DNA from: an uncultured Chloroflexus sp.
GTDB taxonomy: Bacteria; Chloroflexota; Anaerolineae; Anaerolineales; Villigracilaceae
NCBI GenBank assembly: GCA_964478375.1
Contig: CAYZIQ010000001.1
Span: forward strand, 8,019-57,418
Reading direction: 5' to 3'
DNA length: 49,400 bases
The notes beneath the pieces are model-generated. The model worked only from the letters and a program-made list of their open reading frames with translations. It ran no database searches and had not been told where the DNA came from. Position numbers and translations under genes: made by a program. This document shows, in pieces, positions 1-49,400 of this stretch (positions are counted from its first letter, which is position 1; each line of letters begins with the position of its first letter).

Positions 1-2
1 GC

Positions 3-215
3 AATTCGACCGTTCTCTATGCCGGACGCCAGATCTACGTGCCACCCATGCCGACGCGCACTCCCTTGCCAACCCCTACCTCGGCCTCTACCCTCACGCC
101 AACCCAGACGCCGGTGACCCCCACGACCACCCCAACCGCCTCAGAAACCCCTACGCAGACTCCTACCGAAACGCCATCGGATACACCTACGCCGAGTGAT
201 ACACCCACACCCTGA
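3..215 (+). CDS. 3' end of a CDS entering from upstream; Pro/Thr-rich low-complexity tail, function unknown
   Basis: Open frame from window edge to TGA at 213-215; translation ends ...TPTQTPVTPTTTPTASETPTQTPTETPSDTPTPSDTPTP. No recognisable domain. Confidence 0.4.
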   Translation, partial: NSTVLYAGRQIYVPPMPTRTPLPTPTSASTLTPTQTPVTPTTTPTASETPTQTPTETPSDTPTPSDTPTP

Positions 216-257
216 CCCCGATCTCAGAGCAAGGTCACTCCGCCGCGCTTAACAGCC

Positions 258-1745
258 ATGCGCCGTCGTCTAATACCTGCGTTTTTCCTGATCTTGTTGA
301 CCGCGTGTGGGGCCTTCCCAGCCCCAAGCCAGGCACCGGCGGCCACTCCCACTGCGCTCATCCTGGTGACGATCCCACCGGATGCCACCGCCACGCCGAC
401 GCCTTTCCAGCCGCTGCTCGATAACACTGCAGTCGCTACGCCAACTGTTATTTTATCCAGCCCTACCCCCGAACAGCCCCCCAACACTGCTGACACGCCT
501 ACCCCGGTAATCATTACCGCCACACCAGATGCCTCGTCGCTCTTGCCGACCGACTGGATTCCGCCCAATATCAGCGCCCCTAATTACGCCCCGGCCCCTT
601 TCCCCCTCCTGACCGATAACGAGACAGTCACCTTTGCCCTGCTTGGCTCGGATTCGCGCGGCGGAACCTACTTCCGCACCGACACGATTGTCATCGCCGC
701 GCTCAGGCCTAAGTCGGGGCAGGTGACGCTGATCTCCATCCCGCGTGACTTGTGGGTCTACATCCCCAGCTACGGAATGAACCGAATCAACACCGCCTAC
801 GAGTATGGAGAGATCAACCATTATCCGGGTGGCGGGCCGGCCTCGCTCAAAGATACCTTGCTATACAACCTGGGCATCCGCATTGACCATCTTGCCATCG
901 TGGATTTCAACGGCTTCCGCCAGATCGTGGACACCCTGGGCGGGATTGATGTGCCGGTCGCTTGCGCCTACACCGACTGGCACCTGATTGACCCCTCTTA
1001 CGATCCTTACAACGAAAACAACTGGTCGTTGTACACCGTTGGCCCCGGCGTGGTGCACATGGATGGGGACCTGGCCCTCTGGTATGCGCGCTCACGCCAG
1101 AAGTCCAGCGACTTCGACCGCGGCCGCCGTTCGCAAGAAGTATTGCGCGCCATTTATAACCGCGCACTGCAGGCCGGCGTCATTACCAAAATCCCTCAAC
1201 TCTACAATGATCTGAATTCCGCCGTATCCACTGACCTGGGCCTGTCTGACCTGCTCCAACTCGCGCCGCTGGCGCTTCATCTCACCAACGCCGATATCCG
1301 CAGTTACTACATCGGTAAGAGCCTGGTGACCGACTGGATGACGCCGGGTGGCGCCAGTGTCCTTTTGCCGAACGGTCCGGCTATCCAGGCCATGTTGCAG
1401 GAAGCCCTCTCCCCCTCTGGGCGTACGCCCGAGATGGAAACCATCCTCGTCGAAGTGCGTAATGGCACACACAACGGCGGATGGGATACGCTAGCTGCGC
1501 AGCGACTGAACTACGCTGGTTACGAAGCCCGCACCGCCCCCGCAGACCGGACGGACTACGTCGGTTCCCTGCTCTACGACCTGACGGCAGCCCAAGACCC
1601 GAACCGCGCCGCCTCGCTCTTAGCCATTCTCGGCCTGCCGTCCTCGGCCCTGGTCTCTACTCCGATGCAAAGCGAGATCTCCTACGTGCTCATCCTCGGC
1701 GCGGATTACCAGCCCTGCTTCAACCCGGAAAATTTATCGCCGTAA
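258..1745 (+). CDS. LytR-CpsA-Psr (LCP) family cell-envelope phosphotransferase, lipoprotein-type signal
   Basis: 495-aa ORF. N-terminal LILLTAC lipobox, PT-rich linker, then LCP core FALLGSDSRGG...RTDTIVIAALRP...LISIPRDLWVYIP...NRINTAY. TAA stop followed by hairpin. Confidence 0.85.
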   Translation: MRRRLIPAFFLILLTACGAFPAPSQAPAATPTALILVTIPPDATATPTPFQPLLDNTAVATPTVILSSPTPEQPPNTADTPTPVIITATPDASSLLPTDWIPPNISAPNYAPAPFPLLTDNETVTFALLGSDSRGGTYFRTDTIVIAALRPKSGQVTLISIPRDLWVYIPSYGMNRINTAYEYGEINHYPGGGPASLKDTLLYNLGIRIDHLAIVDFNGFRQIVDTLGGIDVPVACAYTDWHLIDPSYDPYNENNWSLYTVGPGVVHMDGDLALWYARSRQKSSDFDRGRRSQEVLRAIYNRALQAGVITKIPQLYNDLNSAVSTDLGLSDLLQLAPLALHLTNADIRSYYIGKSLVTDWMTPGGASVLLPNGPAIQAMLQEALSPSGRTPEMETILVEVRNGTHNGGWDTLAAQRLNYAGYEARTAPADRTDYVGSLLYDLTAAQDPNRAASLLAILGLPSSALVSTPMQSEISYVLILGADYQPCFNPENLSP

Positions 1746-1749
1746 GTAA

Positions 1750-1812
1750 CCCTCGCCCCTGCCCCTCTCCCAACCTTGGGAGAGGGGTTTGGGGTGAGGG
1801 CATTTGACTTTT
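1750..1812 (+). terminator. Nested GC-rich hairpin (REP-like) followed by T-rich run; probable terminator of the LCP gene
   Basis: cccctctccc (1762-1771) pairs with gggagagggg (1778-1787). Outer ccctcgcccc (1750-1759) pairs with ggggtgaggg (1791-1800), 9/10. Then ttttcccccttttt. Confidence 0.55.
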
Positions 1813-1850
1813 CCCCCTTTTTACACTAAACTATACGCAGTAGCACCCAT

Positions 1851-1892
1851 ATAACACGTGATACATAACACGCAAAATTTGATACCTGACAC
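1851..1892. repeat. Period-7 (14) short tandem-repeat tract forming the 5' leader of the recombinase-like gene
   Basis: Units ataacac gtgatac ataacac gcaaaat ttgatac ctgacac, running straight into the SD aaggagg and the ATG at 1911. Confidence 0.6.
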
Positions 1893-1910
1893 GGATGTAA
1901 GGAGGTTCTT

Positions 1911-2831
1911 ATGTCCGATCCATCCTCCACGGCCCACCTCTCGGCCCAGACAGCCCTCATCCCGGCCATCAATGCCTGGGAGATTTACTTGAACGATCAG
2001 GGGCGTTCCCTTAACACCATCAAAGCCTTTCTTTCCGACGTGCGTCTGCTGACGAATTTTCTGCCCCCCGATCGCACGTTGGGTGCCATCACCACCAATG
2101 ATTTGAACAGCTTCCTGAATTGGCTGGAAAAAGAGCGCGGTGTGCCGTGCAGCCCCAAGACGCTGGCCCGGCGTATCACCGCCCTGAAATCCTTCTTCCG
2201 CTGGCTGCAAAAGGGAGGCGCCCTGCTGGTTGACCCGGCCGAGAAAGTCGTCCAACACTCGGTCATCAGCCCCCTGCCCGAGGTGCTGACCGAGACCGAG
2301 GTCGAGGCCGTGATGCTGGCTTCTGACCGTCACCGCCGCAAGCCGAAGTCGGACGCCCGTCCCTACGCGTTGCTGGCTCTGTTGCTCGCCACTGGCGTCA
2401 AGAAGTCCGAATGCCTGGGCATCCACCTGAACCACATTGACCTGGAGGCACCCGGCGGGCCGCTCGTCTTCATCCGTTATGCCAGCCCGGCCAATCGCTA
2501 CAAGGAACGCAAGATTGCTCTGCCAGACGATTGGATCCCTGTTTATGAGGAATATCTCAGCCAATACGACCCGGTGGATCAACTCTTCCCCTGGTCGCCT
2601 CGGCGGCTGGAGTACCTGCTAGAAGATATCGGCAAAGAAGCTGGTCTGACGAAGCATCTCTCATTCGACATGTGCCGTTGGACAAGCGCCTTGCTGGATA
2701 CCATGAACAATATCGAGCCAGAGAAAATCCGCCAGAAACTGGGCATTTCGAAGATCCAGTGGCGAGAGATCAATATGAAGTTGCGGCAGTTATCGGGAAA
2801 GGCTGCGACGCGAGCGTGGGCTTTCCAATGA
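1911..2831 (+). CDS. Tyrosine recombinase (XerC/D-like, phage integrase family) homologue, apparently missing catalytic residues
   Basis: 306-aa ORF with SD aaggagg. SAM-like N-domain (AWEIYLNDQGRSLNTIKAFLSDVRLL) and integrase-fold C-domain (LLALLLATGVKKSECLGI...KERKIALP...). No Tyr in the last ~70 aa. Confidence 0.8.
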   Translation: MSDPSSTAHLSAQTALIPAINAWEIYLNDQGRSLNTIKAFLSDVRLLTNFLPPDRTLGAITTNDLNSFLNWLEKERGVPCSPKTLARRITALKSFFRWLQKGGALLVDPAEKVVQHSVISPLPEVLTETEVEAVMLASDRHRRKPKSDARPYALLALLLATGVKKSECLGIHLNHIDLEAPGGPLVFIRYASPANRYKERKIALPDDWIPVYEEYLSQYDPVDQLFPWSPRRLEYLLEDIGKEAGLTKHLSFDMCRWTSALLDTMNNIEPEKIRQKLGISKIQWREINMKLRQLSGKAATRAWAFQ

Positions 2832-2834
2832 GAG

Positions 2835-4238
2835 TTACTTCCCCAAGGTGAGTCGAAGAACCCGCTTCGTCTTCTCGGTGACGCGGAAAGGATGCGCCAG
2901 GCGAAAGCCCGGCACCCAGGCGATCTCATCCCCCACACATAACAGCGGCCAATGCGCCCTGGCCCTCTTGGGCAATTTAACGTTGACGAAAAAATCGGAT
3001 AGCTTGATAGACTGTCCCTCCATGCCGAGCGGCTGAAAACGATCAGCGGCGCGGCGCGGTCGAACCTGGAGTCTGCTCCCGGTTAAATCGGCATCCAGCC
3101 ACGCTGTCCAGTTGTCAGTGTTCAGTGGACAGTGTTCAGTGTTCAGCGGACATTCTTCGACCTTCAACACCCACCCACCCCCAAGTTCACACTGATTACT
3201 GATAACTGAACACTGACCACTGACTTGCGGCCATTGTGAAAAAGGCAGATCCGCCTCGTAAGCGGCGAGGTAGAGCTTTCCGCTTTCCCAAAAAAGGTAC
3301 AACCCGTTTACGAGGTCAACCTGTTTTCCACCGGGAGCCTCGGCGAACACTGCCGCGCGCTCCAGCGCCTCGAAACCGAGATCCCGGCTATCGGGGCGCA
3401 GCAACTCGGCCGCGCGGCGGATCAGATTCCGCCGCAAGCCCAGCGAGACGTCTGCCAACTTCTCGCGGTCAAAAGCCATGAATCCAGCGCCGCGTTCCGT
3501 CAGACAATCCTGCCAGGCTTTGTCCAGCATCTCCTCCAGCGCGGCGTAATCGCCCTGCAAGGCGCGCGCTGACCGGAGGAGGGTCTTTTTGAAACGGGGA
3601 TTATAGGCTTCGAGTTCGGGGATCAGAGTCAGGCGCAAACGATTACGGAAATAAGTCTGATCGGCGTTGGAAGGGTCGAAATGGGGTTGCAGGCCGTGGT
3701 CGTGGCAATAGGATTCGGTCTCGCTGCGCCACAAGGAAAGCAATGGCCGCACGATGGGAATCTCAGGATCGAAGCTCGGAAGAATGCTGCGGTAAGTCAT
3801 GCCCCTCAAGCCAGCCAGCCCAGCGCCGCGCAAGAAATGCATCAGCACCGTCTCTACCTGATCGTCGGCGGTGTGACCGACGGCCACGGCCTGGGCGCCA
3901 TGCTCGCGAGCTTGCGCGAAGAGGAAGCGATAACGCAGCGTGCGGGCAGCCTCTTCGATGGAGAGCATATCACGTTCCGCAAAGGCGCGCACATCGGCAG
4001 ATGCGGTCTCGAAGGGCAGGTTCAGGCTGCGCGCCAGTTCAGCGACAGCTGTCGCTTCCAGGTCCGCTTCGGGGCGCAGCTTGTGGTTGAAGTGTGCCAC
4101 GACGACCGGATATCCCGCCTGATGCAAAACGTTCAGCAGGCACAGACTATCCGGGCCGCCCGAAATGCCCGCCAAAACGGGTAAGCCGGGGGTTAAGCCA
4201 CAAGATTGGCGCAAAATCAAGTCAAGCTGATCAAACAT
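2835..4238 (-). CDS. tilS: tRNA(Ile)-lysidine synthetase
   Basis: 467-aa ORF. PP-loop motif GISGGPDSLCL, HTADDQVETVLM, and TilS C-terminal domain (RPRRAADRFQPLGMEGQSIKLSDFFVNVKLPKRAR). Confidence 0.9.
   Translation of the reverse strand: MFDQLDLILRQSCGLTPGLPVLAGISGGPDSLCLLNVLHQAGYPVVVAHFNHKLRPEADLEATAVAELARSLNLPFETASADVRAFAERDMLSIEEAARTLRYRFLFAQAREHGAQAVAVGHTADDQVETVLMHFLRGAGLAGLRGMTYRSILPSFDPEIPIVRPLLSLWRSETESYCHDHGLQPHFDPSNADQTYFRNRLRLTLIPELEAYNPRFKKTLLRSARALQGDYAALEEMLDKAWQDCLTERGAGFMAFDREKLADVSLGLRRNLIRRAAELLRPDSRDLGFEALERAAVFAEAPGGKQVDLVNGLYLFWESGKLYLAAYEADLPFSQWPQVSGQCSVISNQCELGGGWVLKVEECPLNTEHCPLNTDNWTAWLDADLTGSRLQVRPRRAADRFQPLGMEGQSIKLSDFFVNVKLPKRARAHWPLLCVGDEIAWVPGFRLAHPFRVTEKTKRVLRLTLGK
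3111..3225. repeat. Two inverted heptamer arrays flanking a 38-nt core, in frame inside tilS
   Basis: Left arm 3111-3152: gttgtca gtgttca gtggaca gtgttca gtgttca gcggaca. Right arm 3191-3225: actgatt actgata actgaac actgacc actgact. The reverse complement of the right arm nearly matches the left arm (cagtgg[a/t]cagtgttcagt). Confidence 0.8.
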
Positions 4239-4247
4239 GGGTTAAGT

Positions 4248-5102
4248 CTATTGTGAAAAAGCCAGCCGCACGTAATCGGTCTTTTTACGGCCAAACAACC
4301 CGGCGACCAAATGATAGAGCGCGTACAGCTCCAGCGAAAACGGCAGGTAGCCGCCGTAACCGAGCAAGGGCATCTCAAAAACCTTGAGCCAGCCGCCCAA
4401 GGCGACGTGATAAATCCATTTCGGATACGAGTAGAAATTCCACATCTCCCAGAAGAAAGCCGTCAACAGCACGCCCAGCCAGAGCGAAACCACCGGGCAC
4501 CAGTCGCCGTGACGGGTGTATTCGGCCAGGGAGCGGTTGCCCAGCCAAATGTTGAGAGGTTCCAGGATGAAGTAGACAGAAAGCCAGAGGAATGGAAAGA
4601 AAAGGCGCGGCCAGGTCAACATCGAGGCCAGCATGACCCAGCCGGCGATGAAAAAGCCAATCGTGGTCGGTCTATTCGGGCGGATGACCAGTCCGCGGCC
4701 TAAGCGCTTGACAAAGCCAAAGCTGGCAACCAGTTCGGCGCTGCCGAAGACGGCCGGAATGACGGTGGTAAAACTCAAAGTCGTCCAAAGGTCATATTGC
4801 AGCGGCGTAAAACTTGATATGCCTACGTAGACCCAATTCTGCGTGCGCAGGTTGAGCGCCTCGAACAGCCACCAAACCGGCGCGGAGACGAGGAACAGGC
4901 CGACGTATTTCCGCCAGCCGCGCGCCAGCAACGAGGTGGCAGTGCGATAGAAGACCAGCGCGTCTACCGTCAGGCAGTAGCCTAGCCAGAGTGGGAAGAA
5001 AGCCCAGTATGTGCGTAGCCCGCTCAGGGTCCAATTGAGCGTCCAGAAGACGGCAACGAGGGCGAGGCCGATCCAGCCGTGGAGAGGGAACTTGGCTTTC
5101 AT
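4248..5102 (-). CDS. Polytopic integral membrane protein, function unknown
   Basis: 284-aa ORF, Trp/Phe-rich with about 8 hydrophobic segments. ATGA start/stop overlap with the upstream epimerase gene. TAG stop. Confidence 0.6.
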   Translation of the reverse strand: MKAKFPLHGWIGLALVAVFWTLNWTLSGLRTYWAFFPLWLGYCLTVDALVFYRTATSLLARGWRKYVGLFLVSAPVWWLFEALNLRTQNWVYVGISSFTPLQYDLWTTLSFTTVIPAVFGSAELVASFGFVKRLGRGLVIRPNRPTTIGFFIAGWVMLASMLTWPRLFFPFLWLSVYFILEPLNIWLGNRSLAEYTRHGDWCPVVSLWLGVLLTAFFWEMWNFYSYPKWIYHVALGGWLKVFEMPLLGYGGYLPFSLELYALYHLVAGLFGRKKTDYVRLAFSQ

Positions 5103-5509
5103 CCGGCGATCTCGTAAAGCTCCACCAGCACACCGCTCGTGGATTCAGGATGGATGAAGGCATACTGCCTCCCGCCCGCGGCCGTGAACGGTCTCTCGTT
5201 GATGAGGCGCACGCCCCTGGACTTGAGCCGGGCCAGCATCGCGTGGATGTCGTCCACCTCCACGCAGACGTGGTGCAAGCCGGGGCCGCGCTTGGCAAGG
5301 TATTTGGCAATGCCCGAATCGGCGCTGGTCGGCCGCACCAGTTCGATCTCGCTCCCGCCGGTCGGCAGGAAGGCCACCTGCGACTGCTGCTCCGGCACAT
5401 CGAAGACGCCGGACAGGTTTAACCCCAAGGCGTCGCGCCAGAAGGAGAGCGACTTTTGCATGTCGTCCACGACGACGGCCACGTGGTGGATTCGTTTGAC
5501 TTTTGGCAT
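5099..5509 (-). CDS. mce: Methylmalonyl-CoA epimerase (VOC/glyoxalase superfamily)
   Basis: IHHVAVVVDDMQKSLSFW...GPGLHHVCVEVDDIHAMLARLKSRGVRLINE...FIHPESTSGVLVELYE. Start placed at MPKVKR (SD ggaga 6 nt upstream); the ORF-track start at 5554 is probably too far upstream. Confidence 0.8.
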   Translation of the reverse strand: MPKVKRIHHVAVVVDDMQKSLSFWRDALGLNLSGVFDVPEQQSQVAFLPTGGSEIELVRPTSADSGIAKYLAKRGPGLHHVCVEVDDIHAMLARLKSRGVRLINERPFTAAGGRQYAFIHPESTSGVLVELYEIAG

Positions 5510-5646
5510 AAGATTCTCCGTGATGTTTTCGGCAATTCTACCCTTGTTCGACAATCAGCGGCGGGATAGATGGGCCGGCGCGGCGTACGGCAAAGGTTGC
5601 ATGGCCTTGATGGCGGTAAAAGATGTGAGCGTCATCACGAATTTGC

Positions 5647-6108
5647 TCACCTGTGCCGAATTTGCGTCAAATGCTCTTCGATGTGCGCCAGCATCCGCTC
5701 AGCCCACCATTGCAGAGTATGCGTCCCAAAGGATGGATGCGTGCCGGGGCGGTTCCAGGCCTCGGCGGATAGCCCCCGCAGCCGGTCGGCAGCCTCACTG
5801 CATTGACGGGCGAACTCCGTCAGGATCGCCTCCAGCGGCTCATTCGGGTCGTAATGCGCCGCCATCCACGCCTCGCCGTCGAAGTTCTCGAAGGTGGGAT
5901 TCTCTTCTTCCAGGATGCGGTACAGGCGCAGTGGGTAGACCTGGGCGTTCACATCGCGCATGTGGACGAGAACCTGGTGCGCGTTCCAGCCGCCCTCTTC
6001 CAGCGGGGCGCGCAGATCGGGAATCGCGGCGAGGGCCGCGCGCAGTTCATCCGGCGCGGCGGCCAGCTTATCCAGAAAGCGCTGACGATATTCCCATAAC
6101 TCTTCCAT
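5647..6108 (-). CDS. DinB-family (DinB_2-like) protein
   Basis: 153-aa ORF with a four-helix-bundle pattern: HQVLVHMRDV...WWAERMLAHIEEHLTQI. Confidence 0.75.
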   Translation of the reverse strand: MEELWEYRQRFLDKLAAAPDELRAALAAIPDLRAPLEEGGWNAHQVLVHMRDVNAQVYPLRLYRILEEENPTFENFDGEAWMAAHYDPNEPLEAILTEFARQCSEAADRLRGLSAEAWNRPGTHPSFGTHTLQWWAERMLAHIEEHLTQIRHR

Positions 6109-6116
6109 CTTGTCTC

Positions 6117-6782
6117 CTATGAGTGGGGCAACTCCGCCTCCACCAATGAAACGACCTTCCCGACCACATCATCCGTTTCTGCTGGCAGGACGAGGTGGAC
6201 GCGGATGCCAAATGCGGCCAGTTCGCGCGCCGCGTGCTTGACGAACACTGTCAGCCCGGCCTTGCTGACAAAATACGCCGCGCTCCGTTCCGGGCTGCGG
6301 GCGCGCCAGCCGATGTGGATAATAACCCCTCCCTTTCCTCCTTGCGCGGACGTGACCCTCTCCAGGGACACAGCCCTCTGCGGAGGCGCGGCACGCATCA
6401 CCCGCCCCACGGACTGCGTCAGCAGGAACGCGCCGGTCAGGTTGACATCCAGAGTGCGTTGCCAATCCCAGTCGTCCATATCCAGCAGCGAGGCGGAGGG
6501 GGCAACCTCGGCGCAGTTGACCAAGATATCAATCCGGCCCCAATCATCCAACACCTGATTGACCAGCGCCTGCACGGGCATCTTCTTGGCGATGTCTTCC
6601 ACGTAGGCTTTCACCCGTCCGCCGGAGGCTGTGATGCGCGCTACCGTCTCGTCCAGGTTGACCGGCGTGATGTCGTTGGCAGCTACGATTGCTCCGCGCG
6701 CCGCGAATGCCTCGGCGACGGCTCGGCCGACCCCCTTCCCCGCGCCGATGACTAAAACAACCTTATCTTTGAGATCAGTCAT
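6117..6782 (-). CDS. SDR-family oxidoreductase
   Basis: KVVLVIGAGKGVGRAVAEAFAARGAIVAAND Rossmann motif. Start placed at MTDLKDK (gagg 5 nt upstream). TAG stop. Confidence 0.85.
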   Translation of the reverse strand: MTDLKDKVVLVIGAGKGVGRAVAEAFAARGAIVAANDITPVNLDETVARITASGGRVKAYVEDIAKKMPVQALVNQVLDDWGRIDILVNCAEVAPSASLLDMDDWDWQRTLDVNLTGAFLLTQSVGRVMRAAPPQRAVSLERVTSAQGGKGGVIIHIGWRARSPERSAAYFVSKAGLTVFVKHAARELAAFGIRVHLVLPAETDDVVGKVVSLVEAELPHS

Positions 6783-6800
6783 GTTGCCTCGCAAAGCTAG

Positions 6801-6863
6801 TGTCACGTGTCATGTGCCGGGTGCCGTGTGACGGGTGGCGGGTGTCACTCGCCACTCGTCACG
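6801..6863. repeat. Nine-unit heptamer tract with internal hairpin, spanning the SDR leader and the 3' end of the M23 gene
   Basis: tgtcacg tgtcatg tgccggg tgccgtg tgacggg tggcggg tgtcact cgccact cgtcacg. 6828-6844 pairs with 6846-6862 (15/17). Confidence 0.75.
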
Positions 6864-7570
6864 TTTCTCCCGCCGCACACTACCACCTGTCCATCACTCT
6901 GGCGTGCATTCAATGGCAGCCCAAAATACGGCGACGGATTAAGCGTATTGCGGATCTCCAGCTCATTACGGAAATTGCCCTGCCCATCGTCGAGCACGAT
7001 CGAAAAGTGCAGGTGTACGCCCACTGGATTGTTCGGATCGCCGGAGTAGTCGCCCTGGTAACCAAGCCGCGTCCCGGCCTCGACGTATTTTTCATACATG
7101 CCGGGCGGAAAATCGGGCGAGATGAGCGAGTCCCCTGTCGGGCCGGCCATGTGGGTGTAATAGAGCCAGATCTGGCGTCCCGGCTGCAACGGGTCTTCGG
7201 GAACGCGGACGATGACCGACGATTTCCAGTCCGGCAAGCGGGTCAGGTAGCCGGAATAGGCCGCGACGACCGGCGTTTGGCCCACATCCGCCCCGCCGAA
7301 GATGTCAATGCCCTGGTGTCGGTGCCCGAACTTGAACGAGTCGTCCCACAGGTAGCCGATGAAACCGTCACTGGGGAGGATGAACGGAGCGTCCGCGCCG
7401 CAGCGGGTCCCGGCCCGTACCACCCAATCGGGGTGTGCCCGCGGATTCCGAATCCACTCGGCGACGCGCGCCGAGCGCACCAACGAGGGTCGCAGCGTCC
7501 GGTAAAGGTAATACCCGCCGCCCAGCAGCGCACCAGCGAAGATGATCCCAAAAAGCAAGCCTTTTTGCAT
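6845..7570 (-). CDS. M23-family metallopeptidase (LytM-type), N-terminal membrane anchor
   Basis: HQGIDIFGG...YTHMAG...GVHLHFSIV motifs. The last ~6 codons are encoded by the heptamer tract. Confidence 0.85.
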   Translation of the reverse strand: MQKGLLFGIIFAGALLGGGYYLYRTLRPSLVRSARVAEWIRNPRAHPDWVVRAGTRCGADAPFILPSDGFIGYLWDDSFKFGHRHQGIDIFGGADVGQTPVVAAYSGYLTRLPDWKSSVIVRVPEDPLQPGRQIWLYYTHMAGPTGDSLISPDFPPGMYEKYVEAGTRLGYQGDYSGDPNNPVGVHLHFSIVLDDGQGNFRNELEIRNTLNPSPYFGLPLNARQSDGQVVVCGGRNVTSGE

Positions 7571-7719
7571 GGTCCGATCAGCAGCCTATCGGCTCCCATT
7601 ATATACACCTTTTGGATTCTTCTAACGCAAATCCTACTTTTCAATTTCGGGATTCTTATACAAACTGGATAAGATAAGGCCAATATCGTAAGCAATGAGA
7701 CACATAAAGGAGATAAAAA

Positions 7720-8115
7720 ATGACCTTCTATGTTTCCCCTTATCCGTACCGCATGGCGCGTCGTTGGGCCAGACAGGCCTATTGTGAGGCCGAGAGAGAT
7801 TTCACCCTGGCTGTGGATATCCGCGACGAAGACGAGGTGTTCGTGCTGAGCGCGCTCGTGCCCGGTTTGAAGGCCGACGACCTCAACATCCAGATCCTCG
7901 ACGACGTGGTCACCATCGAAGGTGAATTCAAGCAAGACGAGAACGAGTATCTGATGCGCGAACTGCCACACGGCTCCTTCAGTCGGACCCTGCGCCTGCC
8001 CGCGCCCGTGGACGCGGAAAAGGCCGAGGCCAAGATCACCGACGGCGTTCTGACTCTGCGCCTGCCCAAGGCCGAATCCGCTCGCCCGAAGACGATCAAG
8101 GTTGCCGCGAAATAA
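7720..8115 (+). CDS. Hsp20/alpha-crystallin small heat-shock protein
   Basis: 131 aa; SD aaaggaga. ...AVDIRDEDEVFVLSALVPGLKADDLNIQILDDVVTIEGE...GSFSRTLRLPAPVDAEKAEAKITDGVLTLRLPK. Confidence 0.9.
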   Translation: MTFYVSPYPYRMARRWARQAYCEAERDFTLAVDIRDEDEVFVLSALVPGLKADDLNIQILDDVVTIEGEFKQDENEYLMRELPHGSFSRTLRLPAPVDAEKAEAKITDGVLTLRLPKAESARPKTIKVAAK

Positions 8116-8152
8116 CGTCCGCCGAAACATTTCATGTTTCTCCTCCTCCTTG

Positions 8153-8188
8153 TAGAGACGCCCTGAACCGGCGTCTCTATGTTTTTTG
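8153..8188 (+). terminator. Rho-independent terminator of hsp20
   Basis: Perfect 10-bp stem tagagacgcc / ggcgtctcta with a 7-nt loop, followed by tgtttttt. Confidence 0.8.
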
Positions 8189-8273
8189 GGTTTTCCCTTC
8201 GTGATACTTCGTGGCCTTCGTGGTAAAAAGGTTTTTCAGGTAAAATACTGGAAACCTTCAGCGGAGACTCGCC

Positions 8274-9293
8274 GTGCGAATTCGCATCGCTTCCATCTTT
8301 CTACTCATCTTACTTGCCGCCTGCACCATCCCTGGCCGGTCAACACCGACGCCCGCGACGACAGAGCCAACAGTTTCCTTATCCACCACTAGCCCAACCC
8401 CAGAGTCCACGACGGTCAGCCCCCTGACGATCCTCGTCATCCCGGCGGACATGCCCTCCGACCAATCCAGTCTGTACCAATCCACAGTCTACGACCTGGC
8501 ACAGCAGGCTGGGATGCGCTTCCAGGTGCGCAACGTGCTGACGGCCAGCGACGTCAGCACGGAACCCGGCCTGAAGGTGGTCATCGCCCTGCCGCCCGAT
8601 CCGGGTCTGACCGGACTGGCAGCCGCCGCACCCCAGGTGCAGTTCCTGGGCGTCAGCATTCCCGGACTGACCGCCGCGGCGAACCTGTCCCTGATCGGCT
8701 CATCCGGCAAGCCGGTGGCTCAGCAGGCTTTCCTGGCCGGTTACATCGCGGCCATGCTCTCGCCCGATTATCGCGTCGGCATCCTCACACAGGAAGACAA
8801 TCCCAGCGCTCTGGCGGCCGAGGCCGCCTTCATCAACGGCGTGCATTTTTACTGCGGCCTGTGCAATCCTGCCTTCGCACCCTTCTACGGTTACCCCTTG
8901 CACATCGAGATTCCCGCAAACACCCCCGAGGGCCAGTACCCGGCCTACGCCAACGGCCTGGCGCGTTACGAAGTCGCGTTCGTCTATCCAGATATTGCCG
9001 CCCCCGATCTGCTGGATTATCTCTACCAAAAAGACATCAAGATTATCAGCGAATCCCTGCCGCTCGAAGACCTGCGCCCGGATTGGATCGTCAGCATCCA
9101 GCCGGAGGTCATCTCCGCCATCCAAAAAATCTTTCCCGACCTGGCAGCCGGCAGGGGCGGACAGGACCTCTCCACCCCGCTCCTCCTGACCGACATCAAC
9201 CCCGATTTGCTCAGCGAGGGCAAGCAGCGGCTGGTAGAAGAGGTATTGAGTGATTTGCAAGCGGGATTTATTGATCCGGGGGCAAACCCCTAA
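8274..9293 (+). CDS. Lipoprotein, BMP/PnrA-like substrate-binding fold (tentative)
   Basis: GTG start, LLAAC lipobox, PT-rich linker, and QQAFLAGYIAAMLSPDYRVGIL resembling the BMP-family motif. Confidence 0.55.
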   Translation: MRIRIASIFLLILLAACTIPGRSTPTPATTEPTVSLSTTSPTPESTTVSPLTILVIPADMPSDQSSLYQSTVYDLAQQAGMRFQVRNVLTASDVSTEPGLKVVIALPPDPGLTGLAAAAPQVQFLGVSIPGLTAAANLSLIGSSGKPVAQQAFLAGYIAAMLSPDYRVGILTQEDNPSALAAEAAFINGVHFYCGLCNPAFAPFYGYPLHIEIPANTPEGQYPAYANGLARYEVAFVYPDIAAPDLLDYLYQKDIKIISESLPLEDLRPDWIVSIQPEVISAIQKIFPDLAAGRGGQDLSTPLLLTDINPDLLSEGKQRLVEEVLSDLQAGFIDPGANP

Positions 9294-9321
9294 CTCGGAC
9301 GAGCCGAAACCAAATAGGTCA

Positions 9322-9348
9322 AAATTCTTGCACAAAAAGCAAGAATTT
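9322..9348 (+). terminator. AT-rich perfect hairpin downstream of the lipoprotein gene
   Basis: aaattcttgc acaaaaa gcaagaattt (10-bp stem). Only a short T run follows, so terminator function is tentative. Confidence 0.35.
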
Positions 9349-9643
9349 CACCTGTAAGGTACTAAGAATGGCGACTGTCATCGTCCCTTGTGTTGTCTCT
9401 TGCGCTATAATGGGAACTATTGATGACAACTGACGAGGTCAATGGGACACAATATCCGCCTCCAGATTCGTGAGAAGGCGGAGGCGAGAGGAAAGCCCAA
9501 ACCGTCGTTCGTGAACGTCACCCCGGTGAATGCAGCAAGCTGACCAGCATGGGATTTCGATAAACCTGCTATCATCATGTTGCCAGGCAGAGAAGATCAC
9601 CGGATAATCACGGCTTCGTCATAATCTTGGAATGGAGATCGAG

Positions 9644-11122
9644 ATGAAAATTCTTTTAATTTATCCTGAGTTTCCCGATACCTTCTGGAGTTTCAAACAT
9701 GCTCTGAAATTTATCCGCAAGAAGGCCTCCACACCGCCTCTTGGCTTGTTGACGGTAGCTGCCATGCTCCCCTCTCAATGGGAGAAGCGTCTGGTTGATT
9801 TGAATGTACAAAAACTCAAGGACAAGGATTTGGCCTGGGCTGATTATGCCTTCGTCAGCGCCATGGTCGTCCAAAGGGAATCCACTCACCAGGTCATTGC
9901 CCGCTGCAAGGCGGCTGGACTGAAAGTCGTCGCAGGAGGGCCGCTATTTACCGCAGAATACATGCAGTTCGAGGACGTAGACCATTTCGTGCTGAATGAG
10001 GCTGAGGTGACACTGCCGCCTTTCCTGCTTGACCTCGAACAGGGTCAGGCCAGACGCGTCTACACCTCGACGGAATTTCCCGATATCCAACAAACCCCCG
10101 CACCGCTATGGGAACTGGCGGACTTGAAGCACTACGCAACCATGTCGGTCCAGTATTCGCGCGGCTGCCCTTTCGATTGCGAATTCTGCAACATTACCAC
10201 GCTTTTCGGACACCGGCCGCGTGTCAAAACTGCCGAGCAGATCACTCGCGAGTTGGATGGGCTGTATCAGCTTGGCTGGCGTGAGAGCGTATTTTTCGTT
10301 GACGATAACCTCATGGGGAATAAGAGGCACCTCAAAGACGATCTGCTGCCTGCATTGATCGAATGGCGCAAAGGGAAAGTCGGCATGCCATTCAACACCG
10401 AGATTTCCATCAATCTGGCTGACGATGAGCAGTTAATGAGCCTGATGTTCCAGGCAGGTTTTACTACAGTATTTATCGGCGTCGAAACGCCAGACGATGA
10501 AAGCCTGGCCGAGTGCAACAAGAAACAGAACCGGCACCGCGACCTGGTTGCGGACGTGAAACGCATCCAGCGCGCCGGCCTACAAGTCCAAGGGGGGTTC
10601 ATCATCGGATTCGACAGCGACACCCCTTCCATTTTCCAACGGCAAATTGACTTCATTCAAAAAAGTGGCATTGTAACCGCCATGGTCGGGCTGCTGCAAG
10701 CCCCTATCGGCACCCGGCTCTACGAGCGCTTGAAGCGTGAGAAGCGCCTGGTTGGGGCGTTCTCAGGCGATAACGTAGACGGCGCGACGAATATTATCCC
10801 TAAGATGAGTCTCGAGACATTGCAGAAGGGTTACCGGGCCGTTGTTGGGTATCTGTACGCCCCTAAAAATTACTATGCCCGCATCATAACTTTTCTGAAA
10901 GAATACAAGCCGCCGAAGGTCACCATTCCCTTTGACCTCAAATACCTTAGGGCGTTTTTCCGCTCCATTGTCCAACTCGGGATCGCCGGCAAGGAGCGCA
11001 TCCACTACTGGAAACTTTTCCTGTGGACTCTCTTTCGCCGCCCACGCCTGTTCCCGCTGGCGATCACCTTGGCGATCTACGGTTATCACTTTCGCCAGGT
11101 CTGTGACCGACATATTCTCTGA
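9644..11122 (+). CDS. B12-binding-domain radical SAM protein (DUF4070-type C-terminus)
   Basis: N-terminal cobalamin-binding-like domain (KILLIYPEF...PPLGLLTVAAML), radical SAM cluster motif CPFDCEFCNIT, long C-terminal extension. Start placed at MKILLIY (ggag 7 nt upstream). Confidence 0.85.
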   Translation: MKILLIYPEFPDTFWSFKHALKFIRKKASTPPLGLLTVAAMLPSQWEKRLVDLNVQKLKDKDLAWADYAFVSAMVVQRESTHQVIARCKAAGLKVVAGGPLFTAEYMQFEDVDHFVLNEAEVTLPPFLLDLEQGQARRVYTSTEFPDIQQTPAPLWELADLKHYATMSVQYSRGCPFDCEFCNITTLFGHRPRVKTAEQITRELDGLYQLGWRESVFFVDDNLMGNKRHLKDDLLPALIEWRKGKVGMPFNTEISINLADDEQLMSLMFQAGFTTVFIGVETPDDESLAECNKKQNRHRDLVADVKRIQRAGLQVQGGFIIGFDSDTPSIFQRQIDFIQKSGIVTAMVGLLQAPIGTRLYERLKREKRLVGAFSGDNVDGATNIIPKMSLETLQKGYRAVVGYLYAPKNYYARIITFLKEYKPPKVTIPFDLKYLRAFFRSIVQLGIAGKERIHYWKLFLWTLFRRPRLFPLAITLAIYGYHFRQVCDRHIL

Positions 11123-11134
11123 TGGAGATCTACT

Positions 11135-12532
11135 ATGGAATCATATGATGCTATCGTTGTCGGTGCTGGGCCGGCGGGGTACGTCTGCGCCATCCGCGCC
11201 GCGCAACTCGGTCAAAAGGTGGCCATCGTGGACAAGCAGTGGCTGGGCGGCGTCTGCCTGAACGTGGGCTGCATTCCGTCCAAGGCGCTGCTGAAGAACG
11301 CCGAAGTGGCCCACACCCTGCGCGAGCGCGGCAAGGAGTTCGGCTTCTCGTTCGAGAATTTGAAACTCGATTACCCGGCGGCAGTCAAACGCTCGCGACA
11401 GGTTTCGGGGCGACTGGTCAAGGGCATCGAATTTTTGATGAAGAAGAACGGCATCACCGTCCACATGGGGACGGCGAAGCTTTCCGCCCCTCAGCTTGTT
11501 ACCGTTACCGATAAAGATGGTAAGCTGACGGAGCTCACCGCCAAGAATATCATCGTCGCCACGGGCGCCAGCGCGGCCGTCCCGGCCGCCTGGAAAATGG
11601 ACGGCGAGAAGGTGATTACCTACCTGGAAGCTATATTACAGGAGAGGTTGCCAAAAAGCGTTATCATCATCGGGGCGGGCGCTACCGGGATGGAATTCGC
11701 CACCGTCTGGAATTCCTATGGCGTGGAGGTGACCATCGTCGAGATGCTGCCGCACATCCTGCCACTGGAGGACGAGGAAGCCGCCGCCGAGGTGGCCAAG
11801 GCCTACAGCAAGCGCGGCGTGAAGATTCTGGCCGGGCACAAGGTCGAGGCAATTGAAGCAATTGGGACTGGCGCCAAAGTGACGGTCTCCGCCGGCAGTG
11901 AGACGAAAGTTCTGGAAGCCGAGCAAGCGCTGATAGCCATTGGCTTCACACCCAACTCAAAGGGACTAGGGCTGGAGGAAGTGGGCGTCAAACTCTCCGA
12001 GCGCGGTTTCATCGAGATTGACGAACGCATGGCGACGAACGTGCCCGGCATCTGGGCCATCGGCGACGTGACCGGCAAGCTGATGCTGGCGCACGTCGGC
12101 TCGGCGCAGGGGATCGTCTGCGCAGAGAACACTGCCGGGCATGAGACGGTCACGCTGGATTACGAGATGATGCCGCGCGCCACGTATTGCTCGCCGCAGG
12201 TAGCCTCCTTCGGTATGAGTGAGGCGCAGGCAAAGGAACGCGGCTTCACGGTCAAGGTGGGGCGTTTCCCCTTCCAGGCCAACGGCAAGGCCCTCGGCCT
12301 GGCGGACTACGCCGGCTGGGTCAAGCTAGTGGTGGACGAAAAGTACAGCGAAATCCTGGGCGCGACGTTGGTCGGCCCGGAGGTGACCGAGCTGCTGCCC
12401 GAACTGACCCTGGCCCAAATGATGGAGTTGACACCCGCCGAGATCGCCCGCAACGTCCATGCCCACCCGACGCTCTCGGAAGTGCTAATGGAAGCCGCTC
12501 ATGCAGCGGAGGGACGCGCATTACATATCTGA
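11135..12532 (+). CDS. lpdA: Dihydrolipoyl dehydrogenase
   Basis: YDAIVVGAGPAGY, redox-active disulfide GGVCLNVGCIPSK, C-terminal HAHPTLSE interface motif. Confidence 0.92.
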   Translation: MESYDAIVVGAGPAGYVCAIRAAQLGQKVAIVDKQWLGGVCLNVGCIPSKALLKNAEVAHTLRERGKEFGFSFENLKLDYPAAVKRSRQVSGRLVKGIEFLMKKNGITVHMGTAKLSAPQLVTVTDKDGKLTELTAKNIIVATGASAAVPAAWKMDGEKVITYLEAILQERLPKSVIIIGAGATGMEFATVWNSYGVEVTIVEMLPHILPLEDEEAAAEVAKAYSKRGVKILAGHKVEAIEAIGTGAKVTVSAGSETKVLEAEQALIAIGFTPNSKGLGLEEVGVKLSERGFIEIDERMATNVPGIWAIGDVTGKLMLAHVGSAQGIVCAENTAGHETVTLDYEMMPRATYCSPQVASFGMSEAQAKERGFTVKVGRFPFQANGKALGLADYAGWVKLVVDEKYSEILGATLVGPEVTELLPELTLAQMMELTPAEIARNVHAHPTLSEVLMEAAHAAEGRALHI

Positions 12533-12623
12533 CGACCATCCTCCTGGCCGGGATGCTCCTGCTGGGAATTATCATCTCTGTAGAAACATTCCGTTGGGAA
12601 TAAACAAAAGAAGAACAACGCAA

Positions 12624-12663
12624 GTTCAGGGATGTCGCGCCTGTCATCCCTGAACATTTGTTT
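12624..12663 (+). terminator. Probable terminator of lpdA
   Basis: gttcagggatg / catccctgaac, a perfect 11-bp stem, followed by atttgttta. Confidence 0.55.
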
Positions 12664-12715
12664 AAACGGGTAAAATACGGATAAGGTTTCCTTTCAAAAA
12701 TACAAGGAGTCTCCC

Positions 12716-13228
12716 ATGTCCACACACCTGCTTGTTGCCCAACTGCGCTTCGCCCGCAGCGAATTCGTCCGCTGCCTGGAGGGCGTCTCCGCAGAAGACG
12801 CCACCCGGCGGTTGATGCCCATGAACTGCATCAGTTGGATGGTCGGTCACCTCGCCAATCAAGAGCACCGCTACTGGGTGGTTCTGGCGCAGGGAAGGAA
12901 TGTCGCCCCCGACCTGTATGAATTGGTCGGCTACGGCAAGCCCGCCAGCACGCCTCCGCTGGCAGAAATGTGGACTGCCTGGCGGGAAGTCACCGCCGCG
13001 GCGGACGCCTATCTCGACACGCTGACGCCCGAAATCATGCAGACATACCTGTTGCGCGACGGAAAACCAGTGGACGAAAGCGTCGGCACACTGCTGATGC
13101 AGAATATCTACCACTACTGGTACCACAACGGCGAAGCCTCCGCCGTCCGACAGATGTTGGGACACACTGACCTGCCCGAATTCGTGGGTGACATAAACCA
13201 GGCTGCTTACCGGCCCGAAGAAAGCTGA
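12716..13228 (+). CDS. DinB-family protein
   Basis: 170 aa; SD aaggag. ISWMVGHLANQEHRYW...NIYHYWYHNGEASAVRQMLG, a typical DinB helix pattern. Confidence 0.8.
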   Translation: MSTHLLVAQLRFARSEFVRCLEGVSAEDATRRLMPMNCISWMVGHLANQEHRYWVVLAQGRNVAPDLYELVGYGKPASTPPLAEMWTAWREVTAAADAYLDTLTPEIMQTYLLRDGKPVDESVGTLLMQNIYHYWYHNGEASAVRQMLGHTDLPEFVGDINQAAYRPEES

Positions 13229-13247
13229 TGGGACAGGCGCACTTCCA

Positions 13248-14450
13248 ATGTTCAAAAAATTGATTGCATTTACCAAAAATGGCGCCATCCGCCAGACATT
13301 TGGCTATTATTTCCTTTTCATCTGCCTGGGTTTAGATATGGCAATCGTCGGGCCGACCTTACCCGCTCTGGCCAAACAGACCGGTTCCAGCCTGGGTCGA
13401 ATGGGACTACTGTTCCTGGCAGGTTCGGCTGGCTACACCCTGGGGACGATGATCGGTGGACGTATCTTCGACCGGGTGCGCGGTCATCCGATAATGGGAA
13501 TTGCCCAATTGTTCGTGGCTGCCCTGATCGTCCTCGTCCCGTTCACACCCTGGTTTTGGCTGTTGCTGGCAATCCTGGTCTGCAAGGGGCTCGCCGAGGG
13601 TCTGATCAACACGGGGGCCAACACCTTGCTGGTCTGGACGCATGTCGAGAAAGTCGGTCCTTTTATGAATGGACTGCACTTCTTCTTTGGCCTTGGGGCA
13701 TTTCTCTCCCCGTTACTCGTTGCACAGGTCGTGGAAATCGCCGGCGGCTATCGTTGGGCTTTCTGGGCGTTGGCAGCCTTCGCCGCACTGGTTGGCCTGC
13801 ATATGCTGACGCTGTCGGGTAGTCCCCAGCCCGCTTACGCAGACAAGGGTAAAACGGTCCCGGGTGCCCAAGGCCCAATCTCCTACCCGCTGGTGATCGC
13901 AGCGATGCTCTTCCTATTCTTCTACGTCGGCGCAGAAATCACCTTCGGCGGATGGGTCTACACCTACGCAGTGACACTCAACCTTGCCAGCGCGGTCGGG
14001 GCAGCCTACCTGACTTCGGTTTTTTGGCTGGCGTTCACCATCGGACGGCTACTCTCCATCCCTGCCGCCACCCGTTTCACGCCGAAACAGATTATCTCGG
14101 CAGCACTGTTCAGTTGCCTGTCCATCCTGACCATAGGGATTATCTTTGCAGGCTTTGGCGCAGTGCTATGGGTATTGGCAATCGGACTGGGATTCTGTAT
14201 GGCTCCCATCTGGCCAACCGGATTCACTCTGGCCGGGCAGTCCATCAACCTGACCGGTAGGATCAGCAGTGTGATCCTGCTCGGCGATAGTCTCGGCGGC
14301 ATGATCCTGCCGACACTGGTTGGCCAGGTCATCGAAGGCAGCAGCCCGCGCGCCATGGTCTATCTGGTTTTCGGCAGCCTGGTGCTGAATCTGCTGGCTT
14401 TCGCCGGTATGTCGCGCCTGCGCCCGGTCAAGCCACTACCCACTACGTGA
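13248..14450 (+). CDS. MFS transporter
   Basis: 400 aa, about 12 TM segments, GGRIFDRVRG loop motif between TM2 and TM3. Confidence 0.85.
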   Translation: MFKKLIAFTKNGAIRQTFGYYFLFICLGLDMAIVGPTLPALAKQTGSSLGRMGLLFLAGSAGYTLGTMIGGRIFDRVRGHPIMGIAQLFVAALIVLVPFTPWFWLLLAILVCKGLAEGLINTGANTLLVWTHVEKVGPFMNGLHFFFGLGAFLSPLLVAQVVEIAGGYRWAFWALAAFAALVGLHMLTLSGSPQPAYADKGKTVPGAQGPISYPLVIAAMLFLFFYVGAEITFGGWVYTYAVTLNLASAVGAAYLTSVFWLAFTIGRLLSIPAATRFTPKQIISAALFSCLSILTIGIIFAGFGAVLWVLAIGLGFCMAPIWPTGFTLAGQSINLTGRISSVILLGDSLGGMILPTLVGQVIEGSSPRAMVYLVFGSLVLNLLAFAGMSRLRPVKPLPTT

Positions 14451-14459
14451 GGAAAAAAC

Positions 14460-16055
14460 ATGCCTGATTGGTTGGAGAAAGCTGTCTTCTACGAGATCTA
14501 CCCGCAGTCATTCTTTGATTCGAACGACGATGGCATCGGCGACCTGCCCGGCATTCTGCAAAAATTGGAATACCTGCAATACCTGGGGGTCAACGCCGTC
14601 TGGCTCAACCCGTGCTTTGTCTCACCGTTTCAGGACGCAGGTTACGATGTCAGCGATTTCTATCAAGTTGCGCCGCGCTACGGGACGAACGGTGACCTGA
14701 AAAAGCTCTTCGACGAAACGCGTCGTCTCGGCATCCGCATCCTGCTGGACCTGGTGCCGGGTCACACCTCGACGCAGCATCCCTGGTTCAAAGAATCTTG
14801 CAAGCCGGAGCGCAATCACTATTCCGACTGGTATATCTGGACCGACAGCGTCTGGACCTGGAGCGCGCCCGGCGTGCAGACGGTCATCGGCTACGCTGAA
14901 CGGGATGGCAACTACATCACGAACTTCTTCCACTTCCAACCGGCGCTCAACTACGGCTTTGCCAACCCCGGCCCAAACCATCCCTGGCAGCAGCCCGTGG
15001 ATGCTCCTGGCCCACGGGCTGTACGGCAGGAACTGAAAAACATCATGAAATTCTGGCTGGAGATGGGTGCCAGCGGCTTCCGAGTGGACATGGCCGGGTC
15101 GCTGGTCAAGAACGACCCAGGCGGCAAGGAAACGGCGCGCCTGTGGCAGGAAGTGCGCGCCTGGCTGGACCGCAGCTATCCCGAGGCAGCCCTCGTCTCC
15201 GAGTGGTCCAATCCGGGCGTGGCGATCGCCGCCGGCTTCCACATGGATTTCCTGCTCCCGTTCGCCAGTCCCGGATACTGGTCACTCTTTCGCAAGCAAA
15301 ATAATGACGAGGCTACTGCCAGTTTCTTCGAACCGAGCGGGCGAGGGGATGCGCGCCTCTTCCTGGATGAGTACCTGCCACTTTACCAGTCCACACGCCA
15401 CCAGGGTTTCATTGCACTTCCGAGCGGCAATCACGACATCGTCCCACGCCTGGGCAATGGCCGTACACCGCGCGATCTGGAACTGGCCTTCCTGTTCCTG
15501 TTGACCATGCCGGGCGTGCCCTTTATCTACTGCGGCGACGAGATCGGGATACGCTCGCCGGATGGGTTAGTCTCGAAAGAGGGCGGCTATGGTCGCACCG
15601 GAGCGCGCACACCCATGCAGTGGGACGATTCTCCAAACGCCGGTTTCTCTAACGCTCCGGCAGCGCGGCTTTACCTGCCGGTCGAAGATGCCCCGGACCG
15701 CCCCACGGTGGCCGCCCAGCGCGCCGACGCCGGCTCGCTGCTCAACCGCGTGCGCCAATTGATCGCCTTGCGCCAGGCCCACCCAGCCCTATGCGCCAGC
15801 AGTGCTTTCGAGCCAGTTTACGCCGAAGCAGGGAAATGCCCATTCGTTTACAAAAGGCAATCCGGAGACGAAATCCTCTTCGTCGCGCTCAACCCATCCG
15901 CCCAGCCTTGCGAGGTAAAGCTCCCCGAGGCACTTTCCACCCAACCCCCCGAGGCGCTCTATGGCGAGCCGGCTCCTTTTTCGCGTGACAGTACACAGTG
16001 GATACTGCGGCTGTCGGGAGTAAGCGGGGGCATGTACCGAATAAAGCCGAAATAA
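14460..16055 (+). CDS. GH13 alpha-amylase-family glycosidase (alpha-glucosidase / oligo-1,6-glucosidase-like)
   Basis: FYEIYPQSFFDSNDDGIGDLPGILQKLEYLQYLGVNAVWLNP, GFRVDMAG, ALVSEW, and GNHD conserved regions. Confidence 0.88.
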   Translation: MPDWLEKAVFYEIYPQSFFDSNDDGIGDLPGILQKLEYLQYLGVNAVWLNPCFVSPFQDAGYDVSDFYQVAPRYGTNGDLKKLFDETRRLGIRILLDLVPGHTSTQHPWFKESCKPERNHYSDWYIWTDSVWTWSAPGVQTVIGYAERDGNYITNFFHFQPALNYGFANPGPNHPWQQPVDAPGPRAVRQELKNIMKFWLEMGASGFRVDMAGSLVKNDPGGKETARLWQEVRAWLDRSYPEAALVSEWSNPGVAIAAGFHMDFLLPFASPGYWSLFRKQNNDEATASFFEPSGRGDARLFLDEYLPLYQSTRHQGFIALPSGNHDIVPRLGNGRTPRDLELAFLFLLTMPGVPFIYCGDEIGIRSPDGLVSKEGGYGRTGARTPMQWDDSPNAGFSNAPAARLYLPVEDAPDRPTVAAQRADAGSLLNRVRQLIALRQAHPALCASSAFEPVYAEAGKCPFVYKRQSGDEILFVALNPSAQPCEVKLPEALSTQPPEALYGEPAPFSRDSTQWILRLSGVSGGMYRIKPK

Positions 16056-16077
16056 GAAACAAAACTGGGACCCTTTC

Positions 16078-16464
16078 ATGCTCCCCTCTCGCTACCTCGA
16101 CAGGTTTCTCCAGCAAGTTCCGCCGCACCTGCAAGATGTCGTGATCGAACTGAGAAACATCATCGCCTCTGTCGCTCCGGGCGTGACCGAGGTCACCCAC
16201 CGCAAGGGCTTCAGCTACTACTTCAAGGAACGCGGCGGACCGGTCAGCGCGGGGCTGTGCCAGATCAGCATTCACGAAGACCACGTCCGCCTGGCTTTCA
16301 TCCACGGAGTGTTTCTACCCAATCCGCACGGGCTGCTGGAGGGAGATCCCCAGTACAAACGCTTCGTTCGCATCCAATCGTACGAGGATGCTCCGTGGGA
16401 GGATTTGAAAGAATTGATCCTGGCGTCTTCGCGTTTCGATCCGCGTTCGTTGCAAGTCCGATAA
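16078..16464 (+). CDS. DUF1801 (YdhG-like) domain protein
   Basis: 128-aa ORF; pattern ...VRLAFIHGVFLPNPHGLLEGDPQYKRFVRI...EDLKELI. Confidence 0.55.
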   Translation: MLPSRYLDRFLQQVPPHLQDVVIELRNIIASVAPGVTEVTHRKGFSYYFKERGGPVSAGLCQISIHEDHVRLAFIHGVFLPNPHGLLEGDPQYKRFVRIQSYEDAPWEDLKELILASSRFDPRSLQVR

Positions 16465-16567
16465 TTGCATACCCGGGAAACAGAAACGCCTATTGCGGAC
16501 TGCTTTTATTTCCTACCCTCGACTCTCCATTCTCTAGTCCTCCATCTTGTAGATAAATACCTTCTGC

Positions 16568-16735
16568 ATGGATTCCAAAACTTTCTCCATCCTCGAATAC
16601 CCCAAGATCCTGGCCCGCCTGGCAGACTTGTGCGATTTCTCCACCTCGGTGAACCTGACGCACACGCTCACGCCCCATTTCGGCATCGCCGTCATTCGCC
16701 TGGCCGAAACGACCGAGGCGCGCAGGCCAGGATGT
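16568..16735 (+). pseudogene. mutS2: 5' remnant of endonuclease MutS2 gene (about the first 55 codons only)
   Basis: MDSKTFSILEYPKILARLADLCDFSTSVNLTHTLTP....LAETTEARR matches the conserved MutS2 N-terminus. Homology stops where the convergent cupin gene begins; the rest of the roughly 800-aa protein is absent. Confidence 0.55.
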
Positions 16736-16771
16736 AGATCACACCCCATTCCCCTCTTTTTGAAAATTACT

Positions 16772-17095
16772 TTATACTCGTATCATCGTCAAGAGCATCT
16801 TGAATTGCTTTGTCGCCCTCACGGCGTGAGGTTGGTTCGCAGGCATGATAATGGTTTCGCCTGCCTTCAGCCGAAACGGCTGACCGGAGATACTGATCTC
16901 TGCTTCACCGTCCAGCAAATGGACAAGGGCATCGAACGGAGCGGTATGCTCGCTCAACTCCTGGCCAGCGTCGAAGGCGAATAGGGTCACATTGCCGGCT
17001 CCACCCTTGAGGATAACGCGGCTGACGACAGCACTCTCCTGGTAGCCGATCAAGTCAGCGATGGTTAGGATTTGGGCGGCGGGGGTAGTGGACAT
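16772..17095 (-). CDS. Cupin-domain protein
   Basis: 107 aa from MSTTPAAQ (SD aggaga). GNVTLFAFDAGQELSEHTAPFDALVHLLDGEAEISISGQPFRLKAGETIIMPANQPHAV. The upstream part of the ORF-track entry (to 17449) is non-coding and repeat-derived. Confidence 0.8.
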   Translation of the reverse strand: MSTTPAAQILTIADLIGYQESAVVSRVILKGGAGNVTLFAFDAGQELSEHTAPFDALVHLLDGEAEISISGQPFRLKAGETIIMPANQPHAVRATKQFKMLLTMIRV

Positions 17096-17111
17096 TATAT
17101 CTCCTATATTC

Positions 17112-17217
17112 GTGTCATTGCGAGGGCGAAGCCCGAAGCAATCCCCGCGCTCGCGTGGAGATTGCTTTGGCACACCGTCCCGGTGTCCTTCCGGGAAAGA
17201 ACGCCTCACAATGACAC
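17112..17217. mobile_element. MITE/REP-like 106-bp element with 14-bp terminal inverted repeats
   Basis: gtgtcattgcgagg (17112-17125) versus cctcacaatgacac (17204-17217), 13/14 complementary. Internal hairpins gcaatc...gattgc and acaccg tcc cggtgt. Confidence 0.45.
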
Positions 17218-19293
17218 CTATCGAATCTCGAATTGATACGCGGCCAACTCGCGCGTGAAGCGTGTCGTGCCTACGACGACCAGCGTGGCCTGCTCGCCGC
17301 CGCCGAGATGCAGCGGAATATCGGCTGTCTGGTCGGCACCGACGGGAACGATCTGGACGGTCGTGCCCTGGCTGCCCTGCAAGATCAACGCCAGGCGGAA
17401 AGTCTGCGGCAGGAGGTTCTGGATGCGGGCGAAACCCGCCGCCAGCCACCCTTCAGCTCCGCTCACCTGTGCCTGCCCTGTCCCGTCCGGGCCAGGACGG
17501 GGCGGCACTGGCGCAGGCAGGGCAGGTCCACCATCACCGCCCTCGAAGTCGGTCGCGTAGTTGATGGCCGGGATGGACAGGTCGTCCAGCAAAAAGCCCT
17601 GGGTGTAGACCTCCGCGTCGGTCACATACTCGAAGCGCAGCGACACTTTCTGACCCGCGAACTGCGAGAGGTTAACCGATTCCTGGATCCACCCGTTGCT
17701 GAGGCCGTTGTAGCCCCAACCATAGCTGTTGCCAGAGGGGTTATCCGCCGTGCCAGAGGGGGTGACGAGGATTTGCCAGCGCTGCCCGTCGGTGGAGGCT
17801 TCCAGGTAAACGTAATCGTAATCTTTTTCGAGATCGTACCAGGTCCAGTAGTTGAAGGTGATCGGGGCAGAAACGGCGGTGAAATCGAACTCACGCGTCA
17901 GGGTCATATCCGACACATCGCCGATATTCGACCAAAAGGCGTAGGAACCGGAATGGGGATCGGCGGACAGGATACGGGTCGAGGTGGCGCCGGTGAAGCG
18001 CAGGGTGTAGTCACCGGGACAGGTGATACGGATGTAGTCCACGCCATACTGGTGGACAGTGCGAGTGGCCGGTTCGGAGGGGCAGGTCGAGACCGTCTCC
18101 GTTGCTGAGGTCTGAGGCGCACTGGCATAATTATGATAAACGTAACGCCCATCGCCAACGGTCCCGTCCATCACATAGTTGGTGACAGCCCAGTCCAGGA
18201 AGAAGTCGTCGGCGGTGATGGGCTGGCCGGTCTGCGGATCGGTGGCGTCAATCTGCCTCAAGGTGCTATCCACACTGACCATGCCATTCTCCTGATTCTT
18301 GACGAGCGCCTTGGTGGCATCCTCCCCGAAGCGATCCAGGAAATAGGCCAGGAACAGGTAACCGGCCCCGTAGTGCGGAGAAGAATCCTGGGTTTGATCC
18401 GGCCAGTCGTTCAATTGCAGATCGGGACCGTTCGAATAAAGCCAGTCGAAGCCGCCCACGTCATAACCGTTGATGAAGGCCGCCAGCTCAGCGAAACCCT
18501 CGTTCATCCAGGCCTCTTCGTTGCGATCCTGGTACCAGTGGATCATGTGCTGGAACTCATGGGCCATGGTGCTGTAGACATAGGAGCCGCCCAGCGATGT
18601 GCGGCTGTCAATGAGAAACATCTCGTGCGCATTGGAGTATGGATTGACGAGCGGATTGTATTCGTCGGTAGAGCCAAAGAGACCAGCGACGTTGGCTCCC
18701 AGATTGCTGGCATACAGGGCGTAAATGTGAGGGTCGCCGTCAACGCCAGGCGTCCATTCAGAGCCAAAGAATTCGCGGTCGGTAGGGTAGATGTCGCTTT
18801 CGAAGGTGTCAGCCAACGCCTTCAGGTCATCCTTATTGTAGCGGACATCGTTCTGCACCCAGAAATACAGGTGGTCGGTGACATAGCGCAGCGTGGCGGT
18901 GACCTGGAAATTGGTGTTGGTATCCTGGTTGAACGCCCAGAAAGTCTCCTGCTCTCCGACCTGGCGCGGGGCAGCGGGCGGCGGCAGCGTCGCCGGAATA
19001 TTGCACTTATCCTGAAGGCGACACGCCAGATTGGTCGGGTCGTTGATGGGAACTTCCGTGTTTTCGAGCAAGGCGCGCGTGTCAAGCGCGGCGCTCTCAA
19101 CCGGCAGCCTGGACACGACGACGGTGGGCGTAGGCTCACGGGTGACGAAAGGCATCGGTGAGGTGATGATGGAGGGGAGATTAGGATCACTCATCACGGC
19201 AAGCGCCAGGCCGCATAGGATGAGGATCGTGCACAAACACAGGCAGATCAAAACCAACAAAGTTACTGTAAATGAAGAAATATATTTATTCAT
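17218..19293 (-). CDS. Secreted/membrane-anchored gluzincin metallopeptidase (MA(E) clan, M1-like motif) with C-terminal beta-sandwich region
   Basis: 691 aa, N-terminal TM anchor, HEFQHMIHW...WMNEGFAE (HExxH plus the downstream NEGFA Glu). TAG stop. Confidence 0.75.
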   Translation of the reverse strand: MNKYISSFTVTLLVLICLCLCTILILCGLALAVMSDPNLPSIITSPMPFVTREPTPTVVVSRLPVESAALDTRALLENTEVPINDPTNLACRLQDKCNIPATLPPPAAPRQVGEQETFWAFNQDTNTNFQVTATLRYVTDHLYFWVQNDVRYNKDDLKALADTFESDIYPTDREFFGSEWTPGVDGDPHIYALYASNLGANVAGLFGSTDEYNPLVNPYSNAHEMFLIDSRTSLGGSYVYSTMAHEFQHMIHWYQDRNEEAWMNEGFAELAAFINGYDVGGFDWLYSNGPDLQLNDWPDQTQDSSPHYGAGYLFLAYFLDRFGEDATKALVKNQENGMVSVDSTLRQIDATDPQTGQPITADDFFLDWAVTNYVMDGTVGDGRYVYHNYASAPQTSATETVSTCPSEPATRTVHQYGVDYIRITCPGDYTLRFTGATSTRILSADPHSGSYAFWSNIGDVSDMTLTREFDFTAVSAPITFNYWTWYDLEKDYDYVYLEASTDGQRWQILVTPSGTADNPSGNSYGWGYNGLSNGWIQESVNLSQFAGQKVSLRFEYVTDAEVYTQGFLLDDLSIPAINYATDFEGGDGGPALPAPVPPRPGPDGTGQAQVSGAEGWLAAGFARIQNLLPQTFRLALILQGSQGTTVQIVPVGADQTADIPLHLGGGEQATLVVVGTTRFTRELAAYQFEIR

Positions 19294-19348
19294 CCGGTTT
19301 GGTATCCATCAGCGAAATATCTTGACAGAATTCGTCCTATTATACATT

Positions 19349-19375
19349 ATGGGCGGCAAACTTCCTGCCGCCCAT
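19349..19375 (-). terminator. Hairpin downstream of the flx/hdr operon
   Basis: atgggcggca / tgccgcccat, a perfect 10-bp stem with a 7-nt loop, 30 nt after the TAA of the last operon gene. No clear U-tract. Confidence 0.45.
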
Positions 19376-19406
19376 AACCGTAGCAAGATTACGAGAGGAA
19401 CAAATC

Positions 19407-20252
19407 TTACAAGAAGGTTTCCATCAACTCGCCGACCTGAGCCATGTTGAACACCGGCCCGTCCACGCAGATGAGCTTCGTGCCCAGGTTACAGCGTCCG
19501 CATTTGCCCAGGCCGCAGTGCATGCGCGCCTCCAGCGTGACGTAGCTATCCTTCAAGGCAAAACCCATCTGCGCCAACATGCGCGTCACGTAGTAGATCA
19601 TGATCGGCGGACCACAGGTAATGGTGACGGCGTTCTCCGGCGAGGGGGCCACCTTTTCGAGCAACTGGGTGATCAGGCCTACGTTGTGATCCTACTTCTC
19701 GTCCGCCTGGTCAACGGTCAGGTGCAGGCTGGTATCCGGCGCGGCGCGCTACTCGTCGTACTCGTCGGTAAAGACCAGCAAGGAAGGGAGCCGGGCAGCC
19801 CACAGGATGGTCAACCGGCCGTAGTCGGCGCGGTGATCCAACACAGTCTGGATGACGGGACGCAGCGGCGCACCGCCGATCCCGCCGCCCAGTACGATGA
19901 GATTCTTGCCCTTGAATTGATCCATCGGGAAGCAATTGCCCAACGGGCCGCGCACGCCGACGATGTCGCCTTCGCCCAGCTCATGCAGGCCGGTCGTCAC
20001 GGACCCGAGCCTGTTGACCGCGAAATCCACGCACGGCCCACGCTGGGGCGTGTTGGCGATGCCGAAGGGCGCCTCGCCGAATCCGAAGGCCGAGACGAAG
20101 GCAAACTGTCCGGGCTGATAGGCGCTGAAAGCTTCGCTGCCGCCGTTCATCAACTCAACGCGGAAGAGTTTGATCTCGGTCGCCAGGTCTTTGACCGCGA
20201 CCAGCTTGCCCAGAAAGGGCTTCATCGGATTTTGGTTTCGAGAATCGCTCAT
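19407..20252 (-). pseudogene. FlxA/HydG/AsrB-like FAD-NAD(P)-binding oxidoreductase with C-terminal 2Fe-2S site; single frame interrupted by two in-frame TAG codons (19749-19751, 19692-19694)
   Basis: The ORF-track pieces 19749..20273 and 19407..19664 and the 84 nt between them are one frame: ...LVFTDEYDE-TAG-RAAPDTSLHLTVDQADEK-TAG-DHNVGLITQLLEKVAPSPENAVTITCGPPIM...CGLGKCGRCNLG. Start placed at MSDSRN (SD aaggag). Either a pseudogene or read-through. Confidence 0.7.
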
Positions 20253-20260
20253 GACTTTCT

Positions 20261-20295
20261 CCTTACGTTTCACGCTTTATGCCTTAATGCGATTC
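20261..20295. repeat. Heptamer tract forming the leader/SD region of the flxA-like gene
   Basis: ccttacg tttcacg ctttatg ccttaat gcgattc. Confidence 0.6.
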
Positions 20296-20371
20296 TCCGC
20301 TGAGGGGGCTCCCACGCCCCCGCATCGCAGGCATGGGAGCCCGCTCCACAGAAATCTATGATTTACTGAAT

Positions 20372-21394
20372 TTATCTTGCCAGGTCTGTCAGCACTTCGG
20401 TGATATCCACGTTGACCGGGCAGATGTCCACGCAGCGGCCGCAGCCGGTGCAGGCAGAGGCTGTGCCCAGTCCATACTGTTCGGGGTAATAATAGAATTT
20501 GCAGAAGAAGCGGTTGCGCAGGCGCTCACTTTTTTCGGCGCGCTGGCGGTGGCCTCCGGCAATGCGCCGGTAGTTCTCGCCCTCGCACGAGTCCCAGCAA
20601 CGGATGCGCTCGAACGCGCCCACAGCCGGCACGCCCGGCGCATAGGGCAACACCTCGTCACGGATGATGAAGCAGCGGCAGGTCGGGCAGACGTAGGTGC
20701 AGGCGCGGCAGGAGAGACAGCGCTCCGACATGCGCGGCCAATACTCGCTGGTGAAACGCGCCGGCCAAGAAATGGATTGAGGATCGGGGATTGGGGATTG
20801 TAGATTTGAGATTTTAGATTGCAGATTTGAGCACTCGAAATCGTCAATCGTAAATTGTAAATCGGAAATCAAGCTCTTTCCTTTTTCCGTCACTGTCTCG
20901 ACGACGTAGCCGCTCTCGACCTCGTAGAGCATCACGTCCATATCGCTGGCTTCATCCGGCGCGCCGCCGACCGAGGTGCAGAAGCAGGTCGGCCCCATCT
21001 CTTTGCAGGCCAGGCCCACGAGCGCGGTATTGGCGAGGCGGCGGGCGTAATAGGGGTCAACCGGCTCTTTGTCCAGGAAGAGCGCATCCAGAATCTTGAC
21101 GCCGCGCGCGTCGCAGGGGCGCACGCCGAAGAGCACCTGTTCGCCTTCCGGCAGATTCTCAATGAGCTTGACGCCGCCGTCGCTTTTCTCGATGGTCAGC
21201 AGACGCTCGGTCAATGAAAAGAAGGCCTCCTTGACCGACATGACCGTCCGGCCAAAGCCCCAGGCGATCTCCTGGCTGCTCTCCACAGGCCGGTAGAGCA
21301 GGACGCCGGCCACCTCGTGCGGCGCGATCAGCGTCCGCTGGCGGGCAAGGCCATCCAACCATTCGGCCAATTGGGCTTGGGTGATGAAGTTCAT
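20372..21394 (-). CDS. FlxB/AsrA/HydB-like iron-sulfur subunit (4Fe-4S dicluster)
   Basis: 340 aa. N-domain ...LFGVRPCDARGVKILDALF. C-terminal CLSCRACTYVCPTCRCF ... CTGCGRCVDICP. Contains an in-frame repeat insertion. Confidence 0.8.
   Translation of the reverse strand: MNFITQAQLAEWLDGLARQRTLIAPHEVAGVLLYRPVESSQEIAWGFGRTVMSVKEAFFSLTERLLTIEKSDGGVKLIENLPEGEQVLFGVRPCDARGVKILDALFLDKEPVDPYYARRLANTALVGLACKEMGPTCFCTSVGGAPDEASDMDVMLYEVESGYVVETVTEKGKSLISDLQFTIDDFECSNLQSKISNLQSPIPDPQSISWPARFTSEYWPRMSERCLSCRACTYVCPTCRCFIIRDEVLPYAPGVPAVGAFERIRCWDSCEGENYRRIAGGHRQRAEKSERLRNRFFCKFYYYPEQYGLGTASACTGCGRCVDICPVNVDITEVLTDLAR
20774..20871. repeat. 14-unit heptamer array with inverted halves, in frame inside the FlxB-like CDS
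   Basis: ggattga ggatcgg ggattgg ggattgt agatttg agatttt agattgc agatttg agcactc gaaatcg tcaatcg taaattg taaatcg gaaatca. gatt units on the left face aatc units on the right. Encodes ...FECSNLQSKISNLQSPIPDPQSISW. Confidence 0.8.
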
Positions 21395-21395
21395 G

Positions 21396-22751
21396 TTAGC
21401 CTTCCTTGTACTCGCCAGAGAGGATGGTGACGACCGGCAACGGGACAGGCTTCATACCCGCCCGGTGTCCGAAAGCCGCTTCGATTTCTTGTGCCATCTT
21501 CATATTGAGCAGGCTGATGGGAATGTTCATCGGGCAGGCCCGCTCGCACTCGTTGCAGCCCACGCAACGTCCGGCCAGGTGATAAGCGCGTCCCAGGTGG
21601 AAGGCGCGCTTCTCGTTCATGTTGACGCCCATGCCGATCCACAGCGAGTCATCGCGCTCGTACAGGCAGACTGGACAGTTGCACATCGGGCAGGCCTGGC
21701 GGCAGGCATAGCAGCGGATGCAACGGTCGAACTGGCTCAACCAGAATTCCATGCGCTCGGCCGGGGTCTTCTTCTCCAACTCTGTGATCTTGAGCGCCAC
21801 AGGCGTGGGATGTTCAGGCACTGGAGCGGGGGGCTTACCGATGAGCACGTCGTACACTACTGGCACGCGGTCATTGCACGTCTGGCAGCGGGCCTGCAGG
21901 ACGCCGCGGTCGTGCTGAGTGCCTTCGCAGGTCACGCCGATGATGTAGACCTGCTCGCGCATGAATTGGTTTTCGGTCAGCAGCACGTTGATGGCGCGGC
22001 TGTCGCAGGGCTTGACCACCACCGCCATCGGCTTGGGCTGCTCGATGCCCTTGACCGCCGGGCGACGTTTCTTGCCCAGGTAGGTTGTCAGATTATAGGT
22101 GCAGTCGGGGTTCCAGACCAGCTTATCGGCCTCCTCCGGCGTGTTAGCAAAGGAGGGCCGCGTCCGGCCGCGCGGGCCGACCTCGTATCCGACCACGTAT
22201 CCGACCACGCCGTTGTTGAGCAGCTCCTTGGCCTTGGCGCGGATGGCATCCGTCTTGGCGGCGCAATCGTGTTCGACCAGCGGCACGTCGCCGCGGAGTG
22301 CGGCGAACTGCTGTGTCAGCGCGGGCACCTCGCCGCGCGGCACGCGCCACTTGACCGGGCCCAGTGCCCGCACCGTATCCACGAACTCGGTGGCGATGCG
22401 TGAGAAGCGTTCGCCCTCCGAAGCCGAGACCCAATCCAGGCGCAGGCGTTCGGGTTCGAGGCCGGCATAGCCCATCAACGCCCGCAAGATGGGCAGCCGC
22501 TTGGCGGCACGGTGGTTGCCAGTCTCGTAGTGACATTCGCCGATGTGACAGCCCAATATCAACACGCCGTCCGCGCCCTGGTCGAAGGTGCGCATGACCA
22601 GCTCCGGCGAGACGCGCCCCGAACACGGCACGCGGACATCGCGCACGTTGGCCGGCGATTTCATGCGGGCAATGCCCGCCGTATCCGCGCCAGTGTAGGA
22701 ACACCAGGTACACAGGTAAGCAATTATTCTCGGTTCATAAGCCACGACCAC
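21396..22751 (-). CDS. MvhD/FlxD-like domain fused to a FlxC/AsrA-like Fe-S domain
   Basis: 451 aa. N-terminus IIAYLCTWCSYTGADTAG...VPCSGRVSPELVMRTFDQGADGVLILGCHIGECHY (MvhD). Middle VVKPCDSRAINVLL. C-terminus CIRCYACRQACPMCNC...CVGCNECERACP. Overlaps or abuts neighbouring genes. Confidence 0.8.
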   Translation of the reverse strand: MVVAYEPRIIAYLCTWCSYTGADTAGIARMKSPANVRDVRVPCSGRVSPELVMRTFDQGADGVLILGCHIGECHYETGNHRAAKRLPILRALMGYAGLEPERLRLDWVSASEGERFSRIATEFVDTVRALGPVKWRVPRGEVPALTQQFAALRGDVPLVEHDCAAKTDAIRAKAKELLNNGVVGYVVGYEVGPRGRTRPSFANTPEEADKLVWNPDCTYNLTTYLGKKRRPAVKGIEQPKPMAVVVKPCDSRAINVLLTENQFMREQVYIIGVTCEGTQHDRGVLQARCQTCNDRVPVVYDVLIGKPPAPVPEHPTPVALKITELEKKTPAERMEFWLSQFDRCIRCYACRQACPMCNCPVCLYERDDSLWIGMGVNMNEKRAFHLGRAYHLAGRCVGCNECERACPMNIPISLLNMKMAQEIEAAFGHRAGMKPVPLPVVTILSGEYKEG

Positions 22752-22775
22752 ACCTCCAAAACCTTTCAGAAGTGA

Positions 22776-22838
22776 GACGCGGATTAACGCGGATATACGC
22801 GGATTTCAATAGCTTCTCTCCGCGTTTTCCGCGCTCGT
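22776..22838. repeat. Period-10 tandem repeat in inverted arrangement across the hdrA1 stop codon
   Basis: acgcggatta acgcggatat acgcggattt, then ctccgcgttt tccgcgctcg (inverted cgcgga cores). Confidence 0.6.
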
Positions 22839-25800
22839 CAGCGTCCCATGTGCATTTTGTAGAGCGGCTGGGAAGAATTTGTCTGCCGATAAAGCTCCCA
22901 GCATTTCGTTGACGATCTGGCGGTCATCGAAGTGAATGAGCGAAATGGCCTTGTTGCGGCAGGCGCCGGCGCAGGTGCCGCAGCCCTTACATAGGAAGCT
23001 GTTGACGGTCGCCACCCGGTTCTTGATGGAAATCACGTTGTAGGGACAGGCCGCCACGCAATAGCCGCAGCCAGCGCACTGGTTCTGGTTGACCTCAGCG
23101 ATGGATGGGTCGAGGGCAATGCTGCCTTGATCCATAAGCGAGAGAGCCACCGCGGCCGCGCCCCCGGCCTGCGCCACCGTATCGGGAATGTCCTTGGGCG
23201 CCTGGCAGGTGCCAGCTAGGTAGATACCCTGCGTGGTCGTCTCGACCGGCCCCAGCTTGGGATGCCGCTCAAGGAAAAAACCGTCCCGGCTGCGGCTGAC
23301 GCCGAAGGTGGCGGCGACATGCCCAGCGTCCGTTTGCGGCTCGAATCCGGTGGAAAGGATGACCATGTCCACTTCCACGCTGTCAGGCTGGTCGTGAAAG
23401 GCCTCGCCCCAGCGGACGATCAGCTTCTTGCCCCTCTTGGTGATGCGCTTGACCCGCCCGTGATAGAGGTGGACGCCCATCCGCTCGGTGCGGTTGTAGA
23501 ACTCCTCGTAACCTTTGCCGAAGGAGCGCATGTCGCGGTAGATCTCATGCACCTCGGCGCCCACGTAATCGTGCACCAACTGGGCGATCTTGAGCGAGTA
23601 CATGCAACACGCCCGTGAGCAGTACTCGTTGTACTTTTCGTCGCGGCTGCCGATGCAGTGCAAGATGGCAACCGACTGAGGCGGCTTGCCGTTCTTGAGC
23701 AGCACCTTACCGCTGGTCGGCCCGCTGGCATTGATCAGCCGTTCGAACTCCATCGCCGTGATGACGTTGTCCAGCTTGCCATAGCCTAGTTCAGGGATGC
23801 GTGCCGCGTCGAAATCTTTGAAACCAGTCGCCAGGACGATGGTGCCAACCGTCAGGTCTATTACCTCTTCCTTCATGTCGTGATTGATCGCGCCCCGCTC
23901 GCAGGCCACCAGGCACTCCAGGCATTCCGAACAGACGCCGCAGCGCAGGCAGCGTTCGGCCTCGGCCAGGACTTCCTCCTCGGTCAGGGTCAGGTCCACC
24001 TCGCGGAAGTTTTGAACGCGCGCCTCAAGCGGGATACTTTTGATGGAAACGCGCGCTGTCGGTGAGGCTTCGCCGATCTTGAACTTCGTCTCGATCTCCT
24101 CCGGCGTCAACGTGACGGCGGGCAGCTTATGCGGCTCTTGTAGGCCGCTGACGCCGCGCAGGTGACGGTCAATCGAACGCGCTACCTTGTGGCCCTCGGC
24201 GATGGCGTCCACCACGAAGAAGGTCACGCTGCGCCGCACGTCGCCCGCCACGAAAACGCCTTCCATGGTCGTCATCATGTTCCCATCGGCCTGCACGCCG
24301 ACCGGGAAGCGGGTGTTGATGCTGCCATCCTCCGGCAGGAACGAGAAATTGGGCGCCTGCCCGATGGCCCAGATGACGATGTCGGCCGGCAGGATGTGCT
24401 CGCTGCCAGGAATCTCGGTGAAATCCGGGCGGCCGCGCTTGAAGCCGTGGAACTCGATCTCCATGTAGCGCACGCCGACGATCTTGTCCTTGCGAATCAT
24501 GACTTCCTTGAACGTCCGGCCGGGGAACATCTGGATGCCTTCCTCCTCGGCCACGGCCACTTCCCACTTGAAGCCGGGCATCTCGCCGCGCGACTCCAGG
24601 CAGGCCATGCGCACCTCGGCCGCGCCCAGGCGCAGCGCGGTGCGCGCCGCATCCAGAGCCACGTTGCCGCCGCCCAGCACGACCACTTTCTTGCCCTTGA
24701 CCGGCACATCCTGACCCAGGCAGGCTTTGCGCAAAACGTCCAGGCTGAGCCAGTTATCGGGATGGTTGGAGTCGCGGATGGGGAGCTTCTTGGCGCTGTG
24801 CGCACCGGTGGCGATCAGCGCGGCATCATACGGGCCGCCCAGCGCTGCGGAACTGTTTTCGAGCAGGCCGGGAACATCATCTACCCAGGTGTTCAGGCGC
24901 AGGGTCACGCCTTCGTCAACCACTTGCTGGATCTCCCAATCGAGCAATTCGTGCGGCAGCCGGTGTGGTGGAATGCCCACCCGCATCATGCCGCCTGCCT
25001 TCGGCAGAGAGTCGAAGACCGTGACAGCATGTCCCAGCCGTGCCAAATCCAGCGCGGCGGTCAGGCCGGCCGGCCCCGCGCCGATGACGGCGACCTTCTT
25101 GCCGGTCGGCGGGGGATTGTGCCTAAAGGGAGTCCCGACCAGGGATTTATCCAACATATTCGGTAACTCGTGCCGGTGAGCATAGGCCCAGTCAGCGACG
25201 AAACGCTTGATGCCCATGATATTCACCGGCTCGTCGTACTTGCCGCGCGAACAGGCGTCTTCACAGCGGTGGTTGCACACCCGTCCACAGACCGAGGGGA
25301 AGGGATGTTCACGCCGGATGGCAAAGTACGCGTCCGCGTAACGCTTTTCGCGCACCAGGGCGATGTACCCCTGGGCGCGCTGGTCAGTCGGGCAGGCGTC
25401 GCGGCAGGGAGCGATGCCGCACTTCTGGATTGTATATGCACCCGGCACGGACTGCGCCGAGAAGCGATACGCCGCCTTGCGCAGGCTCAAGCCCTCGTCA
25501 AAGGGATTGGACATTTCGATGGGGCAGACTTCGGCACACTTGCCGCAGCCGGTGCATTTGGCCTCGTCCACGAAGCGCGGCTTGCGCCGTACCTGCACCT
25601 GGTAGTTGCCCACATACCCCGTGACCGACTCCACTTCACTGTAGCTCAGCAGCGTGATGTTTTCGTGGCGTCCAACGGACACCATCTTCGGCGTCAGTAT
25701 TCAGGCAGAACAGTCTAAAGTGGGAAAGGTCTTGTACAACTGCGCCATGTGCCCGCCGATGGACGATTCGCGCTCCACCAGGTAGACGTGCTTGCCGGCG

Positions 25801-26294
25801 TCGGCTAGCTTCAGCGAGGCCTCGATGCCGGCGATCCCGCCGCCCACCACCAGCGCGGATTGTGTCATCTTCACCGGACGCATCTCCAGCGGATTGTGGT
25901 GATGGACGCGCTGCACCGCTGCCGCGACCATCGCTTTCGCCTTGGCCGTCGCCTGGGCGCGGTCATCCACCACCCACGAGCAATGCTCGCGGATATTGGC
26001 CATCTGGAAGAAGAAGGGGTTGAGTCCGCCTTCCTGACAGGCGCGGCGGAAGGTAGGCTCGTGCATCAACGGCGAGCACGAGGCCACCACCACCCGGTTG
26101 AGGCCAAGCTCTCGGATGTCTTGCTTGATCAGGTCTTGGCCTGGGTCTGAGCACATGTAGGTGTAGTCACGGGCGACGGCCACGCCGTCGAGACCTTTCG
26201 CAAACTCGGCAACGCCAGCCACATCCACCGTCGCGGCGATGTTCGTACCGCAGTGACAGACGTAGACACCCGTGCGTATCTTGGAAAGGTTCAA
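22806..26294 (-). CDS. hdrA: HdrA-like flavoprotein with in-frame TGA (probable selenocysteine, 25701-25703) and an inserted NfnB/GltD-like NAD(P)H-FAD module; about 1162 codons
   Basis: TTG start with SD gaggaggt. ORF-track pieces 25701..26294 and 22806..25685 are one frame: ...[67 protein letters not shown]. Inserted segment PCRDACP...SVCGRVCNHRCEDAC...KKVAVIGAGPAGLTAALDLARLGHAVTVFD...VVVLGGGNVALDAART. Confidence 0.8.
25640..25700 (-). other. Candidate bacterial SECIS region downstream of the hdrA1 UGA
   Basis: mRNA UGA AUACUGACGCCGAAGAU GGUGUCC GUU GGACGCC ACGAAAACAUC: a 7-bp stem (one G-U) with a GUU loop. The block is 46/47 identical to the equivalent block in hdrA2. Confidence 0.35.
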
Positions 26295-26395
26295 GTGGGC
26301 ACCTCCTCATTGATGTTATTTCTGCTCATGGTTTTCATAAGAGTTGCGCGCTCCCTGGCGTCTGGTTGGCGACCCAAGCCGCCGGGGTGGATGGA

Positions 26396-28381
26396 CTATA
26401 CTGTGACCAAAATACCTTCTAGCTCTGCGAGCACTTCGTCCAGTGTAAAGCCATGCTGAATGGCTGCGCCGGCAGGACAGGCAGCCGCGCACGCACCGCA
26501 GCCCTTGCACAGCACCTCGTTGACGTAGGCCACTTGCTTCCCGTCGTAGTCCACCATCGAAATCGCGCTGTATGGGCACAGCCCTTCGCAAGTGCGGCAG
26601 CCGCCGCATTTCTCGGCGATAACATAGCTGGTGAAAGGATCTAGCGATACCGAACCGGCGTCCATCAAAGCCAGTGCTGCGGCGGCCGCGGCGGCGCCCT
26701 ACGCCACGCTGTCGGGAATGTCTTTCGGCCCCTGGCAGGCTCCCGCCAGGAAGATGCCGTCGGTGGTCGTCTCGACCGGCGCCAGCTTGGGATGCTTCTC
26801 CAGGAAGAAACCGTCCGCGCTCAGGCTGACGCCGAAAGTCGCGCCGACTTTGTGCTGGTCGGCCTGCGGCTCGATGCCAGTGCTCAACACCACCATATCC
26901 ACCAGCGTTTCCCGTTCCTCGCCCGTAAACACGTCCACGGCGATGACCGCCAGCCGTCCATCGCGCGGTTCCACACGGATATCTTTACCGCTACGGAAGA
27001 ATTTCACGCCCTGGCGCTGGACGCGCTCATAAAAAGCCTCGTAATCTTTACCAAAGGTGCGCATGTCGCGGTAGAACTCGAACACCTCGGCATCTACGTA
27101 ATCGCGGATCAACGTAGCCAGCTTGAGTGAATACATGCAGCACACCCGCGAGCAATGCTCGTTCTGGTCGCCGCGGCTGCCTACACAGTGCAGGATGGCA
27201 ATCCGCTCCGGCTTGCGCCCGTCCTTGAGCAATACCTGGCCAGTGGTCGGCCCGCCGGAGTTGATCAGCCGCTCGAATTCCATGCCGGCCAAGACGTTAT
27301 CAAGCACGCCGTATCCGTACTGGGGTGAGCGCTTCGGTTCGAAATCTTTGAAGCCGGTCGCCAGCACGATGGTGCCGACCTCAATGTCAACCAGCTGCTC
27401 TTTCTGCTCGAAGTCAATCGCTGCGCGCGGACAGAATTTCTCACAGGCGCGGCATTTGCCGCTCTTGAAATAGGCGCAGTTGACTGCGTCAATGACCGGC
27501 ACGCGCGGCACCGCCTGGGCAAAGGGGAAGTAGATCGCCGGGCGCTTGCCCAGCCCTAGGTCGAATTCGGAGGGGATCTTCTTCCACGGGCATTTCTCGA
27601 CGCATGTCCCGCATCCGGTGCAAAGCTCCTCGTTCACATAGCGGGGCTTGCGGCGCACCGTGACGGTAAAATTGCCGACGTACCCCGAAACTTTCTCCAC
27701 CTCGCTGTAGCTCAGCAGGGTGATGTTTTCGTGGCGTCCAACGGACACCATTTTGGGTGTAAGTATTCAGGCGGCACAGTCTAAGGTGGGAAAGGTTTTG
27801 TAGAGGCGGGACATGTGCCCACCAATCGAGGGCTCGCGCTCCACCAGGTAGACGTGCTTGCCCGAATCGGCCAGGCGCAGGGCCGCTTCGATACCGGCGA
27901 TGCCTCCGCCCACAACCATGGCGGAGGGCTTGACTGCCACCTGACGCATCTCCAGCGGTTCGTGCCAGGCGACGCGGCGCACCGCTGCCGAGACCAGAGT
28001 CTTGGCCTTCTCGGTGGCCTTGACGGAATCGTCCGACACCCACGAGCAGTGCTCGCGGATATTAGTCATCTGGAACAGGAACGGGTTCAGGCCGGCTTCC
28101 GCACATGCCCGCCGGAAGGTGGTCTCGTGCATCAACGGCGAGCAGGAAGCCACCACCACCCGGTTCAGGCTTGCATTGCGAATATCGTCTTTGATGAGAG
28201 CCTGACCAGGGTCCGAGCACATGTAGGCATAGTGACGGGCGACGGCCACGTTCCCCAGTGTGGAGGCAAATTCGGTGACCGCTTCCACATCCACCATGCC
28301 TGCGATATTGGTGCCGCAGTGACAAATATAAACGCCTACACGGGGCGTATCACGTGTTGGCGTCTTTTCGGCTGGCGTCAT
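26396..28381 (-). pseudogene. hdrA: Second HdrA paralogue (about 661 codons): in-frame TGA at the Cys/Sec position (27767-27769) plus an in-frame TAG at a conserved Gln position (26699-26701)
   Basis: One frame joins three ORF-track pieces: ...[31 protein letters not shown]...GACQGPKDIPDSVA-TAG-GAAAAAAAALALMDAGSVSLDP...CGGCRTCEGLCPY...CKGCGACAAACP. Start placed at MTPAEK (SD aaggag). Type is uncertain: read-through versus nonsense. Confidence 0.7.
27706..27766 (-). other. Candidate SECIS region downstream of the hdrA2 UGA
   Basis: Same GGUGUCC GUU GGACGCC hairpin. Synonymous sites are identical to hdrA1 here, but they differ in the 12 nt right after the UGA. Confidence 0.35.
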
Positions 28382-28480
28382 CCGGGAGTCTCCTTTCGGC
28401 ATTGGAAATCAAAAAAAGGACACCTTTCACTCCTTTGACAAGCGAGTTCTTGTGCAGTATCATCTTACAGCTTGGAGATT

Positions 28481-28517
28481 GGGGGTGTGCGGGCGGCGAA
28501 GCCGCCCGCACACCCCC
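28481..28517. terminator. Perfect 17-bp GC-rich hairpin between the RAYT gene and the hdr operon
   Basis: gggggtgtgcgggcggc gaa gccgcccgcacaccccc. Lies downstream of the RAYT stop on the minus strand. No strong U-tract. Confidence 0.5.
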
Positions 28518-28592
28518 ATCTTTCTCCTCTTATCGAAAAGATACTTGTACAACTTATATTCTCCGTGATTATACTTACGATTCAAGTGATAA

Positions 28593-28622
28593 TTGTCACA
28601 AGGTAAGTGCTGGTTGTCACAA
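28593..28622. promoter_or_regulatory. Direct repeat TTGTCACAA x2, 21 bp apart, in the AT-rich region upstream of the hdr operon
   Basis: ttgtcacaa at 28593-28601 and 28614-28622. Candidate regulator site only. Confidence 0.25.
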
Positions 28623-28707
28623 TTCGTATGGACACGCGACAGGCGGTTAATGTAACAAGACGACGCACCCCATTGGGTACGTCGCCATAATTCAACCATT
28701 ATAGAGT

Positions 28708-29319
28708 TCAGTGCTTGACAGGATTTTCGCTATCCGTTTCCCATTGGGTGGGATTGGATTCGATGTAGAGCCAGGTCAATTCGAGATCCTGCTGGTTGCG
28801 GATGACGTGGTCGTAGTAGGAGCGTTGCCAGACCGGTGTGCCTTCCATGTGGCGCAATAAGTTGATACGTCGCGCCGAAAACGATTTGAAGGCACGGACG
28901 ATTTCGGGGAGGCCATGTTGTTGGCTGTAGGGGCGGGTCTTCGTCTCGTCTGCCAGGGATGTTTTGCCAGAAGCCATCTTTTCAGGCACGGTTTGATTTG
29001 CCTGAAAAGACCCGCCCCTACCAGTGTCATTCAAAATAATGATACCGTGAACATGGTTCGGCATCACCACAAACGCGCCTAATTCCACATGTTTGTAATG
29101 CCGCGGCAAATCGAACCACGCCGCTTGGACAATCTCCCCATATCGGTTCAACCGCATCTCCCCGTTCACCACCTCGCCGAACAGCGCCGCCCGTCCCTGT
29201 GTGACGATGGTGACGAAATACGCGCCGGCCTGGGAATAATCGTATCCTTTCAGGCGGAGGGAATGCCTGCCCTGAGCAAAGGCGAAGGGGCGGTGAGGGA
29301 TTCTCGGATCGTGTGTCAT
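28708..29319 (-). CDS. IS200-like Y1 (HUH) transposase / REP-associated tyrosine transposase (RAYT)-like protein
   Basis: 203 aa. LKGYDYSQAGAYFVTIVT, HUH motif MPNHVHGIIIL, catalytic-Tyr region VWQRSYYDHVIRN. Unusually long linker encoded by a palindromic doublet. Confidence 0.85.
   Translation of the reverse strand: MTHDPRIPHRPFAFAQGRHSLRLKGYDYSQAGAYFVTIVTQGRAALFGEVVNGEMRLNRYGEIVQAAWFDLPRHYKHVELGAFVVMPNHVHGIIILNDTGRGGSFQANQTVPEKMASGKTSLADETKTRPYSQQHGLPEIVRAFKSFSARRINLLRHMEGTPVWQRSYYDHVIRNQQDLELTWLYIESNPTQWETDSENPVKH
28927..29021. repeat. REP doublet (REPIN-like) inside the RAYT reading frame
   Basis: gtaggggcgggtctt (28927-28941) and aagacccgcccctac (29007-29021) are perfect inverted repeats. 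Nested ttcaggca / tgcctgaa. Confidence 0.65.
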
Positions 29320-29336
29320 GAATTCCCCTTTTCCAG

Positions 29337-29396
29337 CAGGGGCGGGTCTGCGATTCTTTTCGACAAGATGACTTGCCCGACCAGACCCGCCCCTAC
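29337..29396. repeat. REP doublet between kbl stop and RAYT start; may double as the kbl terminator
   Basis: caggggcgggtctg (29337-29350) and cagacccgcccctac (29382-29396); same GGGGCGGGTCT core as the intragenic copy. Confidence 0.65.
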
Positions 29397-29404
29397 GTTG
29401 ATGC

Positions 29405-30586
29405 TTACGAAATCACACCCAGCTTCTTCCCCACCTTTGCGAACGCCTCCAGACCTTTATCCAAATCCTTCTTCTCGTGCGCGGCGGAGATCATCACGCG
29501 GATGCGCGCCTTCCCCTGCGGCACGGTGGGGTAGCCAATCGCCATCGCAAACACGCCCGCCTCGAACAACTCTCGGCTGAACTGCTGTGCCAGCGGCGCT
29601 TCGCCGAGCATGATCGGGGTGATGGGCGTGGTGCTCAGACCGGTATCGAAGCCCTGTTTCTTCATCTCGGCCTTGAAGTATCTTGCGTTGTCCCACAGCT
29701 TATCCACCAGCTCGGTCGAGGATTCGAGGATATCGAGGGCAGCGAGACAGGCCGCCGTGTCCGGCACGGTGACGGCGGAGGAAAACAGGAACGGGCGGCC
29801 GCGCTGGCGCAGCCATTCCACAACCGTAGCGTTGCCTGCTACCACGCCGCCCACTACACCAAAGGCTTTGGAGAGCGTGCCGACTTCCACGTCCACCTTG
29901 CCGTGCAAGCCAAAGTGATCCACGATGCCGCGCCCGCCTTTGCCGAGCACGCCCTCGCCGTGGGCGTCGTCCACCATCAGCAGGAGGTTGTAGCGGTTCG
30001 TCACCTCGTAAATCTTGTCGAGCGGGGCCACGTCACCGTCCATGCTGAAGACGCCGTCGGTGATGACGATGGCGCGGCGATATTGCGGAAGGTTTTCCCT
30101 GATGACCGCTTCCAGCGCGGCCGGGGCGCAGTGATCGTAGGGGATGATCTTCCCGCCAGAGAGACGGCAGCCGTCAATGATGCTGGCATGGTTCAGTCGG
30201 TCTGAGAAGATGACATCCTCCTTGCCGACCAGCGCCGGGATGGCAGCTAGGTTGGCGGTGAAGCCGCTTTGGAAGGTGATGGCCGCCTCGACGCCCTTGA
30301 ACGCCGCCAGCCGTCTTTCCAGCTCGACATGCAAGGTCATCGTGCCGGCGATTGAGCGCACCGCCGCCGGGCCGATGCCAAGCCCGTCCACGGCCTTCTT
30401 GGCTGCTGCCACCAGTTTGGGATGGTTGGCGAGGCCGAGGTAGTTGTTCGAGCAGAAGTTGAGCACCTTCTTCCCGTCCACCACCAGCCACGCACCTTGC
30501 GGCGAGCCGATGGTGCGGATGCGGTTGTACAGTCCCTGCGTTTGCAGAGACTCGATCTCTTGCTCGATCCAATCAGTTTTTGACAT
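29405..30586 (-). CDS. kbl: Glycine C-acetyltransferase (2-amino-3-ketobutyrate CoA ligase)
   Basis: 393 aa. [31 protein letters not shown] (PLP Lys), [28 protein letters not shown]. Close to my recollection of E. coli Kbl along the whole length. Confidence 0.88.
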
Positions 30587-30617
30587 GGAAGACTCCGTGA
30601 TGAGTGAATTGTGTTGA

Positions 30618-30962
30618 TTATTCCGAAATGCTTTCCCGCGACAGCGCGATCACCACGCCGATCAACTTGTTGGCTGTTGATACCTTCAATTTTCCTACCG
30701 TTTGTGTAACCAAACTTTCATTTGCAGTAAATAGCTTCCCTGGGCGTGCGCAACTGGTAACGCGCAGTGATCCACTGCCGAAATCCTCATCGGTAAGTTC
30801 AATGGCTCTTTTGTCACCGTATGGATTGCCCGTCACTTGGCAAAGAATCCAATCCTTGCGTCCCGATCCTGCCAGCACAATGGCAGGCCGCATTTTCGTG
30901 TGCGACAAATCAGAAAATGGAAAGGGAATGAGGACTACTTGTCCGATTGCAAGTGCGCCCAT
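30618..30962 (-). CDS. mazF: MazF/PemK-family type II toxin (endoribonuclease)
   Basis: 114 aa. [25 protein letters not shown]...ILCQVTG. Overlaps the antitoxin gene by 28 nt. Confidence 0.85.
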
Positions 30963-31150
30963 GCTTTATCCTCCTCAGGGCGGTTCCAGTCTTCTGCCAG
31001 TGCCGCTTCGCTCAATAATGCAGTCTCGGCAATGCTTGCCGGTTCACCCAGAATTGTCAGAATGGCGCGGCGTGAGGCAGGCAGTTTGATCCTTTTGGGC
31101 AGCCGAACGATGCCATCTCTTCCAATGATTACTTCAAATGAGCGCGACAA
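30935..31150 (-). CDS. Cognate antitoxin (AbrB/SpoVT-like N-terminus, C-terminal ...[12 protein letters not shown] motif)
   Basis: ORF continues to 31195. Start preferred at TTG 31148-31150 (SD aggaga 7 nt upstream, TATAAT further upstream). TAG stop. Confidence 0.6.
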   Translation of the reverse strand: MSRSFEVIIGRDGIVRLPKRIKLPASRRAILTILGEPASIAETALLSEAALAEDWNRPEEDKAWAHLQSDK

Positions 31151-31198
31151 TTTTGCATCTCCTGACACAATTATACATCTGTTCCTGACTGGCAAGAT

Positions 31199-32992
31199 TT
31201 ATTCGTCCCTTCGATGTTCTTCGTGGCTAACATCTGCCAACATTCCCATCTCCGCCAGCGCGGCTAGCACTTTACCCTGTGCTCCTGTCTTGACAATCAC
31301 CGTCGTCGGGCCAAGGATCTCGCCCAAGAAACGCCCAGCTTTGGATTTTCGCAGCTCGTCCAGGACCTCAGGCCGGCTGACCCGCAAAATGACCAGATTC
31401 TCGATCCGCGCCTCGGTGCCGTTCACTTCCCAGCGTTTGAGCGCTTTGACGAACACAAGCGGAATCTCGGCCGCGGCGTTCTTCGCCAGCAGGCTGAGCA
31501 ATTGGCGTACTTTAAGTCCCTGCTCTTTGGCTTTCTTCAGCGAATGGGTGCTGACACGATAGTGATACTCGTCAGGCATGGTCTCGATACGCCGCCGGTG
31601 GTCGAGTAGTCCTGCAGGGACGTACACTTGCACCTGCGGCACACTTGCCCCGGACGCAAGTGCTGGGGAGTGCAGGTGTCGAGACCCGGCGGCTACTCGA
31701 CCAACATCTTCCCATTCGCAGAACCGGGAAATTTGATACCTGGCTGCACGCGGCAGCAATCTTGGGATAGTGATCTTGCCCTGGGAAAAAACGTGGAGTT
31801 TGCCCATTTCGTCGAACGTCGAACGTCGAGCGTCTGACATTTGACCTTCGACGTTCGACACAACGCGAAAAGCCGTGACCGTTTTGCCCCCCTCCGGCGT
31901 CGCCAGGTCAATCCTCCCCAGCCAGAACAGCGGGCCAGTGATGAAATAGCGGATAAGCGCGCCGTCCACCTCGTCCCAATGCTCGAAGCCGCGCAGGTAG
32001 GCCTCGCTGTCGGTGCGGCGGATGAACCACGAGTCGTAGTCGCCGGCCGGACGCTGGAAGTCGGGATATTTCTCCTTGATGGCGTGGACGAAGGCGGGCA
32101 AGCTCCACCATTTGTCTATGGGGATGGTGTCCAAAAAAGCGAGCAAAAAGTGACGAGTGACGAGTGATGAATTCTTCCATTCTCCTTCGCAGACAAGCCC
32201 TGGAATCTGCCGAAGTTCGTTGAAGGTTTCGCTCGTCTGCCAAGCTTCGGCCAGCATGGATAAGGCTTGCGCCCTTGGCATTTCGAGAAACGATTTAACT
32301 TTATCGGCCAGCGGTTCGTCCCCCGCCAAGATGCCAGCCGCCTGCAAAAAGCCGCACACCACGTTTACCGGCACGATGGTTTCCGGCGGTTGCATGTCCA
32401 TCCGCAGGGCTGCCAGCAAGGTAGTGGCATCGTCAAGGAGGCGGTCAGAGGCAGGGAGAGGACGTTCGCGTTCCTTTGGTGCAGCCGGGCGGCCCAAAGG
32501 CTCATCACCTTTATTAACCACAAAGGGCACTACGTTTTTTTCTTTTTCCCCTTTGTGACCTTCGTGGTGAATTATTATTAGCAGATCATCGGGAATGTAC
32601 GCGAATTCCTGCGGGCCGGTCGGGGTATCGAAAAATGCCCGGGCGAGAAAGGCGCGGTAGAAAAGCGTCTCTGCGGCAGAGGCGGGATGGAGGTACACCT
32701 GTTCCCGGTCGCGGCGGCCGGGGCCGATCTCGCGTATCTCACCGAAGCGACGTACAAACGTCGCCCACGGCATGCGGCCACCCTCCTCAATTAGAACCTC
32801 GAGCGCGGACTTCGCCTCAGCGGAGAGTGAGTCCACGATCTCGCCGACCAGCGCCGGGTCGAGCAGCGCGGCGGCCAGTTCCTCCAGCGCCGCCTCCATC
32901 TCGGCAGACTTCAGTTCCTCGCCCCACAGTCCGGCCACGATGCGCAGGTGACCGAGGTCACGGGATTGGAGGGAGTGGAGCAGGTCAGGCAT
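31199..32992 (-). CDS. Hypothetical 597-aa protein; C-terminal region resembles the XPB/Ssl2 N-terminal (Helicase_C_3) domain
   Basis: C-terminus YHYRVSTHSLKKAKEQGLKVRQLLSLLAKN...ENLVILRVSRPEVLDELRKS. Domain call is from memory. Contains two in-frame repeat tracts. Confidence 0.6.
   Translation of the reverse strand: MPDLLHSLQSRDLGHLRIVAGLWGEELKSAEMEAALEELAAALLDPALVGEIVDSLSAEAKSALEVLIEEGGRMPWATFVRRFGEIREIGPGRRDREQVYLHPASAAETLFYRAFLARAFFDTPTGPQEFAYIPDDLLIIIHHEGHKGEKEKNVVPFVVNKGDEPLGRPAAPKERERPLPASDRLLDDATTLLAALRMDMQPPETIVPVNVVCGFLQAAGILAGDEPLADKVKSFLEMPRAQALSMLAEAWQTSETFNELRQIPGLVCEGEWKNSSLVTRHFLLAFLDTIPIDKWWSLPAFVHAIKEKYPDFQRPAGDYDSWFIRRTDSEAYLRGFEHWDEVDGALIRYFITGPLFWLGRIDLATPEGGKTVTAFRVVSNVEGQMSDARRSTFDEMGKLHVFSQGKITIPRLLPRAARYQISRFCEWEDVGRVAAGSRHLHSPALASGASVPQVQVYVPAGLLDHRRRIETMPDEYHYRVSTHSLKKAKEQGLKVRQLLSLLAKNAAAEIPLVFVKALKRWEVNGTEARIENLVILRVSRPEVLDELRKSKAGRFLGEILGPTTVIVKTGAQGKVLAALAEMGMLADVSHEEHRRDE
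31809..31864. repeat. Heptamer array with inverted halves inside the 597-aa ORF
   Basis: tcgtcga acgtcga acgtcga gcgtctg acatttg accttcg acgttcg acacaac. 31811-31824 is complementary to 31847-31860 (13/14). Confidence 0.75.
32149..32190. repeat. Heptamer tract inside the 597-aa ORF
   Basis: agtgacg agtgacg agtgatg aattctt ccattct ccttcgc. Same gtgacga unit as at the ccmA/ccmB junction. Confidence 0.65.
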
Positions 32993-32993
32993 G

Positions 32994-33035
32994 TTTTACG
33001 TCTCACATCTTATGTTTCACGTATCACGTCCAGAC
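32994..33035. repeat. Heptamer tract forming the leader directly abutting the ATG of the 597-aa ORF
   Basis: ttttacg tctcaca tcttatg tttcacg tatcacg tccagac. Confidence 0.7.
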
Positions 33036-33052
33036 AAACCGCAACCCCTGAA

Positions 33053-33967
33053 CTACCTGACGACTCTCAGTGCGTTGGGTACAATTTCTATGGAAAGTTT
33101 CCGCAAATTGGAACCGAAGCCGGTGAAAATTTCCCCATCTGCGTGGATGTAGATCGGGCGGTCGGAATTTAGGCTCATCTTGCAGCAGGTTCCCATCCTC
33201 ACCGACTTGAAACGCCCGTGAGTGCCTTTCATGACTTCCGGGATCAGGCGGAACATCATTGCACGGGAGACCTTACGGATGGTGGCGTAGTGGAGAATGC
33301 CGTCGTCGAGGCGCGCCTCCGGCGCGACCAGAAAGCCGCCGCCCTCGCGCGGGCCATTGCACAGAGTCAGCATGAGGGTAGGCAGGTCCCAGGTCTCAGC
33401 TTCGGTCTCGACGTGCAGCCCCATCGGGTCGAAGTTTAGGATGATAGTCTGAATAACAGCCGTCAGGTACATCAAGAAGCCGCGCACGATCGGCAGCTTG
33501 TGCGAGCGGATGGTCACCACGGCGTCGAAGCCGAGGCCGAGGGTGTTGTCGAAGTATTCCTTGCGCCCCTCTTCGTCGGTCAACAGGCCCAGGTCCACCG
33601 GTGCCGCCTCGCCGCTCAAAGCATGGTTGAGAGCCGCCTCTGGCTCGGCAAAAGCGCCGACAGCATGTGCAAAATCGTTCCCAGAACCGGTCGGGACAAT
33701 GCCCAGCAGCGGGCGATGCGCAGCTGGAACCTGCATCAAGCCATTGATCACCTCGTGCACCGTCCCATCACCGCCGACCGCGATGACCATATCATAACCC
33801 TCTCCGCCGGCCTGACGCGCCAGCTCGATGGCATGAGTCGGGTAGACCGTGCCACTCCAATCCGCATGGCCGTATTCAGCGACGATGGGACGCAGGTCTT
33901 TGGCAACCTTCCAGGCGTTACCCATATTCGCCATCGGGTTGAGGATCAGTTTGACTTTGCGTGCCAT
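33053..33967 (-). CDS. Diacylglycerol-kinase-family lipid kinase (YegS/BmrU-like)
   Basis: LILNPMANMG..., VIAVGGDGTVHEVINGL, GIVPTGSGNDFA. Confidence 0.88.
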   Translation of the reverse strand: MARKVKLILNPMANMGNAWKVAKDLRPIVAEYGHADWSGTVYPTHAIELARQAGGEGYDMVIAVGGDGTVHEVINGLMQVPAAHRPLLGIVPTGSGNDFAHAVGAFAEPEAALNHALSGEAAPVDLGLLTDEEGRKEYFDNTLGLGFDAVVTIRSHKLPIVRGFLMYLTAVIQTIILNFDPMGLHVETEAETWDLPTLMLTLCNGPREGGGFLVAPEARLDDGILHYATIRKVSRAMMFRLIPEVMKGTHGRFKSVRMGTCCKMSLNSDRPIYIHADGEIFTGFGSNLRKLSIEIVPNALRVVR

Positions 33968-34062
33968 AGGAGAGTCTCCTCTTGTATGATTTTGGTCGAA
34001 TTATAGCCCCAAAACAAAACGGAGGCGCACGCTACGTGGCCTCCGCAAGAGAATAGCGCTGG

Positions 34063-34205
34063 TTACCTCAATGGCGCAGTCGCCTTGATAATCGTGCCTC
34101 GCCGTTTCTTTTTCGCTTGGTAGAGGGCTAAATCGGCAACACGCAACAATTCGTTGGCCGTTTGACCATATGTTGGGAAGGAAGCGATTCCTCCAGAGAT
34201 GCTCA
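34063..34205 (-). pseudogene. 3' remnant of a GGDEF (diguanylate cyclase) domain gene
   Basis: Minus-strand translation ...LSISGGIASFPTYGQTANELLRVADLALYQAKKKRRGTIIKATAPLR-TAA matches the last ~45 aa of GGDEF domains. No GGDEF motif or upstream domain remains. Confidence 0.45.
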
Positions 34206-34338
34206 GTCTATTCGGCCGACGTCGGGCAATTGAAGGTCGAGTGAGCGCCGTTCCGTTGAGCGCGCTTCACCTCGACCTCGAGCCGTCCATCCAGAGCACA
34301 ACGATTGGGCAGCCCGGTCAGCCTGTCAGGGTATAATC

Positions 34339-35154
34339 ATGACAACCCCTGAGGAGGATCCAATGACGGCAAATTCAAAGCCTCTCCCTCCGCGCGCCAC
34401 ACCTCTCCATCCGCGCCGACGAGCGATCATCGTCGGCGCCTCCAGCGGGATCGGGGCAGCCCTGGCGCGTCGCCTGGCACGCGGAGGATACACGCTGGCG
34501 CTGCTCGCCCGGCGGGTGGACTTGTTGACAAGCCTGTGCGGCGAAATCAATGCCGCGGCAGGAGAGACCCGCGCCCTGGCTTACCCTCACGATGTGACCG
34601 ATTACGATTCCGTGCCCAACCTGCTGCAAAGGATCCTCGCCGATCTGGGCGGCCTCGATCTATTCATCTACAATACCGGCATCTCCCTCATGGTTGGACT
34701 GAAGAAGTACGATTTCGAGAAAGACCGCCGCGTCACGGAAGTCAATTACCTGGGCGCGCTGGCTTGGCTCAACCCGGTGGCAGCCATGTTCCAGAGTCTG
34801 AAAAGCGGACAGATCGTCGGCCTCTCCTCGGTGGCTGGCGAGCGCGGGCGCGTCGGCAATCCATCCTACAACGCCTCCAAAGCCGCCCTGACCTGCTACC
34901 TGGAAGCGCTGCGCAACCGGCTCAGCCGTTACGGCGTGAACGTGCTGACCGTCAAGCCCGGTTATGTGAACACCGACATGGTCGTCGGCGCGAAAGGCAT
35001 TTTCTGGGTCATTCCTCCCGAACAGGCTGCCGCCGACATCTGCCGCGCCATCCGCAGGCGCAGGCAGCAGGTCTATACGCCGGCGCGCTGGCAGTGGGTG
35101 ATGCTCATCGTGCGCAACATCCCGTCATTTATTTTCCGAAGGTTGATCTTTTGA
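34339..35154 (+). CDS. SDR resembling DprE2 (decaprenylphospho-erythro-pentofuranosid-2-ulose 2-reductase)
   Basis: IIVGASSGIGAALARRLA. LSSVAGERGRVGNPSYNASKAAL. C-terminal VYTPARWQWVMLIVRNIPSFIFRRL resembles the Mtb DprE2 tail ([25 protein letters not shown], from memory). Confidence 0.7.
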   Translation: MTTPEEDPMTANSKPLPPRATPLHPRRRAIIVGASSGIGAALARRLARGGYTLALLARRVDLLTSLCGEINAAAGETRALAYPHDVTDYDSVPNLLQRILADLGGLDLFIYNTGISLMVGLKKYDFEKDRRVTEVNYLGALAWLNPVAAMFQSLKSGQIVGLSSVAGERGRVGNPSYNASKAALTCYLEALRNRLSRYGVNVLTVKPGYVNTDMVVGAKGIFWVIPPEQAAADICRAIRRRRQQVYTPARWQWVMLIVRNIPSFIFRRLIF

Positions 35155-35242
35155 AAAGGGATTAGAGAATAGAGATTCGAAAACAGTACTTGCGAGACTA
35201 TTCTCTACTCTCGATTCTCCAATTCCCCTCCCCAAGAATCCC

Positions 35243-36652
35243 ATGAACAATGCACTCCCCTACGGAAAGCTCACCCTGCTCGACAACTTCGGCCATTCGT
35301 TGCGCAGCCCGGCTTACCTTTTTCAGCCAATCGAGCCGGAAGAGATCAGCCAAGTCTTCAATATGGCAAAACAGCATGACCTGACAGTCACCCTGCGCGG
35401 CGCGGGGCGCAGTTACAACGACGCGGCCCTCAACGGCGGCGGGATCGTGCTGGACCTGAGGCTGGCCAACCACATCCTGGCCTGGGACCCGGCGACGGGC
35501 CTTCTTCAGGCCGAGCCGGGCGTCACCCTCCAGCAGGTCTGGCAAACCGTCCTGCCAGACGGCTGGTGGCCGCCGGTCGTCTCCGGGACGATGTTCACCA
35601 CCGTGGGCGGCTGCCTAGGGATGAACATCCACGGCAAGAACAATTTCCGCATGGGTACCATCGGCGACCACACGACCGAGTTCACCATCGTGCTGCCCAC
35701 CGGAGCGAAAGTGACCTGCTCGCCGAAGAAGAACGGTGACCTGTTCCGCGCCTGCATCGGCGGGATGGGGATGCTGGGCGTGTTCATCTCCATCACGCTC
35801 CAGATGAAGAAGATCGCTTCGGGGCTGCTGAAAGTCCATGCCTTCTCGGTGCGCAGCCTGAAAGGACAGCTCGACGCGCTGCTCGAAGGCGCTCCGGAAC
35901 ACGGTTACATCGTCGGCTGGCTGGATGCCACCGCGCCTGGGAAAGGCCTGGGGCGCGGCCAGATCCACACCGCCGACTACCTGCACGAGGGTGATGATCC
36001 CGATGCCAAAAAGACCATGCAGGTGGCGTACCAGACCCTGCCGGCCACCCTGTTCGGCGTCCTCCCCAAGTCCATCATCCACCACTTCATGGCCCCTTTT
36101 ATGAACAACTTGGGCGCGTGGGCGGTCAACACCGCTAAGTACATGGTGGGATTGCGCGAGGGCCGCTACAACCAATCGCATGCGGCCTTCCACTTCCTGC
36201 TCGATTACGTCCCGGACTGGGAGCTGGCTTACGGGCGGAAGGGGCTGATCCAATATCAATCGTTCATCCCCAAAGAGGCTGCACATGACGCCTGGACCGA
36301 GATGCTGGCGCTTTCCCAGCGGCGTGGCCTGCCCTCTTACCTGGGCGTGACCAAACGTCACCGTCCGGACAACTTCCTGCTGTCTCACGGCGTGGATGGC
36401 TACTCCCTGGCGTTGGATTTCAAGGTGACGGCTGGCACGCGCGCCAAAATGGCGCAGATGCTCCAGGATTTCGACCGCATCGTGCTGGAGGCTGGCGGGC
36501 GCTTCTACTTCGCCAAGAACAGCGAGACGACGCCGGAGACCGCCGTCCGCTTCCTGGGCGAGGAGACTGTGAGAAAGTTTCGTGCCCTGAAAAAGCGCTG
36601 TGACCCGCATAATCTACTGGAATCGGATCTGTACCGCCGGGTGTTCGGTTGA
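35243..36652 (+). CDS. FAD-binding oxidoreductase resembling DprE1 (decaprenylphosphoryl-beta-D-ribose 2'-oxidase)
   Basis: 469 aa. LRGAGRSYNDAALNGGGIVLDL, TVGGCLGMNIHGKN, LIQYQSFIPKE, GGRFYFAKNSETT...KRCDP: the same motif order as Mtb DprE1 as I recall it. Confidence 0.75.
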   Translation: MNNALPYGKLTLLDNFGHSLRSPAYLFQPIEPEEISQVFNMAKQHDLTVTLRGAGRSYNDAALNGGGIVLDLRLANHILAWDPATGLLQAEPGVTLQQVWQTVLPDGWWPPVVSGTMFTTVGGCLGMNIHGKNNFRMGTIGDHTTEFTIVLPTGAKVTCSPKKNGDLFRACIGGMGMLGVFISITLQMKKIASGLLKVHAFSVRSLKGQLDALLEGAPEHGYIVGWLDATAPGKGLGRGQIHTADYLHEGDDPDAKKTMQVAYQTLPATLFGVLPKSIIHHFMAPFMNNLGAWAVNTAKYMVGLREGRYNQSHAAFHFLLDYVPDWELAYGRKGLIQYQSFIPKEAAHDAWTEMLALSQRRGLPSYLGVTKRHRPDNFLLSHGVDGYSLALDFKVTAGTRAKMAQMLQDFDRIVLEAGGRFYFAKNSETTPETAVRFLGEETVRKFRALKKRCDPHNLLESDLYRRVFG

Positions 36653-36723
36653 TTTTTGATTTGACTTTTTCGAGGATACTCAGTACACTATTGGTAAATC
36701 ATCCGTGTCGTTGAGGAGGAATT

Positions 36724-37368
36724 ATGGCTGCTCAATTTCAACTCGTCATCCGTTCTGGGCCGGACATCGGCAAGGTTTTTTCGCTAGAGGTATCCGAGAT
36801 CGGCATCGGCCGCGAGTTGGGCAACACCATCGTCATCAACGATGCCGAGGTATCCCGCAAACATGCCAAATTGACCTGGCAGGGCGCAGGCTACTTCATC
36901 GAGGATGCCGGCTCGACCAACGGAACTTTTGTCAACAACCAGCGGATCAGCGCGCCACACACCTTGAAAGCGGGAGATTTGGTTTCGCTGAGTGAGAACG
37001 TCATCCTGGCCTTTGAGGCGGCCGGCGATCCGAACGCGACGATCATCTCGCCCTCTGCTCGCGCAGTGAAAGCCCCGGCGGCCGCTCCACAACCGATTCC
37101 ACCCTTCCCACCGCCCCCTGCAGCCGCGCCGGCTCCCATGCCCGTTTATCCTGCTCCACCGCCGGTCGCGCCACAATATGTGCCCTCACAGCCAGCAAAG
37201 AAAGGTTCCAAAATCTGGGTGATCTTGGTGGTGCTGCTAGTGCTCTTCATCTGCGCTTGCGTCGGCGTGTTCGTGGCGGTTGATTACCTACAACTGTGGT
37301 GCAGCCCGTACTTGAGCTGGCTCACGAACATCATCTCCCCCATGATCGGCGGCGGCGTTTGCCCATAA
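36724..37368 (+). CDS. FHA-domain protein with Pro-rich linker and C-terminal TM segment
   Basis: IGRELGNTIVINDAEVSRKHAKLTWQGAGYFIEDAGSTNGTFVNNQRI, then the PAAAPQPIPPFPPPPAAAPAP linker and a hydrophobic tail. Confidence 0.85.
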   Translation: MAAQFQLVIRSGPDIGKVFSLEVSEIGIGRELGNTIVINDAEVSRKHAKLTWQGAGYFIEDAGSTNGTFVNNQRISAPHTLKAGDLVSLSENVILAFEAAGDPNATIISPSARAVKAPAAAPQPIPPFPPPPAAAPAPMPVYPAPPPVAPQYVPSQPAKKGSKIWVILVVLLVLFICACVGVFVAVDYLQLWCSPYLSWLTNIISPMIGGGVCP

Positions 37369-37385
37369 GAACATCGAAATCGCTG

Positions 37386-37425
37386 CTTCCCGCAGGTTGG
37401 CGGAACCCGCGGGAAGTTTTTATTT
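37386..37425. terminator. Bidirectional terminator between convergent genes
   Basis: cttcccgc / gcgggaag stem followed by tttttatttt. Confidence 0.6.
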
Positions 37426-38802
37426 TCCAGCCATAAGCATATCCAATGAGACATTCACTCCCTTTAGAATTACCTCTGTCTGGTTATATTCTCCGGCGCG
37501 CAGCGTGTGATCTGCCTTGACGAGCATCGCTTCGATCAGGCGATTTTCCATGCCCTCAGGGTGGCGTAGAAAATCGGCCACGATGCCGCGTTGACCCATC
37601 ACCTTGTAATCCGGCAGCCAGGCGGTCATGAAATATGCTGAGGGATCGAGGGCCTGCTGGTAGCGGCGGACAGTATCGTAGAATAGCACGCTCAAGCGCA
37701 AGTCGTCGCGCACGGCTTCGGTCACGGTTTGCCCTTTCAAGAACTCGCGGTATTTCGCCTCCAGCTCCGCAAACGTGATCCCAAAATGCGCCTGCAAAGC
37801 CGCATCAATCACCTGCGAGTCGCGCCCATCCGGCGTGGGGCGGATGTCGCGGTAGAAGGCGTCGAATGCACCCCATCCGTAAGATTCGACCATGTAACTC
37901 ACCAGCGCAGCGGCTTCCAGGTAGCCGATCTCGTGCTGTTGGGGATAGAAGTCATCGGCCAGCTTGCCCAGCGGGATATACCAGTCCAATTCGAGCAGGG
38001 CAGCGGCGCGCGGGATGAGCGGCTCCGGCTTGAAATGTCCACCACTCAGGTAGACCGCCAGCCCCTCTTGAAAGATCGTGGGGCGCAGATCTCCACCTGC
38101 GAGAGTATCGAACCAGTGCACGAACTCGTGGTGCAGCACTTGCGCGGTGGCACTGCCAAGATAATCATTATCGAGGTATGAAACATAAATCGCGCTGCCA
38201 GTAAAGCCGCCGTTGCCCAGCACGCGCGGCACGAAAACGACCGGGATTTTCTCGCTCAAGCTCTCGTCCATTCGAACGCTGAGGTCGGCAGCCTGCTCGT
38301 CTGCTACCTGAGCCAGGGAAGCGATGTCTCGACCGGCCGCGGTATCGGTGATGTAATTGAGAATACAGCAATCGCTCGTCACACTTGCCCAGCGCGCCCC
38401 CGGCTCCGGCGGCGGGATTCCACTCTGCGGGTGCAAGGTGACGGTCTCTTGCCAGGTCGGACCGTCGGGGAGGATGGCAAATGTCAGCGTTTCCGGGCCA
38501 GGCTGGAGGTCGCGCGTGTCCCAGGCCCACCACAGGACCGCCTCCGTCCGCCCGGCGACGCCATAGGGGCTGAAGCCGGCGCGTCCCAGCTCTCCCTCAT
38601 CCAAGCTGACCTGTACCTCGTGTCCTTCAGATTTGAATCCGGCCGGCGTCACCGCCTCGAAGCTGACCTGATCGCCGACGTACAACGGGCCATCGGGATG
38701 CGTGATGACGCTGAACTTCTCGGCTGGCGCGGCAGGCGCGGCGCAGGAAGCCAGGAAAATAGTTATCAGTAACCAGTGAACAGTGATCCGTAAATTACGC
38801 AT
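37420..38802 (-). CDS. Lipoprotein, putative MA-clan metallopeptidase-like
   Basis: 460 aa. IFLASC lipobox, HHEFVHWF...FQEGLAVYLSG (HExxH plus downstream Glu). The N-terminal signal peptide is encoded by a heptamer tract. Confidence 0.65.
   Translation of the reverse strand: MRNLRITVHWLLITIFLASCAAPAAPAEKFSVITHPDGPLYVGDQVSFEAVTPAGFKSEGHEVQVSLDEGELGRAGFSPYGVAGRTEAVLWWAWDTRDLQPGPETLTFAILPDGPTWQETVTLHPQSGIPPPEPGARWASVTSDCCILNYITDTAAGRDIASLAQVADEQAADLSVRMDESLSEKIPVVFVPRVLGNGGFTGSAIYVSYLDNDYLGSATAQVLHHEFVHWFDTLAGGDLRPTIFQEGLAVYLSGGHFKPEPLIPRAAALLELDWYIPLGKLADDFYPQQHEIGYLEAAALVSYMVESYGWGAFDAFYRDIRPTPDGRDSQVIDAALQAHFGITFAELEAKYREFLKGQTVTEAVRDDLRLSVLFYDTVRRYQQALDPSAYFMTAWLPDYKVMGQRGIVADFLRHPEGMENRLIEAMLVKADHTLRAGEYNQTEVILKGVNVSLDMLMAGK
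38761..38788. repeat. Heptamer tract (cagt family) encoding part of a signal peptide
   Basis: agttatc agtaacc agtgaac agtgatc. The minus strand encodes RITVHWLLITIF. Confidence 0.65.
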
Positions 38803-38885
38803 GGGCGCAATTATACTGTTTGGAACTTACTCAGTCAGGTTGATTGAGGTGTGCCGAATCCCCTTCAACTGCGCGACTTCTCCTG

Positions 38886-38914
38886 TTGTAAAAATCCCCC
38901 GAAAGGTCTAGAAT
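38886..38914 (+). promoter_or_regulatory. Sigma-70-like promoter candidate for the AI-2E transporter gene
   Basis: TTGTAA - 17 nt - TAGAAT, 37 nt upstream of the ATG. Confidence 0.35.
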
Positions 38915-38950
38915 ATAACTGCAGATCGAAATCCTCCCAGGAGAGTCGCC

Positions 38951-40147
38951 ATGAGTGAGCCGCAGCCTGCCACTTCCCCACGTTGGGGAGCCATGACCAA
39001 ACTGGTGATCGCCTTGACCGTGATCGCCATCCTCGCCGCGCTGGTGCTGCGCTTCCACACCATCATCGGGCCGGTGTTGATGGCCTTCGTTGTGGCTTAC
39101 CTGCTGCACCCCCTGGCCTCTCTGTTCGACCGGAAGACGCCTCTCTCCTGGAGGGGAGCAGTCAACATCATCTATCTAGTCTTCATCATCATCCTCTTCG
39201 CTCTGCTGACCCTGGGCGGCGTGGGCCTCGTCCAGCAGGTGCAAAACCTGATTGGCACCGTCCAGAACGCCATCACCAATCTGCCTACCTTCATCTCGAA
39301 CCTCTCCGGGCAGGTTTACCACCTCGGCCCATTCATCCTGGATTTCTCGAAAATTGACTGGACATCCATCGGCCAGCAAGTGCTTTCGTATGTCCAACCG
39401 GCCCTGGGCCGGCTGGGGAATCTGGTCGGGACGCTGGCCGGCAGCGCGGCCAGCACTTTCGGCTGGCTGGCGTTCATCCTGATCGTTTCGTACTTCTTCC
39501 TGCTCGAAAGCGGCGGCTTGCGCAGTGGCATCATCAGGTTCGAAATTCCCGGCTACGCCGAGGACGTGCGCCGTTTGAGTAAGGAACTCGGCCGCATCTG
39601 GAATGCCTTCCTGCGCGGCCAGATCATCATTTTCGGCCTGTCGGCCGTCATTTACATGATCGTTTTGAGCATCCTCGACGTGCGCTACGCGATCGGCCTG
39701 GCGCTGCTGGCAGGCTTCGCCAACTTCCTGCCCTACATTGGCCCGGCAATCACCTGGATCGTGCTCGGTCTTGTGACCTTCTTCCAGGCGTTCAAACCCT
39801 TTGGTCTCTCGCCGCTTGCCTACACAGCTATCGCCATCGTCCTGGCCCTGCTCATTGACCAGATCATCGGCAACTTGGTCGCGCCGCGCATCATGGCGCA
39901 GACGCTGAAAGTCCATCCGGCCTTCGTGCTGATCGCGGCCATCATCGCGGCCAACCTGCTTGGCATCCTGGGCGTCATTATTGCCGCGCCTCTGCTGGCG
40001 ACACTGAAACTGATCGGCCAATACACCATGGCGAAGATGCTGGATAAGAACCCCTGGCCGGAGGCTGAAGAGATGCCGCCGCCAGTCACTCCGTCCCTTT
40101 GGGCGCGCCTGCGCGCCTGGTGGCAAGCGAGGCGACGGAAAAAGTGA
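38951..40147 (+). CDS. AI-2E family transporter (PerM/UPF0118)
   Basis: 398 aa, about 8 TM segments. ...LLAGFANFLPYIGPAI... and IAAPLLA, typical of the family. Confidence 0.85.
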   Translation: MSEPQPATSPRWGAMTKLVIALTVIAILAALVLRFHTIIGPVLMAFVVAYLLHPLASLFDRKTPLSWRGAVNIIYLVFIIILFALLTLGGVGLVQQVQNLIGTVQNAITNLPTFISNLSGQVYHLGPFILDFSKIDWTSIGQQVLSYVQPALGRLGNLVGTLAGSAASTFGWLAFILIVSYFFLLESGGLRSGIIRFEIPGYAEDVRRLSKELGRIWNAFLRGQIIIFGLSAVIYMIVLSILDVRYAIGLALLAGFANFLPYIGPAITWIVLGLVTFFQAFKPFGLSPLAYTAIAIVLALLIDQIIGNLVAPRIMAQTLKVHPAFVLIAAIIAANLLGILGVIIAAPLLATLKLIGQYTMAKMLDKNPWPEAEEMPPPVTPSLWARLRAWWQARRRKK

Positions 40148-40210
40148 TGCGCACCCGCCCAAAAATCTGTATAATGGAATCAGAGAAAACCCTACTTGAA
40201 GGAGGCTGAG

Positions 40211-40390
40211 ATGGCAAAGACCGTTCCAGAACCTACGACCGAGAACCTGGCCGAGACCGCCAATTACCTCATCTGGCAGGCGGACGAACCGGATGGCGAG
40301 ATCACTTATCACATTGAGCTAAACAACGTCACCCTGCACTTCTTCAAAGAGGAGTGGGATGAGTTTCTGGAATTGGTGCACGGTCTGTAA
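40211..40390 (+). CDS. Small acidic hypothetical protein (59 aa)
   Basis: ATG with SD gaaggagg and a TGTATAAT box upstream. No recognisable domain. Confidence 0.5.
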   Translation: MAKTVPEPTTENLAETANYLIWQADEPDGEITYHIELNNVTLHFFKEEWDEFLELVHGL

Positions 40391-40399
40391 CACCCCAAC

Positions 40400-41395
40400 A
40401 TGAGACTCAAAAATTCGATCACAGACATACCCGGCATCCGCGTGGGGCATGCCCAGGACGACGAGGCGCTGACCGGCTGCACCGTCATCCTGTGTGAAAA
40501 GGGCGCGGTCGGCGGCATGGATCAGCGCGGCGGCGCGCCCGGCACGCGCGAGACCGACCTGCTCAAGCCGGTCAATGCGGTCGATAAAGTCCATGCCGTG
40601 CTGCTTGCGGGTGGCTCGGCTTTCGGACTGGACGCGGCCAGCGGCGTGATGCGCTACCTGGAAGAAAAAGGGATTGGATTTAACACCGGGGTAGCGCGCG
40701 TTCCCATCGTCCCCGCAGCGATCTTATATGACCTGGCCATCGGCCGCGCCGACATCCGACCGGACGCCGAAATGGGCTACCGCGCCGCGGCTTCCGCCTC
40801 AGCTGACGCGCCCGCGGAGGGCAACGCCGGCGTGGGGACGGGGGCGACGGTTGGCAAGATCTTCGGCATGGCCGGGGCGATGAAATCCGGTCTGGGAGCA
40901 GCCAGTATAAATATTGGCGGCGGGATCATCGTCGGGGTTATCGTGGCGGTTAACGCCTTCGGGGATGTGGTTGACCCGCAGACGGGTAAAATCCTGGCTG
41001 GAGCGCGCTCGACCAAACTTGGTCCCATTCGACTTGGCTCACAAGATTATTTTGCCGATACGCTGGTGATGATGAAAACGCAGGCAGGCCGCGCTATTAT
41101 GAAACTGGCGATGAGCCGCAACACGGTCATCGGTGTGGTGGCAACCAACGCCAAATTCACCAAAACCGAAGCGACCAAAATGGCGCAGATGGCGCAGGAT
41201 GGATTGGCGCGCGCCATCCGCCCGGCGCACACCATGTTGGATGGCGATACGATCTTCGCCATGGCCACTGGGCAGAAGAGGGCGGATGTCAGCATCGTGG
41301 GAGCGTATGCAGCCGAGGCCTTCGCCCAGGCAATCGTGAGGGCTGTGAAAGCAGCGAAGCCGGCGGGAGGGTTGCCAGCAGCCAGTGAAAGGTAA
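40400..41395 (+). CDS. P1/S58-family peptidase (DmpA/L-aminopeptidase-like)
   Basis: SITDIPGIRVGHAQDDEALTGCTVILCE...GGAPGTRETDLL...VLLAGGSAFGLDAA... Confidence 0.85.
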   Translation: MRLKNSITDIPGIRVGHAQDDEALTGCTVILCEKGAVGGMDQRGGAPGTRETDLLKPVNAVDKVHAVLLAGGSAFGLDAASGVMRYLEEKGIGFNTGVARVPIVPAAILYDLAIGRADIRPDAEMGYRAAASASADAPAEGNAGVGTGATVGKIFGMAGAMKSGLGAASINIGGGIIVGVIVAVNAFGDVVDPQTGKILAGARSTKLGPIRLGSQDYFADTLVMMKTQAGRAIMKLAMSRNTVIGVVATNAKFTKTEATKMAQMAQDGLARAIRPAHTMLDGDTIFAMATGQKRADVSIVGAYAAEAFAQAIVRAVKAAKPAGGLPAASER

Positions 41396-41488
41396 CCAGT
41401 TTTCAGTCACCAGAAAAAACGACTTGCGTAGGGCAAGCCGTTTTTTCATCCCTCATCACTGATAACTGCTTCCTGATGACTGAACGCT
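41382..41488. repeat. Inverted heptamer arms (cagt / actg family) flanking a 37-nt core that contains a bidirectional terminator
   Basis: Left: ccagtga aaggtaa ccagttt tcagtca ccagaaa. Right: catcact gataact gcttcct gatgact gaacgct. Same architecture and arm family as the tilS insertion. Confidence 0.6.
41414..41446. terminator. Bidirectional terminator between the peptidase and DUF360 genes
   Basis: aaaaaacgacttgc gtagg gcaagccgtttttt (stem flanked by an A-run and a T-run). Confidence 0.7.
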
Positions 41489-41879
41489 AATGCTTTTTAT
41501 GATGCCGCCGACCCTTCAACTCGTCCCGCAAGATCAAGCTCAACACGATGCTGACCGCGCTGACGATCAGCGCGCCGAGGAAGGCGTTCCACCAGAACGG
41601 ATCGGCGATGGCCAGGCTGATCCCGACCAGGTTGCCAACCCAGGCGGTCAAGGCGAAGAGCAGGGTGTTGATGATTAGCGTGAACAGGCCCAGGGTCAAA
41701 ATGATGAGCGGACAGGTCAGCATCTTGAGCAAGGGACGCAACAGGGCATTGACCAGCCCAAAGACGAGAGCCAGCAGCACCACGCCGATCCAGTTGCCTC
41801 CGTAAACAAGTCCGGGCAGGATGGCGATGGCAGCCCAGAGTGCCACCGCATTGATCCCCCAGCGAATGATAAATCTCAT
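41487..41879 (-). CDS. DUF360 / phage holin superfamily IV-like membrane protein
   Basis: 130 aa, 4 TM segments. WGINAVALWAAIAILPG... SD aggagg. TAG stop. Confidence 0.75.
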   Translation of the reverse strand: MRFIIRWGINAVALWAAIAILPGLVYGGNWIGVVLLALVFGLVNALLRPLLKMLTCPLIILTLGLFTLIINTLLFALTAWVGNLVGISLAIADPFWWNAFLGALIVSAVSIVLSLILRDELKGRRHHKKH

Positions 41880-41901
41880 TTCAACCTCCTATTCTTTTCT
41901 G

Positions 41902-41934
41902 AGACTTCCGAAGTCTGCCAGACTTCAGAAGTCT
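41902..41934. promoter_or_regulatory. Two tandem 15-bp palindromes AGACTTC-N-GAAGTCT upstream of the DUF360 gene
   Basis: agacttccgaagtct (41902-41916) and agacttcagaagtct (41920-41934). Candidate operator or terminator of the GNAT gene. Confidence 0.35.
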
Positions 41935-41944
41935 TCTTATCTCG

Positions 41945-42949
41945 CTATTGTGATTTACGAGATTCAGGGAGCAGGGTTTCATCCGCCTGCATCCAGATCA
42001 GCGTGCGTACTGGCTTGAAACCAGCCGCTTGGATCGCTTCTTGAGCTTGACCGGCTGGCATCTCCAAGGTGAGATTTTTCTGCCAGGAAAGCGTATGCCG
42101 GGCATGCAGCAGCAGGGCAGTCAGCGCGCCTTCTCCGCCATCGAGCGGAGCAGCCGCCCAGAGCCGGTCAGCGTGCTCCATAGTTGGCTGCCAGGCCAAC
42201 ACACCCAGCAACTGGCCTTCATCCAGGCGGGCGGCCCACTGACGCGTCTCATACTCCAGGAAAAAGCGATAGAGGGAAGGACCCAGGCCAGGGCGCAACG
42301 ACAGCCATGGGATTGGCTGGTACCAGGCCAAGATATCCGGATAGAGCTGCCGCAACCAGGCTTCCTGCTGCAGCCAATCGCGCGTTTTGCGCGAGGTAAT
42401 CATGGTCCCCGCGCCAAGCGGGCCGAGGCTGCGGTCAGGAGCCGCCTGCCATAGAGTGCGCCGGGCGCGTTCGCGGAACCCCAGGCTGGCATACAGCCTC
42501 ACCGCGCCTGGATTGTCGTCGCGGACGTGCAACCAGGTGGCCTGGGCGTGCCGCTGACGGGTGTGCTGCATGGCGCTCATGGTCAGGGCGCGGCCGATCC
42601 CTTTACGGCGATAATCAGGTCGGACAGCAACGTTGGCGATCAAATAAACCTTTTTCCCTCCACGCTTGAAAGGCACAAGGCTGACGTTCCCGACCACCTC
42701 ATGGTTCTCCTCCCAAACGTAACCTGAGAGCGGCATCGAGACCGTATCCATGGCGTTCGCCGCCCAACGCATGAAATAGCTGTCATTTCCAGCTCTGCGC
42801 ATTTGCTGGATGTAACGATAACCCTCGGGATCCAAAGTGCCCGCGAAACAGCTCTCGACCAGGTCCGCTACCAGCGGCAGGTCGGTCAGGATGTTGAGCG
42901 GGCGCAGTTGCGGGATCCTGGCGAGGATGGGCGTGGTAATAACAGACAT
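41945..42949 (-). CDS. GNAT-family N-acetyltransferase
   Basis: 334 aa. VGNVSLVPFKRGGKKVYLIANVAVRPDYRRKGIGRALTMSAM acetyl-CoA-binding motif. Confidence 0.75.
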   Translation of the reverse strand: MSVITTPILARIPQLRPLNILTDLPLVADLVESCFAGTLDPEGYRYIQQMRRAGNDSYFMRWAANAMDTVSMPLSGYVWEENHEVVGNVSLVPFKRGGKKVYLIANVAVRPDYRRKGIGRALTMSAMQHTRQRHAQATWLHVRDDNPGAVRLYASLGFRERARRTLWQAAPDRSLGPLGAGTMITSRKTRDWLQQEAWLRQLYPDILAWYQPIPWLSLRPGLGPSLYRFFLEYETRQWAARLDEGQLLGVLAWQPTMEHADRLWAAAPLDGGEGALTALLLHARHTLSWQKNLTLEMPAGQAQEAIQAAGFKPVRTLIWMQADETLLPESRKSQ

Positions 42950-43123
42950 GAGTTTTATTTATTCCACTCTACATAAGCTTCATAAACTTGCTTCTGGGTA
43001 GCCCAGGTAATGATGCCCTCGTCGCGATCATCGGTCCAGGTCCCCTCCATTTGGGTTATAGTGGTCAGGCAGAGAAACGTTTTGGCTGCTCCTGTGAACG
43101 AATCGGTGGCTACCGGCGTGGAG

Positions 43124-43288
43124 TCAACCCGCCTGGAATTTCTGGGTATTTTCCGGCACTGAACATACTCCGTCTCCACAGGGGCTGTAGGTCTCGCCAG
43201 GAGTAAGAGCCTCTGACATGCCATTGACCCCTAGGAGGTTGCACGCGGAGATAAAGAATATCAGGGGAATGAGAAAACACTTTTTCAT
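43124..43288 (-). CDS. Small putative lipoprotein, possibly the 5' part of a frameshifted gene
   Basis: MKKCFLIPLIFFISAC lipobox and a CGDGVC motif. The overlapping ORF 42955..43224 in another frame continues with plausible protein sequence. Lies in an AT-rich island. Confidence 0.3.
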   Translation of the reverse strand: MKKCFLIPLIFFISACNLLGVNGMSEALTPGETYSPCGDGVCSVPENTQKFQAG

Positions 43289-43511
43289 GGCCAATTTTCT
43301 GGAATTCGTGTTAAACAAATACTAGGGTATCCCAATTATAGCCCTTCCTGACCGTGATTTCTCAGCCATTCGAGAGGTTAACAGTCATAAATGATCATGA
43401 TGAATCCCTTAGGGCAAGAATCTTACATATCTCTAATCTTATACATCCATTTCACCTATAGGTATTTGTTATAATCACCCCAGGTTCTGTTGTTGTGAAA
43501 GGAATTCTGCC

Positions 43512-45959
43512 ATGATGCGATTCGACCGCTTTACTGAACGCGCTCAGGAGGCCGCCCAGCGCGCCGCCGAGATCATCCAGCGTTACGGTCATAACCAGAT
43601 TGATACCGAGCACATCCTGCTGGCTCTCATCGAGCAGCCCGGCGGGGTGATCCCCCAGATCCTGCAAAACCTGAATATCGATGCCAACCAACTCTCTGAG
43701 CGATTGGATCAAACCCTGCGTATGAGCCCGAAGGCCAACATCTTCGGCGGCGGGGCGGGCCAGATCTTCATCACCCCGCGCGTCAAGCGGATCATTGACC
43801 TGGCGAACGAAGAGGCCAACCGCTTGAAGGACGAGTATATATCGACCGAACACATCTTCCTGGCTATCTTGAGCGAGCGTAACACGCCTGCTGCCCGCAT
43901 CCTCGAAGGCGTCGGTCTGACCCGTGATCGGATCTACGAGGCAATCCAGCAATTGCGCGGCGGACAGCGCGTAACCGACCCCCATTCTGAGGCGCGTTAC
44001 CGCACTCTGGAGAAATACTCACGCGACCTGACTCAATTGGCGCGCGAAGGCAAACTCGACCCAGTCATCGGTCGCGATACCGAGATCCTGCGTCTCATCC
44101 AGATCCTCTCCCGGCGCACCAAGAACAACCCGGTGCTCATCGGCGAGGCGGGTGTCGGCAAGACAGCTATCGTGGAGGGGTTGGCACAGAAGATCGCTTC
44201 GAACGACGTGCCCGAGATCTTGACCGGAAAGCGCGTGGTCGCCCTCGACCTGGGCGCAATGATCGCGGGTTCGCGCTTCCGCGGCGAGTTCGAGGAGCGG
44301 CTGAAATCCGCCATCGAGGAAGTCCAACGCTCGTCAGGCGAGGTCATCCTGATGATTGACGAATTGCACACCGTGGTTGGCGCGGGCGCGGCGCAGGGCG
44401 CGATGGATGCTTCCAATATGCTCAAGCCGGCGCTCTCGCGCGGCGAGTTGCAGTGCATTGGCGCGACCACGCTGGACGAGTACCACAAATACATCGAGAA
44501 AGATGCAGCCCTCGAGCGCCGCTTCGCCCCCATCTACGTCGAAGAGCCGAGCGTGGACGATACGATCAAGATGCTTCAGGGGTTGCGCGACCGCTACGAG
44601 GCGCATCACAAGGTGCATTTCTCGGACGAGGCTCTGGTTGCTGCGGCCAGATTGGCGGACCGTTACGTCACCGACCGCCACCTGCCGGACAAGGCCATTG
44701 ACCTGATGGACGAGTCGGCTGCCAAATTGCGCGTGGCACTCTACTCCCTGCCCGATGACCTAAAGGAGATGAAGAGCGAGATTGACCGCCTGCAGGCTGA
44801 GGAAGACTCCGCTTCCAATGCCCGCGATTATCAACGCGCCGCTGAGATCAAAGTCAACCGCCTACGCCTTGAGAGTGATTTCAAAGAAAAACGGGATAAG
44901 TGGGAGGCTGAACACAAGCTGGATGAGGTGGTGGACGTAAATGACATCGCTGAGGTCGTTCACCAGTGGACCGGCATCCCGGTCAATCAGATGATGGAGA
45001 CCGAGTCGCAGAAACTGCTGCACATGGAGGAACGCCTGCACGAGCGCATCATCGGCCAGGATGAAGCCATCCATGCCATTTCCGATGCTATCCGCCGCGC
45101 CCGCTCCGGCTTGAAAGACCCCTCCCGCCCCATTGGTTCGTTTATCTTTATCGGCCCATCGGGTGTCGGCAAGACCGAGCTGGCCAAAGCGTTGGCCTGG
45201 TTCATGTTCGACGACGAGGATGCCCTGGTGCAGATTGACATGTCCGAGTACCGTGAGCAGCATACCGTCTCGCGCCTGTTCGGTGCGCCGCCCGGCTACA
45301 TCGGCTACGAGGAAGGCGGTCAACTGACCGAAGCCGTCCGCCGCAGACCATACCGCATCATCCTCTTCGATGAGATCGAAAAAGCCCATCCCGAGGTCTG
45401 GAACGCCTTGCTGCAAATTCTGGACGCGGGCCGCATGACGGACGGCCAGGGCAATGTAGTGGACTTCCGCAACACGGTGCTCATCATGACCTCCAATCTG
45501 GGAACCGAATACGTTCGCAAGGGCGGCGCATTGGGCTTTTTGCAGAAGACCGATAACGACGAGGAGCGCGAAGCGCACGATAAGATCGAGAAGGCGCTCA
45601 AGAGCAACTTCCGGCCAGAGTTCCTCAACCGTATTGACGAGATCATCATGTTCTCGCCGCTGAGCCTCGATCAGATGGAAAAGATTGTTGACCTGCAAAT
45701 GGGCGAGATCCAGGAGCGCCTGAACGAGTTCGGCGTCAAAGTCGAGCTGACCAACCCTGCCCGCAAATGGCTGGCCAAGATCGGCTACGACCCGGCCTTT
45801 GGCGCCCGTCCGCTGCGGCGCGCCCTGCAAAAATACATGGAAAGCCCGCTCTCGGTCAAGCTGCTCGGCGGGGAAATTCCCAGCGGCGCGACCGTGCTCG
45901 TCGAAGCCAAATCCAATGAAAGTGGCGTGGATTTCAAGACCAGGGCGGCAAAAAAATAG
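43512..45959 (+). CDS. clpC: ATP-dependent Clp protease ATP-binding subunit ClpC
   Basis: 815 aa. Clp_N repeats, two AAA+ modules ([15 protein letters not shown]; [15 protein letters not shown]), short M-domain with a UVR-like motif ([18 protein letters not shown]). Confidence 0.9.
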
Positions 45960-46136
45960 GGCTTCTACCGTTATTATGTGATTTTAGGAGGGGACGACTC
46001 GCCCGGAGCATAAAAGTACGATAGAAATGTGCCACACATTCTCAAGGTGCGGGCGCGTCTGTTTTTCATCCTTGACTTCCGCCGATGGGGAGGATAAAAT
46101 AAAAATTGACTGACACATTCATGATTAATCGGTCAA

Positions 46137-46400
46137 ATGGAGAGAAGAATGTTACTCACGCGAATTGGCAGGCGCGGCCAGATTGTGCTCCCCCGCGAAG
46201 TCCGCCGCCGCATCAAGGTAAATGAAGGCGATCAGATTGCCTTCATCCTCGACCATGAACAGGTTATCATCAAACCCATCACCCAGACCCTGCTCGACCT
46301 GCGCGGCAGCGTTCCTGTTTCCGGCAAGCAAGATTTCGACGCTATCCGCAAGCAGGTGATTGCCGAACGCGCCAAACGAGGCGGCAAGAATGGAGACTGA
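46137..46400 (+). CDS. vapB: AbrB/SpoVT-family antitoxin (VapB-like)
   Basis: LTRIGRRGQIVLPREVRRRIKVNEGDQIAFIL. Overlaps the PIN gene by 11 nt. Confidence 0.8.
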   Translation: MERRMLLTRIGRRGQIVLPREVRRRIKVNEGDQIAFILDHEQVIIKPITQTLLDLRGSVPVSGKQDFDAIRKQVIAERAKRGGKNGD

Positions 46401-46806
46401 AATAGTTTTTGCAGATACCAATCTGTTCCTGCGCTACCTGACGGATGACGTGCCGGCTCAGGCGGACCTGGTAGAGTCGCTCTTGCACTGCGCCGCACAG
46501 GGACAAGTATCTCTTGGCACAACGGGGTTGGTTATCGCTGAAATCGTTTGGACGTTGGAAAGCTACTATCACATCGCGAAAAAGGATATTCAGGCGAAAG
46601 TGCTCGCCATTCTGAACACCGTCGGTCTGGACATAGCAGATTCAGATTTGATCTTGCAAGCCATTGGTTGGTATGTCGAGAAAAACGTGGACTTCATTGA
46701 CGCCTATAACGCCTCCTGGATGCTTAAAAACGGCGTTTGCACAGTTTACACGTTTGATCAGAAACACTTCAGCCGGTTTGAGGGGATTGTTGCGGAAGCA
46801 CCCTAA
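46390..46806 (+). CDS. vapC: PIN-domain toxin (VapC-like)
   Basis: METEIVFADTNLFLRYLTDD...IDAYNASW. Start chosen at the ATG overlapping the vapB stop. Confidence 0.82.
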   Translation: METEIVFADTNLFLRYLTDDVPAQADLVESLLHCAAQGQVSLGTTGLVIAEIVWTLESYYHIAKKDIQAKVLAILNTVGLDIADSDLILQAIGWYVEKNVDFIDAYNASWMLKNGVCTVYTFDQKHFSRFEGIVAEAP

Positions 46807-46846
46807 CAAAAAGAGTCCGCTTCCATTGCCTGGCGGACTCTTTTTC
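46807..46846. terminator. Bidirectional terminator between vapC and ccmD
   Basis: aaaaagagtccgc ... gcggactcttttt. Confidence 0.7.
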
Positions 46847-46860
46847 GCACATTAGAAAAA

Positions 46861-47019
46861 CTACTTCTTCTCTTGCATCTCTTCCAGCGCCTGCAAATCC
46901 CGCTTGAGATTGCGCCAGCGCAGGAACAGGCTAGTCAGGTAGATCGCCATCACGCTGAAGATAACGGTGTATCCAGCGATCATGTGCTCGATGGAAACCA
47001 CAGGATTCAGGCCACTCAT
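46861..47019 (-). CDS. ccmD: CcmD-like small heme-exporter membrane protein (52 aa; not in the ORF track)
   Basis: MSGLNPVVSIEHMIAGYTVIFSVMAIYLTSLFLRWRNLKRDLQALEEMQEKK: a single TM followed by a basic tail, directly downstream of ccmC. Confidence 0.55.
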   Translation of the reverse strand: MSGLNPVVSIEHMIAGYTVIFSVMAIYLTSLFLRWRNLKRDLQALEEMQEKK

Positions 47020-47031
47020 ATCGCACCTCGT

Positions 47032-47766
47032 TTATTGTAATACCTTGAGTTTGAGTTGTTCGATCTTCTGTGCCAGTTCTCCGAGGCGAATGCGATGCCA
47101 GAGCAGAGTGGCAAAGATGACCGAGAAAGCGAACAGGCAAAAGAACATGGTATGCAGCATCGGGGGCGTCATGTTGAAACTGCCTTTGGCCGCCCCGGAA
47201 GCTGCGCCAATGATCACCGGATGAATCGTCCGGCTGACGATGCGGATGGAGAGAAAAGTGATCGGGACGCTCAACGCGCCGACCAACGTATAGACTGCCC
47301 CGAAACGGGCGCGCCGGTCGGGGTCCTCGATTCCTTGACGCAGCAGGAGGTAAGCGATATAGATCATCTCCAGGATAGAGGCTGTGGTCAGACGTGGATC
47401 CCAGGTCCACCAGGTGTTCCAGACCGGATGTGCCCAGATGGAGCCGGTGACAATAGTGATGAGAAAGAACACCAGGCTGATCTCGACCGCGGCCAGCTCG
47501 ACGATGTCCCATTTCTGGTCGTGCGTGCGGAGGTAGCCGACCCCTGCCACGGCGGCGACCAGGAAGCCCAACATGCCGATCCAGGCATTGGCGATGTGAA
47601 AATAGAAAATCTTCTGCACGTAGTTCATGGTCTCTTCGAGCGGTGCGTAGAAGAAGACCATGGCAAGGGCGGCAATGAAAAGTGCGGCCGAAACGGCATT
47701 GAGGATTTTCAGAGCGAGAGGTTGAAGTTTCATAACACTCCTGTAAAACGATTTATTCTTCGACAA
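47032..47766 (-). CDS. ccmC: Heme exporter protein CcmC
   Basis: Trp-rich motif VWNTWWTWDPRLT, about 6 TM segments. Confidence 0.88.
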   Translation of the reverse strand: MSKNKSFYRSVMKLQPLALKILNAVSAALFIAALAMVFFYAPLEETMNYVQKIFYFHIANAWIGMLGFLVAAVAGVGYLRTHDQKWDIVELAAVEISLVFFLITIVTGSIWAHPVWNTWWTWDPRLTTASILEMIYIAYLLLRQGIEDPDRRARFGAVYTLVGALSVPITFLSIRIVSRTIHPVIIGAASGAAKGSFNMTPPMLHTMFFCLFAFSVIFATLLWHRIRLGELAQKIEQLKLKVLQ

Positions 47767-48466
47767 CGTATTCGAATACCATGAACGCCGCAGCGATGAA
47801 GACTACGTCGTAGACGATCAATTGATTGATCCAGGGCGCGATCTCGGCATACCCAATACCCTGCAAAAGGCCGCTGCTAGCCTTGACCGCTGCGATCATG
47901 ACCGGGACGACGACCGGGAAAAGCAGGATCGGCAGGAGCACGTCGCGCGTGCGAGTCTGCACCGCCATGCTGGCCAGTAGCGTCCCGACCGCCACATATC
48001 CGACCGAGCCAAGCAAGATGACGCCGATCAGGCCAGGGTTGAACAGGTTGGCGTTATACAGCACGCTGTAAACTGGCAAGACGATGGCTTCGACGATGAA
48101 CATGAAAGCTAGGTTGCTGATGGCTTTGCCAAAGTAGATTGCGCTGCGATCCACGGGCGCCAGCAGGAGGCCATCCAGGCAGCCGCGGTCCTTTTCGACC
48201 GCCATTGAGCGGTTAAGGCCAAGCGTACCGGCGAAGGCGAAAGTCACCCACAACACACCGGCCGTAACGGTCGAGCGCGTCTTGACGTCCAATTCGAGGG
48301 CAAAATTGAAGATCAGGATGACGAGCAGGGCGAAAACGAGCATGGAAGAGAGTAGCTCACGCGAGCGCAGTTCGGCGGCCAAGTCTTTCCAAGTGATGGC
48401 GGCGACGGCGCGCAGGAAAGAAACGAGTGACGAGTGACGAGTGACGTGTAACTTCTCACTTTTCAC
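47753..48466 (-). CDS. ccmB: Heme exporter protein CcmB
   Basis: 237 aa, 6 TM segments, operon position between ccmA and ccmC. The N-terminal ~13 codons are encoded by a heptamer tract, so the true start is uncertain. Confidence 0.8.
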   Translation of the reverse strand: MKSEKLHVTRHSSLVSFLRAVAAITWKDLAAELRSRELLSSMLVFALLVILIFNFALELDVKTRSTVTAGVLWVTFAFAGTLGLNRSMAVEKDRGCLDGLLLAPVDRSAIYFGKAISNLAFMFIVEAIVLPVYSVLYNANLFNPGLIGVILLGSVGYVAVGTLLASMAVQTRTRDVLLPILLFPVVVPVMIAAVKASSGLLQGIGYAEIAPWINQLIVYDVVFIAAAFMVFEYVVEE

Positions 48467-48479
48467 TTTTTACTTCTCC
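48424..48479. repeat. Heptamer array with inverted halves spanning the ccmA stop and ccmB start
   Basis: cgagtga cgagtga cgagtga cgtgtaa cttctca cttttca cttttta cttctcc. Confidence 0.75.
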
Positions 48480-49171
48480 TGCAATGCCTGACGGTAGAAA
48501 GCCAGGAGTCCATTTCTGCGAATATCTGACCGCCGCACGGAGGCCGCGACCACGCCGCGCGAGAGCACGTCGAAGCGGGAGGCCAGGTCTTCCACCCGCG
48601 CCAGGTCGTGAGAGGTCATAACGACGGTGCGGCCGCGCGCTGCCACGTCACGCAGGACCTTGTCGAGCATGTCGCAGGCGTCCTGGTCAAGACCGGTATG
48701 CGGCTCGTCAAAGAGAATCACCTCCGGGTCGTGAAGCACGGCGCGGCCGATGGCAAGGCGCTGCTGCATCCCACGCGAGAACGTCCGCACCAGGTCGCGG
48801 CGGCGGGCGGAAAGGCCGACCAGCTCCAGCACCTCGCCGATCCTTTGGTCGAGGTGCAGCACGTCGTACATCCGCCCGAAGAAGCGCAGGTTCTCCTCGG
48901 CAGTCAGGTCGCCGTAGAGCAGTGGCATGTGCGAAACCACGCCCAACCTCCGGCGGACAGCAGCCGCCTGAGCCGGCAGAGCATAGCCAGCGATACGAAT
49001 CTCGCCCAGCGAGGGACGAGAGAGCGAGGCCAGAATGCGCAGAAAAGTGGTTTTGCCCGCCCCGTTGGGGCCAAGCAGCGCGACGAACTCACCCTCCTGT
49101 ACCTGAAAATCCACGCCACGCAGGACGGCCTTCAAACCGAAACGTTTGACGAGTTTCTTGACGACAATCAT
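48470..49171 (-). CDS. ccmA: Heme ABC exporter ATP-binding protein CcmA
   Basis: Walker A GPNGAGKTT, signature FSRGMQQRLAIGRA, Walker B ILFDEP. Confidence 0.88.
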   Translation of the reverse strand: MIVVKKLVKRFGLKAVLRGVDFQVQEGEFVALLGPNGAGKTTFLRILASLSRPSLGEIRIAGYALPAQAAAVRRRLGVVSHMPLLYGDLTAEENLRFFGRMYDVLHLDQRIGEVLELVGLSARRRDLVRTFSRGMQQRLAIGRAVLHDPEVILFDEPHTGLDQDACDMLDKVLRDVAARGRTVVMTSHDLARVEDLASRFDVLSRGVVAASVRRSDIRRNGLLAFYRQALQEK

Positions 49172-49193
49172 GGGTCACACTGTCACGGTTTGC

Positions 49194-49235
49194 GCATTAC
49201 GAGACCATAAAACGTGATGCGTAAAACGCAAGGAT
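49194..49235. repeat. Heptamer tract in the ccmA leader
   Basis: gcattac gagacca taaaacg tgatgcg taaaacg caaggat. Confidence 0.6.
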
Positions 49236-49400
49236 CACAGCAATTCCTTGAGCCTCGCCTTCAACTCCGCACGCCGCCTCTCGTAGGCTTCCTTCGCAAT
49301 GCCGCCAGCCTTGAACTGGTCGTCCAATGCAATGATTGCGTCGGTCAGACTGTCAGGGTCGTCGCCGAGAGCGTCTTCCACCTTTTCCTCACCACCTTCG
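49235..49400 (-). CDS. 3' end of a CDS extending beyond the window; function unknown
   Basis: Minus-strand frame ...EGGEEKVEDALGDDPDSLTDAIIALDDQFKAGGIAKEAYERRRAELKARLKELL-TGA. Confidence 0.4.
   Translation of the reverse strand, partial: EGGEEKVEDALGDDPDSLTDAIIALDDQFKAGGIAKEAYERRRAELKARLKELL

Follow-up and report, generated by a model that had tools for sequence, protein, structure and literature searches.

The window, by which we mean the whole 49,400-nucleotide stretch of DNA analysed, carries between and within its genes a set of tandem tracts that are best read as heptanucleotide arrays of the STRR/LSSR type, chromosomal and non-mobile, in an uncultured Anaerolineales (Chloroflexota) bacterium. 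Each array comprises 3–10 units, and each unit a core of 4–5 nt held in strict 7-nt phase (CAGT/ACTG, GATT/AATC, GTGA/TCAC, TCGA or GAGA/TCTC), the other 2–3 positions being free; departures from the unit consensus are clustered in few columns (z = 9.1). Two layouts occur, namely inverted pairs located at stop codons, between cistrons, around a terminator and inside ORFs, and direct arrays abutting start codons. An earlier note on this DNA had described many of the tracts as arrays facing complementary arrays, which is often the case, with inverted pairing being real at nine window loci, but roughly one tract in three is a direct array adjoining a start codon and no hairpin. Its guess of a Chloroflexota origin was borne out, the homologues being Anaerolineales MAGs.

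Period-7 tracts were 20 to 100 times as frequent in the window as in shuffled sequence, and period 7 alone was enriched among periods other than multiples of 3. A lag-p self-match scan (W = 28, match of at least 70%, Markov-2 shuffles as null) detected 7 period-7 tracts in the window versus 0.06 expected, and 11 versus 0.38 at a looser threshold, with 0–1 tracts each at periods 4, 5, 8, 10, 11 and 13. Likewise, runs of a 3-mer recurring at least four times at fixed spacing numbered 11 at period 7 versus 0.3 expected, and none was found in the window at periods 5, 6, 8, 10 and 11. TRF recovered period-7 arrays at 3115–3146, 3190–3224, 6814–6844, 20774–20827, 20838–20870, 31810–31834, 32149–32167, 48423–48446 and 48451–48478, as well as a period-10 array at 22777–22805. 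Among the listed tracts, 3111–3225, 6801–6863, 20774–20871, 31809–31864 and 48424–48479 are strong, and 32994–33035, 38761–38788, 41382–41416 with 41454–41488, and the period-10 tract 22776–22838 are moderate; 20261–20295 and 49194–49235 are weak and not individually significant, and in 32149–32190 periodicity is confined to the three perfect units of the initial 22 nt, the proposed right arm being non-complementary (fold z of +0.6). Two inverted arrays, at 1750–1800 and 35158–35228, had been missed. An assembly artefact is ruled out, since two other, independent JGI metagenome contigs match window positions 547–14238 at 99.99% identity without length change. The tracts thereby covered (1851–1892, the tilS arrays and 6801–6863) are identical in length in the three assemblies, and this lack of length variation among near-identical assemblies indicates that slippage is not fast.

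Five arrays are translated in frame; they lie in TilS, in a Fer4_22 and a helicase-associated protein, at the N-terminus of CcmB and in the signal peptide of a lipoprotein. The intragenic copies previously proposed are real. In tilS, on the minus strand, five CAGTnnn units form the 5′ arm on the mRNA (3188–3224; TRF) and five to six nnnACTG units the 3′ arm (3108–3146; TRF), on either side of a hairpin loop (3147–3187) encoding the conserved β-hairpin ELGGGWVLKVEEC. The 5′ arm is translated as VSGQCSVISNQC (residues ~339–350), between the PP-loop domain (21–202) and TilS_C (390–460) assigned by Pfam, and the 3′ arm as (C)PLNTEHCPLNTDNW; both are predicted to pair in register (MFE −52.9, z = −3.0). 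AlphaFold predicts strands at 349–353 and 356–364, with the array-encoded segments as coil on either side of the β-hairpin. The ELGGGWVLKVEEC segment is kept in all homologues, array-less ones included, and distant homologues carry an ordinary segment of similar length in place of the arrays.

The tilS arrays change in copy number by 3-unit (7-aa) steps, as reflected in the homologue length series 467/474/481 and 469/476/483; in orthologue DNA whole arms differ by +3 or +6 units, and a 21-nt duplication is found in L170. Both arms vary independently, and in L087 the left arm has decayed with the other intact, which indicates that pairing is not the sole constraint; L088 carries a homogenised arm with a mutated core (GTCAGCG ×3). 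Among equal-length orthologues, whose 4-fold sites show 0.49 to 0.72 identity to the window, core identity reached 0.88 versus 0.57 for spacers and 0.70 for loop codons, the spacers drifting at about the neutral rate. The CAGT/ACTG cores are conserved at codon positions 1, 2 and 3 alike. In units in the xAC TGx phase, ACTG is always followed by T or G and never by A, which avoids a TGA stop.

The remaining in-frame arrays also lie on the minus strand. GATTnnn ×5 (20837–20870) and nnnAATC ×8 (20774–20828), both found by TRF, form an inverted pair (20774–20870) encoding linker residues ~174–207 of a Fer4_22 'sulfhydrogenase beta'-like protein (20372–21394); the predicted hairpin is weak (z = −1.6), distant homologues have there a stretch of comparable length but ordinary sequence, and L172 has the right arm only and shows a freshly homogenised arm with a mutated core (AATCGTA ×4). 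In a helicase-associated (PF13625) gene (31199–32992), TCGAnnn ×2 facing nnnTCGA ×3 (31809–31861; TRF) encode VVSNVEGQMSDARRSTFDE and form a predicted hairpin (z = −4.4) that is retained in L174 and L175, the latter with one compensatory double change, TAGA/TCTA. An array of three perfect TCACTCG units (32149–32170; TRF, 100% match) encodes SSLVTRH in the same helicase-associated protein, a peptide motif conserved among homologues; folding found no complementary arm or hairpin for it. A true in-frame palindromic insert is also present in the window, at 31580–31702. The direct array ATCACTG TTCACTG GTTACTG ATAACT (38761–38787) encodes ITVHWLLIT, which forms the core of the signal peptide in a lipoprotein peptidase (37420–38802). 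Finally, AAGTnAn ×4 facing TCACTCG ×3 (48424–48479; TRF; predicted fold z = −2.3) span the ccmA stop (48470–48472), the ccmB Shine-Dalgarno and the ccmB GTG start (48466), and include the first 14 ccmB codons (MKSEKLHVTRHSSLVS).

At gene boundaries, CCCnnnn ×3 facing GGGnnnn ×3 (1750–1800, plus strand; TRF 1750–1771, period 7) form a predicted hairpin directly 3′ of a LytR_cpsA_psr gene (258–1745), with an RNA MFE of −48.8 kcal/mol. A direct array of nTGAnAC units (1851–1892, plus strand), weak in the window, lies in the 5′ UTR of a xerC-like recombinase gene (1911–2831), after a conserved promoter (1804–1841) and before the Shine-Dalgarno; the orthologous site carries nTGACAC ×4 in L003, L166 and L169 and no array in L170. 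On the minus strand, GTGnnnn facing nnnnCAC (6801–6863; TRF 6814–6844) cover the final codons of a 241-aa gene with its stop (6845), together with the spacer that precedes a short-chain dehydrogenase gene, as placed by gene calls on the identical contig L001, and fold weakly (z = −1.9). The short direct array CATAAAG CGTGAAA CGTAAGG (20259–20295, minus strand), not individually significant, holds in its last unit the Shine-Dalgarno of a NAD_binding_1/DHODB gene; this junction has inverted TGTCTAC units in L171, an inverted period-8 array, ATAGTCTC, in L172, and no array in L173. The period-10 inverted array (CGCGGAnnnn facing ATCCGCGTnn; 22776–22839, minus strand; TRF; predicted z = −3.8) runs from the stop codon of the gene at 22806–25685 to just before the Shine-Dalgarno of a FlpD-like gene, and is shared by the window and L173 and lacking in L171 and L172. 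The leader array CGTGATA CGTGAAA CATAAGA TGTGAGA CGTAAAA (32993–33035, minus strand) ends 1 nt upstream of the ATG of the helicase-associated gene, which has no Shine-Dalgarno; folding finds no structure in it (z = −0.05 to −1.4), and the site is occupied by nnTGCGT ×6 plus ATCTGCn ×8 in L174 and by CACTGnn ×5 in L175. GAGAnnn facing nnnTCTC (35158–35228, plus strand; lag-p and 3-mer run scans) occupy the spacer between a short-chain dehydrogenase gene (stop 35154) and a FAD_binding_4 gene (ATG 35243), a junction without spacer in L175. Across 41382–41488, with no strand assigned, CAGT-type (41382–41416) and ACTG-type (41454–41488) arrays flank and lengthen a bidirectional terminator hairpin (41414–41446) between the convergent genes 40400–41395 and 41487–41879, with predicted folds of z = −3.6 on the plus and −5.0 on the minus strand. 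The array CGTTTTA CGCATCA CGTTTTA upstream of ccmA (49194–49235, minus strand) is doubtful and weak, being missed by TRF and by both the lag-p and 3-mer run scans.

Most inverted pairs form predicted hairpins with z from −2.3 to −5.7, in line with the stems proposed earlier, but neither covariation nor strand asymmetry gave clear support. The covariation term of the alignment fold was about 0, since paired cores hardly vary, and sense stability was not higher than antisense (summed MFE −241 vs −271 kcal/mol), so that there is no preference for a coding-strand RNA hairpin as the functional form over a role at the DNA level or no role at all.

Across 2.13 Mb of Anaerolineales DNA, period-7 arrays numbered 141 versus 33–41 at periods 5, 8, 10 and 11, and inverted pairs of period 7 numbered 10 versus 0–1. 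Array density is graded by lineage (23.4, 10.1 and 5.2 per 100 kb, versus a background of ~2). Regions near starts, 8.4% of the sequence, hold 20.7% of the arrays, and those near stops, 5.3% of the sequence, hold 10.7%; 34 of the 141 arrays have ACTG/CAGT as their core, more than have any other. At intergenic sites the array is kept and its unit sequence swapped between species.

We tentatively favour, with a probability of roughly 0.45, the reading that slippage creates and resizes the arrays in place, and that selection on the nucleic acid retains them as boundary cis elements. Replication slippage would give birth to arrays and change their length on the spot, an in-place origin suggested by the ordinary segments of similar length that distant TilS and Fer4 homologues carry at the same site. 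In non-coding DNA one-unit steps would homogenise the units and let their sequence turn over between species, and inside genes only 3-unit (21-nt, 7-aa) steps would survive. The conservation of the cores would then reflect selection on nucleic acid rather than on protein. Where inverted pairs adjoin stop codons, lie between cistrons or surround terminators, they might form long imperfect stem-loops, acting as REP-type transcript elements in 3′-end protection, processing or translational coupling, and direct arrays might serve as repeat-built leaders against start codons, at times replacing the Shine-Dalgarno. In-frame arrays would be tolerated only in permissive protein parts such as coil linkers, N-termini and signal peptides. 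Against this reading, simple slippage leaves the free spacer positions inside otherwise conserved units unexplained.

The arrays could instead be neutral by-products, heptamer microsatellites born of slippage, devoid of function and persisting only where harmless, with inverted copies arising from template switches within quasi-palindromes and cores conserved through within-array concerted evolution. We consider this possible though improbable. Intergenic units that differ wholly between species and are near-identical inside each array, freshly homogenised arms with mutated cores (L088, L172), independent variation of the arms, absence of both sense/antisense asymmetry and covariation, and occupation of permissive protein segments only would all fit it, as would the heptamer excess in many unrelated phyla (PMC4679880, PMC4692102). 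However, tilS cores exceed adjacent protein-constrained codons in conservation, and spacers by a wide margin, whichever of the three codon phases they are read in and even with 4-fold sites near saturation; neighbouring units are alike in core and unlike in spacer, which recent duplication would not give; and arrays are enriched 2–2.5-fold at gene starts and stops. The layout of strict phase, conserved core and free spacer is what would be imposed by an oligomeric or multi-domain protein that recognises, on RNA or single-stranded DNA, a core of 3–5 nt at 7-nt intervals, an explanation to which we assign a still lower likelihood. Analogues would be HutP and TRAP, which bind UAG-N4 and GAG repeats, respectively, and cold-shock or S1 domains, which have footprints of ~7 nt. 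The persistence of a lone intact arm without its partner and the unstructured direct arrays at start codons are consistent with such a reader, as is the prevalence of ACTG/CAGT, a core also present in STRR1/3 and TAACTGA repeats of other phyla, for which MacGregor suggested binding by S1, Csp or CsrA (PMC4679880). Yet the many cores per genome and the species-specific units at one site imply that a single sequence-specific reader cannot account for all arrays, and no candidate protein was found in the window.

Two further explanations appear very unlikely. Were the tracts non-autonomous mobile elements (MITE-, REPIN- or RPE-like palindromes) inserting between and, in frame, within genes, they would recall the Rickettsia palindromic elements, which are likewise hairpin-forming, dispersed and occasionally in frame; the presence or absence of the period-10 hairpin among relatives, a Y1 transposase gene on the related contig L169 and the palindromic insert at 31580–31702 point the same way. 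Searches nonetheless found no transposase in the window, and the tracts have no sequence in common and lack both terminal inverted repeats and duplicated targets, in agreement with the earlier view that these are neither CRISPR, transposons nor ordinary REPs; moreover, unit, length and core vary from copy to copy, arms grow unit by unit, and the tilS and Fer4 arrays substitute for a native segment rather than being added to it. Contingency loci, in which heptamer slippage at gene 5′ ends toggles expression by phase variation, would agree with arrays in leaders and at or in the 5′ ends of ccmB and the lipoprotein gene, and with a 7-nt unit shifting the reading frame. Against them stand the degenerate units, which suppress slippage, the equal lengths in the three assemblies, and arrays in the presumably essential tilS, whose orthologues differ in frame only.

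The arrays match no Rfam family, and their closest analogue is, as already proposed, the cyanobacterial STRR class. According to PMC4679880 and PMC4692102, which cite it, Mrazek 2007 found heptamers over-represented in many bacteria and is credited with the idea of a slippage origin for 7-nt units. Arrays abutting start codons where the Shine-Dalgarno is missing were reported earlier (PMC4679880), and the impression that in-frame intragenic heptamers were undescribed has to be withdrawn, as MacGregor 2015 (PMC4679880) reported the peptide LSVISYQ from TAACTGA repeats within ORFs. The Anaerolineales arrays are of the same kind as the cyanobacterial STRRs, heptamer repeats that are themselves unexplained, and as the TAACTGA repeats of Beggiatoaceae and the GGGAATC repeats of Xanthomonas; what appears to be new for heptamer arrays is their occurrence in this phylum, the layout as facing pairs, and the conservation of copies read in frame.

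The period-7 tracts, of which the earlier note had listed at least 15, proved to be a real feature of the window. TRF recovered period-7 arrays at nine of the listed places, together with the period-10 array. A lag-p self-match scan of the window returned 7 period-7 tracts against 0.06 in Markov-2 shuffles, or 11 against 0.38 at a looser threshold, while periods 4, 5, 8, 10, 11 and 13 yielded 0-1 tracts each and the only other rise was limited to multiples of 3, that is, to coding periodicity. Likewise, runs in which one 3-mer recurs at least 4 times at a fixed spacing numbered 11 at period 7 against 0.3 expected in the window, and none was found there at periods 5, 6, 8, 10 or 11. The arrays are dispersed over about 15 loci in the 49.4-kb window. 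Not every listed tract fared equally well: 20261-20295 and 49194-49235 were individually not significant, and in 32149-32190 the first 22 nt are periodic but the claimed right arm is unpaired (fold z = +0.6, no hairpin). Two inverted arrays, 1750-1800 and 35158-35228, were absent from that list. At the loosest threshold only, a weak CTC-core period-7 stretch (CTCGACT CTCCATT CTCTAGT CCTCCAT) appeared at 16512-16540 (+), in the leader of ORF 16568..16984. TRF also reported a 12-nt tandem repeat, CCGACCACGTAT (2.8 copies, 95% match), in frame at 22177-22209 inside the FlpD-like gene 21396..22751.

Each unit consists of a core of 4-5 nt kept in strict 7-nt phase plus 2-3 free positions, as in CAGTggt CAGTgtt CAGTtat CAGTaat. 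Across 76 arrays, mismatches clustered in few columns (z = 9.1) when scored against the unit consensus, a procedure chosen since lag-7 comparison counts one substitution twice. Inverted pairs, in which complementary cores face each other, occur at 1750-1800, 3108-3224 (tilS), 6801-6863, 20774-20870, 31809-31861, 35158-35228 and 48424-48479, around a terminator at 41382-41488 and, with period 10, at 22776-22839. Direct arrays adjoin start codons at 1851-1892, 20259-20295, 32993-33035 and 38761-38787. Most inverted pairs are predicted to fold with their arms in register (z = -2.3 to -5.0; two are weak, with z = -1.6 and -1.9), and the direct arrays that were folded, 32993-33035 and those at the same site in the related contigs L174 and L175, appeared without structure. 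A sigma-70-like promoter, TTGACT-N17-TAAACT, lies upstream of the xerC-like gene at 1804-1841 (+) and is conserved nearly base for base in related contigs L166, L168, L169 and L170, which places the array 1851-1892 in a transcribed leader.

The window is ordinary chromosome, encoding TilS, a XerC-like recombinase, an Hdr/Mvh-like Fe-S oxidoreductase operon, ClpB and CcmABC among others, as well as a MazE-antitoxin/PIN-domain toxin-antitoxin pair at 46137-46806 (+), and three of its proteins have homologues in Anaerolineales/Anaerolineae MAGs. Rfam gave 0 matches at the gathering threshold over the entire window. Throughout 2.13 Mb of Anaerolineales DNA we counted 141 period-7 arrays against 33-41 at neighbouring periods, and 10 inverted pairs at period 7 against 0-1. 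The farther a group stands from the lineage of the window, the sparser its arrays: 23.4 per 100 kb in the closest relatives, then 10.1 and 5.2, over a background of about 2. These phased heptamer arrays constitute a lineage-enriched family, with ACTG/CAGT as the commonest core. Start-proximal positions hold 20.7% of arrays in 8.4% of the sequence (2.5x) and stop-proximal positions 10.7% in 5.3%; despite this enrichment, about half of the arrays lie inside ORFs. A single consensus for start-proximal arrays was considered from the GTGA/GTAA theme in the window, but the units of 29 such arrays in relatives are diverse, and neither a common sequence-specific site nor pairing with the 16S tail was retained as an explanation.

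Several arrays are translated, and the in-frame intragenic copies mentioned in the earlier note were borne out in TilS, the Fer4_22 protein, the helicase-associated protein, CcmB and a lipoprotein signal peptide. In tilS, the stretch between the PP-loop and TilS_C domains holds the arrays, which are translated as VSGQCSVISNQC - ELGGGWVLKVEE - CPLNTEHCPLNTDN; in the AlphaFold prediction, the array-encoded segments form coil on both sides of a beta-hairpin. GATT/AATC arrays encode the linker of the Fer4_22 protein, the gene of the helicase-associated protein contains a TCGA hairpin and a TCACTCG triplet, and one inverted array covers the ccmA stop and the ccmB N-terminus (MKSEKLHVTRHSSLVS). Units in the phase xAC TGx carry T or G after ACTG and never A, and a stop codon is thereby avoided. 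The signal peptide ITVHWLLIT of the lipoprotein is also array-encoded. A TATAAT lies 7 nt before the lipoprotein peptidase ATG (38800-38815, - strand), where a Shine-Dalgarno sequence is lacking; the transcript of this gene may be leaderless and carry the heptamer array from codon 6 onwards.

Other in-frame insertions were observed in the same genes or their relatives. Inside ORF 31199..32992, a near-perfect in-frame palindrome of about 120 nt (31580-31702, - strand; RNA MFE -60.9 kcal/mol) encodes GRVAAGSRHLHSPALASGASVPQVQVYVPAGLLDHRRRI; it is missing in most homologues, shorter in a few (GGRVAAGSQSL..QRRI), and resembles an insertion of the RPE/MITE type, with no relation to the heptamer arrays. 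Further in-frame inserts beside arrays, such as PERSRRVADGGLALSVAEGSQMADSRSQMAKGERQAA, ATCGERSRT or PPTSAPTSSALQLRAS/PSTALKAN, occur in homologues of the Fer4 protein (P0130, P0122, P0127) and of TilS (P0012/L086, P0015, P0018, P0023), which suggests that additional small elements land in the same permissive loops as arrays.

Comparison of orthologous sites shows how the arrays arise and change. Distant TilS and Fer4 homologues carry an ordinary segment of similar length where the arrays sit; hence the arrays originated in place. Their length changes by whole units, and by threes inside genes: TilS homologues measure 467/474/481 and 469/476/483 residues, and in the orthologue DNA the tilS arms comprise 4-11 units and differ by steps of 3 or 6 units, each arm independently, with one 21-nt duplication among the changes. 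The cores are conserved beyond neutral sites. Among equal-length tilS orthologues, identity reached 0.88 in the core, 0.57 in the spacer and 0.70 in the loop codons between the arms, while 4-fold sites were 0.49-0.72 identical to the window (0.49-0.87 over all nine orthologues compared), and core conservation holds for each of the three codon positions. Arms were freshly homogenised with an altered core in contigs L088 and L172, and in L087 one arm had decayed beside an intact partner.

Array sites also persist while the unit sequence turns over. At two intergenic junctions each species listed has an array, with units that differ between species: CGTGAAA, TGTCTAC inverted or ATAGTCTC at period 8 upstream of the NAD_binding_1/DHODB gene (20259-20295), and CGTGAAA, TGCGT plus ATCTGC, or CACTG upstream of the helicase-associated gene (32993-33035). 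At the former junction, L172 11005-11150 holds an inverted array of 8-nt units, ATAGTCTC facing AGACTATC (MFE -51.5, z = -5.7), indicating that the phenomenon is not strictly confined to 7 nt. The adjacent NAD_binding_1/DHODB_Fe-S_bind gene (~19407..20273, - strand) contains two in-frame TAG codons (19692-19694 and 19749-19751), both at Trp (TGG) positions of relatives in an otherwise highly conserved sequence; the gene is intact in L171 and L172 (281 aa), and the copy in the window could be a recent pseudogene, a case of read-through or the result of a sequencing error. Two relatives have the period-10 hairpin and two lack it.

The arrays are a real feature of a known kind that includes the STRR, TAACTGA and GGGAATC/GGGGATT repeats. 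We infer that slippage would generate the arrays and that selection on the nucleic acid would maintain them. They may act in cis: those at stops, between cistrons and at terminators would form stem-loops, and those at starts would serve as repeat-built leaders. Three observations count against a simple hairpin function. In the TilS hairpin of 7 equal-length orthologues the cores pair yet hardly vary (covariation term +0.45), and no covariation was seen with so little variation to reveal it; when 8 hairpins were folded in sense and antisense and compared for G-U asymmetry, the sense strand had no advantage, and the comparison favoured neither RNA nor DNA as the acting molecule; and the two arms behave independently. 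In the hairpin of the helicase-associated gene, L175 has one compensatory double change (TAGA/TCTA). For these reasons, both neutral slippage, by which the arrays would be mere products of their generator, and a binder of nucleic acid that recognizes the phased units stay serious rivals to cis-acting arrays under selection.

Other explanations are poorly supported. Over window 547-14238, two further metagenome contigs agree at 99.99% and show no change of length; this indicates that the tracts are neither assembly artefacts nor rapidly variable. Phase-variable contingency SSRs are near-perfect repeats whose length varies within a population and switches the reading frame or the promoter spacing; the units here are degenerate, and no strain-level length variation was found across three assemblies. 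MITE/RPE-type elements are discrete, with terminal inverted repeats, target-site duplications and near-identical copies at unrelated sites. A mobile origin of this type would fit the dispersal and the palindromic layout but finds little support: unit and length vary from copy to copy, the arrays take the place of native segments that are about as long, and the lack of a transposase signature stated in the earlier note held good, as Pfam scans of about 40 window ORFs found no transposase or RAYT partner. Related contigs carry a Y1_Tnp gene (IS200/IS605-type or RAYT-like; L169 17468-17803) and a bAvd/23S_rRNA_IVP gene, possibly an accessory of a diversity-generating retroelement (L171 7744-8121), with no array near either.

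An unlikely extension of the phased-binder idea is that the arrays are the footprint of a dedicated trans-acting system, in which an oligomeric binder would read the 4-nt cores in 7-nt phase on RNA or ssDNA. The STRR and TAACTGA repeats of cyanobacteria, Beggiatoaceae and Bacteroidota would then belong to this system as well. Such a reader, if it exists, would account for the recurrence of CAGT/ACTG and GATT/AATC cores in different phyla, and also for the purifying selection on cores through all three frames of an essential gene. Unlike the earlier heptamer-repeat descriptions compared here, the present arrays include copies fixed in conserved genes whose orthologues can be aligned base by base, conserved cores against neutral spacers across codon phase, and intergenic sites that keep an array as its sequence turns over, and this combination makes the question of whether such repeats are selected or junk testable. 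The tilS hairpin, the ccmA/ccmB junction and the leader without Shine-Dalgarno provide concrete constructs for reporter and binding assays. Moreover, such arrays give protein families peptides with a 7-aa period and lengths that differ in steps of 7 aa, and in Anaerolineales MAGs this can lead alignments, domain calls and the choice of start codon astray.

REP sequences form hairpins at 3' ends and between cistrons, and RPEs are hairpin-forming DNA lying in frame within permissive parts of proteins. The mode of action proposed here is similar, whereas the arrays have no conserved element sequence, no RAYT/transposase partner in the window and no discrete insertion, and their stems are built from phased tandem units. 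A REP/BIME element is an imperfect palindrome some 35 nt long whose head tetranucleotide is conserved, and its genome encodes a RAYT; no palindrome sequence is shared here and the window contains no RAYT, the Y1_Tnp gene residing in related contig L169. CRISPR was rightly set aside in the earlier note, with contiguous 7-nt units here versus repeats of 23-50 nt separated by unique spacers that are about as long.

To our knowledge, bacterial STRR heptamers have been known for more than 30 years and still lack an accepted function. The cyanobacterial units, said to go back to Mazel in 1990, are reportedly CCCCAGT (STRR1), TTGGTCA (STRR2) and CAACAGT (STRR3). The earlier note had named this class as the closest analogue, and we agree: both are dispersed chromosomal tandem arrays of a 7-nt unit with no known function, and the CAGT core is common to the present arrays, STRR1 and STRR3. 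They are not STRRs in the strict sense, given that the host belongs to Anaerolineales (Chloroflexota) rather than to the heterocystous cyanobacteria and that the units share only CAGT with STRR1-3; in addition, the units here are degenerate, each a core with a free spacer, instead of being near-perfect, many core families stand side by side, about half of the arrays form inverted pairs, and copies are translated in protein genes and conserved across orthologues. Arrays inside genes have a parallel in the STRRs of a functional gene, that for RNase P RNA, as the title of Vioque (1997), cited in PMC4748335, indicates.

The TAACTGA direct repeats of marine Beggiatoaceae, some Cyanobacteria and Bacteroidetes (MacGregor 2015, PMC4679880) lie a few nt upstream of start codons, frequently without Shine-Dalgarno; their function is unknown, RNA-binding proteins being suspected. 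In the same way, array 32993-33035 ends 1 nt before an ATG without Shine-Dalgarno, and the arrays at that site in L174 and L175 lack one as well. ATAACTG/TAACTGA units occur at 3190-3224, 38761-38787 and 41454-41488, and the LSVISYQ-type peptides encoded by reverse-oriented copies in ORFs (PMC4679880) compare with SVISNQC here. That class, a single exact unit in 169 direct sets against one indirect (PMC4679880), was rejected as an assignment, the window having merely scattered TAACTG(A) units within degenerate ACTGnnn arrays, with many units, degenerate spacers and frequent inverted pairs. Most of its copies within ORFs are peripheral or belong to hypothetical proteins, and Chloroflexota are not among the taxa reported (PMC4679880), whereas the copies here lie in the interior of tilS and stay conserved between proteins as little as about 70% identical.

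The G-rich GGGAATC repeats of Xanthomonas and GGGGA(T/C)T repeats of Nostoc, studied as G-quadruplex formers (Rehm 2015, PMC4692102), form intergenic arrays whose length at a given gene pair varies among related species, with some convergent inverted pairs in Xanthomonas. Their GATT/AATC core is that of array 20774-20870, which includes GGGGATT; most of our arrays, in contrast, are not G-rich and several are translated. As in the LSSR of Mrazek (2007), summarised in PMC4679880 and PMC4692102 as showing a heptanucleotide excess with slippage as the proposed source, 7-nt head-to-tail units occur beyond chance, over-represented against neighbouring unit lengths and in many dispersed copies. According to those summaries, coding-region units come in lengths that are multiples of three, whereas here units of 7 nt are retained in coding sequence through changes of three units at a time. 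In the literature consulted, a search for heptamer repeats in Chloroflexi or Anaerolinea found no relevant description. The present arrays differ from the known systems in their phylum, degenerate core-plus-spacer units, coexisting cores, frequent inverted pairs and conserved in-frame copies in housekeeping genes.
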